DNA of 64,000 nucleotides, from NCBI GenBank assembly GCA_965209035.1, contig OZ242372.1:864001-928000 (forward strand), given 5' to 3'. Position numbers and translations under genes: made by a program. Source of the DNA: Gammaproteobacteria bacterium (GTDB lineage Bacteria > Pseudomonadota > Gammaproteobacteria > CBDBNL01 > JAAOII01). The notes beneath the pieces were generated by a model that saw only the letters and a list, made by a program, of their open reading frames with translations, did not search any database and was not told the origin of the DNA. Shown here one piece after another: positions 1-64,000 of the stretch (position 1 is its first letter; every line of letters begins with the position of its first letter).

Positions 1-187
1 TCTCCGCATCCGAAACAAGTCCTTCCGGCCCGCCCGCCTGACGACTGGCACAAGACACCAAAAAAAGTGATGCCGTCAACGCCAATGCAATGCCAAGAGA
101 GCCGAGACCTTTAACAGGGCTAGCAGGGCAACAAGGCAACGAGGCATCCCCCCGCGTATCTTTAGTTGAAAACAAACAAAAACGCAT
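1..187 (-). CDS. 5' part of a putative lipoprotein, truncated by the window edge
   Basis: Hand translation from ATG 187: MRFCLFSTKD...LGIALALTASLFLVSCASRQ..., a hydrophobic stretch plus LVSC lipobox, open to position 1. Confidence 0.4.
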   Translation of the reverse strand, partial: MRFCLFSTKDTRGDASLPCCPASPVKGLGSLGIALALTASLFLVSCASRQAGGPEGLVSDAE

Positions 188-230
188 TTAATCAATAATT
201 CTTTCGTATTATTATATGGATAATCAATAT

Positions 231-346
231 TAAGAAATAACATACATATCTTTTATTTTATGGCATCCGCTTTCAAAATCAACAGCATTGCAAGCATTCA
301 CATCCAAACAAACGCGGATATGCATTCTTTTAGCACACCAAAATTA
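231..346 (+). pseudogene. Degenerate duplicate of the murB upstream region and first ~29 codons
   Basis: Encodes MASAFKINSIASIHIQTNADMHSFSTPKL versus MurB MTPAFNINNLRIQTNADMRSFSTLRL; DNA atccaaac(a/c)aacgcggatatgc(a/g)ttcttttagcac is shared with ~4212-4246. Confidence 0.8.
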
Positions 347-587
347 GGGAATTGCATACTTTGTAACCCATAAAGAAATAAGTGTCATTATTATTACATT
401 AAATGAGAGTTGAGGAGTAATGTATGAGCATGAATACCGGTAAAGGCAAGAAAAAAGAGGGTTATTTTCTGTTCGCGGCCTTCAGAATGGAAGTTTTGGC
501 AGATCAGATCCCCGGGCTGTTTGCCATGGATCTTGAGGCAAATGGCAAATTTTTTGAAGCGCATAGATTGTCAAGTGTATAATTCCC
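347..587. mobile_element. Possible MITE-like element
   Basis: Imperfect terminal inverted repeats gggaattgcatactt (347) and aagtgtataattccc (ends 587), 12/15 match; no long ORF; starts exactly where the murB copy ends. Confidence 0.35.
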
Positions 588-794
588 GGATTAAAAAGGT
601 GTTTAATATAAGCACCGGGGACAGTTTCAAACTGTTTCATTCATTAATGCCAAATGGCTAATGCTCAACCCCCCACTCCAGCCCCAACCTTTAATGTCCT
701 AATACTTACGGGACAATTTTCGGTCGTTCGGGGCGGTTTGAGGTTCGGTGCGAACACGGACACCGACACACAGAGTCCAAAACCGGGTGAGATC

Positions 795-1265
795 GGACAC
801 GTCGGCATTGACCTATTTTCTCGCTTCTCGCTGGTCTGTGTCGAACCTTCCGCTGCTTCGGCCCGTTCCGCCCGGCTGTTTACCGCCATGCAAAATATAC
901 TCGGCGTGCGGATCGAAAAAGTCCTCACCGATAATGGCAGTGATTTCGCCAAAGACTTTCACCGGGTCGTGACAGCAAACGACAGCACCCACTGGCATAC
1001 CCATACTATATTGTTTTTTGGGGAAACCGCAAATGAATGCACACTGCGAACGGTTTAATCGCACTCCCTAAAAATACCTTGGGGGAAGAGTTCGGTTGTC
1101 ATATGCGGCATCTCCTGTTTAAGGAGATGTCGGCATTCAACGCCAAGTTCATCGCATGGCTGGCTTGGTATCATCGCGAACGTCCCCACTATGCTCACAA
1201 ACAACTCTCACCGAATCCGGTTTTTACAAAGACAACAAAAGTCCGAAAATGGGTGGGAATATGCA
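795..1265 (+). mobile_element. IS481-family remnant (3' half, frameshifted) with right end
   Basis: HVGIDLFSR...VLTDNGSDFAKDF and EEFGCHMRHLL...HYAHKQLSP lie in different frames and closely match the intact copy at 20747-21820; ends gggtgggaatatgca. Confidence 0.85.
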
Positions 1266-1373
1266 TGATTTTGAAAATTAAAGTTATAATATTTGAAAAT
1301 TAAAGTTATAGTAATAGTTGAGTGATGTCTCAAAAAAATTAATATTAATCATAATAGAAAACAATAGAAAATA

Positions 1374-3611
1374 ATGAATAATCTACACTTTTTTCCTGCG
1401 CGGCCGGCGAAAGAAATGTGCCGCGAACAAAGAGGCACGATATCTGTGCGTCTTCTTAATAATACCTTTAATGTCTTTAAGGCTTTTCCCGAACCCAATA
1501 GGGCACGACGGATGCGCATACCGGCTCGTTTTTACGGTCTGCTGCTAGCGGGTATGTTCGGTTTGGTCCTGACAGGTTGTGGCGGCAGCGGCGGAGGTGG
1601 CGATGACCGCACGCCTCAGAATCCCCTGGCTGCTTCCAATATCAAAGCCGCGGCATCCGGCAATAATATCACCGTGAGTTGGACGAATCCCAACCTGGAG
1701 AATATCACCGGTTTCAATATCAAGTGGGTCAATGTTGATAATAATGCCGATAACGGCACAGAGGAACTTGATTCTGACGAAGCGAATGTTACGGCGGGTG
1801 CCAGTAATACGGACACCATTACGGGTCTTAACTATGACGCCACCTATGAGATCACAGTTGCGGTGCTTTATCGGAATGGCACATCCGTGATATCCGTGGA
1901 TTCGGTTCCGGTTAGAGAAACGATCGGGATGGATCCTGCCACCAATCCGCCAGACGGCAGCACCCCCACTCTGCCGGCTGTTTCCAATATCCAAACCGCA
2001 GTTAGCGGGAATAATATTACCGTGAGTTGGACCAATCCAAACCGGGATAATATCGATGGGTTCAACATTGCTTGGTTCAATGTTGATGATGATGCCGATG
2101 ACGGCACAGAGGAATTCAATCCTCCGGAAGCGAATGTTTCTGCCGGTGCCAAGGATAATACATACCTCATTACGGGTCTCACCTATTCTGCGACCTATAG
2201 CATCACAGTTGCGGTGCGTTCTGCGGATCAAGAACCCGTGGTTTCGGATCCGGTTCAAGACACAATCGGACCGGATCCGGAGGGCGATGATGATAACGAT
2301 GGTGTGGTGAATAGGGAAGATTTGGACTATGACGGTGACGGCTTAATCGAGATTCACAATTTGGATCAACTGGCCCTGCTGCGCGATGACCTAAATGGCG
2401 ATGGGACAGATGATGATCGTATTGACGCGATTGACGCCGTAGGTTCTATGGGCTGCCCGGTTGAAGGTGACGGCGGCTGTATGGGTTATGAACTGAGCCG
2501 CTCGTTGAATTTTAGCGATGCGGCTTCCTATGCCGAGGGCGGCGGCAACCAAACTATCTGGACAACCGGCAGCGGCTGGACACCGATCGGCTCCTGCAGT
2601 AGTGGAACGGATTGTACAAGATATACGGGGATTTTTGAAGGGAACAACCACAACATCGTCGGACTGTTGATTGGGCGTAGATCAGAAGTCGGAGTCGGGT
2701 TCGGCGGGTTGTTCGCTGCCCTCAATGGCACAATTCGCAATCTGCGCTTGTTGGATGCAAGTGTCACCGGTGATGACAATACCGGTTTGTTAGTTGGGGC
2801 TGCCGACAACGCCAGGCTGGAAAACATTTTGGTTTCAGGAAGAGTTAGTAGCAGCGACAGCACAGGAGCTCTCGCCGGCCGTGCCCCGAATGCCATGGTC
2901 AGCCAAGTGATCGTTAAAGATAGCACAATAAATGGAGGGAGCGGTATAGGCGGATTAATAGGATCCGGCGACAATGTCACTATTAGTCGCTCTTATATAA
3001 CCGGCAGCAACCTAGTAAGCAACGGTGTTAGTGCCGGCGGATTAATAGGAACGGGCCAGAGGGTCATTATTGTGCAGTCTTATGTAACCGGCAGCCGCAT
3101 ATCCAGCGATGGTTCCGGCGTGGGCGGATTAATAGGAATGGGCATCGCATCGATCATTGAGCGCTCTTATGTGGCTGATACGAGTGTAACATCTCTCGAT
3201 GTCTCCGTAGGCGGATTAATAGGATTCGGCAGATCTGCAACTATTAGTTTCTCTTATGTGGTCGGTGGCAGCGTATCCGGTTCTGGAGAAGTAGGCGGAT
3301 TAAGAGGCTTTGGCATTTCTTCGGTAAATGCGTCTTATTGGAACACGACCACCACAGGCCGGGCGGGCAGCGGCGAAAGCAAAACCGCAGAGGAATTGCA
3401 AATGCCCACCGACTTCACGGGGGCAGACAATATCTACAATCTCTGGGGTAACTTCTGGTGCAACCCGGACACCGGTGAGGAAATAGAAAGTCCTTCCCAG
3501 CCGCCTGGCGATTTCGTCCGTGTCTGGAATCTTGGCACTGACGAGGAATACCCGGTCTTGAATTGTGTAGTCGGCGGCCTGGAACCCCAAGGCAGGGCAC
3601 CAACACCCTAA
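1374..3611 (+). CDS. Surface lipoprotein/adhesin: 2x fibronectin type III-like repeats, Asp-rich Ca-binding motifs, GLUG-type beta-helix region
   Basis: LTGC lipobox; two ITVSWTNP...ITGL.Y.ATY.ITVAV repeats; DDDNDG/DYDGDG; repeated GGLIG motifs. True start may be downstream of 1374. Confidence 0.75.
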   Translation: MNNLHFFPARPAKEMCREQRGTISVRLLNNTFNVFKAFPEPNRARRMRIPARFYGLLLAGMFGLVLTGCGGSGGGGDDRTPQNPLAASNIKAAASGNNITVSWTNPNLENITGFNIKWVNVDNNADNGTEELDSDEANVTAGASNTDTITGLNYDATYEITVAVLYRNGTSVISVDSVPVRETIGMDPATNPPDGSTPTLPAVSNIQTAVSGNNITVSWTNPNRDNIDGFNIAWFNVDDDADDGTEEFNPPEANVSAGAKDNTYLITGLTYSATYSITVAVRSADQEPVVSDPVQDTIGPDPEGDDDNDGVVNREDLDYDGDGLIEIHNLDQLALLRDDLNGDGTDDDRIDAIDAVGSMGCPVEGDGGCMGYELSRSLNFSDAASYAEGGGNQTIWTTGSGWTPIGSCSSGTDCTRYTGIFEGNNHNIVGLLIGRRSEVGVGFGGLFAALNGTIRNLRLLDASVTGDDNTGLLVGAADNARLENILVSGRVSSSDSTGALAGRAPNAMVSQVIVKDSTINGGSGIGGLIGSGDNVTISRSYITGSNLVSNGVSAGGLIGTGQRVIIVQSYVTGSRISSDGSGVGGLIGMGIASIIERSYVADTSVTSLDVSVGGLIGFGRSATISFSYVVGGSVSGSGEVGGLRGFGISSVNASYWNTTTTGRAGSGESKTAEELQMPTDFTGADNIYNLWGNFWCNPDTGEEIESPSQPPGDFVRVWNLGTDEEYPVLNCVVGGLEPQGRAPTP
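1628..2270 (+). repeat. Intragenic tandem duplication of an FN3-like domain (period ~348 bp)
   Basis: ggctg(c/t)ttccaatatc...accgtgagttggac occurs at 1628 and 1976. Confidence 0.8.
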
Positions 3612-3756
3612 GGCGGAACACCTTAAGGCAGAAGGTCTTAAGGCGGCCTGCAGGGACGGGCTGGATGCCCTTTCCCTACCGCAACAATTTAAGCAGGTTG
3701 GGCAATTTGAGCAATTAAAATAACGGGAGCCCTGCGGATGCTCTCCCTTGCTTTCG

Positions 3757-3800
3757 CCTGCTCTACACCTGCTCTACACCTGCTCTACACCTGCTATAGA
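3757..3800. repeat. 11-bp tandem repeat (cctgctctaca x3 plus one degenerate copy)
   Basis: Directly visible. Confidence 0.85.
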
Positions 3801-4175
3801 TGCTGCGTTCATTCGCTAAAAATACATCCGTTTGAGGTTGCATTTGTTGTCATTTAATGAATGTGTGGGATCTCCAAAGAACTTTGGAGTGCGGGTGATC
3901 GCCCGGCTGCGCAGATGCGAAAGATACGCAAGATTCGGAAACTTCTTTATCCCTTATCCTTTAAAGGAAGCAATATGGCCCCACCTGTTTTTTTAGAATA
4001 TGCCCGGCAAGTACTTGGAAAGCACTTGGAATATTATCCGCCCGCAGATCCAACCGCGGGAATCACCGGAACTGCCGAGTCTTCTTTATAAATCTTGCCG
4101 AAGTTAAATGATGAAGCCAAGTGATACGGGCAATGATGATTAAGAATTAACATCCGCATTTTTCGTTTCTTTTAT

Positions 4176-5225
4176 GTGATGACACCCGCTTTCAACATCA
4201 ACAACCTTCGTATCCAAACCAACGCGGATATGCGTTCTTTTAGCACGCTCAGATTAAAAAGCACGGGCGCGGCTGTTTTGTCTGTCACAGATCTGCGTCA
4301 GATCCCGCCGGCAATTCAATATGCCCGCGCCCGGAAACTCAAGGTGGTGCCTCTTGGCGAAGGCAGCAATGTGGTCCTGCCCGTTTTTTGGAAGGTTCTC
4401 TGCCTGCGTATTCAACTTCGGGGAATCAAAAAAATACGAGAAACCGCCGACGCGGTGCATATCCGGGTGGCGGCCGGCGAAAAATGGCATGACCTGGTGA
4501 GATACTGCACCGACAAAGAATGGTTCGGTTTGGAGAACCTGGCATTAATTCCGGGTTCTTGCGGGGCCGCCCCCATCCAAAATATCGGCGCCTACGGCAG
4601 CGAGATTAAAGAATTTCTGACACGCGTGCATCTGATCAAAAGACAGGACGGGACAAGCAAAATTGTCCGGGCGGCCGAATGCGATCTGCAATACCGGACA
4701 AGTTGCTTCAAAAGATCCCGGGCGGAAGCATACATCGTTACAGCCATTGAACTGAAACTCAGCAAAACCCCCAACATCAATCTTGGTTACCAAGAACTGC
4801 AAAAGAGATTACAGGATCTGGGAATTGACAGCCCCCGACCGCGCGATCTGTTCAATGCCGTCTGCCACTTAAGAACAGCCAAACTGCCTTCAACCGAGGT
4901 ACTCGGCAATGTCGGCAGTTTTTTTCAGAATCCAACGGTGTCGACAAGCCGCTTTCGTGAAATAGCGGCCGTCTATCCGAGCGTTAAGGGATACCAAGTA
5001 TCTCCCGCCCGAACTCGCATCGCGGCCGCATCCTTGCTTGAAGTGTGCGGTTGGAAAGGGTTTCGCGCGGGAGACATCGGCGTTTACGAAAAACATGCCC
5101 TGTGCCTGGTGAACTACGGGAATGCCGACCAAAAAATGATCACAGACCTTGCCGAAAAAATGCGCGCCGATGTTCGCAACAGATTCGCGATCCCTCTGGA
5201 GATTGAACCGCGCGTGTATGCTTAA
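4176..5225 (+). CDS. murB: UDP-N-acetylmuramate dehydrogenase
   Basis: LGEGSNV, GLENLALIPG..GAAPIQNIGAYG, GNVGSFFQNP, HALCLVN and LEIEP motifs. Confidence 0.95.
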   Translation: MMTPAFNINNLRIQTNADMRSFSTLRLKSTGAAVLSVTDLRQIPPAIQYARARKLKVVPLGEGSNVVLPVFWKVLCLRIQLRGIKKIRETADAVHIRVAAGEKWHDLVRYCTDKEWFGLENLALIPGSCGAAPIQNIGAYGSEIKEFLTRVHLIKRQDGTSKIVRAAECDLQYRTSCFKRSRAEAYIVTAIELKLSKTPNINLGYQELQKRLQDLGIDSPRPRDLFNAVCHLRTAKLPSTEVLGNVGSFFQNPTVSTSRFREIAAVYPSVKGYQVSPARTRIAAASLLEVCGWKGFRAGDIGVYEKHALCLVNYGNADQKMITDLAEKMRADVRNRFAIPLEIEPRVYA

Positions 5226-5331
5226 AAATGACCGCCACGATAAGAAAGAGATACGGATGACAGAGATCCGCTCAATGATTAAATGATTAAACGATTAATT
5301 GTCACAAGGTCAAGAGTGCTATAATATAAGC

Positions 5332-5595
5332 ATGACAGAAAATAAAAAAGAACTTTGGCAAAAAGAAGTAGACAAAAACTACAGTGTATTTTTGAAAGAG
5401 CTACCCGGATTACTAAGATCGCATCCGGATAAGTATTTGATTATGCACAAAGGGAAGCAAGTTGGCATCTTTGATACCGCGGAGGATGCTTATCAGACTG
5501 CGGAACTTCTTTATAAAAATAATGAGCCGTATTCTATCCAAAAAATTACGGGTGAACATATAAGCTTAGGGTGGCAGGGTCATGCCCTCTTTTAG
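5332..5595 (+). CDS. Small DUF5678-like protein
   Basis: LPGLLRSHPDKYLIMHKGKQVGIFDTAEDAY pattern; overlaps the following protease gene; ATG 5332 preferred to TTG 5299. Confidence 0.55.
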   Translation: MTENKKELWQKEVDKNYSVFLKELPGLLRSHPDKYLIMHKGKQVGIFDTAEDAYQTAELLYKNNEPYSIQKITGEHISLGWQGHALF

Positions 5596-6037
5596 TGTAA
5601 CTCTAAATGTCAGAAGTGAATTTCTTTGTCAAGTTCAATTAGTAAAAGAAGATAAATCTGTTTCCAATTCACCCGAGCACTTAAATATTGACCTAAATCG
5701 GTTACAGACTTACACTGCTTTAATAGACACAGGAGCAAGTATAACATCTGTTTCGGCAAAAGTGGCTCAAGATCTGTCTTTAATTCCGATCTCAAGAATT
5801 CCGATAAATGGTGCCGGCGGACAAGTTCTTACCAATGCTTATATCATTCATTTGTGTCTACCCATAGCCGTTCATAAAAATAACAAAAATCAAGTTGTAG
5901 TTAATCGCAATTTTTTCATAAGTACCCGAGTTTGTGAATTTGTAGGACCTTCACACTTTGATGTGATCCTTGGCATGGATATTTTGAAACAAGGAGTTTT
6001 TCAATATGCCAATGGCATATTTACTTTCAGTTTATAG
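5582..6037 (+). CDS. Clan AA (retropepsin-like) aspartic protease
   Basis: ALIDTGAS catalytic motif and C-terminal DVILGMD motif. Confidence 0.85.
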   Translation: MPSFSVTLNVRSEFLCQVQLVKEDKSVSNSPEHLNIDLNRLQTYTALIDTGASITSVSAKVAQDLSLIPISRIPINGAGGQVLTNAYIIHLCLPIAVHKNNKNQVVVNRNFFISTRVCEFVGPSHFDVILGMDILKQGVFQYANGIFTFSL

Positions 6038-6238
6038 CTACGATTTATCTAATTTAGAGAATGCATTACAGACGAACTGATAGCATTTTTCTTAATCGCT
6101 AAGTCTATCAGACTCCGAGCAGCCGCGCCGCAGCACAGTATCTCGGTGTCCCAATCATTCATTAATGCATCACAATAAAAAGATGTTGATAGGCCGAACC
6201 GCATCCCCGATTAAACAAAATCACGCAACTCCCGGACG

Positions 6239-6772
6239 ATGAATGAACGCATCGCGATCGGAGTCCTGACCGGGCGGGAGAGCGGCGCGCCTTCCTCTGG
6301 CACAAAAGACACGAACAGTGCCGGACAAAAGCCGGGAGGAGATGTATTAGTCTGTTGCCGGGCATCTCACCAAAAATGGGCGGGCTATTGGGAGTTCCCG
6401 GGCGGCAAGGTGCGGGCGAATGAGACCGTGTTCCAAGGGCTAAAACGCGAACTGACGGAAGAAATCGGCATTCATTGTCTTGAGGCCGAGTCCCTGGTGC
6501 GGCATACCTATCGCGGCGCGCATCAAGACCCGAATGAAAACCCAAATCCGGATCACCGGCAAAAGACTCTACTGCTTGAATTCTGGCATGTGACAAGATG
6601 GACGGGCGAACCTGTTGGAATGGAAGGGCAAGAAGTTCGGTGGCAGCCTGCGGACGAATTGGCTTCCTTGAAGTTTCTTCCCGGCAACAGACACATCATC
6701 CCCTTTTTGCGTCAATACCTGCAAAGACCGCGCACCGGGAAAACGCCGGAACCTAACTCGGCAGGATCCTAA
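6239..6772 (+). CDS. mutT: NUDIX hydrolase, MutT-like
   Basis: WEFPGGKV....ETVFQGLKRELTEEIG Nudix box; EGQEVRW. Confidence 0.75.
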   Translation: MNERIAIGVLTGRESGAPSSGTKDTNSAGQKPGGDVLVCCRASHQKWAGYWEFPGGKVRANETVFQGLKRELTEEIGIHCLEAESLVRHTYRGAHQDPNENPNPDHRQKTLLLEFWHVTRWTGEPVGMEGQEVRWQPADELASLKFLPGNRHIIPFLRQYLQRPRTGKTPEPNSAGS

Positions 6773-7050
6773 CAAATAAAAAATGTCTTCCAAAGATTCC
6801 ACAGCTTCCGCCTCGCCTCAAAGACCCAAAACTTCCCCGGCTTCCCCGGCTTCCAAAAATCCCCAAATGCATGCCGGCAGGGTGGCGGGGGAAAAACGCC
6901 GGCACCTAACTCAGTCGGATCCTAACAAATAAAAAATGTCTTCCACAGATTCCACAGCTTCCGCCTCGCCACAAAGCCCCAAAACTCTCAAAAATTCCCC
7001 GGCTTCCTCGGCTTCTAAAAAGCCCCAAATGCATACCGGCAGGATGGCGG
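6737..7050 (+). repeat. Tandem duplication of the mutT stop/hemE start junction (period 153 bp)
   Basis: ggatcctaacaaataaaaaatgtcttcc occurs twice (TAA 6770 and 6923; ATG 6783 and 6936). Confidence 0.9.
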
Positions 7051-8063
7051 ATGTGCTTGCCGGCCGTCGACCGGACCGCACCCCTGTCTGGATCATGCGT
7101 CAAGCCGGACGCTACCTGCCGGAATACCGAAAACTGCGCGCCAAAGTCGGCAGTTTTCAAAAACTCTATCGGCAGCATGCCGCCGAAGTCACCCTGATGC
7201 CGCTCAAACGCTATGGCTTGGACGCGGCAATTATCTTCAGCGATATTCTGATCCTGCCGGACGCGCTGGGAATGGAGGTGGAGTTCACCGAAGGTTTGGG
7301 TCCCGTCTTGCAAAAACCCGTGCGGGGCGAAAAATCCTTGGCGGATCTCCGAAGTCCGCATCCGCAGGAAGCCTACCAATATCTGGCGGAAGGAATCAAA
7401 GAAACAAAAGCGGAACTGGCGGCGGATACCTCACTCATCGGTTTTGTCGGCAGCCCTTGGACTCTTGCGGTATATGGCACCCAGGGAAGCGGTTCCAAAA
7501 ACTTCGCAATTACGCGGCGCATGCTTTACGAGCAACCGAAACTCTTGCATTCCTTACTGGAACGCCTCACCCGGGAAGTCATTCAACTCGCCTTGTTACA
7601 GATTCGCGCCGGCGCCGATGTGATACAAATTTTTGATTCATGGGCGGGGCTACTCCCCCGTCATCTCTATGCCGACTTTTCCCTGACATACACGGAGCAG
7701 ATCGTCCGGGAAATACAAGATAAAGCACCCAACACGCCGACGATCCTGTTCGCCAGAGAATGCGCGCTTCCCGTATCGGAACTTGCCAAAATCGGCATCG
7801 CAGCCCTCAGCCTGGATTGGAAAAGCGATATGGGACTGTCTTTTGCCGAAACAAAAGGAAGCGTTGTTTTACAAGGCAATTTGGACCCGGCCGCCCTGTA
7901 TGCCGACGATGCCACTTTGGAAAAAGAGGTGCGGCGGATTCTGGATGCCAAGCCGGCAAATGCCGGGCATATTTTCAACTTGGGACACGGCGTCCCGCCG
8001 GATGTCTCACCCGACAAGATCGCGCTTCTTACGGATCTCGTGCATCGCCTCGGCGAATCTTAA
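6936..8063 (+). CDS. hemE: Uroporphyrinogen decarboxylase
   Basis: PVWIMRQAGRYLPEY, AAIIFSDIL, QIFDSW, LQGNLDP and HIFNLGHG motifs. Confidence 0.97.
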   Translation: MSSTDSTASASPQSPKTLKNSPASSASKKPQMHTGRMADVLAGRRPDRTPVWIMRQAGRYLPEYRKLRAKVGSFQKLYRQHAAEVTLMPLKRYGLDAAIIFSDILILPDALGMEVEFTEGLGPVLQKPVRGEKSLADLRSPHPQEAYQYLAEGIKETKAELAADTSLIGFVGSPWTLAVYGTQGSGSKNFAITRRMLYEQPKLLHSLLERLTREVIQLALLQIRAGADVIQIFDSWAGLLPRHLYADFSLTYTEQIVREIQDKAPNTPTILFARECALPVSELAKIGIAALSLDWKSDMGLSFAETKGSVVLQGNLDPAALYADDATLEKEVRRILDAKPANAGHIFNLGHGVPPDVSPDKIALLTDLVHRLGES

Positions 8064-9120
8064 TCACACCAAGCCGGCAAATGCCGGGGATACTTTTAAC
8101 TTGGGACACGGGATATAAGCCCCGCCGAATGTCTTATGTCTCGCCCGACAAGATGATGCTTCTTACGGATCTCGTGCATCGCCTCGGCGAATCTTAATCA
8201 CACCAAAGACGGCTCGGCAAATCCCGCTTACGCCAAATCCTGCCAATGCTTGCGGATACGCTTTTCCAAGCCGGTAAATGCCGGGAATGTTTTTAACTTT
8301 AACTTGGGACACGGGATACAAGACCCGCCGGATGTCTTATGTCTCACCCGACAAGATTGCGTTTCTTACGGATCTCGTGCATCGCCTCGGCGAATCTTAA
8401 TCACACCAAAGACGGCTCGGCGAATCCCACTTACGCCAAATCCTGCCAATGCTTGCGGATACGCTTTTCCAAGCCGGCGGCATCCAACTTAGGGAATGTT
8501 TTTAGCTTTAACTTGGGACACGGGATATAAGCCCCGCCGAATGTCTTATGTCTCGCCCGACAAGATGATGCTTCTTACGGATCTCGTGCATCGCCTCGGC
8601 GAATCTTAATCACACCAAAGACGGCTCGGCAAATCCCGCTTACGCCAAATCCTGCCAATGCTTGCGGATACGCTTTTCCAAGCCGGTAAATGCCGGGAAT
8701 GTTTTTAACTTTAACTTGGGACACGGGATACAAGACCCGCCGGATGTCTTATGTCTCGCCCGACAAGATTGCGCTTCTTACGGATCTTGTGCATCGCCTC
8801 GGCGAATCTTAATCACACCAAAGACGGCTCGGCAAATCTCGCTTACGCCAAGTCCTGCCAATGCTTGCGGATACGCTTTTCCAAGCCGGCGGCATCCAAC
8901 TCAGGGGATGTTTTTAACTTTAACTTAGGACACGGGATACAAGCCCCGCCGGATGTCTTATGTCTCGCCCGACAAGATGATGCTTCTTACGGATCCTACG
9001 GATCTTGCACATCGCCTCGGCGAATCTTAATCACACCAAAGCCAAAGACGGCTCGGCGAATCCCGCTTACGCCAAATCCTGCCAATGCTTGCGGATACGC
9101 TTTTCCAAGCCGGCGGCATC
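7948..9120. repeat. Tandem array of hemE 3' end + intergenic + dxs 3' end
   Basis: hemE stop context ggcgaatcttaa ends at 8063, 8197, 8400, 8609, 8812 and 9030; dxs stop context ttacgccaa starts at 8228, 8431, 8640, 8843 and 9067. Confidence 0.95.
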
Positions 9121-11058
9121 CAGCCCACAGGATGCCCGCATTTGAGATTGGGTGGCATGCGCGACAAACCGATCATCAATCCCCAGCATCAGAAGATCCG
9201 CGGAGGACCGAATGCCCGCCAAGTAGCCCGCCACAATACTGCCGGCACCGCCATTAATCACATTTTCTTCCACAGTAACCAGCCTGGTATGCCCGACAAG
9301 CAAGCGATCTATTAACTTGGTATCAAGCGGTTTCACCAGACACATATCCGCCAGAGTCCAATCGTATTTCTCCGCCAGTTTGCGCGCTTCGCTCATCGGC
9401 GCGCCAAACACCAGCAGAGCGGGCTTGTGCTTCTTGTCTTTTTTTCCTTCCCGCAAAATTGCGCCGCCGGTCACCGGCCGCTCATCGCGCATCAGCGCGA
9501 CACCTGTGGCGGCACCGCGCGGATACCGCACCGCGACGGGACCCGGCCCGGCCGGCCGCCCCGGCCCCGCCGCCCCGGCATCCCCGGCCGCCGCCTTATA
9601 GCCGCTTGTCAACATTCGGTAGGTCAAATTCTCATCGGAGGGCGTCATAATCGTCATATTGGGGATACACGCAAGATAACTTAAATCATAGGCACCGTTG
9701 TGTGTGGGCCCGTCCTCTCCCACCAGACCCGCCCGGTCAATCGCCAACAACACCGGCAGATTCTGCAAACAGATATCGTGAATCAACTGATCATAGCCGC
9801 GCTGTAAAAAAGTGGAGTAGATCGCCACCACAGGACGCATGCCGCCGCACGCCAAGCCGGCCGCCAGAGTCAGCGCATGCTGTTCGCATATGCCCACATC
9901 ATAGTATCTGTCGGGAAAGGAACGGGCGAACTCAACCAACCCGGAGCCCTCGCACATAGCCGGTGTAATCGCCACTAACCGCGGATCCTTCTCCGCCATA
10001 TCGCAGATCCAGCGGCCAAATACCTGCGAATAGGTCAGCGGTTTGGGGGCGCTCTTTTCACTCTTGGCAGCCTTTGTGTTCACCGGCACAATCTTCGTCA
10101 GCGCATGATAGCCAATAGGATCCTGTTCCGCCGGCGCATACCCCTTCCCCTTCCGGGTTTTGATATGCAGTAACTGCGGCCCCGAAGTTTCTTTAAGGCG
10201 TTCCAACACCTCCGTCAACTCCGGCAAGTTATGCCCGTCCAGTATCCCCGTATAGTTAAACCCCAAAGTTTCAAAAAAAGAACTCGGCGGCAAAAACAGA
10301 TGCTTAATTCCTTCTTCGGTCTGATGCATCAACTCATGGACAAACGGCAACCCCTTAAATCCTTCCTTGAAAAATTGCTTAAGTGTCATATAGGTTTTAC
10401 CGGCAATGAACTTGGAAAAAAATTGAGACAAGGCGCCGACATTGCCGGAAATAGACATCGCATTATCATTGAGGACCACCAACAGATCCGATTTCATCGC
10501 GCCGGCATGATTGAGCGCTTCAAAAGCCATGCCGGCCGTCATAGCACCGTCGCCTATGATCGCCACATGTCTTCGCTGCCGGTTTGAAAGATGAAATGCC
10601 GCTCTTTCCATTCCAAGCGCGGCACTGACAGAAGTGCTGGAATGCCCCGTCCCAAAGGTGTCATACTCGCTCTCCGTCCGACACGGGAAGGGCGCCAAAC
10701 CGTGCCGCTTCCTGATGCTCTCCATTTGCCCCCGCCGCCCGCAAAGAATCTTATGGGGATAGGTCTGATGGCCGACATCCCAAACCAGTTTATCCTCCGG
10801 CGTATCAAACACATAGTGCAATGCCACGGTCAATTCCACCACCCCGAGACCCGCGCCAAAATGGCCGCCGGTCTGCCCGACCGTCCAAAGCAAAAACAGA
10901 CGCAGTTCTTCGGCCAGGGTAACCAAACTTGTCCGGGGTAACCGGCGCAGATCCGCCGGCTTCGCGATGGCATCCAACAAAGGAGTGACCGGTCTTTCTG
11001 TCGGAATGAAAGTTGACACGGCGCGGGTTACGAAAGGTGCGGCCTGCGTCCGTGCCAT
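9067..11058 (-). CDS. dxs: 1-deoxy-D-xylulose-5-phosphate synthase (real start possibly GTG at 11019)
   Basis: GGHFGAGLGVVELT, WDVGHQ, GDGAMTAGMAFEALN, YSTFLQRGYDQ and GEDGPTH motifs. Confidence 0.97.
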   Translation of the reverse strand: MARTQAAPFVTRAVSTFIPTERPVTPLLDAIAKPADLRRLPRTSLVTLAEELRLFLLWTVGQTGGHFGAGLGVVELTVALHYVFDTPEDKLVWDVGHQTYPHKILCGRRGQMESIRKRHGLAPFPCRTESEYDTFGTGHSSTSVSAALGMERAAFHLSNRQRRHVAIIGDGAMTAGMAFEALNHAGAMKSDLLVVLNDNAMSISGNVGALSQFFSKFIAGKTYMTLKQFFKEGFKGLPFVHELMHQTEEGIKHLFLPPSSFFETLGFNYTGILDGHNLPELTEVLERLKETSGPQLLHIKTRKGKGYAPAEQDPIGYHALTKIVPVNTKAAKSEKSAPKPLTYSQVFGRWICDMAEKDPRLVAITPAMCEGSGLVEFARSFPDRYYDVGICEQHALTLAAGLACGGMRPVVAIYSTFLQRGYDQLIHDICLQNLPVLLAIDRAGLVGEDGPTHNGAYDLSYLACIPNMTIMTPSDENLTYRMLTSGYKAAAGDAGAAGPGRPAGPGPVAVRYPRGAATGVALMRDERPVTGGAILREGKKDKKHKPALLVFGAPMSEARKLAEKYDWTLADMCLVKPLDTKLIDRLLVGHTRLVTVEENVINGGAGSIVAGYLAGIRSSADLLMLGIDDRFVAHATQSQMRASCGLDAAGLEKRIRKHWQDLA

Positions 11059-12990
11059 CTATGGGTCGCGCCAACTAACACGCCCGCGTTGCAAATCATA
11101 AGGACTGACTTCCACTTGCACACTGTCGCCGATAAGATGGCATCCAACAAAGGAGTGACCGGTCTTTCTGTCGGAATGAAAGTTGACACTGCGCGGGTTA
11201 CGAAAGGTGCGGCCTGCGTCCGTGCCATCTATGGGTCGCGCCAAGTAACACGACCGCGTTGCAAATCATAAGGACTGATCTCCGCTTGTGCACTGTCGCC
11301 GATAAGAATGCGAATGTCCTTCTTACGCATCTGCCGGGCAAGATGGAGATGGCAATAATCTCTCGTCCGTTCTCCAACCGAATGCGGAACATCGCTTTTA
11401 TTTTTACTGTTATAGAGGAGTTTATTAACAACCTTGCTCGTAACAAAAACAGACGCAGTTCTTTGGCCGGGGTAACCCAACTTGTCCGGGGTGGCCAAGG
11501 CAGTCGACGCAGATCCGCCGGCTTCGCGATGGCATCCGGCAAAGGAGTGACCGGTCTTTCTGCCGGAATGAAAGTTGACACGGCGCGGGTTACAAAAGAT
11601 GCAGCATGCGTCCGTGCCATCTATGGGTCGCGCCAAGTAATAGGGCCGCGTTGCAAATCATAAGGACTGACTTCCACTTGCACACTGTCGCCGATAAGAA
11701 TGCGAATGTCCTTCTTACGCATCTGCCGGGCAAGATGGAGATGGCAATAATCTCTCGCCCGTTCTCCAACCGAATACGAAACATCGCTTTTACTTTTACT
11801 GTTGTAGAGGAGTTTATTAACAACCTTGCCCGTAACAAAAACAGACGCAGTTCTTTGGCCGGGGTAACCCAACTTGTCCGGGGTGGCCAAGGTAGCCGAC
11901 GCAGATCCGCCGGTTTCTCTATGGCATCCGACAAAGGAGTGACCGGTCTTTCTGCCGGAATGAAAGTTGACACGGCGCGGGTTACGAAAGGTGCGGCGTT
12001 CGCCCGCACTTTCTACGGGTCGCGCCAAGTAACACGCCCGCGTTGCAAATCATAAGGACTGATCTCCGCTTGCACACTGCCTCCGATAAGAATGCGAATG
12101 TCCTTCTTACGCATCTGCCGGGCAAGATGGAGATGGCAATAATCTCTCGTCCGTTCTCCAACCGAATGCGAAACATCGCTTTTACTTTTACTGTTATAGA
12201 GGAGTTTATTAACAACCTTGCCCGTAACAAAAACAGACGCAGTTCTTCAGCCAGGGTAACCCAACTTGTCCGGGGTGGCCAAGGTAGCCGACGCAGATCC
12301 GCCGGTTTCGCGATGGCATCCAACAAAGGAGTGACCGGTCTTTCTGCCGGAATGAAAGTTGACACGGCGCGGGTTACGAAAGGTGCGGCGTTCGCCCGCA
12401 CTTTCTATGGGTCGCGCCAAGTAACACGCCCGCGTTGCAAATCATAAGGACTGATCTCCGCTTGCACACTGTCGCCGATAAGAATGCGAATGTCCTTCTT
12501 ACGCATCTGCCGGGCAAGATGGAGATGGCAATAATCTCTCGCCCGTTCTCCAACCGAATGCGAAACATCGCTTTTACTTTTACTGTTATAGAGGAGTTTA
12601 TTAACAACCTTGCCCGTAACAAAAACAGACGCAGTTCTTCAGCCAGGGTAACCCAACTTGTCCGGGGTGGCCAAGGTAGCCGACGCAGATCCGCCGGTTT
12701 CGCGATGGCATCCAACAAAGGAGTGACCGGTCTTTCTGTCGGAATGAAATTTGACACTGTGCGGGTTACAAAAGGTGCGGCGTTCGTCCGCGGCGTTTAT
12801 TTGTCGCGATAAGTAATACGACCGCGTTGCAAATCATAAGGACTGACTTCCACTTGCACACTGTCGCCGATAAGAATGCGAATGTAGTTCTTACGCATCT
12901 TACCGGACAAGGTGGCAATGACCTCTCGCCCGTTCTCCAACCGAATGCGGAACATCGCATTGGGGAGTTTATTAACAACTTTGCCCGTAA
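10890..12990 (-). repeat. Tandem array of infA body/3' end + dxs 5' end: four 392-bp units and one 170-bp unit
   Basis: infA-end motif gtcgcg...cgcgttgcaaatcataaggactga recurs at ~11061, 11231, 11623, 12015, 12407 and 12799 (the real gene). Confidence 0.95.
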
Positions 12991-13021
12991 CTTGAATCAT
13001 TTCTTCTTTTTTTGGCATCAA
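12797..13021 (-). CDS. infA: Translation initiation factor IF-1
   Basis: [13 protein letters not shown]...[34 protein letters not shown]. Confidence 0.97.
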
Positions 13022-13031
13022 ACTATACGCA

Positions 13032-16000
13032 CTAAGCGGCGCGCACCTGTAAATTTTGCGTTAAATTATCTATACCCGCCGCCTTTGGTTTTACCAGCCA
13101 AAAGCGATTGATCCGATCATCAAAATTCAACAGAATCTCTTTACCGCACAGACTTCCGGTAGCCCGCACAAATGCATCCAACAGCCCCCGCAAATGATTG
13201 CGATACACTTCGGTTTCTTCATTCACAATTCTGTCTATCTCTATCAACTCGTCATTATACCGATCAATAAAACTTCTTTGCGGATCCCAAACATAGGCAA
13301 ACCCGCCGGTCATGCCCGCGCCAAAGTTCTTGCCGGTCTGCCCCAACACCGCCACAACGCCGCCCGTCATATACTCGCAGCAGTGGTCTCCCGCGCCTTC
13401 AATCACGGCGACCGCACCGGAATTGCGAACGGCAAAGCGTTGCCCCACAGTCCCGGCAATCATCACTTCGCCGCCGGTTGCCCCGTAAAGACAGGTATTC
13501 CCCGCCAGAGGAAGCGAGCGGGTATTCGGCGGCGGCGGCTTGATCACCACCCGGCCGCCGGCCATCCCCTTGCCGACATAATCGTTGGCAAACCCGCTAA
13601 GAGAAAGATTGAGGCCGCTGATATTCCAAGCGGCAAAACTTTGACCGGCGGTGCCGTCAAACTCCAAGCGAATCGGCGACTGCCCGATACCGGCGGGGCC
13701 GAACTTGCGCGCAATGTAACCGGAAAGCGCACCGCCGATGGTTCTGTCTCTGTTGGTAATGGCGTAATGCAGTTCCGCCGATTTTCCCGCAGCAATGGTC
13801 GGCCGCACTTCTTTGTCTATGCGCTCCGCCAGATCACCGCTGCGAAAAACCTTATTCCGCTTAACCCGGCAATAACGCGCCAAGCCGGTCCCCGGCTCCG
13901 CCAAAATAGGCGAAAGATCCAACTTTTGCATCTTCGCGCTTTGGGAAATTTTGTGTTCGGCAACTCGCAGCAAACTCTTGTGCCCGATCACCTCTTGCAT
14001 GGAACGATAGCCCAGTCCGGCAAGAACACTCCGCACCTCTTCGGCAACAAAATTGAAATAGTTCACAACCATATCCGCTTCGCCGACAAAGTGTTCGCGC
14101 CGCAGCCGGCTGTCCTGGGTCGCAACCCCCGTCGGACAGTTGTTTAAATGACACAAACGCAAGTACTTGCAACCCATCGCCACCATCGGCGCCGTGCCGA
14201 AACCAAAAGACTCGGCACCCAGGATCGCGGCTTTGATCACATCCGTGCCGCTCTTCAAACCGCCGTCCGTTTGTACCCGAACGCGCGAGCGCAACCCGTT
14301 TAATTGCAACGCCTGTTGTGTTTCGGTAAGACCGAGTTCCCAGGGAGTTCCCGCATAGCGAATAGAACCGAGCGGACTGGCGGCCGTGCCGCCGTCATAG
14401 CCGGAAATGGTAATTAAGTCCGCCCCGCTTTTGGCAACCCCCGCGGCGATCACCCCCACGCCAAAAGACGAGACCAGTTTAACAGAGACCAACGCCTTGT
14501 GATTCACCTCCTTGAGGTCATAAATTAACTGCGCCAGATCCTCAATAGAGTAAATATCGTGATGCGGCGGCGGTGAAATCAGCGTAACACCCTGCGCGGA
14601 ATGGCGCAAACGGGCAATCAACCGGTTCACCTTGCTGCCGGGCAACTGCCCGCCCTCGCCCGGCTTGGCTCCCTGGGCAACTTTGATTTGCAATACTTCG
14701 GCATTCACCAAATAGTGCGGCGTCACGCCGAATCGGCCGGAAGCGATTTGCTTAATCTTGGAATTCTTGGTTGTGCCAAAGCGCGCCGCATCCTCCCCGC
14801 CCTCGCCGGAATTGGACCTGCCGCCCAAACGGCTCATCGCCTCGGCAAGCGTCTCGTGCGCCTCGGGGGACAATGCCCCCAGGCTCATCGCCGCCGTATC
14901 AAACCGACGCAGAATATTCTCCCGCGGCTCAACCTCATCCAACGGCACGGGTTTTTGGTCCGAATGAAACTCCAACAGATCCCGCAAGTATGCGGGCGGT
15001 CGCTCGTTGATCAATCGCATATGCCGGGCATAATTCTTGGCGGCTGTTGCGGCCTCGTCGCGCACCAAAAGACGCAGGTTCTCCGTCAGTTCCGGATGAA
15101 ACGCATGATATTCGCCGCCGTGTACATACTTAATATGTCCGCCCGGTAAAACGGGCTTGTGCCGCACCCATGCCCGGCGCGCCCGTTTTCTGATATCCTC
15201 TTCAAAATCGGCAAAGCCGGCACCGCCAATCCGACTCGGAATACCGGGGAAACACAGATCCGGCACTTCCCGATGTAGCCCGATTGCTTCAAACAACTGA
15301 GCGCCGCGATAAGAAGAAAGCGTGGAAATTCCCATCTTGGAAAGGATCTTCAAAAGCCCCTTGTCTATGCCGCGCCGATAATTCTTATGGACGGACTGCG
15401 GGGAAGCAAATACCAAATTGCGCGCCACGCTGTCCTCCAACAAGGCATAAGCAAAATACGGATAAACCGCCGTAGCACCCACCCCAAACAAAACGGCAAA
15501 ATGGTGCGGTTCGCGTGCCATGGCCGTCTCCGCAATAATACTCGTATCGCAGCGCAGATGTTTTTTAACCAGATGTGTATGGACCGCGCCCGCCGCCATC
15601 GGCATCGGCACGGGAAACCGATTCACATCCGTCTTCCTGTCGGACAAAATTAAAATACTCGCCCCTTCCGCACGCACCGCGCGCTCCGCCGCGCGACAGA
15701 TTTCCGCGATCCCCGCCGCCAGAGAAGAACCCGCATCAAAAAGAGCCGGGATTTCAGCGACCCGCATACCGGCATCGTTCTTGCATAAAGCGGAAAATTT
15801 GTAAGGAGACAATAACGGCGAGGTCAGGACAATCCGCTCGGCACTCTCTTCGTTGTCTTCAAAGATGCTGACTTCTTTGCCGATCACCGTCTCCAAAGAC
15901 ATCACCAAACTTTCGCGAATGGGATCAATTGCCGGATTGGTCACCTGGGCAAAACTCTGTCGCAAGTAATCGGTTACAGAGCGCGGCCGCTGCGAAAGCA

Positions 16001-17501
16001 CCGCCATAGGCGTATCGTCTCCCATCGCGGCAACCGCCTCCTGCGCCCCTTCGCCCAAAGGACGCAACACATACTCGCGTTCTTCCTCGTAAAAATTAAA
16101 CAGTTTACAAAACATCTTTAGTCTTTCCGGCGGCATGTCCTCAAAAACATACTCCGGGCTGTCCAGGGTGGATTCCAACCGATGCGCGTTATCGCGCATC
16201 CATTCTTTATAAGGGCGACGGCGACTCAGATACGCATCTATTTCCTCGGTGCGCATCATCTTTCCTTTGTGCGTATCCGCCACAATCAATCCGCCCGGCT
16301 CCACCCGCCCTTTGTCCCGGATTTTGTCCGCGGCCACCTCCGCAACGCCCGTCTCCGAGGCAACCGTAAGAACCCCGTCGGTTCCCAGAATCCAGCGTGC
16401 CGGACGCAAGCCGTTGCGATCCAAGGCACAGACCACATATCTGCCGTCCGTCATCACCACGCCGGCGGGACCGTCCCAGGGTTCCATTTTGAGCGAATTG
16501 TACTCGTGAAAGGCGCGCACCTGCTGTTCCAAGGCATCGTCATTCTGCCAAGCCGGCGGTATGAGCATACGAATCGCGCGCAGCAACGGCATTCCGCCCA
16601 CCAGCAGCAACTCCAACATATTGTCCAGAGTCATAGAATCCGAGCCTTCCATATTGACCGGCTCCATATCGTCCGTCAAAAAACTCAGATGCTTGTTCTT
16701 AAATTTGGATATGCGCGCCCGCACCCAGTTCCGATTGCCGACAATGGTATTCACCTCGCCGTTATGCGCGATGTACTGATAAGGATGCGCCAGCCGCCAC
16801 TTGGGTGCCGTATTGGTTGCAAATCGCTGATGAAAGACCACAATCGCCGTTTTCATCAGCGGGTCCGAAATATCCGGGTAAAAATCGGTGAAGTCCGCGG
16901 AAAGCATAATACCCTTATAGGACAATACCTCGGACGACAAACTGCAAATATAAAAATTGTCGTCCCCCTTGTATTCCCGGCACATCTTCTGCTTGACACG
17001 ATAAAGAGAAGTCATCGTCCGCCTTTGTGTTTTGCCGGAAATGTTAATGAACGCCTGCCAGAAAGAAGGAGCCGTATCCCTTGCCATCTTCCCCAAGCAG
17101 GCCGGATTGGTCGGCACCTCGCGCCAACCCGCCAGTTGCAAGGCGGGCTCGGCTGCCAACAACTCGGCAAACTTTTCTCGCTGCTTAAGAGACGCCACCG
17201 GCTCCGGTGCCATGAAAAAACAACCCACCGCATAATGCTCACCCAACGCAATGTCCCGTTCCCGACACTTTTGAGCGACAAACTCCTCGGGCATCTTAAT
17301 GAGAATACCGCAGCCGTCGCCGGTCTTGCCGTCCGCATTCACGCCGGTGCGGTGTGACATTCGGTGAAGGGATCGCAGAGCCTGTTGCAACAGGTCATGG
17401 CTGGCATTCCCGTCCAATTGGGCAGTCAAACCGAAACCGCAGTTATCGCGAAAATCACCGGGACCGGCAAGTCCGCGGAATTCGTTAAATTGATGATGCA
17501 T
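13032..17501 (-). CDS. gltB: Glutamate synthase large subunit
   Basis: DNCGFG N-terminal nucleophile, [46 protein letters not shown] and [11 protein letters not shown]. Confidence 0.97.
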
Positions 17502-17542
17502 TTGTTTTATTTTAACAGATTATGCCTTGGTTTTTCCTTTTG

Positions 17543-17924
17543 GAGGCAAGCAACCTTTAAAGGAGAGGGAAAGGCGAGGTAAAGAAACTTCCAAAGGAGG
17601 GGGAAGAAGCAAAAAAAGAAACTTCCAAAGGCGAGGAAACGACTCAAAACTTCCGCCCCGCCCCAATACGAACGAACAAACAGCGGCTTTTAACTAACCC
17701 AAGATGTTGTGCCCTTCTTTCTTAAGAGGCAAGCAACTTTTAAAGGAACTTCCAAAGAAGGGGGAAGGGTAGAGAAAGGGGCTTCCAAAGGAGGGGAAGA
17801 AGCAAAAAAAGAAACTTCCAAAGGAGGAGAAACGACTCAATTCAAAACTTCCGCCCCGCCCCAATACGAACGAACAAACAGCGGCTTTTAACTAACCCAA
17901 GATGTTGTGCCCTTCTTGCTTAAA
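17543..17924. repeat. ~198-bp tandem duplication upstream of gltB with internal (a)cttccaaag motifs
   Basis: aaaacttccgccccgccccaatacgaacgaacaaacagcggcttttaactaacccaagatgttgtgcccttctt occurs twice. Confidence 0.9.
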
Positions 17925-18083
17925 CCGACTAAACTCTTTTAAGTCGCTTTTTTGGATCCTTAACTTAAAACTGGCGTTGGAGCCTTGCGTCTCTTTCCAA
18001 TACGCCAAGCCCGCTCTGCCCAATGCCTGTCTGACTGAGTGCATTCCAATATGCCGGCAATGGTTGGTTGCCCGAGAACTGAA
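17892..18083 (-). pseudogene. Orphan 3' fragment of the methyltransferase at 23650-24603
   Basis: FSSRATNHCRHIGMHSVRQALGRAG... matches FSSRATNHCRHIRMHSVRQALGKAG; a 1-nt indel gives an alternative tail ending KQEGHNILG*. Confidence 0.8.
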
Positions 18084-18189
18084 AATGAAGATGGTGCATC
18101 CTGTCTTGTCCTATCCTATATCAGCGATTGATTTTTTTAATGAATAAAGCGATTCCATACTGTTAATGATAAGACCGATTTCCAATGCG

Positions 18190-18652
18190 GTGTGTCGTTT
18201 CTCCCAATGCCGAGCTCTTGTTTTTTGTTGGTCTCGTTTCGCTCGATGCACGGATCTTGTTTTTTTGTTTGTCCGGTCTCACTCGATGCACGGCTCTTGT
18301 TTTTTTGTTGGTCTCATTTCGCTCGATGCACGGATCTTGTTTTCTTGTTTGTGTCGTTTCTCACGATGCCGGGCTCTTGTTTTTTATTGGTCTCATTTCG
18401 CTCGATGCACGGTTCTTGTTTGTCCGGTCTCGCTCGATGCACGGATCTTGTTTTTTTGTTTGTCCGGTCTCGCTCGATGCACGGATCTTGTTTTCTTGTT
18501 TGTCCGATCTCACTCGATGCACGGATCTTGTTTGTCCAGTCTCACTCGATGCACGGTTCTTGTTTGTCCGGTCTCACTCGATGCACGGTTCTTGTTTTTT
18601 GTTTGTGTCGTTTCTCCCGATTCCGGACTCTTGTTTCTTGTTTGTCTCATCT
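18190..18652. repeat. Minisatellite, 12 units of 32 or 39-40 bp
   Basis: Core (ctcg)atgcacgg(a/t/c)tcttgttt at 18207, 18246, 18286, 18326, 18366, 18405, 18437, 18477, 18517, 18549, 18581 and 18620. Confidence 0.9.
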
Positions 18653-18712
18653 CGGCCGCCAGTGTTAGCGGCAATCTAATCCGGCCGCCCGGCTTCCTCT
18701 CTACTCGCCCTG

Positions 18713-20740
18713 CTACCTGCCTTGTGCCGAGAGGCCGCCCGGCACGCAATTCAGAGCCGGGTATTGGGAACTCGTTCCTAGATCCCACCGGCGAACGAAG
18801 CCGGGAGGCTGGGAAGGATTTTCTATTTCTTCGCCCGTATTCGGATCACACCAGAAGTTATCCCAGTCGGCATAGATATTGGCCAAACCATCCGCGCCGA
18901 CGGTAGTAAAATCGGTTGGCGATTGTAATTCCAGCGTGGTCTTACCCTCACCCAAATTACGGGCACTCGCAGACTGCCCGGTGGTTTCATTATCCCAATA
19001 GGAAGCAGTGACAGTGGTGGTACTATTGGCAACACCCAGCAAGCCGCCAACTTGAAGAACGCCACCTGAAATTTGCCCGCCGGCGGCATAAGAATAGCGG
19101 ATTTGACTGCCCGGCCCATTTCCTACCAGGCCGCCAACGCGAGCTCCCGCTAAGGAAGTGATACTTCCGCCGGACACATAAGCATTGCGAATATTGGACT
19201 GCTGACCATTCCCAGCCAGTCCGCCAAGAATTGACCCGCCGACAATACTTCCGCCGGACACACCGGCATTACTAATATTGGACTGCTGACCGTTCCCAAC
19301 CAGCCCACCAAGGGGATGGGGGACACCTACTCTCGGCACTAAACCATTTATGTCGGTTACACTGACAGAGCGCATATTAGACTGTTGAGCATTCCCAACC
19401 AGGCCGCCTAATAATGATAGGGTGGTCCCGGCGTTGTGGGGCAGGAGTCGCAGACTGACAGCCGTAACCGACAGATTCTCATAGCGGGCATTGTTGCCAT
19501 AGCCGACCATACCACCCCCATAGCCGAATATGCCACTGATGTTCACATTCAAGAGATGCAGATTTTGAAGATTGCCACTGAATGCACCAAACAAGCCCAC
19601 TCCGTCCGCCTTATCATTCACCGAGACAAACAGATCGGCAAGAGTGTGATTCCGACCATCAAAGATTGTCGTATAAGCGGTGCAATCATCCGTGCCAACA
19701 CAGGAGCCGATCGGTGTCCAACCGCCGCCAGTGCGATCCGTCCAAATAGCCCGGTTGCCGCTGCCCTCGCCATAAGAATCCGCATCGCTAAAATTCAACG
19801 CGCGAGTCAATTCGTAACCATTGCAGCCGCCGTTATCGGGACAGCCGGTATTTCCCATAGCGGTAATCCCGGCAATCGGCCGATCAGCCGTCCCATTGCC
19901 ATCCAGATCGACGCGCAGCCGCGCCAAGTCATCCAAAGTGTGAATTTCTATGAGACCGTTATCATCGTCATCCACATCCGCCGCCGTCGTCGCGTTTGCC
20001 TCATCCGGAAAACCATCATCGTCATCATCCAAGTCACAGGCATCGCCGCCATCGTTCGCTCCATCCGTGTTCGTCTGGCTTGGGTTGTGCACGAGTTGGC
20101 AGTTATCCAACGGCTGACCGTCGGGGCCGACATCGTTCACACCATCATTGTCATCGTCCAAATCCTCATCGCTATCCCGACAGCCGTCATTGTCATTATC
20201 CGTGTCTGTGTCGGAAGTCCAGCCCGTGTCGCCGCGCGCACAAGCATCCGCCAGATCCTCCAGGCCGTCATTGTCATCGTCCAGATCCTCGGGGCTGTCA
20301 TCGCGGCAACCGTCGCCGTCATGGTCCGTAGACGCATCGGAAGTCCAACTCGTATCGCCGCGCGCACAAGCATCCAATTGCGTGATCCCGTCGGCGGCAA
20401 AATCATTCACGCCATCATTGTCATCGTCATCATCACAGGCATCGCCGCCGTCGGTTGCATTCATATCCGTATTATTTTGATCCGCATTCGCTAACCGCGG
20501 ACAGTTATCCGCCGCATCCGCAATGCCGTCCCCATCCGTGTCTGCTTGACTACCGCCGCCGTCACCACCACTGCCACCATCGCCACCATTGCTACAACCG
20601 GCGAGCAGCACCGCCGACAGGGTGATTGTCAATAAGAGTCTTAATAACATTAATAACTTTGCGCCGCTGCGCGCCGTTTGTCCGGACGCGACGGTGAAGT
20701 TGCTACTGAGAGCGTGTCCTTTAAATGTGTGCATAATCAT
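18713..20740 (-). CDS. Surface lipoprotein/adhesin with thrombospondin type 3 repeats and GLUG-type region
   Basis: LAGC lipobox; DTDGDGIADAADNCP...GDACD TSP3 motifs; GGLVG repeats; C-terminus paralogous to 1374-3611. Confidence 0.8.
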   Translation of the reverse strand: MIMHTFKGHALSSNFTVASGQTARSGAKLLMLLRLLLTITLSAVLLAGCSNGGDGGSGGDGGGSQADTDGDGIADAADNCPRLANADQNNTDMNATDGGDACDDDDDNDGVNDFAADGITQLDACARGDTSWTSDASTDHDGDGCRDDSPEDLDDDNDGLEDLADACARGDTGWTSDTDTDNDNDGCRDSDEDLDDDNDGVNDVGPDGQPLDNCQLVHNPSQTNTDGANDGGDACDLDDDDDGFPDEANATTAADVDDDDNGLIEIHTLDDLARLRVDLDGNGTADRPIAGITAMGNTGCPDNGGCNGYELTRALNFSDADSYGEGSGNRAIWTDRTGGGWTPIGSCVGTDDCTAYTTIFDGRNHTLADLFVSVNDKADGVGLFGAFSGNLQNLHLLNVNISGIFGYGGGMVGYGNNARYENLSVTAVSLRLLPHNAGTTLSLLGGLVGNAQQSNMRSVSVTDINGLVPRVGVPHPLGGLVGNGQQSNISNAGVSGGSIVGGSILGGLAGNGQQSNIRNAYVSGGSITSLAGARVGGLVGNGPGSQIRYSYAAGGQISGGVLQVGGLLGVANSTTTVTASYWDNETTGQSASARNLGEGKTTLELQSPTDFTTVGADGLANIYADWDNFWCDPNTGEEIENPSQPPGFVRRWDLGTSSQYPALNCVPGGLSAQGR

Positions 20741-20746
20741 TATTTG

Positions 20747-21820
20747 CTAATAGTTTACCATATTTCTGTATGATCCCACTTGTATTGTATGGTCCCACCC
20801 ATTTCTGGACTTTTGTTGTTTTTGCAAAAATTGGATCGGCGAGAGTTGTTTGAGAGCATAATGGGGACGTTCCAGATTATACCAAGCCAACCACTCGATG
20901 AGTTTGGCGTTGAATGCCGGCATATCCTTAACCAAGAGATGCCGCATATGACAACCGAACTCTTCCCAGAGAGTGCGATTAAACCGTTCGCAGTGTGCAT
21001 TCATTTGCGGTTTCCTTGGATAAGTATACCAGTGGGTGCTGCCGTTTGCGGTCACGATCCGGTGAAAGTCTTTGGCGAACTCACTGCCATTATCGGTGAG
21101 GACTTTTTCGATCCGAGTGCCGAGTATGTTTTGCATGGCGGTAAAGAGCCGGGCGGAACTGGCCGAAGCAGCCGAGGTATCGACATGGACTAGCGCGATG
21201 CGGGAAAATAGATCAATGCCGACATGCCAATAAAAGCGCCGGCCATCGACGATGCGGACGAGCGTATCAAAGGCAACACATTCACCTCTCCGGCCCGCAA
21301 CAAAGCAGATGTCCTTGCGCTCGCGAGGAGCACCTTGCCGCGGGTTCTTCTGCTCGGTCAGCGATGACTGGTGCCGCATCTTACCCGGTGCATCAGCGAT
21401 GATGCGGGCAATGGTTGACCGGCTGGGTGCCGGCAGCCCCTGCTGCTGGCACCATTCGGGTAACAAGCAGACCAGTTTATTGGGACCGATATTCGGTCGC
21501 TCTTGTCGCCAAGACCGGATCTTGTCAATCAGTGCCGGTGGCCAGGTGTTGGACCGCTTGGGCTGATACCCATAGTTGTTCGCCAGTTCATCGACCCCGC
21601 CTTCACGGAAACGCCGCTGCCACTCGTAGAATGTAGCACGACTGATCCCGGCATGATCCAGCGCCGCCGCGACACCATGTTTGCGCGCGAACGCTAAGGT
21701 GTCCAGTTTGATTTTGGTGGTTTTAGACATGTTTGAATATTTGTTTGCTAAAACCACCATTTTATTGAAACCGCGCACGCGATAACCAATGTAGCGTAAA
21801 CGTGTTCCTCTCATTTCCAA
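20747..21820 (-). CDS. IS481-family transposase (HTH + rve integrase core)
   Basis: GISRATFYEW HTH; DDE triad VAFDT / LTDNGSEF / CERFNRTL. Confidence 0.9.
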   Translation of the reverse strand: MEMRGTRLRYIGYRVRGFNKMVVLANKYSNMSKTTKIKLDTLAFARKHGVAAALDHAGISRATFYEWQRRFREGGVDELANNYGYQPKRSNTWPPALIDKIRSWRQERPNIGPNKLVCLLPEWCQQQGLPAPSRSTIARIIADAPGKMRHQSSLTEQKNPRQGAPRERKDICFVAGRRGECVAFDTLVRIVDGRRFYWHVGIDLFSRIALVHVDTSAASASSARLFTAMQNILGTRIEKVLTDNGSEFAKDFHRIVTANGSTHWYTYPRKPQMNAHCERFNRTLWEEFGCHMRHLLVKDMPAFNAKLIEWLAWYNLERPHYALKQLSPIQFLQKQQKSRNGWDHTIQVGSYRNMVNY

Positions 21821-21850
21821 TGTGCAGTCCGGCTGCCCTCACAAACCGTA
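20786..21850 (-). mobile_element. IS481-family insertion sequence (left end not resolved)
   Basis: TGT-terminal end tgtatggtcccacccatttc at 20786, shared with other copies in the window. Confidence 0.7.
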
Positions 21851-22085
21851 CCGTCTCGCCAGCGGATACACCTAGACAGTTTTATCAACAACAAGCCTCC
21901 GCTGTCTGCGGCGGTGAGAGCAAAACAGCTATCCGTCCTTCTTGCCCGTTTCATTCATCTAGCTCCACATACCGAAGACCCGTTGCCGGATCTATTTTCG
22001 ACCCGTCCGACAGAACCTCCGGCTGCTTGATCTGAGGACGCACAATACCAAACTCAGAGTCCAGAACCTTTATGAGACTATGCAT

Positions 22086-22128
22086 TGTATGATCCCACCC
22101 ATTTCCGGACTTTTGTTGTTTTTGTAAA
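22086..22128 (-). mobile_element. Solo IS481 right-end fragment (~43 bp)
   Basis: tgtatgatcccacccatttccggacttttgttgtttttg, same orientation as 20786. Confidence 0.8.
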
Positions 22129-22423
22129 CGCGTTATTTTGGGCAACAGCCGGATGGGGCGGTCTTTGTTTCGGCTTGTTTGTCATCCTCATCCTATTTGA
22201 TGCCGAGTCCGGCAAGACAAAAGGGGCGATAGCATCCGGTTCGGCACTTTCGGTGTTTGCACAAAAACCGATTGGAATCATATCATCAAGATCCTTTACT
22301 TTCACATACCATAGACTTGTTTTCGGATTGATGTGCTCCGACCCGAGATCGGTTAGGAAAAAATGTGCCGAATCTTGCCGACAGGATGCGGGCAGAAACA
22401 GGGATATGAGTATAATGCCGTAT

Positions 22424-23425
22424 ATGGTAAAGGATCTCTTTGGCGGCCCATCGGATCATCCCGAGAATCAAACTTCAACCGGCAGCAGGAACAATACTTT
22501 GAGTTGCAGTGCCGCTGAGATCTTAAATCTCAGTGCCGAGTTACTGAAATTAAAAGCCCCGGCTGCTCGCGATGATTTGGATAATAAAGTGATATGCCAA
22601 GACTTTTTTGATGCCGTTTCTTATTTACCCGCGGCGTTTGTCGATCTGCTGATTTTAGATCCGCCATATAATTTGACGAAGAATTATAATGGGAATGTTT
22701 TTTCGGCTAAAAAATATTCGGAGTATGAGAGTTGGTTTGAAAAAATGATTGTCCCGCTTAAACCGCTGCTTAAAAAAACCGCATCTGTGTATGTCTGTGC
22801 GGATTGGCGCACATCCGTCATTATAGCCCCGATACTGAGCAAGCATTTTAAGGTGCAGAACCGCATTACTTGGGAAAGGGAAAAGGGGCGAGGAGCGGAA
22901 AGAAATTGGAAAAATAACCTGGAAGATATTTGGTTTTGCACTGTCGATAGCAAGGATTATTATTACAATGCCGCAGCGGTAAAAATTAAGAAAAGAGTGG
23001 TCGCCCCTTATAAGAAAAATGGTCAACCCAGAGATTGGCAAGAACAAAACGGAAAAAATTTTAGGTTGACATATCATTCAAATATATGGACCGATATCAC
23101 CATTCCTTTCTTCTCTATGCGGGAGAACACACCACACCCAACGCAAAAGTCTGAAAAATTGTTTGCGAAATTAATGCTGGCGAGTAGTAAAGAAAATGAT
23201 ATGGTTTTTGATCCCTTTGGCGGCAGCGGCACCGCCGCTGTGGTGGCAAAAAAATTAAACCGCAGGTATTTATTAATAGAAAATAATCGAGAATATTGTT
23301 GTTGGGGATTAAAAAGACTAAGGCTTTCCACCATGAATAAAAGAATACAAGGGTTTACAGGCGGAGTTTTTTGGGAGAGGAATACCTTATCCGAACAAAC
23401 TAAAATGCTTAAATCAGTCGTATGA
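22424..23425 (+). CDS. Site-specific DNA methyltransferase (N6A/N4C, beta arrangement)
   Basis: ILDPPYN catalytic motif precedes HPTQK and FDPFGGSGT; start uncertain (22406-22424). Confidence 0.9.
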   Translation: MVKDLFGGPSDHPENQTSTGSRNNTLSCSAAEILNLSAELLKLKAPAARDDLDNKVICQDFFDAVSYLPAAFVDLLILDPPYNLTKNYNGNVFSAKKYSEYESWFEKMIVPLKPLLKKTASVYVCADWRTSVIIAPILSKHFKVQNRITWEREKGRGAERNWKNNLEDIWFCTVDSKDYYYNAAAVKIKKRVVAPYKKNGQPRDWQEQNGKNFRLTYHSNIWTDITIPFFSMRENTPHPTQKSEKLFAKLMLASSKENDMVFDPFGGSGTAAVVAKKLNRRYLLIENNREYCCWGLKRLRLSTMNKRIQGFTGGVFWERNTLSEQTKMLKSVV

Positions 23426-23640
23426 AGCCTGCATTTTTTTATGAAAAGAAAAGTGCTACCGTTGCCAAGAGAATTAAAGATTCTATTAATAAGCACGAAG
23501 CATTTTTAACGAAAGACCCCCCCATAGTCCCGGGGCAGTCGGGGACTCTGTGCAAGGCCTTATTGAAACAGAATTTTCAACTCTTGCCAAAGAATGGATT
23601 GCATCCTATGGCATCAAGTTTTGCCGGGAGATTTCTTTGG
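23422..23640 (+). pseudogene. Truncated, frameshifted probable type II restriction endonuclease
   Basis: Overlaps the MTase stop (ATGA); after a C7 tract at 23517 another frame reads SPGAVGDSVQGLIE..., which resembles REase N-termini from memory; sequence breaks off at ~23640. Confidence 0.5.
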
Positions 23641-23649
23641 GTTGTTAAC

Positions 23650-24603
23650 CTAAAACTGGCGTTGGCTCCTTGCGCCTCTTTCCAATACGCCAAAGCCCGC
23701 TTTGCCCAAGGCCTGTCTGACCGAGTGCATTCTAATATGCCGGCAATGATTGGTTGCCCGAGAACTGAACTTGAGCCAATTCGTGTTGCCCAGTGTTTTT
23801 AGGATTTTTTGTTTGTCTTTTTTTAAGATTAATCCGTAGCCGGAACCATACTTAACCTCTTCAAAGTCGGTAACGATGGTGATATCGTCGTTGTAAAAAG
23901 AAGAGGAGATATAACAATCGTAAGTGCCTAGCTTATCCAGCCCGCATAGCCTGGCGGGAGACGAACAAACGGTAAATATTTCCGCATACTCGCTGACATC
24001 GTAATCTTCAAAATTGTGTTTGCCATACCCTCGCTTCCAAACTTGAAAAACCGTATTGATACTGACTCTTTTATTGACATCCGGGATATAAAAACAATCT
24101 CCCTTCAACTCCTTGGTGTGCAAAAGTTGCCCGTTTAATACTCTCAGCATATTGGTTCCTTTGCCGTTGGTATAAAAAGACATCGGCAAAATAAAGCCCA
24201 CATATTCGCTAAACAATAAGGCTCTGTTGATAAACGCCAAAGCATAAGCGCCTCTTATTCCAAACGGAGGATTGCCTATCGTGATGTACTTTTTTGAAGG
24301 ATCTGCCGGATACCACTTCAAAAAGTCCGCCTTATTAACATAATCTTTTCGGGGCAAAATGTCTATTGCCACCCTCCTTCCTTCGGGGAGTAAATCATAA
24401 AAACAACCGTCGCCGGCACTGGGGTCTATAAAAGTAAAGCCATGCAGGTCTGCCGGGACGGATTTTGTAAACAACTCAAAGCATTCCTCGGCAATCATCT
24501 TGTCCGTAAAAAAACTATCTTCCGGCAGTTTTTTGTTTACCGCATAAAAAGGAAGTTCCGTTATTTCTTGCGTGTTCCGCAATCCCTTCCAAGCGCTACT
24601 CAT
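23650..24603 (-). CDS. SAM-dependent (probable N6-adenine DNA) methyltransferase
   Basis: FIDPSAGDG motif I followed by IGNPPFG motif IV and FILP. Confidence 0.8.
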   Translation of the reverse strand: MSSAWKGLRNTQEITELPFYAVNKKLPEDSFFTDKMIAEECFELFTKSVPADLHGFTFIDPSAGDGCFYDLLPEGRRVAIDILPRKDYVNKADFLKWYPADPSKKYITIGNPPFGIRGAYALAFINRALLFSEYVGFILPMSFYTNGKGTNMLRVLNGQLLHTKELKGDCFYIPDVNKRVSINTVFQVWKRGYGKHNFEDYDVSEYAEIFTVCSSPARLCGLDKLGTYDCYISSSFYNDDITIVTDFEEVKYGSGYGLILKKDKQKILKTLGNTNWLKFSSRATNHCRHIRMHSVRQALGKAGFGVLERGARSQRQF

Positions 24604-24638
24604 TACTTAAGCAATTTGTTCCGCGTTTTTTTGCTTTG

Positions 24639-25406
24639 TTAAGGCGCCACCGCGATCAATCGCATCCGGTAATGGTCGGGGTTGCCGAGCGGTTTGCGGA
24701 CTTCCAGCAAAATATCCGCATCGCCTCCCCCCTTCACCGAAGTGTCGCTGACAACACTGTCCGCCAAATATTGATCCGGCGAAAATCTGCCGGAAGCCAA
24801 GCGGGTGTTATGAACATCAAAAAAGACAACTTCCACCCAAGGAAACGCCCGCGAGAACTTGGCACGATTACGGATATTGCCCCGGATGACATAGACGGCA
24901 TCTTCGCGCAGATTGACCCGCAGCTCGCCCAAAACCAGATCGCTCGGCTCAACAAATGCCGGCAGTTGGCAATTCAAGTTACGCACCGCACACAAAAAAG
25001 CATACACGGGCCGCAAGTTTTCTTTGGACGCCCAGTCATCAAAACGCACCCATGCCAACTGAAACAAAAACACCGCCAGCAAGGCGCCATTCAAAAGCAG
25101 ACCGCCCCAAATCCTTAGTCTTTTCTTTCTTCTGTAACTTGCATAACCGGTATTATCCGAGGTCAAAATATCTTCCATAGGGTCTATTTTACTTGCATTC
25201 TCGTTGTGTGCTTCGGCAACCGACTTGTTTTTCGGCTTGCTGCCCGTCCGGGAAGAGAAAAATCCTTTCAACAGATGATCCGGGGCGTGAAAACGCAGAT
25301 CGCAATGACCGCAGATTACATCGCCGTCGGCCTTCTCCATATCTTTTTGAGTCAGGTCCATCTCCGAATTGCACGAAGGACAAAGTGCCGTATAAGGAGT
25401 CATCAT
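24639..25406 (-). CDS. Zinc-ribbon + DUF3426 membrane protein
   Basis: CPSC...VICGHC zinc ribbon, single TM, LCAVRNLNCQLP, GNIRNRAKFSRAFP. Confidence 0.8.
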   Translation of the reverse strand: MMTPYTALCPSCNSEMDLTQKDMEKADGDVICGHCDLRFHAPDHLLKGFFSSRTGSKPKNKSVAEAHNENASKIDPMEDILTSDNTGYASYRRKKRLRIWGGLLLNGALLAVFLFQLAWVRFDDWASKENLRPVYAFLCAVRNLNCQLPAFVEPSDLVLGELRVNLREDAVYVIRGNIRNRAKFSRAFPWVEVVFFDVHNTRLASGRFSPDQYLADSVVSDTSVKGGGDADILLEVRKPLGNPDHYRMRLIAVAP

Positions 25407-25705
25407 ATATTAATAATTTTATGGCAAGAACCCAAATTCGGTATGATCCGCCCCGCCCGGTTTTGGGTTCTGCGTGCTTGTGTCCGAAGCGAGACGGTGA
25501 TATCGCCCGGGCGGGCGGATGGTGATAGTGCTTCGGTTACCGAAGCGCCATTAAGTATTGGGCGTTAACAAAGAATAGAGAATAGAGCAGTTTGACATTT
25601 GACAAGATTCCCAATGTCTCCAATGTCCCCCGGCATGATCAAAATCTAAATCGGGTTGCAAGATGACCTTGCCGGTTACCCGGGGCGTTCGCGCGCATCG
25701 CGCAC

Positions 25706-26302
25706 TTATGCCCTGCGCTGTGCCGCCAGATCCTTGAGTGCCGCCCGCACCAGTTCTTCGGTGCTCATATCTGACCCTGACCCCGTCCCCGTCCCCGACC
25801 GCTGAATCCTTTCCAATACTGCCGCCGCTTCCGGCCGCTTATAACCCAAAGAGACTAACGCATTTTCCGCTTCGCGCCGGCCGGGACTTGCGTCCGCGGA
25901 ACCTGCCGCGATCGCATCCCCCAATTCATTAATCAATCGCCGTGCCATCTTGTTGCCCACACTCGGCACACGCAGCAGTTGCCGGACCTGTCCTTCCCGG
26001 ACAATGTCGCCGAGTTCGCCGACGGACAGGGTGCCGAGGATGTTCATCGCCAGTTTCGGTCCCACCGAGCTGATGCCAATCAGCGAACGAAACACTTGCC
26101 GCTCTTCGTCATCCAAAAATCCGTAAAGGGTGTGACTGTCCTCGCGCAGGACGGAATGAATGTAAAGTCGGGCATTGTCGCCCACTTTCAATTTTTCGCC
26201 GGCGGACAGCGATATTTCAATCCGGTAACCGACGCCGCCGACATCCGCAACCGCATAGCGAATATGCTTTGCGGTTATCTTGCCTTGGATATACTCAAAC
26301 AA
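25706..26302 (-). CDS. ruvA: Holliday junction branch migration protein RuvA
   Basis: VGGVGYRI, REDSHTLYGF, VGPKLA and ALVSLGYK. Confidence 0.95.
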   Translation of the reverse strand: MFEYIQGKITAKHIRYAVADVGGVGYRIEISLSAGEKLKVGDNARLYIHSVLREDSHTLYGFLDDEERQVFRSLIGISSVGPKLAMNILGTLSVGELGDIVREGQVRQLLRVPSVGNKMARRLINELGDAIAAGSADASPGRREAENALVSLGYKRPEAAAVLERIQRSGTGTGSGSDMSTEELVRAALKDLAAQRRA

Positions 26303-26336
26303 TATTTGGTCCCGGTACTTTCAAAACCTTCTCTTA

Positions 26337-26410
26337 TATAAACCAAATGATTGAGCGTATAAACCAAGCGATTGAACGTATAAACTAAATGATTGAGCTA
26401 CGATTGAACG
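26337..26410. repeat. 21-bp tandem repeat (tataaacyaarygattgarcg, ~3.5 copies) upstream of ruvA
   Basis: Directly visible. Confidence 0.75.
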
Positions 26411-26512
26411 GCACTCTGTCCCATCCCGACGCACAAACAACAGAGCCGAAGGCGCAATCAATGCTCAATGCCGAGGGCCGAGGGCTCCGGGCTATCGGTT
26501 ATCTTGCCCGCC

Positions 26513-28567
26513 TCACTTTTCTTGCTTTTTGGGCTTCTTGGTCTTTTTGGCTTCGGACTCTGTGTCTGCCGTGTCCGCCGCATCCGCCGGGTCGTCTTGA
26601 ACCTCTTCAAAAGAGGCATCCTTAACACCGGCGTCCGAATTTTGGGCATCCGTGTCCTCGCCGGACTCGGATCGGGAAGCCGCATCGGAAGCCGCATCGG
26701 AAGCCGCCCCGGAAGCTGAATTGTCTCCCTGATTGGCACTGTCGCTTTCGGCCTGCTTGGCGGCCAGCTCGGTCAAAGGAGCGGACTTCTCGCTCAGTTC
26801 CTTGATCTTTTGCTCAAGCGCATCCTTGTCGTCGCCGGCAATCGCTTCCTCCAGATCTTTGATTGCCCCTTCCGTCTCCTTGCGCTGCTCTTCGGTCAGT
26901 TCGTCTTTGTGTTTTTCAAATGCCTTGCGTGTCGCGTTGAGTAAGATATCACCCGTATTTCGCACTGCCACCAATTTTTCAAACTCGGCATCGTCGTCCG
27001 CATGCGCTTCGGCTTCTTTCACCATGCGATCTATCTCAGTTTCTTCCAAACCGCCGGAAGCCTGAATGCGAATAGACTGTTCCTTCCCGCTCTTTTTGTC
27101 CGTTGCCGATACATGCAAAATACCGTTGGCATCTATATCAAAACTGACATCTATCTGCGGGATACCGCGCGGTGCCAACGGCAGATCGGTCAAATCAAAC
27201 TTGCCGAGAGACTTGTTGTCCATCGCGCGCTTGCGTTCTCCTTGCAGCACATGGATGGTGACCGCCGGCTGGTTATCATCCGCCGTGGAAAAGATCTGAT
27301 TCTTTTTCACCGGGATCGTGGTGTTTCGCTCAATCAAATTGGTTGTCATACCGCCGAGCGTTTCGATACCCAAAGACAAGGGGGTAACATCCAAGAGGAG
27401 GACATCCTTAACATCGCCGGAAAGAACCGCCGCTTGAATGGCCGCACCCATCGCCACAGCCTCGTCCGGGTTGATGTCGCGGCGCGGCTCCTTCTTGAAG
27501 AATTCCTGCACTTTTTTCTGCACCAACGGCATGCGTGTCTGACCGCCGACCAAAATGACCTCGTCAATCTCCCCGACATTCAGTTTGGCATCCTTCACCG
27601 CCTGACGACAAGGCTCTATGGTTTTGTCAATCATCTCTTCGGCCAACCCTTCCAGTTTTGCCCGCGTCAATTTGATATTGAGATGCTTGGGACCGCCGCT
27701 GTCGGCGGTAATGTAGGGAAGATTAACATCCGTTTGCTGCGCCGAGGACAATTCTATTTTTGTCTTTTCAGCCGCTTCTTTTAATCTTTGCATTGCAAGC
27801 GGGTCCTTGGTTAAATCCAATCCCGTGTCCTTCTTAAACTCGGCTGTCAGGTAATCAATCAAAAGATTATCCAGATCTTCACCGCCGAGGAAAGTATTGC
27901 CGTTGGTTGCCAGCACCTGAAACTGCTGCTCGCCGTCCACGCTTGCCACTTCTATGACAGAAATATCAAATGTGCCACCGCCCAGGTCGTAAACCGCTAT
28001 CTTTGATTCTTTGTTTTTCTTGTCCATCCCGTAAGCGAGTGCCGCAGCCGTCGGCTCGTTGATGATGCGTTTGACTTCCAGCCCGGCAATGCGGCCGGCG
28101 TCTTTGGTTGCCTGGCGCTGGGCGTCATTAAAATACGCCGGCACCGTGATCACCGCTTGGGTCACCTTGGTATCAAAGTAATCTTCCGCCGCTTTTTTCA
28201 TCTTCTTCAGAATCTCCGCGGAAATTTGCGGCGGTGCCAGTTCTTTGTCGTTCACTTTAATCCAAGCGTCGCCGTTCTTGGCCTTAACGATTTTGAAAGG
28301 AGCCCTTTTTGCCTCTTCCGGCACTGTTTTGTCTTCAAACTTACGACCCAGCAATCGCTTAATCCCGTATAGGGTGCGTTCCGGGTTTGTCACACTTTGA
28401 CGCTTGGCGGGTTGGCCGACCAAGATGCCGTCATCGTCCGTATAGGCGACCACCGAGGGGGTGGTGCGCGCTCCTTCCGCATTTTCAATAATTTTGGGTG
28501 TTCCCCCTTCCACTACCGCAAGGCAGGAATTGGTGGTTCCCAGATCAATACCGATGATTTTTGTCAT
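26513..28567 (-). CDS. dnaK: Chaperone DnaK with extended acidic/basic tail
   Basis: [35 protein letters not shown] and NPDEAVA. Confidence 0.98.
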
Positions 28568-28870
28568 TTGTTTGTTCTCTTTGTACTAACTTTACTTATC
28601 ATTAAATTAAATTAAAATCTTTGCGCTTATCTGCCGGTGCTGTGTAAAAATCCTCGGACAAGAATTCTTAGGCAAGAATCCTCGGGCGGGAATATTCGGG
28701 TAAGAAGCCATAGTAAAAATATAGGGGACATTTTTGGTATTTCAACAGATACACTCCGCGGAGATGTATTGCGTGCCTCGGAGTGGCGCACTCAAAAATT
28801 GGCGGCGGATTATGATTTGGCAACGGGTGTTGCCCCGGAAGATTGGATTTACCTTCCAAACAGGGCAGAA

Positions 28871-30115
28871 TTAATAAGCTATCTTCTTGAAGATGATTTT
28901 TTGTTCCGATTCGTTAACTGCGTATTCTAAAAATACCGGCGGGCGCGTTTCCAAGGGGAATCCCTTTGCTTCTTGTAAAAACTTTTTTGGAAATTGATGA
29001 CCGATTAAGATCGGCTGCACTTTCTTTCTGTTATTCTTTTTGTCGTTGCCAAAAATTAACTGAGAGATCCATTTTGTATAATCGGACACTTGTTTTAATG
29101 CTTTGATGTCCACCTTTCCCTTTTTGAGCTCGATCACATTGACTTTCGTTCTGGCTGTGGGGTCTTTGTGAATTGTCAAAATATCCACTTTTTCACCGCC
29201 TATCCCGTAAAGCATGTTGTTTGCAAAGTATTCCAGATCATGACTGCCGACATCATCTTTTAAAACAGGCAGATCCTTATCGATATTTTGCATTAACCAT
29301 GCCTCAAGAAATGCTTCTACTTGCAACTCGCCGTTTGGATGGGTTAAAAGCGGGACAATTATTTCCTTGGCGGTGTCCGGTCTTGCATAAGGAGTAAAAC
29401 AAACGCCGGTCAGTTCTTCATACAGGTCGTTAAGCATAAATCCCAATTTATGGCTTTCTTCGGGCAAAATCGGGTTTATACTGCGGGCTCTGCCCGCTCC
29501 GTAGGTTTTTCTAAACAACATAGTCCATAAGACGGGCAGGTTATCCTTAATGTAGTTTCTATCGATATAAGCGGTGTTGTCATCTATGACGGCTTCTTTG
29601 TCTTCCGTTTCGTTGTAAAAAAGTTTGACGGGTTGAATTAATATCCTGTTCGGCAAAATACTTGCTGCGAGAATAGCACCGCACTTTACACATCGTTTTT
29701 TTGTTCTATCGTCCGGGTGACTTTTTTCCGATAGATTGCAGGAGCATTTGGGGCAAGACCCAAAGATTTTTTTACCCCGCGAAGATAAACCGAGCGCGGA
29801 ATTTTCCGAGACGCCGTCTATGTCAGTTGTATCGAAAAAAGGCTCACTTTTTATTTGGTAAATACCTCTAAATCCGCATTCCTTTTTTTCTTCATCCACT
29901 CGCATTTGATAAAAAAAGACAAAGTCGCCGGGGCGGACACTGAGCATATCCGCGTATAAACCGTATCGGCTGGTATTGAAAAAGCCTCTTCTGTTTTTTT
30001 CGACGGGGTTCTTCACACCGCAGAATAGTCGGTCTCTGTGAACCGGATAACTGTTTTTGTCAACTACGAAAACGAATGTTTTTCTATGCATACTAAAATA
30101 AGTTGAGTGCATCAT
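28871..30115 (-). CDS. Putative restriction endonuclease: EVE/PUA-like N-terminus, Zn ribbon, PD-(D/E)xK (NucS-like) C-terminus
   Basis: VRPGDFVFFYQ; CPKC...CVKC; EAFLEAWL...VDIL...VIELKK...QVSDY; overlaps the upstream MTase. Confidence 0.65.
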   Translation of the reverse strand: MMHSTYFSMHRKTFVFVVDKNSYPVHRDRLFCGVKNPVEKNRRGFFNTSRYGLYADMLSVRPGDFVFFYQMRVDEEKKECGFRGIYQIKSEPFFDTTDIDGVSENSALGLSSRGKKIFGSCPKCSCNLSEKSHPDDRTKKRCVKCGAILAASILPNRILIQPVKLFYNETEDKEAVIDDNTAYIDRNYIKDNLPVLWTMLFRKTYGAGRARSINPILPEESHKLGFMLNDLYEELTGVCFTPYARPDTAKEIIVPLLTHPNGELQVEAFLEAWLMQNIDKDLPVLKDDVGSHDLEYFANNMLYGIGGEKVDILTIHKDPTARTKVNVIELKKGKVDIKALKQVSDYTKWISQLIFGNDKKNNRKKVQPILIGHQFPKKFLQEAKGFPLETRPPVFLEYAVNESEQKIIFKKIAY

Positions 30116-31064
30116 TAATCGTATTGTTACGCTTTATTTTTTCGTTCAGAGCGGGTCGGTATTTGATGGAAGCATTTTTCTTGAACACTTCTTCCCCGGT
30201 CGGTTTGTAAAAAATGAGAACATACGAATGAATGTTCATAGATTGGAACGGTCTTTTACCGAAAGGGCGAAATCCGCCACTTCTGTAATAACGCCAAATT
30301 AATAAATCAAACAGGTGCATTTTCTTGTTTCTGAAATAGTTGATAACATCCACATGAATCGGGACAATTCGGCGAGACGCTCCTATGCGGTTATCGGCAA
30401 CAAAGATAACCAGGTATTTGCCTTTCTTTAGGACCCGCCACATTTCTTCAAATGCCTTGTTTATTTCTGTTAAGAAGTCATCATAGTTTTCCAAAGCACT
30501 CAGGTCGTCTTGTTGATCCGAGTAGCGAATCATATCGCCGTATGGTATGTCGGTTATGATGGCATCAAAAGACTCGCTGTCCCATTTTAGTGAGCGAGCA
30601 TCCGCCACCGCCGCTTGGTGAAGCGTTTTTATTAATCCGTCATCTTTAACTTTTATTTTTTCTATGGTATCCGTGTAATCTTTAATCGCCTTGTCAATCT
30701 TTACCAGACCGTAGCGGTGGTTATTATTAAGTGAGAAGCGTTCTTTTTCCAAATCGCCGATCAGTGTTCGATAACTTGCAATCATCTCTTGGGGGCCCAA
30801 AAGACGCAACTTTTCTTTTACGATCCCAATAGCATTTTGATTGATATCCAAACTAACGGAATTTCTGCCCTGTAATTTTGCTTCCACGGCCAGAGTACCG
30901 GATCCGCTAAACGGGTCCAGTATCATATCTTGTTCTTTTGAAAAACGCTTGACCAGATGGTGAAAAACAATAGGGCGAATTTTACTCGGATATTCTCCAA
31001 CTCCATGTACCGAATAATTCACGGTTCCTTGTCGTCCAAAGTCCCATATAGATTTGTAACTCAT
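30093..31064 (-). CDS. DNA methyltransferase (motif I before motif IV, DIPY variant)
   Basis: ILDPFSGSGT, IITDIPY and RVLKKGKY. Confidence 0.85.
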   Translation of the reverse strand: MSYKSIWDFGRQGTVNYSVHGVGEYPSKIRPIVFHHLVKRFSKEQDMILDPFSGSGTLAVEAKLQGRNSVSLDINQNAIGIVKEKLRLLGPQEMIASYRTLIGDLEKERFSLNNNHRYGLVKIDKAIKDYTDTIEKIKVKDDGLIKTLHQAAVADARSLKWDSESFDAIITDIPYGDMIRYSDQQDDLSALENYDDFLTEINKAFEEMWRVLKKGKYLVIFVADNRIGASRRIVPIHVDVINYFRNKKMHLFDLLIWRYYRSGGFRPFGKRPFQSMNIHSYVLIFYKPTGEEVFKKNASIKYRPALNEKIKRNNTINDALNLF

Positions 31065-31473
31065 AATTTTCTAAGCCTCATATCCTTATTATTATAGAAA
31101 GAAACGGAAAGATTTGTATTCCATATAAAACGAATCGGATGATGTTTACGAACAATTCTCGCCGGCCCGGTTCTCAACAGAAAAAATCCAAAGCCGGGTG
31201 GGGTAGGATTGGGCAAGTGCATCATCTCGGCAAGACTCGGAAAGATTTTGAGTATAATAAGGGATGATGATTTTTAAGTTTGTTTTCTTATTAGTGGTAA
31301 AAATGAGAGATATGGGTATCAATAAAAAGGAATGTCTCGCTTCGCACCGGATAGCACATTGAATGCATTGAATAACAACACAACTCGCAAGAACACGCCG
31401 CAGCCGGACAGATCCGGCAATCGCTCCGCCGGTGCGTTAGTGTTTATTCTCTTTTTGTAAGCTTGTCCGGCAA

Positions 31474-32004
31474 ATGGCACAGCCTCGCATAACCGATTAC
31501 GAAGACAACACAAAATGTTGTCTTTTGTATGCGCGCCTACTCTTGGAACTTTTGGAGTTGAAACTTTTGGACAAGAAAACGGAGCCCGTGTATAGGCCGG
31601 CTTTGTTGTCGGCCGCGACCGCACAACTTAACTTCGCCTATGAGGCGTTCATAGAAGAAATTCAAGTGCGATTAAATATGGCCCCGCTTGCCACGCACAA
31701 CCCGAACGAAATTGCCCGTCATTTGTTGACGGCGGATATCCGCTCCGCCGAGCTAAATCAACTCGCCAAACTGGAGCAGGAAGAAACATCCTGGCTGTTT
31801 GCAATGCGCACCGCTCGCCCCGACCGCTCCGCTCGCCCCGCCCTCTCCCATAACAATATCAAAAAAACACCGCGGACCGCAGACATCCGTCTGATTGGCC
31901 GTTCCGGCGACCGGACCCCACAACCGCAAGAATCTCCCTGCGTATGGCTGCAACATATGGAAGACCTGTGCCAACAGATGCGCGAGATGGCGACAGAATA
32001 TTGA
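31474..32004 (+). CDS. Conserved hypothetical protein (DUF6586-like)
   Basis: Helical protein with SAELNQLAKLEQEETSWL segment; family assigned from memory. Confidence 0.5.
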   Translation: MAQPRITDYEDNTKCCLLYARLLLELLELKLLDKKTEPVYRPALLSAATAQLNFAYEAFIEEIQVRLNMAPLATHNPNEIARHLLTADIRSAELNQLAKLEQEETSWLFAMRTARPDRSARPALSHNNIKKTPRTADIRLIGRSGDRTPQPQESPCVWLQHMEDLCQQMREMATEY

Positions 32005-32633
32005 AGGCTACATCGCAGAACGAAGAAGCGAAGACATTGAATACCGGGAGGTTTTCCGTTCGCGAACATCGGTTGGATGCGGCAACATACTATCCCAGCC
32101 GGCACTGCCAGCCAAGGTCGGGGGGAAATGCGCCGACATTAATTGTTCTGCATTCTATCAGTTTGCCGGCGGGGAAATACGACACCGATTATGTTCGGCA
32201 ATTGTTTCTCGGTGAGTTGGACTGCGATGCGCATCCTTCCTTTAAGGACCTGCGAGAGCTCAGAGTATCCGCCCATTTGTTTGTTCGCCGCGATGCGGAA
32301 ATTCTGCAGTTTGTTCCCTTTAATGTTGCCGCCTGGCATGCGGGAATCTCCTCTTATATGGGCAGCGAAAATTGCAATGATTTTTCCGTTGGCATTGAAC
32401 TGGAAGGATCGCCAAAAGATACCTATACCGAAGAGCAATACGAATGTCTTGCCGGGATCTGCAACTGCCTGTTCGCGCAGTACCCGGGATTAAGCCCGGA
32501 GCGGCTGGTCGGACACAAGGATATCGCAGCCGGCAGAAAGGACGATCCGTGGAATATGGATTGGGAAAAACTAAAAAGACAGCTCGGCAAAAACGCCCAA
32601 TCTTTGACGGGGGGCGGCAGAAAGCTTATTTAA
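31944..32633 (+). CDS. ampD: 1,6-anhydro-N-acetylmuramyl-L-alanine amidase (start probably downstream of 31944)
   Basis: LIVLHSISLP, RVSAH, AWHAGISS, CNDFSVGIELEG and GHKDIAAGRKDDP. Confidence 0.93.
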   Translation: MAATYGRPVPTDARDGDRILKATSQNEEAKTLNTGRFSVREHRLDAATYYPSRHCQPRSGGNAPTLIVLHSISLPAGKYDTDYVRQLFLGELDCDAHPSFKDLRELRVSAHLFVRRDAEILQFVPFNVAAWHAGISSYMGSENCNDFSVGIELEGSPKDTYTEEQYECLAGICNCLFAQYPGLSPERLVGHKDIAAGRKDDPWNMDWEKLKRQLGKNAQSLTGGGRKLI

Positions 32634-32648
32634 AGGATATAAAAAAAA

Positions 32649-33242
32649 TTAGGGGTCGCCGGGGGCATAGGTGCGATAGTCGGCACGCAGATGTCTGCCC
32701 CACCAAAAGTTGTAGGGATGCACTTCATGCACACGCTTGTCGCCGCGGTATACCGGGTAATCCAGGTCCACCCATTCAAACAAGGATCCTTTTAGGTTGC
32801 GGACATTGTCGTAGCCGGCGTCCCGTAATCGGCGGGCCATATCCGCCGAACGATATCCCAAAGAGCAATAGACGACAATTAATGTGTCCCGGGGAACATT
32901 CGCATCCGCAAGAAACGCGAATGCCGTGTCCTCGTTCGGCACATTTTGTGCGCCGATTATTTGGCTGACCCGATATTCTTTCTCGGCGCGAACATCCAAC
33001 AAGAGCGGCGATTGCTCCGCTGCCAGCATGGTATGCAGGTCTGTGACGCCGATCATCCGCACATCGGGGTATTGAAGTTCAAGTTTCTCTTTGACCGCCC
33101 GGAAATCGTCCGCCTTGCCGATGAGCGGCACACAAATAAAACAAGCCAAACATCCCAATAACAGGAGCGGACGCAAGGTCATCCGCACGGCTCCGCCCGT
33201 TTTCCGTGTCCGGCGGGATGTTTTTACAACTTCACGATTCAC
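32649..33242 (-). CDS. Secreted rhodanese-like domain protein
   Basis: Signal-like N-terminus; LLDVR..EY; VVYCSLGYRS; NLKGSLFEW. Confidence 0.85.
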   Translation of the reverse strand: MNREVVKTSRRTRKTGGAVRMTLRPLLLLGCLACFICVPLIGKADDFRAVKEKLELQYPDVRMIGVTDLHTMLAAEQSPLLLDVRAEKEYRVSQIIGAQNVPNEDTAFAFLADANVPRDTLIVVYCSLGYRSADMARRLRDAGYDNVRNLKGSLFEWVDLDYPVYRGDKRVHEVHPYNFWWGRHLRADYRTYAPGDP

Positions 33243-33340
33243 AATAAAAAAAGCATGAAATTTTCCTTCCGGGACAACAAAACAACCTCATATGATATAA
33301 TACTATCTTATTATTATTATTAACAAATAGGAGGTAAAAA

Positions 33341-34321
33341 ATGAAAAAAATACTATCTGTTATTTCTCTGGCTGCTCTGTTCTTGGTCTCTGTTTACGGG
33401 ACACAAGCATTTGCCGCTGAGAAAAAATTTATCACCGTTGGCACCGGCGGCACAACCGGCGTTTACTACCAAGTGGGTCGCAATATCTGTCGTTTGGTTA
33501 ACAAGGACACGGCGACACACGGTATCAGCTGCAAGGCCGAAAGCACCGGTGGTTCCATTTACAACCTGAACACCATTCGTTCCAACGATCTGGATATGGG
33601 GGTTGCCCAATCGGACTGGCAATATCATGCTTACAAAGGAAGCAGCCGTTTTACCGACAAGGGTCCCTTTACCAAACTGCGGGCGGTGTTTTCTGTGCAT
33701 CCAGAACCGTTTACGGTTGTGGCGCGCGGCGATGCCGACATCAAGACCTTTTATGATCTGAGAGGGAAGCGTGTCAATATTGGCAATCCTGGCTCGGGTC
33801 AACGCGGCACTATGGAAAGTGTCATGGAAGGGTACAAATGGACCAAGAAAACTTTCAAAGCCGTGTCGGAACTTAAAGCCGACGAGCAGGCCCAAGCAAT
33901 GTGCGACAACAAAGTGGACGCCATTGTCTATACGGTCGGACATCCGAACGCCAATATCAAGCAGGCAACCACTCTGTGTGATGCCGTGCTTGTGCGTGTG
34001 GACGGCAATCCGATTAAACGGCTGGTGGACGGAAACGACTATTATCGTTGGGCGACCATTCCGGGCGGTCTTTACAAAGGAAACGAAAAAGATGTCCGCA
34101 CCTTCGGGGTGGGCGCAACCTTTGTGAGTTCCTCGGATGTGGACGACGATGTGATCTATCAGGTTGTGAAGACCGTGTTTGAAAACTTTGACGAGTTCCG
34201 TCGTTTTCATCCCGCCTTTGCCAACCTGGACAAAAAAGCAATGGTCAAGGACGGTCTTTCCGCACCCTTGCATGCCGGCGCACTCAAATACTACAAAGAA
34301 GCAAAGTTAGTGACCAATTAA
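33341..34321 (+). CDS. TAXI-family TRAP transporter solute-binding subunit
   Basis: GTGGTTGVYY, STGGSIYN, GNPGSGQR and PLHAGALKYYKE; SD ggaggt. Confidence 0.92.
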   Translation: MKKILSVISLAALFLVSVYGTQAFAAEKKFITVGTGGTTGVYYQVGRNICRLVNKDTATHGISCKAESTGGSIYNLNTIRSNDLDMGVAQSDWQYHAYKGSSRFTDKGPFTKLRAVFSVHPEPFTVVARGDADIKTFYDLRGKRVNIGNPGSGQRGTMESVMEGYKWTKKTFKAVSELKADEQAQAMCDNKVDAIVYTVGHPNANIKQATTLCDAVLVRVDGNPIKRLVDGNDYYRWATIPGGLYKGNEKDVRTFGVGATFVSSSDVDDDVIYQVVKTVFENFDEFRRFHPAFANLDKKAMVKDGLSAPLHAGALKYYKEAKLVTN

Positions 34322-34358
34322 TCGGTAACTAGCCTACGCTTTTTTAAGCAATGTGGTT

Positions 34359-34489
34359 AAGAAGTCGCGAGGAAACTTGCGGCTTCTTTTTTAAAGTTGC
34401 ACGTTTCACTGCAACTTCTTTTTTAAGGTTGCACGTTTTACGGCAACTTCTTCTTTTAAATCCTACGGGAAACTTGCGGCTTCTTTTTT
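34359..34489 (+). terminator. Intrinsic terminator followed by further hairpin/T-tract units
   Basis: 13-bp stem aagaagtcgcgag-GAAA-cttgcggcttctt + T tract; two a(a/g)gttgc...gcaactt hairpins + T tracts; one partial copy of the first. Confidence 0.7.
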
Positions 34490-34518
34490 ATTCTTCTTTA
34501 AAAGAGGAACTAACGGCA

Positions 34519-35655
34519 ATGACATTGATGCACCGGGCAGCCTTTTGGATAGCCCTTTTTTGCTTTTTGGTGATTCTGCCGGAGACCTCTCATGCCACCG
34601 AATATAAAGTAACCGTTCTGGCAAAAAATCTGCCGCAGTCCTGGTCTTTAGTGATTCTGCCGGACCGCCGTATTTTAATTGCCGCTAAAAATGGCAACAT
34701 TGTTTTATTGGAAACGGACGGGCAAACAAAAAAGGCGGGCAAAATATCGGATTCCTTTTCTCACGGGCAAGGCGGGCTAATGGACTTGACGCTGAGTCCC
34801 AATTTTGCCAAGGACTCTCTTGTCTACTATTCTTATACATACAGGGGTGCGGGCGAAAATTTTGGCAAACACGGGACGGCATTAGGCAGTTTTCAATGGG
34901 AAGGCGCCGGCAACAGGATTCGCAACCAACAAACGCTTCTACGAGCCGCCAACCTCGGCTACACCGGCCGGCATTTTGGATCCCGCATCATTTTTGACGA
35001 GCGCGGTTTTTTGTATCTGGCTTTGGGCGATCGCGGCGAGCCGGCTGAGGCACAAAAACTCAACACACACAAAGGAAAGGTTTTGCGTCTTACCCGGGCA
35101 GGCAAGGTGCCGCCGGATAATCCGTTTGTCCATCGCAAGGGGGCGCGTGCCGAGATATACTCCTACGGCCATCGCAACCCGCAAGGAATGATTTTTGACC
35201 CAGGCGCGGACGGCAGCATCTGGCTGCACGAACACGGCCCCAAGGGCGGCGACGAACTGAATCTTATCTTGCCGGGTGCGAACTATGGCTGGCCGGTCAT
35301 TTCTTACGGCATCAATTACGACGGCAGTCGGGTCGGCAAGGGAATCACCGCCAAGCCGGGTATGGAACAGCCGCTCGTGTACTGGGTGCCGTCCATCGCG
35401 CCGTCCGGGATGATTCGTTACAAAGGCGATAAGTTTCCGCAATGGAAAGGCGATTTCTTCGCGGGGGCACTCGCAGGGCGGCATCTGCGGCGCATCATCA
35501 TGCAAGGCGGCAAACCGAGCGGGCAAGAAGAATTACTGGCGGGCGAAGGCCGAATTCGCGCAGTGGCACAGGACAAAGACGGCTATATATATGTCCTGAC
35601 CGATGCAAGAAACAGCAAACTGCTGCGTTTGGAACCGGTCAGCCGGCGTCATTAA
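34519..35655 (+). CDS. PQQ-dependent sugar (aldose) dehydrogenase, YliI/GSDH family
   Basis: GQGGLMD, HFGSRI, SYGHRNPQG, EHGPKGGDELN, NYGWP and WVPSIAPSG. Confidence 0.92.
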   Translation: MTLMHRAAFWIALFCFLVILPETSHATEYKVTVLAKNLPQSWSLVILPDRRILIAAKNGNIVLLETDGQTKKAGKISDSFSHGQGGLMDLTLSPNFAKDSLVYYSYTYRGAGENFGKHGTALGSFQWEGAGNRIRNQQTLLRAANLGYTGRHFGSRIIFDERGFLYLALGDRGEPAEAQKLNTHKGKVLRLTRAGKVPPDNPFVHRKGARAEIYSYGHRNPQGMIFDPGADGSIWLHEHGPKGGDELNLILPGANYGWPVISYGINYDGSRVGKGITAKPGMEQPLVYWVPSIAPSGMIRYKGDKFPQWKGDFFAGALAGRHLRRIIMQGGKPSGQEELLAGEGRIRAVAQDKDGYIYVLTDARNSKLLRLEPVSRRH

Positions 35656-35815
35656 ACAAACAAGGTCTATTTTAAGTTTGGCGGGCGAAGGCCGAGTTCG
35701 CGCAGTGGCACAGGACAAAGACGGCTATATATATGTCCTGACCGATGCAAGCAACAGCAAACTGCTGCGTTTGGAACCGGTCAGCCGGCGTAATTAAACA
35801 AGGTGTATTTTAGAT
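35537..35815. repeat. 142-bp tandem duplication of the convergent dehydrogenase/gabD 3' ends
   Basis: tggcgggcgaaggccga...ggaaccggtcagccggcgt occurs at 35537 and 35679. Confidence 0.95.
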
Positions 35816-37241
35816 AAAGATATTCGTCAATCCCGTATTTGGAGCCTTCGCGGCCGAAGCCGGATTCTTTAACACCGCCAAACGGAGCAACTTCCGCGGA
35901 AACCAGCCCGCAGTTGACTCCCACCTGACCGGATTCCAACGCCTGTGCCACCCGATAGGCACGCCCGATATGTTCCGTAAAAAAGAAGGCGGCCAGTCCG
36001 TGCCGACTGTCGTTGGCTCTTTTGATCACTTCCTCCTCGGTAGAAAACCGGAACAGCGGAACAACGGGGCCAAAGATCTCTTCCTGTGCCGGCGGCGCGT
36101 CCGGCGGGACATCCGTAAGAATGGTCGGCTCAAAGAAGGTTCCGCCCAGCGAGTGCCTCTTGCCGCCACAGATCACTTTTGCCCCCTTCTCAACGGAAAG
36201 CCGAATATGCCGCTCTGTCTTCGCGACCGCCGCTGCGTTAATCAAGGGACCCTGATGAACGCCTTCAGTCATGCCGTCGCCGACGCGTAACTTTTGCACT
36301 TCGGCTTTAAGCAGCTCGGCGAACTCCGCGTAAATGTCCGTATGAACATACACTCTGTTGGCACAGACACATGTCTGCCCCGAATTGCGAAACTTGCTCG
36401 TCATCAGTTCCCGCACCGCCACGGGCAGGTCCGCATCTCCGAATACGATAAAAGGAGCGTTGCCACCCAATTCCAGGGAAATCTTTTTCACCCCGTCGGC
36501 ACACTGCCGCATCAAAAGTTTGCCGATACGCGTGGAGCCGGTAAAACTGATTTTCTTTACCCGCGGGTCCCCGGTTAAGGTTTCGCCGATCGGCGCGGCA
36601 TCACCGGTCACAATATTGAGGAGGCCGGGCGGGAAACCCGCCCGGTCGGCCAGAACCGCCAACGCCAATGCCGTGTAAGGAGTGAGTGCGGCCGGTTTTA
36701 TCACCATAGGACAGCCGGCCGCCAAAGCGGCGGCACACTTGCGCGTGATCATGCCGGCGGGAAAATTCCACGGGGTGATCGCGGCGGATACGCCCAACGG
36801 TTGTTTTGTCACTCTCACTTCGGTGCCGGCTCTGACAGCCGGTATCACATCGCCGTAAACTCTTTTACCTTCCTCGGCAAACCAATGCACAAAAGAAGCA
36901 CTGTAGTCTATCTCCGCCTTGGCTTCCGCAAGCGGCTTGCCGTTCTCCAAAACCAGAATATGCGCAAGTTCGTCCCGATGTTTCAATATCAAAGCGTGCC
37001 ACGCCATCATCAAGGCCGCCCGCTGTTTTGCCAGCATATCGCCGCCGCCCCATTGCACGAACACCGCTTCCGCGGACTCTATCGCCCTTAGGGTTTCGGC
37101 CGCACCCATATTCGGCACAGTGCCCAGGATCTGACCCGTTGCCGGATTTGTGACTTCCAATGTGTTGCCGGAATCGGCGGGACAAAATTGACCGCCTATA
37201 TAAGCATGTTCTCTTAGCAAACTTAATTTCATATTAAGCAT
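35781..37241 (-). CDS. gabD: NAD(P)-dependent succinate-semialdehyde dehydrogenase
   Basis: ITPWNFP, FTGST, LELGGNAPF, KFRNSGQTCVCANR, EEIFGP and PFGGVKESG. Confidence 0.93.
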   Translation of the reverse strand: MLNMKLSLLREHAYIGGQFCPADSGNTLEVTNPATGQILGTVPNMGAAETLRAIESAEAVFVQWGGGDMLAKQRAALMMAWHALILKHRDELAHILVLENGKPLAEAKAEIDYSASFVHWFAEEGKRVYGDVIPAVRAGTEVRVTKQPLGVSAAITPWNFPAGMITRKCAAALAAGCPMVIKPAALTPYTALALAVLADRAGFPPGLLNIVTGDAAPIGETLTGDPRVKKISFTGSTRIGKLLMRQCADGVKKISLELGGNAPFIVFGDADLPVAVRELMTSKFRNSGQTCVCANRVYVHTDIYAEFAELLKAEVQKLRVGDGMTEGVHQGPLINAAAVAKTERHIRLSVEKGAKVICGGKRHSLGGTFFEPTILTDVPPDAPPAQEEIFGPVVPLFRFSTEEEVIKRANDSRHGLAAFFFTEHIGRAYRVAQALESGQVGVNCGLVSAEVAPFGGVKESGFGREGSKYGIDEYLYLKYTLFNYAG

Positions 37242-37415
37242 TTAAACCTTTATGCTTTTAAAGTAGGAAACGCAAGGCAAACATTGTAATGGCAATTGCT
37301 CCGCTCACCACGGATGTCAAGAGCACACCGAGATGTATGCTCTGCAAAATGATTAACAATCTGCGAGTGGCGAGAAATGCCTTAATATCTCCTTGCAGCG
37401 AAGAAAATGATTGAT

Positions 37416-37595
37416 TCATCTTGCTACGCATTTATTCATCTTGCTTCGCAAGGAAGAAGAGATGGATTGATCCAAAGCATGATAATAGATGTCCGTTTTG
37501 GCCAATTCGGCGGCGACACGTTGGGCATGTTCTGCCGGGATACCGGCGGCACGCAACGCGTGATACATTTCACTGTTTGGTTCACTGTTTAGCAT
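37416..37595 (-). CDS. Small hypothetical protein or remnant
   Basis: Helical MYHALRAAGIPAEHAQRVAAEL segment; no firm family. Confidence 0.3.
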   Translation of the reverse strand: MLNSEPNSEMYHALRAAGIPAEHAQRVAAELAKTDIYYHALDQSISSSLRSKMNKCVAR

Positions 37596-37760
37596 ATTCC
37601 CTTTTTTCTTCCCATTTTTCATATGATTGCCTCTTGGTTATCCTGTTTCCAAAATAACCGCCAAGGTCTCATCTGCCCGAGTAAAAACCCAAACAGACAA
37701 AGATATTATAGCACCAATAATCCGGCCGGATGATCACTGTCTCATAGACACTTTTAATTA

Positions 37761-38302
37761 GGGAATGACAGCGTTATAATGGAGTTATGAGAAAAAAAGA
37801 AGAGCAAAGAAGAACAAAAACGATCTCTATGTTTGACTTCGTTCGGATGTTTTCAACGGAGGAAAAGGCCCGGGCCTTTGTCGAGAATAAGTTATGGCCG
37901 GAAGGTGCACAGTGTCCTCATTGTGCTAGTCGTCGTGTCAGCGAGAAGGCGAGTATGGCGGGTTATCGGTGCAAGGATTGTCGGAAGGACTTTACAGTTC
38001 GGCTTGGGACGGTCTTTGAAGATACTCATCTGCCATTTAAGACCTGGCTGTATGCGATGTATTTGATTCAGACGAGTCGCGAAAGGATCTCGTCGGTACA
38101 ATTATCCAAAGAACTGGGCGTAACTCAAAATACGGCTTGGTTTTTAGGTCGGCGCATCCGGGCGGCGGGTCAGCAAAGTCGTCGTTTATTAAGAGGTCTG
38201 GTCGAGATGGATGAGACCTATAGCGGTGGTTTGGAAAAGAATAAGCATCGCGGACAGTGCGGGGGTGCGGTCAAGGCCGGTTGCGATGGAGCAAGTGAAT
38301 AG
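37761..38302 (+). mobile_element. Truncated IS1595-family element
   Basis: WPEGAQCPHC...YRCKDCRKDF zinc ribbon, LSKELGVTQNTAW HTH and VEMDETY; remainder of the DDE domain missing; candidate left end gggaatg at 37761. Confidence 0.85.
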
Positions 38303-38378
38303 TCAGAACATCCAATCTTCCTCAACCCAAATAAGTCCATCCTCTCACCAGTTTCCTCGCAGCAATATATTGAAACTC

Positions 38379-41300
38379 TCAATATCTTTCACCATACTCC
38401 CAAGCCCCTTTATACAGGCTGCGACAACCGCCGGAGCCGACTCTTTCATCGCGACAAGAAATCACAACATCAAGCGGTCGGCGCGCCCGAACGAACGGCG
38501 GCGCAAACACAAAGGACCTGCGTGCCGACAGATCCGGTGCGGCATAGCCGTTTACATCTGTCACAGACAAAGTATAGTATCCCCAAAGCGAAAGAGGGAT
38601 TTCGGTTTCTCGCCGATAAATGACTCTTTTCCACGCGGAATAATCGATATTGCCGGCGACATTGGATGCGGTTTCCGGCGTCCGATCTATGGTTTCTACC
38701 GAACGGATAATTAAGTATTCTCCCGCCGGAATACGATAGTAACCGCTGCTCGTCCGAATTGCATCCGTGGCCTCGTTTTGACGATTGACCGTTTGCACCC
38801 GGTAAACGGAAGCAAACCCGGCTGTTACCCTTGCCGGACTGCGATAAGATACTTTGGGGAACCCGGCTTCCGTTTGATAATGCGGGGAGGGGATGGCCGG
38901 GAGAGAACCCGAGCCATGATGTTCACATCTGGAATGGGTTACCTGACTGTCGGGAACATGCCCGGGATAGCCGTTGCCGTGCGGAGACGGCGTGGCACGA
39001 TGCACATTACGATAATAATTTGCCAAATAGTCATAACGATAAAATCTTCTGTGTCTGACTCTTGTGAAGGGCCAACTGCCCGTCCGCCCGCAACTTGTGT
39101 CGTTTCTCCGGCGAACATAGGTTTGGGTGACATAATTGCGGCGATAGGAATTCACCTTGCGGTATTCCGAAGAATAGAATGTCACTTCCGTTCTTGCCGG
39201 CGGCTCAAAACGCACCCAAACCGGATAATCCGAAAAGGTGTTGCGTATCCTCCAGATGCGCACGGACTGTTGCCTCAGCGTTAGTCCGTAGTTTTCCGCA
39301 CGCCTCAGGTTATTCGCAAACGCGGGCCCGACTTCCGCTTCAAAGAGCGGCTCCTCCGCCAACACCCGAACGCGAAAACGCGTTTTACGCCGGATACAGT
39401 TACCTACTTCGTCGCAAACTTTTAATTCTATGCGATGGATGATTTCCGCTCCTTCCGCATACCAAAGCGGCTGCCCCGGTGCATTTAAAAACTCGTCCGT
39501 GAACGCCACCGTCGCAAGAGCAAAGCCGCCCGGTTCATTCATACCGACAAACGGCAGCGGTCGGTGCGTAAAACGGGGGATAAAATTCTCCCGGGCGCAT
39601 TCCGCGTAAGGACGCCGAGTTCCTTCGGTATCTCGCCGGCAACGAATCTGCGTGTAAGAATATGTAATATTCAGATTCTCCGGAAAGGTATGGTAGCCCC
39701 CGGGAGCCGCGGCGGAGTCGCGCACACTGATGCGCAAGTAGGCAACTCCCCGTGCGTTCATATCCGCAATATGGACCGGGTCGGCGGCGGAGGCATTCAG
39801 CCGCGTTGCCGATTGCGGCAGAAGCATCAGAATGGGCTCCGTTATTTGGTTGCCGCCGTGCGCGGCATCGGCATCTTCCCACACATAATAATCGGCCGTG
39901 TTGGCACTCAGCCGCGGGCAATCGGCGGGGACATTACGATAGTAGGGCTCCGCGGATGTGGACCGCCGGCCGCCGCATCTCGGATCATTGCGGTTATACG
40001 CCAAAGTCCGCTCCGATGTGACCGCCAGATTTCTAATCTCATTCGGGCGGTTGCCGTCATGACTGATATGAGTCACATAGTCGCCGCAGTTACCATAGAT
40101 GTCGCATGCCCGGACGCGAACGGATCTGTGATTCGCTTGCCGCACATCGTAATCGCGACAAGAAAATTCTTGTACTTGTCTGTCAATTGTCGCTCTCACC
40201 GCCGATACGAAATTTCCGTCTTGGTCCGAACAAACAACCGAAGCAAGAGACGCCTGCGGCATCGCAATAGAATAGGTGCCGGTAATTGCGGTGCGCTCGC
40301 TTTGAACAAGTACCGGATGCGTAAAGTCAATGCGCGGCGGTTGCTTGATGATGAGAATTCTGACGGAAGTCGCCGCGGCATTTTCCAAGGTGTCCGCCGC
40401 CACAACCCGCAATGTATGTTCGCCGCCGGGCAGATCCGCGAGATGGAGCACAATTTCCCAAATGTTTGCGGACACCGGCGTTGCCGGATGTTCGGCAATA
40501 TCGCTGACCGAATAAACGACACCGGCCAACGGGCTGTGCGCGTCCGTCACCCGGTAACGCAGGGTGATGTTCCCGCTGCCGCCGGCTATCAGATCATACT
40601 CGTCCGAATGCGGGTGCGCCGAGATCGGATGCGGGTCGGGCGGGGTTCTGTCTTTAATCACATTCAGGATCCGCGTATAAGAACGACCATAACTTGCAAC
40701 AAGTTGAATTCGGATATCTGTCCCGCCGTCCCTTTGTTGCGTAATATCAACAAGGCATCTCAGTAACCGCTGCCCGCCCGATCCCCTAACGATAGTCGCG
40801 CGCACGACTTCGCTGAGAGGCGCCTTACAAGTGGCATCGTAGTTTCCCGCATAGGTTCCCGAGTCCAGGCGAGCAACCAGCGAGTAAGTATGTTCGTTGG
40901 TTCGCCCGGCACTAACACGCGTAAGGGCGGGCTCATCGCGCAGCACCAAAAACGCATGCTGAAATGTCCGGGTATGTCCCAGCGTGTCTGACGCCCTCAG
41001 CGTCAATATGTGCGTGCCTGTGGCAAGAAGATGGGTCGACAAACTGATCTCCCGCTCCGCGCCTGTGCCGGGAATTGGCAACTCCTCGCCGTCATCGATT
41101 TGCCGGGTCATGGCAACCACTGCCGATTCGGCATCCGTGATGCGAAACGAAATAGTAACCGGCCCGTCCGTATATTCGTCCGCCAATCCCGCCAGTGCGC
41201 GAATCTCCGGTGCGACGGTATCCTTAATCACCGTAATCTCTCTTCGATAAAAACGACGATAGTCGTGGCCGTAATCCGCAGTCAATAGGATCCGAACCGC

Positions 41301-44300
41301 GTGTGTGCCGTCGCGCGCCGAGCGCATGTCCAACGGGCATACAAGAACATTGTTGCGGATGCTCGCGATGACCGATGAGCCACCCAAAGAGCAAACTGCC
41401 GTATAGCCGCCCGCCCAACTGCCGGCATCTATTTCCGCCGTCAGTTGATAGTGTTCCTCATTGGTGTGTTCGGCACTCGTCCGCGTAAGAGACGGCTCGT
41501 CGCGCAGCACCAAAAATGCATGCCGAAATGTCCGCGTATGTCCCAATGTGTCCGACGCTCTCAACACCAATTCGTGCGCGCCTGTGGCGAGAATATGCGT
41601 TGGCAAACTGATCTCCCGCTCCGCACCTGTGCCGGGAATTGGCAATTCCTCGCCATCGTCTGTTTGACGGGTCATGGAAATCACTGCCGAGACGGCATCC
41701 GTGATACGCAACGCAATAGTGACCGGCCCGCCCGTATATTCGTCCGCCAAGCCATTCACAGCGCGAATCTCCGGCGCGGTAGTGTCCTTAATGACCGTGA
41801 TCTCTCTTTCATAGAAACGCTGATAGCCGTGGCCGTAATCCGCAGTCAGCATCACCCGAACCGCGTGTGTACCGTCTCTCACTTCGCCCATATCCAACGG
41901 ACAAGTCAGAATACCGTTGCGGATACGCGCGGTAACTTGCGAGCCACCCAAAGAACAGAAGGCCGTATAGCCGCCCGCCCAACTGCCGGCATCAATTGCC
42001 GCCGTCAGTTGATAGTATTCCTCTCTTGTGCGTTCGGCACTCGTCCGCACAAGAGACGGCTCGTCGCGCAGCACCAAAAACACATGCCGGAAAACCTTTG
42101 TATGCCCCAATGTATCCGCCGCCCGCAACACCAATTCGTGTGTGCCTGTCGCGAGCAGATGTGTCGGCAAACTGAACTCCCGTTCCGCACCCGAACCGGC
42201 AAGCGGCAATGCCTCCTCATCGTCCGTCTGCCGGGTCACGGCAACCACTGCCGAGACGGCATCCGCGATGCGAAACGAAACTGCGACAGGTCCCGTCGTG
42301 TATTCGTCCTCCAATTCCGTAATCGCGCGGATCTCCGGCGCGGTTGTATCTTTAATGACAGTGACCTCGTTTTCGTATGTATGCTCGTATGAAATTCCAT
42401 CGTCTCCTCTGCCGTAGTCGGCGGTCAACAGAATCCGAATTCTGTGTGTGCCGTCTTGCCGGGAACTCATATCCAACTGACAAGAAAGAAGATTGCCGCC
42501 AATCAACGCGGCCGTGATTCTGTTGTTGATCTGACAGGTTGCGGTGTAAAGTCCCGTATAGGTTCCGGGATCTATGCGCGCCCGCAGCCCGTAGAGTTCC
42601 GCTTCGGTCAGTTCATCCGAAACAAGTGTTACGGACGGACGGTCGCGCAGAACCGCGAACGAACGGGATCTTGTCAGCAGATTACCGGCCGCATCCCGAA
42701 TGCGAAAAACAACACTGTGGCGGCCCGTTGCCAGTTGTCCCACATCTATTGCGAGTTCCGCCGCCGGGTCACTCTCGCCGGCAGCCCAAATCATTTTTAA
42801 GTGTGTTTCCGCGCCGCCGTCAATTGCATAGGTGGCAAGTGTGATGTTTGACAGATCCCGAATCCTAATCCGCAACAAATGCACATCTCCCGTTGTGAAA
42901 AAAGACGGAAAGCCGGCAAGATCCGCCACGGGCGGCGAAGTATCCTTGTAAACCGGAAACGCCGCAAGAGTGCACAGGTTGTAGTCGCCGCAAACGCGGA
43001 TTTCCAATGTGTGTTCTCCTTCCGGCAGGTTGCTGAACACCAGCGGGCAGCCGCCCGCACCGGCAAGATAATCGCCGGTGACAAACCCGGTCCGACCGAC
43101 CAAACGACAATGTGCTCTCAGATTGGAATAGGAGTTTTCCAGGATGTCAAAAACAGCCGCATAGGCATCGCGGGCAAAGAGTGGCGATGAGTTCAAAGTA
43201 ACAGTCGGCGGCCGATTAAACACAAAAAGTGTTTTTTGATATACACCCTCGTTGCCGATATTGTCGGCGACCCTGAGAGTGAAATCCGTATCACCGGAAC
43301 CAAAACGCGCGGAATCAAAAAAGACCGCATACTCGTCGGCGGACCCGGCAATCGGCATTGCCTCGCCGCTAATCGCTTCCCCGTTGCCGGTGACAGTCCA
43401 AACAGGCAAGCCTGTTAAAAAACTCCGAGTATCGGAGATGCGAAAGCGCAACGACACATTACCGGAATGAACCGCATCCGAGTCTGTCGACAGGATCATC
43501 GGCGGCGTCCTGTCAAAAACGATACGTTTCGCCCGGCGGGCGCAGATGTCCGACGAAAATTCACTATCGCACAGACGCATGCGAATCAGGTATTCGCCTT
43601 CCCGGGGAAGAACCGGCAGACAACGGACACGCTCGCCGACTATGGTCACCGGATAGGATTCCAAGTCATCCGTGGCATTGGCAAGAATGCATTCGCCGCT
43701 GTCAACCTGCTGTCGGGTATGCGCCGGGGTCACTTCCGCGTCCAGTTGGTAATTCGCAGACCTTGTGTGATCGGCACTTAGAAAACGAATGCTCGGCGGG
43801 TCATTGACGGCAATCGCTTGAAAATGATAGGTTTGATTATTGCCAAGTACATCTCGCACCCGCACAAGATAGTTTGCTTCTCCGCTGCCGTCACCCGCGG
43901 TATCAAGCGAGACAAGATATCTCTTGCGAGGGCTGCCCGCCGACAGGTCGTCCGTCTCTTCCAGAATAACACCCGGCGCGCTCGGTCCCCAAACTTCCAA
44001 GGACTCTGTCCCCGTCAGGTCCTCCGCGAGAATGCTAATGTTAACCAGGCCGCTGAGAATACGCGGCACAGGTTCCAGCCAGGTCACGCGCGGTGCGGTC
44101 GCATCCAGGGACGGCGAACCGCCTTGCTCGCGAAAGACCGCCGCGTTTGTGTTGCCGTTCATGTTGTCCGCCAACCGATACACCTTGCCGCGGCCACTGC
44201 GGTTACGTATTTGGTTGTGTTCGCTTTTGTCGTAAAAATCCAACAGGGCGCGCGGAATGTCCGTCCGATAGGTTTGGGCGGACAGCCGGCGAGGCGAGCG

Positions 44301-45080
44301 ATCGCCACCGACAAAAAACAACGCGCCTTGGTGTCCCTTGCCGTCCAGAACACCGTCATTATAGATATCCTCGTAAAAATGCTTGGCGGCATGAACGGAA
44401 GTCAGAGAAAGATGCTCGCTGTTTTCCAGATGCAATGACATCTTGCGCGTCCATTCGCTCAAGGCCGCATTCAAAAATCCCAGTTGCATGCCGTCGTCAA
44501 GCGGAACATCCAACCGGGCGTTACTTGCATCGGTCGGGTCGCGATAGCCGACATAACGAGGATCAAAATGCAACCACTCGCGGATAAAAGCCGCGGCGGC
44601 CGCATCCGCCCGAGGCGGGCTCAACCCGACACTTTCAATCAGTCGACAAAAAAGCCCGGTCTGCAAGTGCGACCAGGGTGTGATCGCGAAATTGCGCGGT
44701 GCGGCGGCCGAGTAAGAAGAAACCGTTCGCAGTTCTTGCTGTGGGGTCAAGGCAACACTTTTGCCGGTTGCCTCTTCGGTGTAGATTCCCCCTTTTAGAA
44801 CATACAGCACATAGCCACTTTCATAATTGATGATAAAGTTGAATTGTCCCGTTTCATCCGTTTTACCCGTACCGATTTTTTGCAAGCCGCCGACAGCACA
44901 ATGAGGGCTATTAGCGGAGATTGCATAAGCGGTGACATCGGCATTGGCAACCAAGCCCAATGCGGCTGTGCCGGCAGTCGCGCCGAACACGGGGTCTTTT
45001 GGAGTGGGACCGTTGCGTTCTCCGCAGGCCGTTAGAGCCGCACAAAGTACGCAAACGATTACAGTTTGTTTTGTTTTCAT
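38379..45080 (-). CDS. Giant (~2230 aa) surface lipoprotein with tandem Ig-like domains
   Basis: MKTKQTVIVCVLCAALTAC lipobox with GGAGG SD; repeated D.T.P...G.H.L...A.D..G Ig-like motifs. Confidence 0.8.
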   Translation of the reverse strand: MKTKQTVIVCVLCAALTACGERNGPTPKDPVFGATAGTAALGLVANADVTAYAISANSPHCAVGGLQKIGTGKTDETGQFNFIINYESGYVLYVLKGGIYTEEATGKSVALTPQQELRTVSSYSAAAPRNFAITPWSHLQTGLFCRLIESVGLSPPRADAAAAAFIREWLHFDPRYVGYRDPTDASNARLDVPLDDGMQLGFLNAALSEWTRKMSLHLENSEHLSLTSVHAAKHFYEDIYNDGVLDGKGHQGALFFVGGDRSPRRLSAQTYRTDIPRALLDFYDKSEHNQIRNRSGRGKVYRLADNMNGNTNAAVFREQGGSPSLDATAPRVTWLEPVPRILSGLVNISILAEDLTGTESLEVWGPSAPGVILEETDDLSAGSPRKRYLVSLDTAGDGSGEANYLVRVRDVLGNNQTYHFQAIAVNDPPSIRFLSADHTRSANYQLDAEVTPAHTRQQVDSGECILANATDDLESYPVTIVGERVRCLPVLPREGEYLIRMRLCDSEFSSDICARRAKRIVFDRTPPMILSTDSDAVHSGNVSLRFRISDTRSFLTGLPVWTVTGNGEAISGEAMPIAGSADEYAVFFDSARFGSGDTDFTLRVADNIGNEGVYQKTLFVFNRPPTVTLNSSPLFARDAYAAVFDILENSYSNLRAHCRLVGRTGFVTGDYLAGAGGCPLVFSNLPEGEHTLEIRVCGDYNLCTLAAFPVYKDTSPPVADLAGFPSFFTTGDVHLLRIRIRDLSNITLATYAIDGGAETHLKMIWAAGESDPAAELAIDVGQLATGRHSVVFRIRDAAGNLLTRSRSFAVLRDRPSVTLVSDELTEAELYGLRARIDPGTYTGLYTATCQINNRITAALIGGNLLSCQLDMSSRQDGTHRIRILLTADYGRGDDGISYEHTYENEVTVIKDTTAPEIRAITELEDEYTTGPVAVSFRIADAVSAVVAVTRQTDDEEALPLAGSGAEREFSLPTHLLATGTHELVLRAADTLGHTKVFRHVFLVLRDEPSLVRTSAERTREEYYQLTAAIDAGSWAGGYTAFCSLGGSQVTARIRNGILTCPLDMGEVRDGTHAVRVMLTADYGHGYQRFYEREITVIKDTTAPEIRAVNGLADEYTGGPVTIALRITDAVSAVISMTRQTDDGEELPIPGTGAEREISLPTHILATGAHELVLRASDTLGHTRTFRHAFLVLRDEPSLTRTSAEHTNEEHYQLTAEIDAGSWAGGYTAVCSLGGSSVIASIRNNVLVCPLDMRSARDGTHAVRILLTADYGHDYRRFYRREITVIKDTVAPEIRALAGLADEYTDGPVTISFRITDAESAVVAMTRQIDDGEELPIPGTGAEREISLSTHLLATGTHILTLRASDTLGHTRTFQHAFLVLRDEPALTRVSAGRTNEHTYSLVARLDSGTYAGNYDATCKAPLSEVVRATIVRGSGGQRLLRCLVDITQQRDGGTDIRIQLVASYGRSYTRILNVIKDRTPPDPHPISAHPHSDEYDLIAGGSGNITLRYRVTDAHSPLAGVVYSVSDIAEHPATPVSANIWEIVLHLADLPGGEHTLRVVAADTLENAAATSVRILIIKQPPRIDFTHPVLVQSERTAITGTYSIAMPQASLASVVCSDQDGNFVSAVRATIDRQVQEFSCRDYDVRQANHRSVRVRACDIYGNCGDYVTHISHDGNRPNEIRNLAVTSERTLAYNRNDPRCGGRRSTSAEPYYRNVPADCPRLSANTADYYVWEDADAAHGGNQITEPILMLLPQSATRLNASAADPVHIADMNARGVAYLRISVRDSAAAPGGYHTFPENLNITYSYTQIRCRRDTEGTRRPYAECARENFIPRFTHRPLPFVGMNEPGGFALATVAFTDEFLNAPGQPLWYAEGAEIIHRIELKVCDEVGNCIRRKTRFRVRVLAEEPLFEAEVGPAFANNLRRAENYGLTLRQQSVRIWRIRNTFSDYPVWVRFEPPARTEVTFYSSEYRKVNSYRRNYVTQTYVRRRNDTSCGRTGSWPFTRVRHRRFYRYDYLANYYRNVHRATPSPHGNGYPGHVPDSQVTHSRCEHHGSGSLPAIPSPHYQTEAGFPKVSYRSPARVTAGFASVYRVQTVNRQNEATDAIRTSSGYYRIPAGEYLIIRSVETIDRTPETASNVAGNIDYSAWKRVIYRRETEIPLSLWGYYTLSVTDVNGYAAPDLSARRSFVFAPPFVRARRPLDVVISCRDERVGSGGCRSLYKGAWEYGERY
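40900..42650 (-). repeat. Intragenic tandem repeat, period 564 bp (188 aa), about 3 copies
   Basis: tc(g/a)tcgcgcagcaccaaaaa at 40933, 41497 and 42061. Confidence 0.85.
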
Positions 45081-45204
45081 TTCATAGCCTCCCAACTTTT
45101 GTGATGATAAACTTGCAGTAATTATAATAAAGAGATTTCCAATTAAACACAAATCGGATAAAAAAATAAGGATTTTTAAAAATATTTTTGTTTCGGCGGC
45201 CGGC

Positions 45205-45290
45205 GGAAGTTGTCGAGAGTTACCGGGAGTTGTTGGAAGCCGTCGAGAGTTGTAAGGTTGCAAGGTTGCAAGATTGCAAGATTGCAAGAA
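45205..45290. repeat. Short tandem repeats (10-bp gttgtcgaga-like units, then 8-bp ttgcaagr) in the divergent promoter region
   Basis: Directly visible. Confidence 0.65.
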
Positions 45291-45384
45291 AGCGTAAAAA
45301 GCCGCAAAACGATTCAACTGAAAAATGACCGCCCAAGGATCCCTATGCACAAAATGAAGGCGTATGTCTTAAAATAACGGAACT

Positions 45385-46167
45385 ATGAAAATAACTTCTA
45401 TCAAACATCGCTCGGCGATGTTACTGCCCAACTTGCTGACCACCACAGCGTTGCTAACCGCTTTCTACAGCCTGGTCGCCACTTGGGAACAAAATTATGT
45501 GTATGCCGCTATCGCCATCATCATTGCCGCCTTCTTGGATGCCTTTGACGGTCGCGTCGCCCGCTTCACCCGAAGTACTTCTTCCTTCGGCGAGCATTAT
45601 GATTCTTTGGCGGATGTGATCGCTTTTGGTGTGGCACCGGCGTTTCTGGCGTTTGGCTGGGGAATCCATCAATTCAGCGAAGCCGGCATCGCCCTGTGCT
45701 TTGTCTACGTGGCGTGTTGTTGCATGCGTCTTGCCCGGTTTTCCACGGGAGACGAAGGGAAGTACAAGTTTCGCGGCATGCCCAGCCCGACCGGCGGCGG
45801 CTATATCGCATCTCTTATCTGGTTGCTGGAAATCTATCCGATGCCGGCATACCTGGCACAGTCCATCGTTGTGATCGCCCTGCCGACCGTCGGGTTGTTG
45901 ATGGTCAGTTCTTTGCCGTTCATCAGCGGCCGCTCTTTTCGCTTTCTTTCCCGTTCGCATTCCGGGCCAACCTTGCTGCTTGTGATTTTTTACTTCGGGC
46001 TGCTGATTGCCTATCCGCCGGAAACCTTGCTGGCTTCGGGTTGTCTTTATGTTTTGCTTGCACTCGCTCACAGCGTGCGCCGGTCTCTCGGCGAGCACAA
46101 AAAAATTGGCACGACAAAATACAAGATATCAAACCGCGCGGAAAAACAAAACAATCATAAGGATTAA
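45385..46167 (+). CDS. pssA: CDP-diacylglycerol--serine O-phosphatidyltransferase
   Basis: LPNLLT, DAFDGRVAR...FG..YDSLADVIAFGVAPA, RLARF and FRGMPSP. Confidence 0.9.
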   Translation: MKITSIKHRSAMLLPNLLTTTALLTAFYSLVATWEQNYVYAAIAIIIAAFLDAFDGRVARFTRSTSSFGEHYDSLADVIAFGVAPAFLAFGWGIHQFSEAGIALCFVYVACCCMRLARFSTGDEGKYKFRGMPSPTGGGYIASLIWLLEIYPMPAYLAQSIVVIALPTVGLLMVSSLPFISGRSFRFLSRSHSGPTLLLVIFYFGLLIAYPPETLLASGCLYVLLALAHSVRRSLGEHKKIGTTKYKISNRAEKQNNHKD

Positions 46168-46317
46168 TTTTGCGTGATGAATGAATAGCATCTGAAATGA
46201 TTCATGATTCAAGCGGCGGAACCCGGCGCCGAGTCGAAAACAAGCCGGGCAGGAGTGTTCGCTTACGCTTACGCTTGCCCGAGCATCCTTTTGGGATATT
46301 TAATAAGGCGTATTTTT

Positions 46318-46367
46318 TTAAGGCACAGTTGTTAAGGCGCAATTAAGGCACAGTCGTTAAGGCGCAA
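46318..46367. repeat. 25-bp tandem duplication (ttaaggcacagtygttaaggcgcaa x2) upstream of rpiA
   Basis: Directly visible. Confidence 0.7.
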
Positions 46368-46376
46368 CCAACGAAA

Positions 46377-47123
46377 ATGATATTCGGCAGAAACGACAAA
46401 ACGGAAAACGCACGCAAACTCAAAACGGCGGTCGCAAACTACGCCGTCGCCGAACTTGCCAAACTGCCGTTGGAAGATATGCGTATCGGTTTTGGCAGCG
46501 GCAGCACCTTGGAAATATTCATCGGCTGTTTGAAGCCCTTAGCGGGGCGCATCCGGTTGCCGGCAGCCGGCAGTTCCGACGCCACCGCCGCCGCCCTCAA
46601 AAAGATGGACATCATCGCCGAAGATACCAACAGTATTCGCGGCATAGATCTGTACATAGACGGCGCGGATAAAATTGACACCCACTTTCGGATGATCAAA
46701 GGCGGCGGAGGCGCCCTGACCGGCGAAAAAATTCTTGCCTGGCAAGCCCGCGAATTCTGGTGCCTTGCCGACCATTCCAAACAAACGGACATCCTCGGCG
46801 ACTTCCCCGTAGCGGTTGAAGTCGTTCAAAACGCCCGCAGCCTGGTCGCACGCGAACTGACAAAAATGGGTGGCAGTCCCGAATATCGGCAGGGCTTTGT
46901 CACAGATCACGGCAACCCGATCCTGGATGTTTACAACTTGGACCTTGGCAATCCGGCGGCAATGGAGGAGAAGATCAACAACCTGCCGGGCGCGGTTTGT
47001 AACGGTATCTTCGCCAAGACACCGGCGACCCGACTTCTATGTGCATGCCCGCCGCAGGGCGATGGCAGGCCGCTCATTCGGGATCTGTTGCCGGCAAGCC
47101 CGCTTCCTTCGGAGCAACCTTAA
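46377..47123 (+). CDS. rpiA: Ribose-5-phosphate isomerase A
   Basis: GFGSGST, DLYIDGAD, IKGGGGALTGEK and TDHGNPILD. Confidence 0.95.
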   Translation: MIFGRNDKTENARKLKTAVANYAVAELAKLPLEDMRIGFGSGSTLEIFIGCLKPLAGRIRLPAAGSSDATAAALKKMDIIAEDTNSIRGIDLYIDGADKIDTHFRMIKGGGGALTGEKILAWQAREFWCLADHSKQTDILGDFPVAVEVVQNARSLVARELTKMGGSPEYRQGFVTDHGNPILDVYNLDLGNPAAMEEKINNLPGAVCNGIFAKTPATRLLCACPPQGDGRPLIRDLLPASPLPSEQP

Positions 47124-47461
47124 AAAGAAAAAAGCATTATTTCGGGATCCGTTTGGGTCCTATTTGGCAGCACGACAGAACCCGTTTGCCATACCGGGGC
47201 ATTCTTTAAGCGTTAAAGAAAGAAGGGCGGGCGGGAGAAAAAAGGATGAAAGAAGGATGCATTAGGATCCTCTTTTTTAAGGACGAAAGCCGGCAACACC
47301 CAAAGATGTCGCCGGCTTCCTGCCCCCGCACTACCCTCGCAAAAGGGGACTACTATGATGCAATCAAGTTAAAAAACAGCCTTGATTGCTAGCACGCCGC
47401 AAGTGTGCGGAAACGAACGGCATGCTAACCATACACCATTATATAACACATTCCCGATCAC

Positions 47462-47605
47462 TGTATGATCCCTGTATGATCCCACCCATTTCCGGACTTT
47501 TTTTGTTTTTGCAAAAACTGGATTGGCGAGAGTTGTTTGAGAGCATAATGGGGACGTGTATGATCTCACCCATTCCCGGACTTTTGTTGTTTTTGCAAAA
47601 ACTGG
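47462..47605 (-). mobile_element. Three stacked IS481 right-end fragments
   Basis: tgtatgatc starts at 47462, 47473 and 47557, each continuing into the sequence found from 20786 onward. Confidence 0.85.
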
Positions 47606-47693
47606 CTCTTTAATGTGAGGACACGCCATTCCAACCTCCGAGTCCCAAACCTTGCCGGAAGGATGCATATCGTGCCGGCAGTTATCCGTTTTT

Positions 47694-48806
47694 TTATAGA
47701 ATGCAGTTTTTTAGGTCTTCGGCAAAAGACGACAGGAACGCAAAGTAACCTCGCTCGTTCATCGCAATATCCTCTCCCAGGGGATCCCAAACCCCTTCCC
47801 GAATCCGCAGGCCGCGCCGCAGACCGGCCAGTGCTTGCGGACTTATCTGCGGTTCTCTCAAAATACAGACGACCTGCCCGGCGGTTAACTTGGAACGCAG
47901 CTGTGCGAGATGGGATGCCGAATAGCCACTTTCGGGCGAGACGACGACATAACCAACATAATTGAGATCGAACGCATGCGCGAAATGCGAATAGGCATCG
48001 TGCATGCTAACAAATCCGTGTGTTTTCACAGGTTGTAACTTAGCGGTGATCTCGGTTTTTAGCAGTGTTAAATCGTGCCGGAACATCTTCCATTTTTGTA
48101 TGTACGCTTCTTGCTTTTGCGGATTAAGACGAATGAGTGCTTGGGTAATCTCCCCCGCCGCTACGGATGTGAGGGTTGGCGAAAGCCAAAAATGCGGGTC
48201 GCCCGCGTGGCTGTGTGCCGCACCACTTTCCTTGTTTTTGGGGGTGCCTGTGTCTGCCTTATGTTCATCCGGGTCGGCGTGATCGGCGTGTTCTTTGTGT
48301 TCGGTATGTTCATCCGGGTCTGCGTGATCGGCGTGTTCGGTATGTTCATCGTGTTCATCGCGGTCCTCGTGTTCTTCGCCCGGTTGCTTGTGCGTGTCCT
48401 CCCGGGTCAAGATGTTATCGATCTTTTTACTGCTCCTTTTATTGCTCTTTTTATCGCCGAACGCTTTTTCCAAGGAGAGAACCGATTTGGCACGCCGGAC
48501 GGGTTTTGTCAACCCGCTTTCCAGGTTCGGTCCCGTCCATATCACCAGATCGGCATCCGCTAACTTACGCAGATCCGAAGGTTTGAGGTGATAAGTATGC
48601 GGCGAGGCTCCGTCCGGCACAAGCACTTCCACCCGGTCGTCCGGATCAGCCAATGCCCGCACGATGAACCCGAGCGGTTTGATGCTAACCAGAATCTCCG
48701 CCCCAAATGCTTTGGCGGGAACAGTAGAACATACCAGCACAAAAGTAGCACTTAAAAAGAGATGCCTCATCCCGCCCGGCGGCCGAATAACCGATATCAA
48801 CCGCAT
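47694..48806 (-). CDS. znuA: Zinc ABC transporter substrate-binding protein
   Basis: SIKPLG, GASPHTY, His/Asp/Glu-rich loop, DPHFWLSP and HDAYSHF. Confidence 0.9.
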   Translation of the reverse strand: MRLISVIRPPGGMRHLFLSATFVLVCSTVPAKAFGAEILVSIKPLGFIVRALADPDDRVEVLVPDGASPHTYHLKPSDLRKLADADLVIWTGPNLESGLTKPVRRAKSVLSLEKAFGDKKSNKRSSKKIDNILTREDTHKQPGEEHEDRDEHDEHTEHADHADPDEHTEHKEHADHADPDEHKADTGTPKNKESGAAHSHAGDPHFWLSPTLTSVAAGEITQALIRLNPQKQEAYIQKWKMFRHDLTLLKTEITAKLQPVKTHGFVSMHDAYSHFAHAFDLNYVGYVVVSPESGYSASHLAQLRSKLTAGQVVCILREPQISPQALAGLRRGLRIREGVWDPLGEDIAMNERGYFAFLSSFAEDLKNCIL

Positions 48807-48886
48807 CGCTTTACTGCGGGAGCTGTTGGAACCCGAGGGAACAACTGGCGGACAAATAAGGTGGAGCCGGTAAAGAAATTTTCGGG

Positions 48887-49534
48887 CTAAGGATTTGCAA
48901 GATTCTGTAATCGTGAGATTTCGTTTTTTATTTCTTCAAGTATTTCGGGGTTTATGATTGTTTTTGCTTTGGAACTATCCGACTGCGAATAAATGTAAAA
49001 TACCTTCCCGCCATATTTTTTTGTAAACTCTTTGTGAGTTTGATGTTGAATATTTCTTTCCTTATGAATTTGAGAAAGTTGAAATCCTGTGGGGACCGGT
49101 TTGATCTGCAATCCGATATAACAATCTTTGATGCTAATATAAAAATCCACATTGTAACGTCTGTCCCAGTCATCCGATGCCGGCTGAATAGAACATCCCA
49201 AAGACTCTTCCACTTGTCCGTATATTGTCTTAATTTCGTTTCTGTATCCGTTATAAGTCCTGTCAATCACAAGTTGAACCATGTAATTAATACAGTCTTC
49301 TTCCGTAATGCTTTCTATTTCCGCAGGTATGACTTCAGTTATTTTGGTGTATAGGCGTCTCCCAAGATCTTTGATAGCCTCTTCGGAGCGCACCTCACTA
49401 AAATAAAATTTTCGCCACTCTTCCATACTCTTTGGAGCGCATCCGCGAATGCTTGCCGAAGTCGCCCCAACATTCCTCTTGAAGTTCAGTTGAAAGCGAT
49501 TCATAACACTATTCAATATCCATTCTTTCGCCAT
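48887..49534 (-). CDS. MjaI-family restriction endonuclease
   Basis: MAKEWILNS.MNRFQLNFKRNVG, DRRYNVDFYI...IGLQIKP; TAATG coupling to the upstream MTase. Confidence 0.8.
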   Translation of the reverse strand: MAKEWILNSVMNRFQLNFKRNVGATSASIRGCAPKSMEEWRKFYFSEVRSEEAIKDLGRRLYTKITEVIPAEIESITEEDCINYMVQLVIDRTYNGYRNEIKTIYGQVEESLGCSIQPASDDWDRRYNVDFYISIKDCYIGLQIKPVPTGFQLSQIHKERNIQHQTHKEFTKKYGGKVFYIYSQSDSSKAKTIINPEILEEIKNEISRLQNLANP

Positions 49535-50826
49535 TAATCTTCAGCCTCCAAACGCAGAAATTTTTCTTTGTATCTAAAATTGGTGCGGGTGTCCGTGGTT
49601 GCCAATCCCTGTTGGACAAGTTTGGCATTGATGAAGGTCTTGTTTTTCAAAAATAAATAGCAGGGCGGCTCTTGGACAGGGTCTGTTGTGGCGGGCTCAA
49701 ACTTGAGAAATACCTTTTGCCCTTTGGTTTTTGCCGTGAGAAATCGCATCGCAAGATGCCGCTGGGGCTGCTTTTCCGTAACGCCGAGAAGTTTGATAAT
49801 GCGTCCGTCGCTTAAACGCACGGATGTCGGACTCAACACCTCTTTGACGGAAAAACATTCGGGGCTGTTGCCCGAGTTTTCCGGTGCTCTGTTACTAATC
49901 CGGGAACCAAAAGTGGCGTTGGCGCGGCTCTCTTTTGGCTTTAATTGATGCGGGTCTTTAAACCTGTATGGAAGAGTTGCCAAGAGTGCCTTGTTGTCCG
50001 GCACAGTGTCGTCAAGAATCAAACTGTCGCCGGGAGACCCCAACCTTTCCAAAATCATTGGAACAAATGCGGGGTTCACTTCATAGGCAACGGAGTTTCT
50101 TTTAAGTTGCTGTGCCACCCCGGAAGTGGTGCCGCTGCCGGCGAAGGGATCCAGAACATAATCGCCAACGAAACTAAACATTTTGATTAATCGCAGGGGT
50201 AGTTCGGCGGGGAACATCGCCAAATGTTTGCCTTGCCGAACTCCCGGGAAGTTCCAATGACCGCAGAAATACCGATTCCATTCTTCGTTTGTGAGAGCGG
50301 AATCTTTTTTGGCAGTTGGTTCCGGCGCGGGTGCGCGCCCTTGTTTCTTAAAAATTAAAATGAACTCGTAGTCCAGTTTCAAAATGCCGTTGCGGGGATA
50401 CGGGAAACTGCCCATCACACTGCCGCCGCCCGTCGTATTCATCGTGGCGGTCTTTTGCCAGATGACCGCCCCCATGTAGTCAAACCCCAGAATCTCGCAA
50501 AACTTGATGATCTCGGTGCGGATGGGTATCACCTTGTAGCGACCATAATGAATTGCCCGGGCATATTGGTCGCCAATGTTAATGCATAAACGGCATCCGG
50601 GAAATAAGACGCGATCACATTCACGCCAAACCATATTGAGGTGATTAATGTAGTCTTCGTAACTATCGTGATAACCAATTTGGCGGGGGTCGCCGTAATC
50701 TTTGAGTTGCCAGTAGGGCGGCGAAGTAACGATCAAATGAATACTCTCGTCGGCTATCTTTGCCATCTTGCGGCTGTCGCCGAGAATGACCCGATGGGGT
50801 GGTGTGTTCGTTTGTGGTGTGTTCAT
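49534..50826 (-). CDS. N4-cytosine-type DNA methyltransferase with C-terminal SNase-like domain
   Basis: VTSPPY, HLAMFP and LDPFAGSGTT; C-terminal VKEVL...IKLLGV...FINAKLVQQGLA. Confidence 0.85.
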   Translation of the reverse strand: MNTPQTNTPPHRVILGDSRKMAKIADESIHLIVTSPPYWQLKDYGDPRQIGYHDSYEDYINHLNMVWRECDRVLFPGCRLCINIGDQYARAIHYGRYKVIPIRTEIIKFCEILGFDYMGAVIWQKTATMNTTGGGSVMGSFPYPRNGILKLDYEFILIFKKQGRAPAPEPTAKKDSALTNEEWNRYFCGHWNFPGVRQGKHLAMFPAELPLRLIKMFSFVGDYVLDPFAGSGTTSGVAQQLKRNSVAYEVNPAFVPMILERLGSPGDSLILDDTVPDNKALLATLPYRFKDPHQLKPKESRANATFGSRISNRAPENSGNSPECFSVKEVLSPTSVRLSDGRIIKLLGVTEKQPQRHLAMRFLTAKTKGQKVFLKFEPATTDPVQEPPCYLFLKNKTFINAKLVQQGLATTDTRTNFRYKEKFLRLEAED

Positions 50827-51185
50827 TTGCCTCCTTACCTACATTTTAAGGCGGACTACCTCGCTTTTTTATAATATTTGATAATTTGATCTGCCATTTT
50901 GCGGCTGTCGCCGAGAATGACCCGGTGGGGTGGTGTGTTCGTTTGTGTTTTGTTCATCTGTGTTTTTTCATTTGACGCCTTGCCAATAGTTTAAGGCGGA
51001 CTACCCTGCTTTTTTATAATATTTGATAATCTCGTCCGTTATCTTGCGGCTGTCGCCGAGAATGACCCGATGGGGTGGTGTGTTCATCTGTATTTCTCCC
51101 ATTTATCGTCGTCATCTCCCCAACATATTGAGACGGGCTGCATTGCTTTTTTATAATATTTGATAATTTGCTTCGCCATCTCATT
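50740..51185 (-). repeat. Small array of pentapeptide-gene 3' end + MTase 5' end (period ~146 bp)
   Basis: gcggctgtcgccgagaatgaccc at ~50770, 50901 and 51046; gcttttttataatatttgataat at ~50863, 51008 and 51145. Confidence 0.88.
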
Positions 51186-52943
51186 TGTGAGAACACCCGT
51201 CGTTGCGCCGGAATTCGGGGGAAGTTGAACACTTTTTTTCTTACCCAAGTGTGGTCTGATGCATTCCATTATCTCATTTATTTTCACAGATTCCACGCCA
51301 CTTTTGATTAGGTTCTGTGCTATCCCGGTGAACTCATTCGCCAAAACCCCGCCGCTAAAAACAGTCGTTGTCAATTCAGTGTCTTTTCCTCGCCTTTTAT
51401 TCATACGATCTTCAAATGCCCAGATTTTTTCGACTTGATCCGGTTTAGGAGGAGAAAATGCTCCCTGCAAACCGGCACCCCCCAAATATGCACCTTGTAA
51501 GCCAGTACTTGTTAAATCCGCACCTTGCAAACTAGCACCTCTTAAATCCGCTCCTTGTAAACCGACGCCTTCTAAATCCGCTCCTTGCAAACCAGATCTT
51601 ATTAAAGTCGCCCTTTGCAAATAGGCACCCTTTAAATTTGCCCCTTGCAAGTTGGCACCTGTTAAATCTGCATCTTGCAAACCGGCACCTCTTAAATCCG
51701 CACCTTGCAAACCGGCACCTCTTAAATCCGCACCTTGCAAACTGGCACCTCTTAAATCCGCACCTTGTAAATAGGGACTGCTTAAGGCTTCTCCCTGCAA
51801 ATAGGCATTCCTTAAATGTGCTCTTTGTAAACTGGCAGTTATTAAAATTGCCCCTTGCAAACGGACACCTATTAAATACGCTCGTTGCAAATCGGCATCC
51901 CAAAAATTCACACCTCGCAAATCGGACCGCACTAGCACTGCTCCTTGCAATTTGGCACCCATTAAATCCGCCTTTTGCAAATCGACGCCTCTCAAAGATG
52001 CTCCTTGCAAATCGGCACCTCTCAAATATGCTCCTTGTAACTTGGTTTCTTTCAAAATCACTTGGCTCAAATTTGCTCGGTATAAATTGGCACGACCCAA
52101 GTCTGCTTTATGTAATTTTGCCTCGGATAAATTAATGTTCATCAAATCCGCTCCGCACAAATAGGAGTCGGACAAATCGAAAACAGGTGCGGTAGAGTCC
52201 GCATTCTGTGGTTTCGTATTAACCTTGCCCCCAAAATTCAAGGCGGCAAAGTTCAAATTTTGATGCTTCCTCTTAATCTTGCCAAGAGCATTCAAAGCAG
52301 TAAAGTCCAAATTTTGTGACTTCGTATTAATCTTGCCAAGAACATCCAATAAAGATTGAATTTCGTTAGAAGGTTTGTCTTTATATGCCGTTTGGTATGC
52401 CGTCTGTCGGGTTGCCTCTCTCAAATGGGCACAAAGAATGTTGACGATGTTAGGCAACCGCTTCGATTCCAAGTTTATCAAGTTATAGAGACCGTAGATC
52501 CCGCCCAAGCGGACAGAATCAGAATTGTCACTTCCCAGATGATTGATCGCGTCGGTAAAAACTTTATCTCGGTTGGCTTGGAAGATAGCTTGGTTAGCTT
52601 CAAAAAGAGCCTGCGCCCTTAAGTAGGCGACAATCAAACCAAATGCACCTATCAGACCGAACAGAGTTAATCCAAGCATCCGAATGGTTAGGGTTTTGCT
52701 ACTCAGGTCGCCTCCGGCTACTTCTGTTCCAAACTTCATATCCAAGTCATTTCCCCAAAGATCAAACATTCTTAGCCCCAAAATGACCAGTACACAACAG
52801 ATCGATATCCCTACAACAACCGAGAAAGTCTTGGCATTACATATATTTTCTATCCTCCACCAAATGAGGCGCAGTTGATTTTTTATCCTCATAAAAAATG
52901 ATTTCGGGATGGATAGCCGACCTGCCGGCTTGTTTGCGTTCAT
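51084..52943 (-). CDS. Membrane-anchored pentapeptide-repeat protein (copy B)
   Basis: Two TM segments, AINHLGS...VRLGGIYGL motif and a long A(D/N)LxG repeat run. Confidence 0.9.
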   Translation of the reverse strand: MNANKPAGRLSIPKSFFMRIKNQLRLIWWRIENICNAKTFSVVVGISICCVLVILGLRMFDLWGNDLDMKFGTEVAGGDLSSKTLTIRMLGLTLFGLIGAFGLIVAYLRAQALFEANQAIFQANRDKVFTDAINHLGSDNSDSVRLGGIYGLYNLINLESKRLPNIVNILCAHLREATRQTAYQTAYKDKPSNEIQSLLDVLGKINTKSQNLDFTALNALGKIKRKHQNLNFAALNFGGKVNTKPQNADSTAPVFDLSDSYLCGADLMNINLSEAKLHKADLGRANLYRANLSQVILKETKLQGAYLRGADLQGASLRGVDLQKADLMGAKLQGAVLVRSDLRGVNFWDADLQRAYLIGVRLQGAILITASLQRAHLRNAYLQGEALSSPYLQGADLRGASLQGADLRGAGLQGADLRGAGLQDADLTGANLQGANLKGAYLQRATLIRSGLQGADLEGVGLQGADLRGASLQGADLTSTGLQGAYLGGAGLQGAFSPPKPDQVEKIWAFEDRMNKRRGKDTELTTTVFSGGVLANEFTGIAQNLIKSGVESVKINEIMECIRPHLGKKKSVQLPPNSGATTGVLTNEMAKQIIKYYKKAMQPVSICWGDDDDKWEKYR

Positions 52944-52991
52944 AAATTACTTTTTGTACTTGTTGTATTTCGTATTAATGCATTGATGCTA

Positions 52992-53183
52992 TTAGTCTTC
53001 GTAACTATCGTGATAACCAATTTGGCGGGGGTCGCCGTAATCTTTGAGTTGCCAGTAGAGCAGCGAAGTAACAATCAAATGAATACTGCTGTCGGCTATC
53101 TTTGCCATCTTGCGGCTGTCGCCGAGAATGACCCGATGGTGTGTTGAGTTCATTTGTGTTTTGTTCATTCGACGACTTGCCAA
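52992..53183 (-). pseudogene. Duplicate 5' fragment of the MTase at 49534-50826
   Basis: HRVILGDSRKMAKIAD.SIHLIVTSLLYWQLKDYGDPRQIGYHDSYED*; SPPY has mutated to SLLY. Confidence 0.9.
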
Positions 53184-53197
53184 TATTTTAAGGCGGA

Positions 53198-55207
53198 CTA
53201 CCTTGCTTTTTTATAATCTTTGATAATCTTATCCGCCATCTCATCCGTGAGAATACCCGTCGTTGCACCGGAATTTGCTGGAAGTTGAAAACTTGCTTCC
53301 CCGCCCAAGTGTGGTTTGATGCGTGCCATTATCTCATTTATTCTCACAGATGTCCTACTACTTTTTGTTAGATTCCGTTCTATCCTATTGAATTCATCCG
53401 CCGAAATCCCGCCGCTAAAAACAGTCGTTATCAATTCAGTGTCTTTTCCTCGCCTTTTATTAATACGCTCTTCAAAGGATTCGGCTTTTCCGGATTGATC
53501 CAGTTTAGGAAAAGAAAAGGCTCCTTGCAAGTAAGCCCCCCCTAAATCTGCTCCTTGCAACCGGGCACTTCTTAAATCCGCTCCTTGCAAATAGGCTCCT
53601 CCTAAATCTGCTCCTTGCAAACCGGCACTTCTTAAATTCGCTCCTTGCAAATCGGCACTTCCTAAATATGCACCTTGTAAACCGGCATCAGTTAAATCTG
53701 CCCATTGCAAACGAGTGCCTGTTAAATTCGCACCCTGTAAACGGGCACCTCTTAAATCCGCACACTGCAAATCGGTGCCCCTTAAATCCGCTTCTTGCAA
53801 ATCGGCGCCGATTAAATCGGCACCTTGCAAATCGGCACCTTGCAAATCGGCACCTCTTAAATCCCCACCTTGCAAACTGGCACTTTCTAAATACGCCTCT
53901 TGCAAACCGGCACCTCTTAAATCCACCCCTTGCAATTCGGCATTTGTTAAATTCACTCTCTGCAAACCGGCACCACCTAAATACGCCTTTTGCAAATCGG
54001 CACCTTTTAAATTTGCTCCTTGCAAATCGGCACCTGTTAAATTCGCCCATAGCAATCTAGCATTTATTAAAATCGCACCCTGCAAACTGGCACCGCTTAA
54101 ATCCGCTCCTCGTAATTCGGTATTTGTTAAATCTGCTCCTTGCAAACTGGTACCACTTAAATACGCATCTTGCAAATTGGCACCTCTTAAACACGCCTCT
54201 TGCAAATCGGCACCGCTTAAACACGCCTCTTGCAAATCGGCACTTATCAAATACGCCTTTTGCAATTCAGCACCACTGAAATCCGCTCCTTGCAATTCAG
54301 CACCATTGAAATCCGCTCCTTGTAATTCGGACTGCATTAATTCCGATCCTCGCAACTTAGCTTCTTCCAAGCTTGCTTTTCTCAGATTCGCCTGGTATAA
54401 ATCGGTACACTCCAAGCTTGCTCGGTGTAATCTTGCCCCGGATAAATTAATATTTTTCAGATCCGCCCCGCGCAGATTAGCTTCTTCCAAACTCGCTTTG
54501 CTTAGATTCGCTTGATATAAATTGGCACACCCTAATTCTGCCCGATGTAACCTTGCCCCGGATAAATTAATGTTTGTTAGATCCGCTCCGCACAGATAGG
54601 AGTCGGACAAATCTAAAAGAGGTGAGGCAAGGTCCAAATTTTGTAACTTCGTATTAATTTTGCCAAGAACATCCAACAAAGATTGGATTTCGTAGGAAGG
54701 CTTATCTTCATATTGTCTCGGGTATTTCGGGTCTTGAGTAATTTCTCTCAAATGGGTACAAAGAATTCTGACAATGTTAGGCGAACGATCTGGTCCCAGA
54801 CCTATCAGGTTATAGAGACCGTAGATCCCACGCAAACGAACAGAAGCGGAATCGTTATTTCCCAAATGATCGATAGCTTCGGCAAAAAACATCTTCTAGG
54901 TTGTGATGATCCTCAAAAATTACCGACTAGTTCTTCTGTCCCAAAGATCAAATATTCTTAGGATCAATATCCCTGTGCCAACCAAGAAAGTCTTGGCATT
55001 AAATCTATTTTTTATTCTCCGCCAAGCGAGTCGCAGTTGATTTTTTATTATCCGCCCGACTCTGTCTGAATAGATCCGAGTCAGATTCCGAAGACGCTCG
55101 CCTTTTGCCTTCCGCCAGGTGAGTCGCAGTTGATTCTTTATCCTCATTAAAAACGATAAAAACGATTTCGGGGCGGACAGCCAGCCTGCCGGCTTGTTTG
55201 CGTTCAT
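53198..55207 (-). pseudogene. Pentapeptide-repeat gene copy A, split into 54920-55207 and 53198-54892
   Basis: N-terminus MNANKPAG matches copy B; stop at 54920, TM region largely missing, frame change near a T6 tract at ~54885; the 564-aa C-terminal ORF is intact. Confidence 0.75.
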
Positions 55208-55500
55208 AAACTACTTTTTGTACTTGTTGTATTCCGTATTAATGCATTAATGTTATCTGTGCCTGCAAGGATTGTCTTTTAAATAATGATTGCCCGTTGA
55301 GTGGATTGGCTTTTTCTTATTTTACCGACAAGGGCGACCAGGACCGACTATTGATGGAAAACTCTTTTCTGTTCTTTTCTATTGAAGACCATTCAAATCT
55401 ATGCAAAATCTTGCGGCACCTTTAAATAAATAAATAAAACCTTTCAAAATCGCCCCAAACATCTCCTCAAACATCCCCCCAAAATAGTATAATAACCATT

Positions 55501-55944
55501 ATGAAAAATACTATACTATCATTAATCTCTTTGTGTCTTTTGGCTTCCACTTCCGCCATGGCTTCCGATTACTATACCGGACGCGGCGATGCGGTCATCA
55601 AAGGATACGATGTTGTGGCATACTTCAAGGAGAACAAGGCCGTCAAAGGATCGCCGGACTTTTCTTATGAGTATGACGGCGCTGTCTGGAGATTTGCTTC
55701 GGCCGAAAACTTGAATGATTTCAAGGCGGCACCGGAGCAATATATCCCGCAGTATAACGGCTATTGCGCTTATGCAATGTCCGCTTTTGGCGATAAAGTT
55801 CGGATCAATCCCAAACAGTTTGTTGTCACAGACGGGAAATTGTATTTGAACTTTAATCCCGGTACCAGTAAAAAGTTCAGCAAGGACATAGATAATCATA
55901 TCTCTCAAGCGGACAAAAACTGGGAAAAGTTCTCAACACATTAA
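55501..55944 (+). CDS. Secreted YHS-domain protein (copy 1)
   Basis: Signal peptide, GYDVVAYF, WRFASAEN...F...P..Y.PQYNGYCAYAM and KLYLN. Confidence 0.9.
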   Translation: MKNTILSLISLCLLASTSAMASDYYTGRGDAVIKGYDVVAYFKENKAVKGSPDFSYEYDGAVWRFASAENLNDFKAAPEQYIPQYNGYCAYAMSAFGDKVRINPKQFVVTDGKLYLNFNPGTSKKFSKDIDNHISQADKNWEKFSTH

Positions 55945-56115
55945 TTAATAAATAAGAAGAAACATAACGACACAGGGTCGTTCATCGTTAAAATCGGGGC
56001 GGGGAAGATTCCCCGGTTCCTCGGAAAAAAGATGATTTCGGCGGGTTGTTTGTAAGTTAGATGCAACCCGCCGACGAAATGGCCAGAGTGTTGTTCGTTG
56101 TATAATCAAGACATT

Positions 56116-56580
56116 ATGAACAAAATAAAACAAATATCAATATTCGCCTTATTCCTGTTTGCACCCGCAGTTACTTTCGCCGGTGATTATTACACGGGCA
56201 GTAGCAAGGCGACAATCAGGGGAGATGCGGCAATCAAAGGATACGATGTTGTGGCATACTTCAAGGAAAACAAGGCTGTCAAAGGCTCGGCGGACTTTTC
56301 TTATGAGCATGACGGCGCTGTCTGGAGATTTGCTTCGGCTGAAAATCTGAACGATTTTAAAGCCTCGCCGGCAAGATATGCTCCCAAGTATGGCGGCTAT
56401 TGTGCTTATGCGATGTCTTCTTACGGTAAAAAAGTAAAAGTTGATCCCACTCAATTTACGGTCAAGGACGACAAACTTTACCTTAACTTTAACGCACGCT
56501 TTAGCACAAAATTTAAAAACGATATAGACAAACATATCACCCAAGCGGACGAAAACTGGGAAAAATTCCCGAAGCATTAA
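56116..56580 (+). CDS. Secreted YHS-domain protein (copy 2)
   Basis: Same motifs as copy 1. Confidence 0.9.
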   Translation: MNKIKQISIFALFLFAPAVTFAGDYYTGSSKATIRGDAAIKGYDVVAYFKENKAVKGSADFSYEHDGAVWRFASAENLNDFKASPARYAPKYGGYCAYAMSSYGKKVKVDPTQFTVKDDKLYLNFNARFSTKFKNDIDKHITQADENWEKFPKH

Positions 56581-56910
56581 TTAACATTAAGCAACACAGC
56601 GATATAGACTCGTTGAGGTTGGCTTATTTAAAGGAAGCATTCCCTAAAAAGTGATTTCGGCGGGTTGGTTGTAAGTCAGGGCAACCCGTCGACAGGCGGC
56701 GGCGAATACATGCTTGCCGGATGGAATGTATCTATGTATGGCAATGGGTGATGGCTCGGAGGTATCGGCAAGATGCTTTCTGCCTGCCTGTCTGCTTGCC
56801 TAGTCGCTTGCCCGCCGCTAACACAAAGAAGGACGCAACGGGTGAACGGATAAGGCGACACAAAAATTGTTGTGAAACAGCCAAAGCGTCCATCGTATAA
56901 TTAAGGTATT

Positions 56911-57357
56911 ATGAATAAAATAAAACAAATATCAATATTGGTCTTATTCCTGTTTGCACCCGCGGTTGCGTTTGCCGGTGATTACTACACGGGCAGCGGT
57001 GATGCGGCAATCAGAGGATACGATGTTGTGGCATACTTCAAGGAAAACAAGCCTGTCAAAGGCTCGTCTGACTTTTCTTATAAGTATGACGATGCTGTCT
57101 GGAGGTTTGCTTCGGCTGAAAATTTGAATGACTTCAAAGCATCGCCGGAAAAATATGTTCCGCAGTATGGCGGTTATTGCTCTTATGCGATGTCCACTTA
57201 CGGTAGCAAGGTAAAAGTTGATCCTTATCAGTTTACGGTCAAGGACGACAAACTTTACCTTAACTATAATGCGCGCGTTAGCACAAAATTTAAGAAGGAT
57301 ATAGACAAACATATTACCCAAGCGGATAAAAATTGGAAAAAAGCATCGGCAGAATAA
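56911..57357 (+). CDS. Secreted YHS-domain protein (copy 3)
   Basis: Same motifs as copy 1. Confidence 0.9.
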   Translation: MNKIKQISILVLFLFAPAVAFAGDYYTGSGDAAIRGYDVVAYFKENKPVKGSSDFSYKYDDAVWRFASAENLNDFKASPEKYVPQYGGYCSYAMSTYGSKVKVDPYQFTVKDDKLYLNYNARVSTKFKKDIDKHITQADKNWKKASAE

Positions 57358-57558
57358 TTCGCTATTCGAGCGTGAGTTGTGCCGGCAAACATTCCATGCC
57401 GCAAGGTGACTTATGTTTTTCAAAGCACCGCGAATGTTTTCCGGCGACATTAAATAAAAATAAAAAAACCTGGTGCTGTGCCGGTTTTATCGTTAATACT
57501 TCCATTAAAATATGGAAACCAGTTTGACTTATATGAAATTTAACAAGAAGAGAATATT

Positions 57559-58677
57559 ATGTTAATAGGAGTTACCCGAGAAATCAAAAATCAAGAATAC
57601 CGGGTGGGGATGATCCCCGCCACGGTCAAGGAACTGACAAATAATAATCACCGGGTTCTGGTAGAACAGGACGCGGGTGTCGGTGCCGGTTATGACAATG
57701 ACGACTATATTAAAGCCGGCGCCACTGTCGCCGATACTGCCGACGAAATTTTTGCCGAGGCGGATATGATCGTCAAGGTTAAGGAGCCTCAGGCACAAGA
57801 ACGCAAGAAACTGCGCGAAGGACAGATTCTGTTCACCTACTTGCATCTGGCACCCGACGGGGAACAAACCCGGGAACTGATGGAAAGCAAGGCGGTGTGC
57901 ATCGCCTACGAAACGATCACCTCACCGCACGGCGGCCTGCCGTTGCTTGCCCCTATGTCGGAAGTTGCGGGCAGGCTTGCCGTCCAAGCGGGGAGTCATT
58001 GCTTGGAACGGGCTGCCGGCGGCAGAGGTGTCCTCCTTGGCGGCGTGTCCGGCACCGGACACGGCAAGGTCGTCATTCTGGGCGCGGGAATTGTCGGTAT
58101 GAACTCCGCCGTGATTGCTTTGGGAATGGGGGCGCATGTGGTGCTGCTGGATAATAATGTGGATGCCTTGCGCCGTGCCGAAGTTCGGTTTGGCAATAGC
58201 ATAGAAACTGTGTTTTCCAATAGCTCCAATTTGGAACGCCATCTTGCGGATGCCGATCTGGTTATTGGCGGAGTACTCATCCCCGGTGCCCTGGCGCCAA
58301 AACTGATCACCGCCAAAATGATCAAAGGGATGCAGAGAGGCGCGGTTGTTGTGGATGTTGCCATAGACCAGGGAGGATGTCTGGAAACATCACATCCAAC
58401 CACGCATTCGGACCCGTCTTTTGTGGTGGACGAAGTCATTCACTATTGTGTGGCAAACATGCCCAGCATGGTCGCCCGCACCGCCGCGATCGCGCTCAAC
58501 AATACGACTCTGCCCTATATTGTGAAATTGGCAAATGTCGGCTACAAGAAAGCACTGGCTGCAGATCCGCACTTCGCCGAAGGCCTCAATGTGCATCACG
58601 GGAAAATTACCTGTCAGGCGGTGGCGGATGCCCAAGAACTCTCGTATACCGACAAGCGGGAAATCCTAACGCACTAA
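57559..58677 (+). CDS. ald: Alanine dehydrogenase
   Basis: EIKNQEYRVG, KVKEP, LFTYLHLA, PMSEVAGR, VAIDQGG and HYCVANMP. Confidence 0.96.
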   Translation: MLIGVTREIKNQEYRVGMIPATVKELTNNNHRVLVEQDAGVGAGYDNDDYIKAGATVADTADEIFAEADMIVKVKEPQAQERKKLREGQILFTYLHLAPDGEQTRELMESKAVCIAYETITSPHGGLPLLAPMSEVAGRLAVQAGSHCLERAAGGRGVLLGGVSGTGHGKVVILGAGIVGMNSAVIALGMGAHVVLLDNNVDALRRAEVRFGNSIETVFSNSSNLERHLADADLVIGGVLIPGALAPKLITAKMIKGMQRGAVVVDVAIDQGGCLETSHPTTHSDPSFVVDEVIHYCVANMPSMVARTAAIALNNTTLPYIVKLANVGYKKALAADPHFAEGLNVHHGKITCQAVADAQELSYTDKREILTH

Positions 58678-58948
58678 CACGCCTTAGCGCCTTAAGAAGA
58701 ATAAGAAGCGGAAATCCGGCGGCGTTCACGCCCGCTGATGCCTTGCATTGGTGAACTGATGAACCGGGAGTTGAAAATTATCTCAAACCTCTCGGTTCCC
58801 GGTTGATCGGCAAAGAAAAAGATACCCTCTTTCTTTGCCTAAGTTAAGTATTGTTCTTGTCTTACTTGGAAGGATCTTGTTAATTTGGGGATTTGGGTGT
58901 GACCTTAATGTGCAGTCGGCGCGAAAAAATGAGTTAGCCTGCCGGGAC

Positions 58949-60631
58949 TCAATAATCGATTACATAAAAAGGCAGGCGAATCTGCTTGCGTGTCCAAATA
59001 TTCCTCAGAAAATAGTAATGCTCTATTCTCTTTAATTTGTCCCGGGTAATTTCCGGTCGGCTGTAAGGACCTCCCCTTTTTAGCAGGATGTAAGATAACG
59101 CCAGATTGTTACCTCTCGGTCTGAGACCAACCTGCCGCACCGCATAATTTTCGCGAACATAGGGCCAGTGTTTGCTGTTTTGCAGATGCTCCCAAACATA
59201 GCTGTCCACATACAAATAGCGGATATGGTGCTTTTCTTCAAACTCTTTCAATTTTTCCGGGGCGACTCGCTGCAAATGAGCGCAGGTCATAAACGCATAA
59301 TAACAAAGGGACTTGGTTTGCGGACCGGGTCTGTAATAAAAAATCCTCTCCTCGGGATGCCGACGATCTTCTCCTATCAGGGTCCCAATAAGATCCCCGC
59401 CGGGGAATTGTGTATTAAATTGGGCGGTAACCGATTTGTTAATCTGCGCATAGCCGGCAAACGGAATCAGGACGGCAAAATAAACAACGGGTCTTATGTC
59501 GGGGAACTTCGTGGCAAGCAGTTTTAACGGCTGGTAAAAAAGATACCCGGCCGCGATTGCCAAACCGAAAGTGAAAGACAGACTGTAGTAATTTTGTCCC
59601 TTAAGAAAATGACCGAAAATAGAATAAGTGAGCATAATGCCAACAAAATATAAAAGAAGGAAACCCTTGATTTTGTTTCTTGTGACCATACACAACAAAA
59701 AGCCGAACAAAGCGGAGAACAGGAAAAAATTATTGTAAGAAGTAAAAAATACATCTTTGTGGCTGCGCCAGTGACCGCTCCAATAAGCGGGGTCCAAAAA
59801 CCTGAACGGCTGCACGATACCCCAAGTGCCGATTGGTCCGCGCCAATTGAAATACAAGTTCGTCTTTTGCAGCACGAACAAGAACCCGACAAATAACACA
59901 ACAAAAGAAAGAAAACCGGCGAGCAGAAACCATCTGCGTTTGAAGTTTTTGTAAAAGTCGGCATAAGGGAATACACCGAAAAGGGCAATGATCGGGAGAA
60001 CATACGGCATCTTAATCATACCGGCAAGGGCCAAGGACGCACCCGCCGAAACGGAATACTTCCATCTGTAATGATTGTCTCGCCAAAGTAAAAACAACCA
60101 AAAAGATAACATCATAAAAAAGTTTCCCGGTGCCGCTTCGTTAATAGTTCTGCCGAAAAAGATCGTCAAGGGCATCAGCGTCCAAACAACCGAAACAGTG
60201 GCGGCAAACAGTTTGTCCGAACAAATACGACGGACAATGCCATAACCCAGCAGGACGCTTAGTAACATATAAAGCACCATCTGAATACGAATTAACGCGA
60301 TGCTCTCGCCAAACAGCCCCCAACTGAGTGCCCCGACGACAGATATAAACGCCAACTGCGGATTTTCAAAACAGGGGCGGTCGCGGGTCCCTTCGTGATG
60401 CAGAATCTGCTTGCAGGTGGAAAATCCATTGTGGTAATAGTCTTTGGTGACCGCCAGCCACTCGTTTTCTTTTTCGTTGTGAAATCCCACGCTCGGATAA
60501 TCCAACGCGAAAGAACGCATATAAAGCGTCAAACCAATCAGGCAGCACAGAAACAAACAGAGTTTCCAATTTGCCGCCAAATAACGCAAACCGGATTGGT
60601 AAAAAGCAGAGAAAGAAAAATTGACTTTCAT
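58949..60631 (-). CDS. GT-C fold (ArnT/PMT-like) membrane glycosyltransferase
   Basis: Multiple TM helices with an acidic loop (HNEKENEW) after TM1. Confidence 0.65.
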   Translation of the reverse strand: MKVNFSFSAFYQSGLRYLAANWKLCLFLCCLIGLTLYMRSFALDYPSVGFHNEKENEWLAVTKDYYHNGFSTCKQILHHEGTRDRPCFENPQLAFISVVGALSWGLFGESIALIRIQMVLYMLLSVLLGYGIVRRICSDKLFAATVSVVWTLMPLTIFFGRTINEAAPGNFFMMLSFWLFLLWRDNHYRWKYSVSAGASLALAGMIKMPYVLPIIALFGVFPYADFYKNFKRRWFLLAGFLSFVVLFVGFLFVLQKTNLYFNWRGPIGTWGIVQPFRFLDPAYWSGHWRSHKDVFFTSYNNFFLFSALFGFLLCMVTRNKIKGFLLLYFVGIMLTYSIFGHFLKGQNYYSLSFTFGLAIAAGYLFYQPLKLLATKFPDIRPVVYFAVLIPFAGYAQINKSVTAQFNTQFPGGDLIGTLIGEDRRHPEERIFYYRPGPQTKSLCYYAFMTCAHLQRVAPEKLKEFEEKHHIRYLYVDSYVWEHLQNSKHWPYVRENYAVRQVGLRPRGNNLALSYILLKRGGPYSRPEITRDKLKRIEHYYFLRNIWTRKQIRLPFYVIDY

Positions 60632-60848
60632 AAGACTATTATGAATTATCTATGAATTGTCGGGCGAGAGTGATATGAAAATTATTTGCATTCAATGATG
60701 GACGAATGTCGGCATCCGAAATAACAGACCGAACAGAATCCGGCATTTGCACCCTTTGGAAAAATATCCGGGCAGCAAGGCGAATCGCAAAAGAAAATAT
60801 CCTTCTCACGCTCCCGTTCCCAAGTTAAACTCTTTAACTTATTATTTG

Positions 60849-61190
60849 TTACTTGGGAGGTCCTTCCGCCGCTTGCCGCACCTCAATAGAACATTTCTGA
60901 GCGGCTGCGGGGCTGCGGGCAGCTATCTCGGCTGCGGCATCCAAACTGTCCGCCTTAACCACCGTATAGCCCATGACAAACATCCCGTCCTTGAACTCGG
61001 CTCTGCCGTCGACAATGCCGTCTGCGGAAACGAGTTTGGCATCCGCGATAAATCCGGCACCCATATCAACAAGAGAGCCGTCGGCTTTGATCTTTTCAAA
61101 CCACTCCATCCAGGCTTTCATTCCTTCGCCGGGATGTTCCGACACAGGGCCGCCGGGCGGAGCACGATAAATAAATGTGTAATTTTTCAT
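60849..61190 (-). CDS. YciI-family protein
   Basis: AWMEWF, VDG...EFK...GYTVVKADSLDAAAEIA..SP...IEVR. Confidence 0.8.
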   Translation of the reverse strand: MKNYTFIYRAPPGGPVSEHPGEGMKAWMEWFEKIKADGSLVDMGAGFIADAKLVSADGIVDGRAEFKDGMFVMGYTVVKADSLDAAAEIAARSPAAAQKCSIEVRQAAEGPPK

Positions 61191-61569
61191 TTGATTTTGA
61201 TTTTAATTAAAAAGTTAAATAATAAATGATTAAGACCGCTCTCCCGCATAGGAGGAACAGGTCATAACCTTATTAAGGATTATATCACAACCGAGCGGGG
61301 CTTTTTTTAAGTTAAGCACAACACAGATTTCGGTTGTTTGAATAAAGCGGTACGGAAATCCGTTTTCGTCATATGTACTCATATGATACGATGTGCACAC
61401 TTTTGGGTGTGTTTTCGGATTGGTTTTGTGGTTTTGGGGGAATAAGATTGCAATAAAAGATGATGTGGTTTTTGATTCTCACATAATCTCTTGAATCTTT
61501 GTTTGTAATAATAAGTGATGTAAATTTTTAGAGCCAACTCAAGCGCACAAATACGAGTGTTCGTCGTAA

Positions 61570-64000
<2,431 letters not shown>

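Follow-up and report, generated by a model that had tools for sequence, protein, structure and literature searches.

Tandem arrays built from gene ends at the junctions of a gammaproteobacterial genome: probable untargeted duplication filtered by purifying selection

Bacterial genomes usually compact through deletion bias, and the growth of spacers by local duplication is a rare exception. Close direct repeats were reportedly found to be in excess in bacterial genomes by Achaz et al., although the densities in that survey are much lower than those described here. Mycobacterial MIRUs are tandem 40–100 bp units that lie between operon genes and contain stop and start codons, and tandem duplication–random loss in animal mitochondria spans gene boundaries and leaves redundant copies to decay. 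MIRUs, however, form one sequence family over many loci, whereas each locus described below has its own unit made from its own neighbors, and in the mitochondrial cases whole genes are duplicated and reordered. The closest precedent is Ehrlichia ruminantium, whose intergenic tandem repeats are said to have been described by Collins et al. (2005, PNAS) and Frutos et al. (2006, J Bacteriol), most of whose pseudogenes are reportedly repeat-associated, truncated pieces of genes, and whose strains are said to gain and lose units of about 150 bp. Published figures are 201 tandem repeats occupying 6.3% of the E. ruminantium genome (mean period 139 bp, 4.8 copies, 91.6% match) and a tandem-repeat content of 0.38% for E. 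coli (PMC3287509), and expansion and contraction at its non-coding tandem repeats have been described (PMC10710844).

Two further published cases bear on the comparison. In Portiera of Bemisia and related whiteflies, genome instability after loss of dnaQ has been described; the 0.36-Mb genome there has mainly 7-bp microsatellites and has lost dnaQ among many other genes for replication and repair (PMC3673631, PMC7821994). In another genome, an extract describes arrays with periods of 100–150 bp that expand and contract between single-copy genes, much as here; unlike the arrays reported here, they occupy few loci, tandem repeats make up 1.6% of the genome, and the extract describes no origin from flanking gene ends. 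A preliminary description of the DNA studied here had stated that nothing comparable was known in bacteria at such density. Given the E. ruminantium precedent this was too strong, and the literature extracts consulted contain no description of junction-built arrays in a gammaproteobacterium.

Here we analyzed a 64-kb stretch of a gammaproteobacterial genome (hereafter the window; the genome is designated G000) and then the whole genome and its relatives. Self-blastn, a repeat finder and TRF recovered direct repeats of gene ends at all seven loci named in the preliminary description (Table 1). Its statement that the parent genes stay intact was likewise borne out, as Pfam coverage is near full (URO-D 4–345 of 346, IF-1 1–64 of 64, GSDH 3–332 of 332, Aldedh 4–459 of 461, N6_N4_Mtase 1–219 of 221, and murB with both MurB domains) and dxs aligned over residues 1–663.

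Table 1. Repeat features of the window, with one insertion sequence for context.
Feature	Position	Strand	Basis and details
murB 5′ end, decayed copy	249–336	+	parent 4168–4246; blastn 79.5% over 88 nt
mutT/hemE two-copy tandem, period 152	6737–7050	+	6737–6888 vs 6889–7050, 86% over 162 nt
hemE 3′/dxs 3′ array	7948–9134	+	TRF, repeat families, alignment
dxs 5′/infA 3′ array, period 392 × 4.7, 93%	10891–13004	-	TRF, repeat families, ORF list
Two-copy tandem upstream of gltB, period 194	17588–17923	.	93% over 143 nt
Copy of 3′ end of the 23650–24603 gene	17948–18083	.	parent segment 23632–23769; 89.9% over 138 nt; 5.7 kb apart
1.3-kb IS (rve/HTH_32 transposase), one of 21 full-length copies	20786–22085	-	context, outside junction arrays
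GSDH dehydrogenase/gabD-like two-copy tandem, period 142	35537–35801	.	97.6%
DNA methylase 5′ end/pentapeptide 2.3-kb tandem duplication	50651–55256	-	self-blastn pairs; Pfam

The hemE/dxs array begins with a period of 121 (7948–8213) and continues with a period of 203 (8095–9122; 4.9 copies, 89%); by alignment, a ~30-nt spacer in each 203-bp unit separates the last ~25 codons of hemE from the last ~25 of dxs, which lie on the opposite strand. Its units alternate (u1 = u3, u2 = u4), so that a 412-bp dimer repeat (95%) lies inside the 203-bp repeat (89%), a sign of stepwise growth. The dxs/infA array, whose period-392 repeat spans 10891–12958, also holds a period-170 sub-duplication, and each of its internal units carries a chimeric open frame of 127–140 aa that joins the dxs N-terminus to an infA fragment, giving four fusion frames at 11198–12757 with extra dxs N-terminal matches of 85–94%. 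At mutT/hemE, the unit contains the 3′ end of the NUDIX (mutT-like) gene, the spacer and sequence at or upstream of the hemE start. The real start may lie elsewhere than in the unit, where it had been placed earlier; the Pfam domain runs from residue 35, and relatives align from residues 31–39. The 2.3-kb unit comprises the DNA methylase 5′ end, a spacer and the entire pentapeptide-repeat gene (pairs 50651–50897/52993–53239 at 90.7%, 51041–51772/53107–53832 and 52856–52992/55111–55256), with small copies of period 131–145 at 50761–51095. The GSDH dehydrogenase and the gabD-like aldehyde dehydrogenase are encoded convergently, and the period-142 unit contains the 3′ ends of both; as a single copy, the two genes would overlap by ~17 nt, and the proposal that duplication separates overlapping genes draws on this one locus, read by eye.

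Two of the repeats are dispersed pairs. The murB 5′ end has a direct copy, as reported earlier, but the two are not in tandem: 3.9 kb separates them, containing an IS remnant (rve) and a gene for an fn3-repeat protein (Pfam). The second pair brackets a block with the 1.3-kb IS and a repeat-protein gene (Pfam); its parent gene had been labeled a methyltransferase, a label for which Pfam gives no match. For these two pairs only, the gene end could have been carried in or duplicated by insertion of a mobile block, in an attL/attR-like manner, an origin that we consider possible but on balance unlikely. It would account for the IS copy or remnant and the secreted-type repeat-protein gene between the copies of each pair, whereas neither block holds an integrase beyond the IS transposase, and a small tandem duplication followed by insertion accounts for the pairs equally well. 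Moreover, only one of the 21 full-length IS copies lies inside an array, a count that also speaks against the earlier suggestion that the repeats provide safe insertion sites.

Next, we asked how common such arrays are, counting tandem arrays with a period of at least 60 bp that no reading frame crosses. G000 (2.24 Mb in 2 contigs, 92.7% complete) contains 51, corresponding to 22.7 per Mb and 3.1% of bases, compared with none in 0.964 Mb of control sequence from 80 proteobacterial loci. The arrays occur throughout the genome, so that absence of the pattern outside the window, which would have spoken against the preliminary description, is not what is seen. With basic TRF settings, tandem repeats amount to 4.46% of G000 when merged (6.6% summed), 11.2% (18%) of G001, a genome from another genus of the same family, and 0.12% of the control loci. 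The 1.3-kb IS is present in G000 as 21 full-length and 19 partial copies, and the genome also encodes many eukaryote-like repeat proteins (fn3, TSP_3, pentapeptide and 102-bp-period repeats).

All-against-all blastn divided the 51 arrays into 14 of dispersed or IS families and 37 that are non-dispersed. The earlier claim that units at different loci have no relation to each other stands for the 37 and fails for the 14; similarity is confined to the latter, and a single dispersed intergenic repeat family of the MIRU, REP or MITE type does not describe the set. Against the rest of the genome, 30 of the 37 units have no match and 7 have 1–3. All 37 sit between robust gene calls, and in 25 of them the repeated sequence includes the terminal 60 nt of a flanking gene that has its anchor in unique DNA (50 of 109 in G001). 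Periods span 60–1157 bp with no favored size (median 203 bp in G000, 157 bp in G001). Among the 24 non-dispersed arrays below whole-gene scale that hold a flanking gene end, the length of gene included varies from 2 to 246 nt; in a period-986 array it reaches 886. Copies within arrays are 75–98% alike, with net frame-shifting gaps in 21 of 69 gene-end copies. Differences between the extra copies number 115, 112 and 196 at the three codon positions, and this third-position excess is not predicted by plain neutral decay.

Comparison with four genomes of the same family (G001–G004, with G002 from a third genus) indicated that the arrays are additions. The order hemE> <dxs <infA <gltB is kept in all four, with spacers of ~40–100 bp in place of 1004 and 1739 bp in G000. 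Because the hemE/dxs/infA junctions of these genomes are compact, the arrays are new DNA, in line with the proposal that the process creates intergenic sequence. Five G001 arrays have flanking genes that lie next to each other in G000; three of them correspond to junctions that are compact there (29, 58 and 152 bp), one to a junction with unrelated arrays in both genomes and one to an array-free gap of 2.3 kb. G001 is richer still in uncrossed arrays of period at least 60, with 163 in the 1.98 of 2.318 Mb covered (82 per Mb), and samples of 0.4 Mb each yielded one in G002 and two in G005. G002, of similar genome size, thus has 2.5 uncrossed arrays per Mb versus 22.7 in G000, yet the two have similar densities of in-frame arrays (57.5 versus 52.6 per Mb). 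A tree built from dxs only did not resolve a sister relationship of G000 and G001.

These features place the arrays beside those of E. ruminantium. Both occur in a host-restricted bacterium whose small genome has an exceptional tandem-repeat load and whose non-coding repeats lengthen spacers. As in E. ruminantium, several percent of the genome lies in tandem repeats (4.46–6.6% in G000, 11.2–18% in G001) and intergenic units of ~100–400 bp extend the spacers. Truncated fragments of neighboring genes, reportedly a feature of the E. ruminantium repeats, accompany 25 of 37 arrays in G000 and 50 of 109 in G001. The two differ in that coding density is lower in E. ruminantium than in G000 (about 86% by a crude count), and in that E. 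ruminantium is an alphaproteobacterium whereas the family studied here is gammaproteobacterial; since the classes differ, the arrays of the two arose independently. What the present analysis works out is the junction anatomy, a frame test and a null model.

Where a reading frame crosses an array, the period is divisible by 3 in 112 of 118 cases in G000 and 202 of 208 in G001. The uncrossed, non-dispersed arrays, by contrast, are distributed over the three period residue classes with no frame preference (11/10/16 in G000, 27/47/35 in G001). The 118 crossed arrays of G000 fit the definition of protein-coding tandem repeats and form a separate class, to which the 51 do not belong, having been selected for the lack of a crossing frame and, in the 37 non-dispersed cases, having the frame-indifferent periods just given. 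When the observed periods were placed at random, 28.8% fell at junctions or in intergenic DNA, 23.6% within genes in frame and 47.5% within genes out of frame, fractions that, like the junction classes, are approximate because genes were called with a crude codon-usage finder. The 60 young arrays (at least 90% match) comprise 30 uncrossed, 27 in-frame and 3 frame-crossed with a period that is not a multiple of 3. Junction and in-frame arrays thus stand at 30:27, compared with 1.2:1 by random placement, and the frame-breaking class alone is missing. Because the junction share matches random placement minus frame-breaking events, no mechanism acting at gene ends is needed. The excess over controls holds for arrays of every kind, including in-frame arrays within genes.

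We consider it probable that the arrays result from untargeted tandem duplication at a high net rate in G000 and G001, with purifying selection removing the duplications that break reading frames. This corresponds to the first of two options in the preliminary description, a lineage-wide tandem-duplicator state with selection sparing harmless copies, which fits the density, the frame pattern and the null model; the second, an undescribed mechanism at gene ends, is not required, and the variable length of gene included (2–246 nt) does not point to it. Under the preferred explanation, segments of 60–2000 bp would undergo ordinary tandem duplication without targeting, likely through slipped or template-switch replication or illegitimate recombination with little or no homology, and existing units would then grow by unequal exchange. 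The net rate would be unusually high in the G000 lineage and in one other genus of the family, that of G001. Two kinds of duplication would survive the removal of frame-breakers: those that are in frame within repeat-tolerant genes, and those whose ends lie in two neighboring genes or in the spacer. The latter would leave each gene intact once, at the outer edges, with truncated gene-end fragments decaying between them. The repeats and their density, the intact parents, the compact junctions of relatives, the frame pattern and the fit to the null model are observed, whereas the duplication route and any reason for the high rate, or retention, in the two genera are inferences. As to breakpoint microhomology, the overhangs of 17 young two-copy arrays range from −46 to +45 nt, with seven of them within 0–12.

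A mechanism tied to gene ends — terminator hairpins, converging transcription units or replication–transcription collisions, with selection not the main filter — has observations in its favor, although we regard it as improbable. Convergent (3′–3′) junctions hold 13 of 37 arrays in G000, where they make up 11% of junctions (p = 9e-5), and 24 of 103 in G001, where they make up 12.7% (p = 0.003), a 2–3-fold over-representation in the two genomes. We list this enrichment as selection on junction type, but it could instead reflect mechanism. 3′ gene ends are also copied more often than 5′ ends (18 versus 12 in G000, 40 versus 22 in G001), and every other unit of the hemE/dxs array (u1 and u3) contains a CCGG(C/T)AAATGCCGG hairpin with a T-rich tract after it. 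Terminator-like sites in 6600–13100, however, number 8 versus 8.7 in shuffles and so show no excess; the junction share of young arrays equals the random share once frame-breakers are removed; the gene length inside arrays varies (2–246 nt) and the period (60–1157 bp) has no preferred value; and in-frame arrays within genes are equally in excess. As to position on the chromosome, 27 of 37 G000 arrays are no more than 400 kb from the GC-skew minimum (p = 8e-6), but origin-proximal clustering was dropped as a general feature given 42 of 109 arrays versus 30.8% of the bases covered in G001 (p = 0.05).

Loss of repair functions was also considered as a cause. An inventory of 13 repair and recombination families across five genomes found 11 of them in G000, all apparently intact, and ten in all five genomes. 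Open frames in G000 cover recA, mutS, mutL, recJ, xseA, sbcB, a dnaQ-type epsilon subunit (match over 1–224 of 231, in an open frame of 239 aa), recO, an AddAB-like pair and uvrD. With all of these present, instability of the Portiera type does not describe G000, which differs further from Portiera in its units of 60–2000 bp and its full-length dnaQ-type gene. All five genomes, array-poor ones included, lack RecC and canonical RecQ, so neither tracks the arrays. sbcB is absent from G001 only. A ‘RecQ-like’ match confined to G002 and G003 proved to be a DUF559+DEAD+Helicase_C protein that has neither an RQC nor an HRDC domain; array-poor G005 lacks this protein too. None of the 13 families explains the arrays, and repair-gene loss was rejected.

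Arrays might instead pile up at an ordinary rate of duplication, through weak selection and weak deletion in a host-restricted lineage of small population size. The small genome of 2.24 Mb (92.7% complete in 2 contigs), the many IS copies, the eukaryote-like repeat proteins and the survival of copies down to 75% identity are all consistent with this reading, which we nonetheless judge quite improbable. Dispersed-repeat load, taken as an approximate indicator of weak selection, was 4.5% in G000, 1.3% in G001, 4.6% in G002 and 2.1% in G005 in equal samples, and does not follow array density: G002 equals G000 in load and resembles it in in-frame arrays, yet has 2.5 rather than 22.7 uncrossed arrays per Mb, and G001 combines the fewest dispersed repeats with the most arrays. 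Frame-breaking arrays, moreover, are evidently purged, so selection is strong enough.

Finally, we examined the assembly. A Logan unitig spanning 5484–8053 covers the period-152 duplication with 0 differences, and unitig depth inside arrays is 2.5–2.8 times that of the flanks (32.3 versus 11.7 in run X1, 81 versus 29–35 in X3), with no unit-skipping joints reported in runs X1–X3, which come from one sample. That single copies in the cell were multiplied by the assembler is extremely improbable: even though X1–X3 share a sample that may be the source of the 2-contig assembly, and so are not independent of it, and X4, the only run of a different sample and study, gives ~1× coverage of the stretch, too thin for copy number, the copies diverge by 2–25%, unlike assembler duplication, the unitigs come from a different assembly method, and a separate genome of another genus (G001) has the same pattern at higher density.

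The contrast among genera admits a further reading, which we offer tentatively and hold to be doubtful: that a heritable tandem-duplicator or expander trait is present in two genera and absent from a third that resembles them in genome size, repeat-protein content and IS load, is unexplained by the 13 canonical functions and favors convergent junctions. If the difference were truly mutational rather than one of retention, an undescribed determinant would set the frequency of 60–2000 bp duplications, candidates being a component of the replisome or nucleoid, or template switching at converging transcription units. Such a trait would have arisen in parallel with that of E. ruminantium, and the arrays would steadily supply intergenic DNA and chimeric frames, of which the four dxs–infA fusions are examples.

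With untargeted duplication under purifying selection as the preferred explanation, the arrays offer a clean genome-scale view of selection acting as a filter, in which frame-breaking duplications alone are missing. They are likely to serve as strain-typing markers, and short-read assemblies break at them. With two genera rich in arrays and a third, of similar size, poor in them, the family forms a natural contrast that is usable for finding what determines duplication rate. Lineages of this kind show non-coding DNA, regulatory space and chimeric frames arising without horizontal transfer.

Direct repeats were found at all seven loci (7/7) at which the preliminary description had placed repeated gene ends, three independent scans of the window (a direct-repeat search, TRF and self-blastn) bearing out the claim. 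The two biggest arrays in this part of G000, the 2.24-Mb genome (2 contigs, 49% G+C) that carries the window at C1:864001-928000, flank dxs, one on each side. Between hemE and dxs lie ~5 units of 203 bp each, and alignment of all units resolves each into the last ~25 hemE codons with the stop, a ~30-nt spacer and, on the opposite strand, the last ~25 dxs codons. Unit 1 is near-identical to unit 3 and unit 2 to unit 4, with a TRF match of 95% at period 412 vs 89% at period 203; this alternation shows that a 412-bp block of two units underwent a later duplication. The dxs/infA array has a 392-bp unit in 4.7 copies, with a 170-bp sub-duplication in addition; each copy includes the first ~57 dxs codons, a spacer and most of the 3′ part of infA. 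Within it lie four successive chimeric open frames of 127-140 aa (11198-12757, minus strand), one per internal 392-bp unit; each starts with the dxs N-terminus, continues into an infA fragment and is longer than the unit itself.

Features and repeats at the window loci (window positions; periods in bp)
Feature	Position	Strand	Remarks
NUDIX/hemE junction repeat			period 152; self-blastn, sequence inspection
hemE	6936-8063	+	convergent with dxs
dxs	9067-11058	-	between the two largest arrays
infA	12797-13021	-	separated from dxs by an array
GLUG/TSP_3 repeat-protein gene	18713-20740	-	T-rich repeat between this gene and gene-end copy 17948-18083
1.3-kb IS copy	20786-22085		one of 21 full-length copies on contig C1
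Repeat upstream of gltB			period 194
Convergent GSDH dehydrogenase/aldehyde dehydrogenase junction repeat			period 142, 97.6%
2.3-kb unit			5′ end of DNA methylase gene plus whole pentapeptide-repeat gene; self-blastn
murB 5′ end pair			copies 3.9 kb apart, dispersed not tandem
Pair from 3′ end of gene 23650-24603			copies 5.7 kb apart, dispersed not tandem

Both dispersed pairs enclose an IS copy or remnant together with a repeat-protein gene. Pfam coverage and alignment to relatives agree with the earlier view that parent genes stay intact; the label 'MTase' for gene 23650-24603 was not confirmed, as that gene has no Pfam match. The start codon within the period-152 unit may be spurious, as the conserved part of HemE begins only at residue ~35. 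The longest hemE frame opens with a 34-residue Ser/Pro/Ala-rich extension (6936-7040) that has no counterpart in relatives or in the Pfam domain and is probably non-coding spacer DNA from older small duplications. Elsewhere, a T-rich 32-40-bp repeat (~12 copies, 18166-18700) lies directly downstream of the GLUG/TSP_3 gene, fn3, TSP_3, GLUG and pentapeptide proteins are encoded in the window, and a 23S rRNA gene (61571-64000, minus strand) extends past its end.

Comparison with four same-family genomes, whose Dxs proteins are 61-66% identical to that of G000 (57% for the nearest named genomes), dates the arrays. The gene order hemE> <dxs <infA <gltB is kept in 4/4, and the hemE/dxs and dxs/infA spacers measure ~40-100 bp by tblastn coordinates, vs 1004 and 1739 bp in G000. 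The arrays thus represent DNA newly formed in the lineage of G000, in agreement with the proposal that the process creates intergenic DNA.

Whole-genome TRF (score at least 200, period at least 60 bp, overlapping arrays merged) returned 169 arrays in G000. An open frame crosses 118 of these, with a period divisible by 3 in 112/118; this class represents protein repeats. No frame crosses the remaining 51 (junction arrays), whose periods fall evenly into residue classes (14/16/21). Dispersed families, chiefly a 1.3-kb IS, account for 14 of them; units of the remaining 37 are mutually unrelated, so the earlier statement that the repeats are not one mobile family holds for 37/51. On gene calls from a crude home-made codon-usage finder, 25 of the 37 repeat a flanking gene's terminal 60 nt, the gene being anchored in unique DNA; 5 arrays do so on both sides, and the copied ends are 18 3′ ends and 12 5′ ends. 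The pattern extends well beyond the window, with 22.7 junction arrays per Mb genome-wide vs 0 in 0.964 Mb of control loci (80 diverse proteobacterial loci chosen with a different aim). TRF with its basic settings assigned to tandem repeats 4.5% (merged) of G000 and 11.2% of G001, an array-rich genome from another genus of the family. Intragenic in-frame arrays, with periods such as 84 and 102, occur at 50-80 per Mb in G000, G001 and G002, the last an array-poor third genus, vs 1 per Mb in control loci.

Most non-dispersed junction arrays of G000 (27/37) lie within 400 kb of the GC-skew minimum of C1 (~1.15 Mb; p = 8e-6), a putative origin at which gene strand bias also flips; in G001 such clustering is not clear-cut (p = 0.05). 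The second contig (65.7 kb, 54% G+C) has 0 arrays of period at least 60, with ~1.5 expected by length, and lacks the 1.3-kb IS. All copies of that element (rve/HTH_32 transposase) are on C1: 21 are full-length, at 85-100% identity, and another 19 are partial, with copies in tandem at two places. A 116-bp x 4.9 array also sits at the 5′ end of uvrD (G000:C1:338710-341464), whose open frame is 795 aa vs 709-746 aa in four relatives.

How might such arrays form? A duplication with its ends in two adjacent genes would leave whole gene copies outside and truncated ends between them, and one within a single gene would break that gene unless its length were divisible by three and the insert were tolerated by the protein. 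Placing the observed periods at random, in random frame, on the crude G000 gene calls gave a null expectation of 28.8% junction/spacer, 23.6% in-gene in-frame and 47.5% in-gene out-of-frame. Among young arrays (at least 90% match, non-dispersed; n = 60), 30 were uncrossed by a frame, 27 were in-frame and 3 were frame-crossed at a period other than a multiple of 3. The junction:in-frame ratio of 30:27 agrees with the null 1.2:1, and the frame-breaking class alone is missing, in line with the proposed tandem-duplicator state in which harmless duplications survive. Array periods span 60-1157 bp with no favoured size, the gene length within arrays varies from 2 to 246 nt (non-dispersed, non-whole-gene-scale arrays), and the excess of in-frame arrays is as great as that of junction arrays, all consistent with untargeted duplication followed by selection, the likeliest origin of the arrays.

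Arrays would then expand by re-duplication of existing units, and extra copies would decay; net frameshifts in 21/69 gene-end copies of G000 support the earlier claim of decay between intact parents. Differences among these copies genome-wide number 115, 112 and 196 by codon position, a third-position enrichment that simple neutral decay does not predict; it might be due to units budding one after another from the parent copy under selection, to gene conversion or to selection on chimeric frames. Convergent junctions are over-represented in G000 (13/37 arrays vs 11% of junctions, p = 9e-5) and in G001 (24/103 vs 12.7%, p = 0.003). We read this preference as a second layer of the selection filter, because copying two 3′ ends leaves promoters and operons undisturbed; a mechanistic link to converging transcription may also be involved.

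In the 1.98 of 2.318 Mb of G001 covered, 163 junction arrays (82 per Mb, 6.9% of bases) were counted, 109 of them non-dispersed, with a flanking gene end repeated in 50/109. For five G001 arrays, the two flanking genes are also neighbours in G000, where three of the junctions are compact, one carries an unrelated array and one a 2.3-kb gap without an array. Arrays thus arise independently in each lineage, and the propensity is common to both. Samples of 0.4 Mb contained 1 junction array in G002 and 2 in G005, a genome of the same order.

As for the high net rate, weak selection alone is insufficient, since dispersed-repeat load does not track arrays across genomes. That the arrays are an assembly artefact is improbable, the strongest argument being the recurrence of the pattern in a separate genome from a different genus. 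Array copies differ by 2-25%. Window 5000-15000 was also compared with contigs that a different method had built from three public runs, all on a single sample (possibly the assembly source). A single unitig spans the period-152 duplication with 0 differences; unitigs end at both big arrays, as is usual for repeats, and those internal to the arrays reach 2.5-2.8x the flanking depth. A run from another study contained a 95-99% similar strain at only ~1x coverage, too low to be informative. A repair-gene difference as the cause in G000 and G001 was rejected, as none of 13 replication, repair and recombination families sought separates array-rich from array-poor genomes.

Two repair-related observations stand apart. 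G002 and G003, a further family member, encode a protein (648 aa; 50-1996 of G002:C1:42001-45500) in which a DUF559 (Vsr-like) N-terminus is joined to a RecQ-like DEAD/Helicase_C core; it is absent from G000, G001 and G005. The MutL C-terminal domain match in G000 (C1:2059588-2059944) extends only over 1-118 of 142; ~400 bp beyond it, at 2060357, an IS copy starts.

MIRU-type repeats form a single dispersed family, and the G000 arrays, when tested, did not; in Wolbachia, VNTRs are few. Among known cases, Ehrlichia ruminantium comes closest; its genome reportedly has many ~150 bp tandem repeats in long non-coding regions; units are said to be gained and lost between strains, and pseudogenes to be mostly truncated gene fragments at repeats. 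Published figures put tandem repeats at 6.3% of the E. ruminantium genome and 0.38% of that of E. coli (PMC3287509), which makes the claim that no such density had been described too strong; those in non-coding regions are reported to expand and contract (PMC10710844). Portiera differs in having 7-bp microsatellites and a lost dnaQ (PMC3673631, PMC7821994). The G000 arrays are an independent gammaproteobacterial instance of the E. ruminantium type of tandem-repeat load. Documented here are the junction anatomy of the arrays and the selection-filter test, and the family offers a useful contrast of array-rich with array-poor genera.
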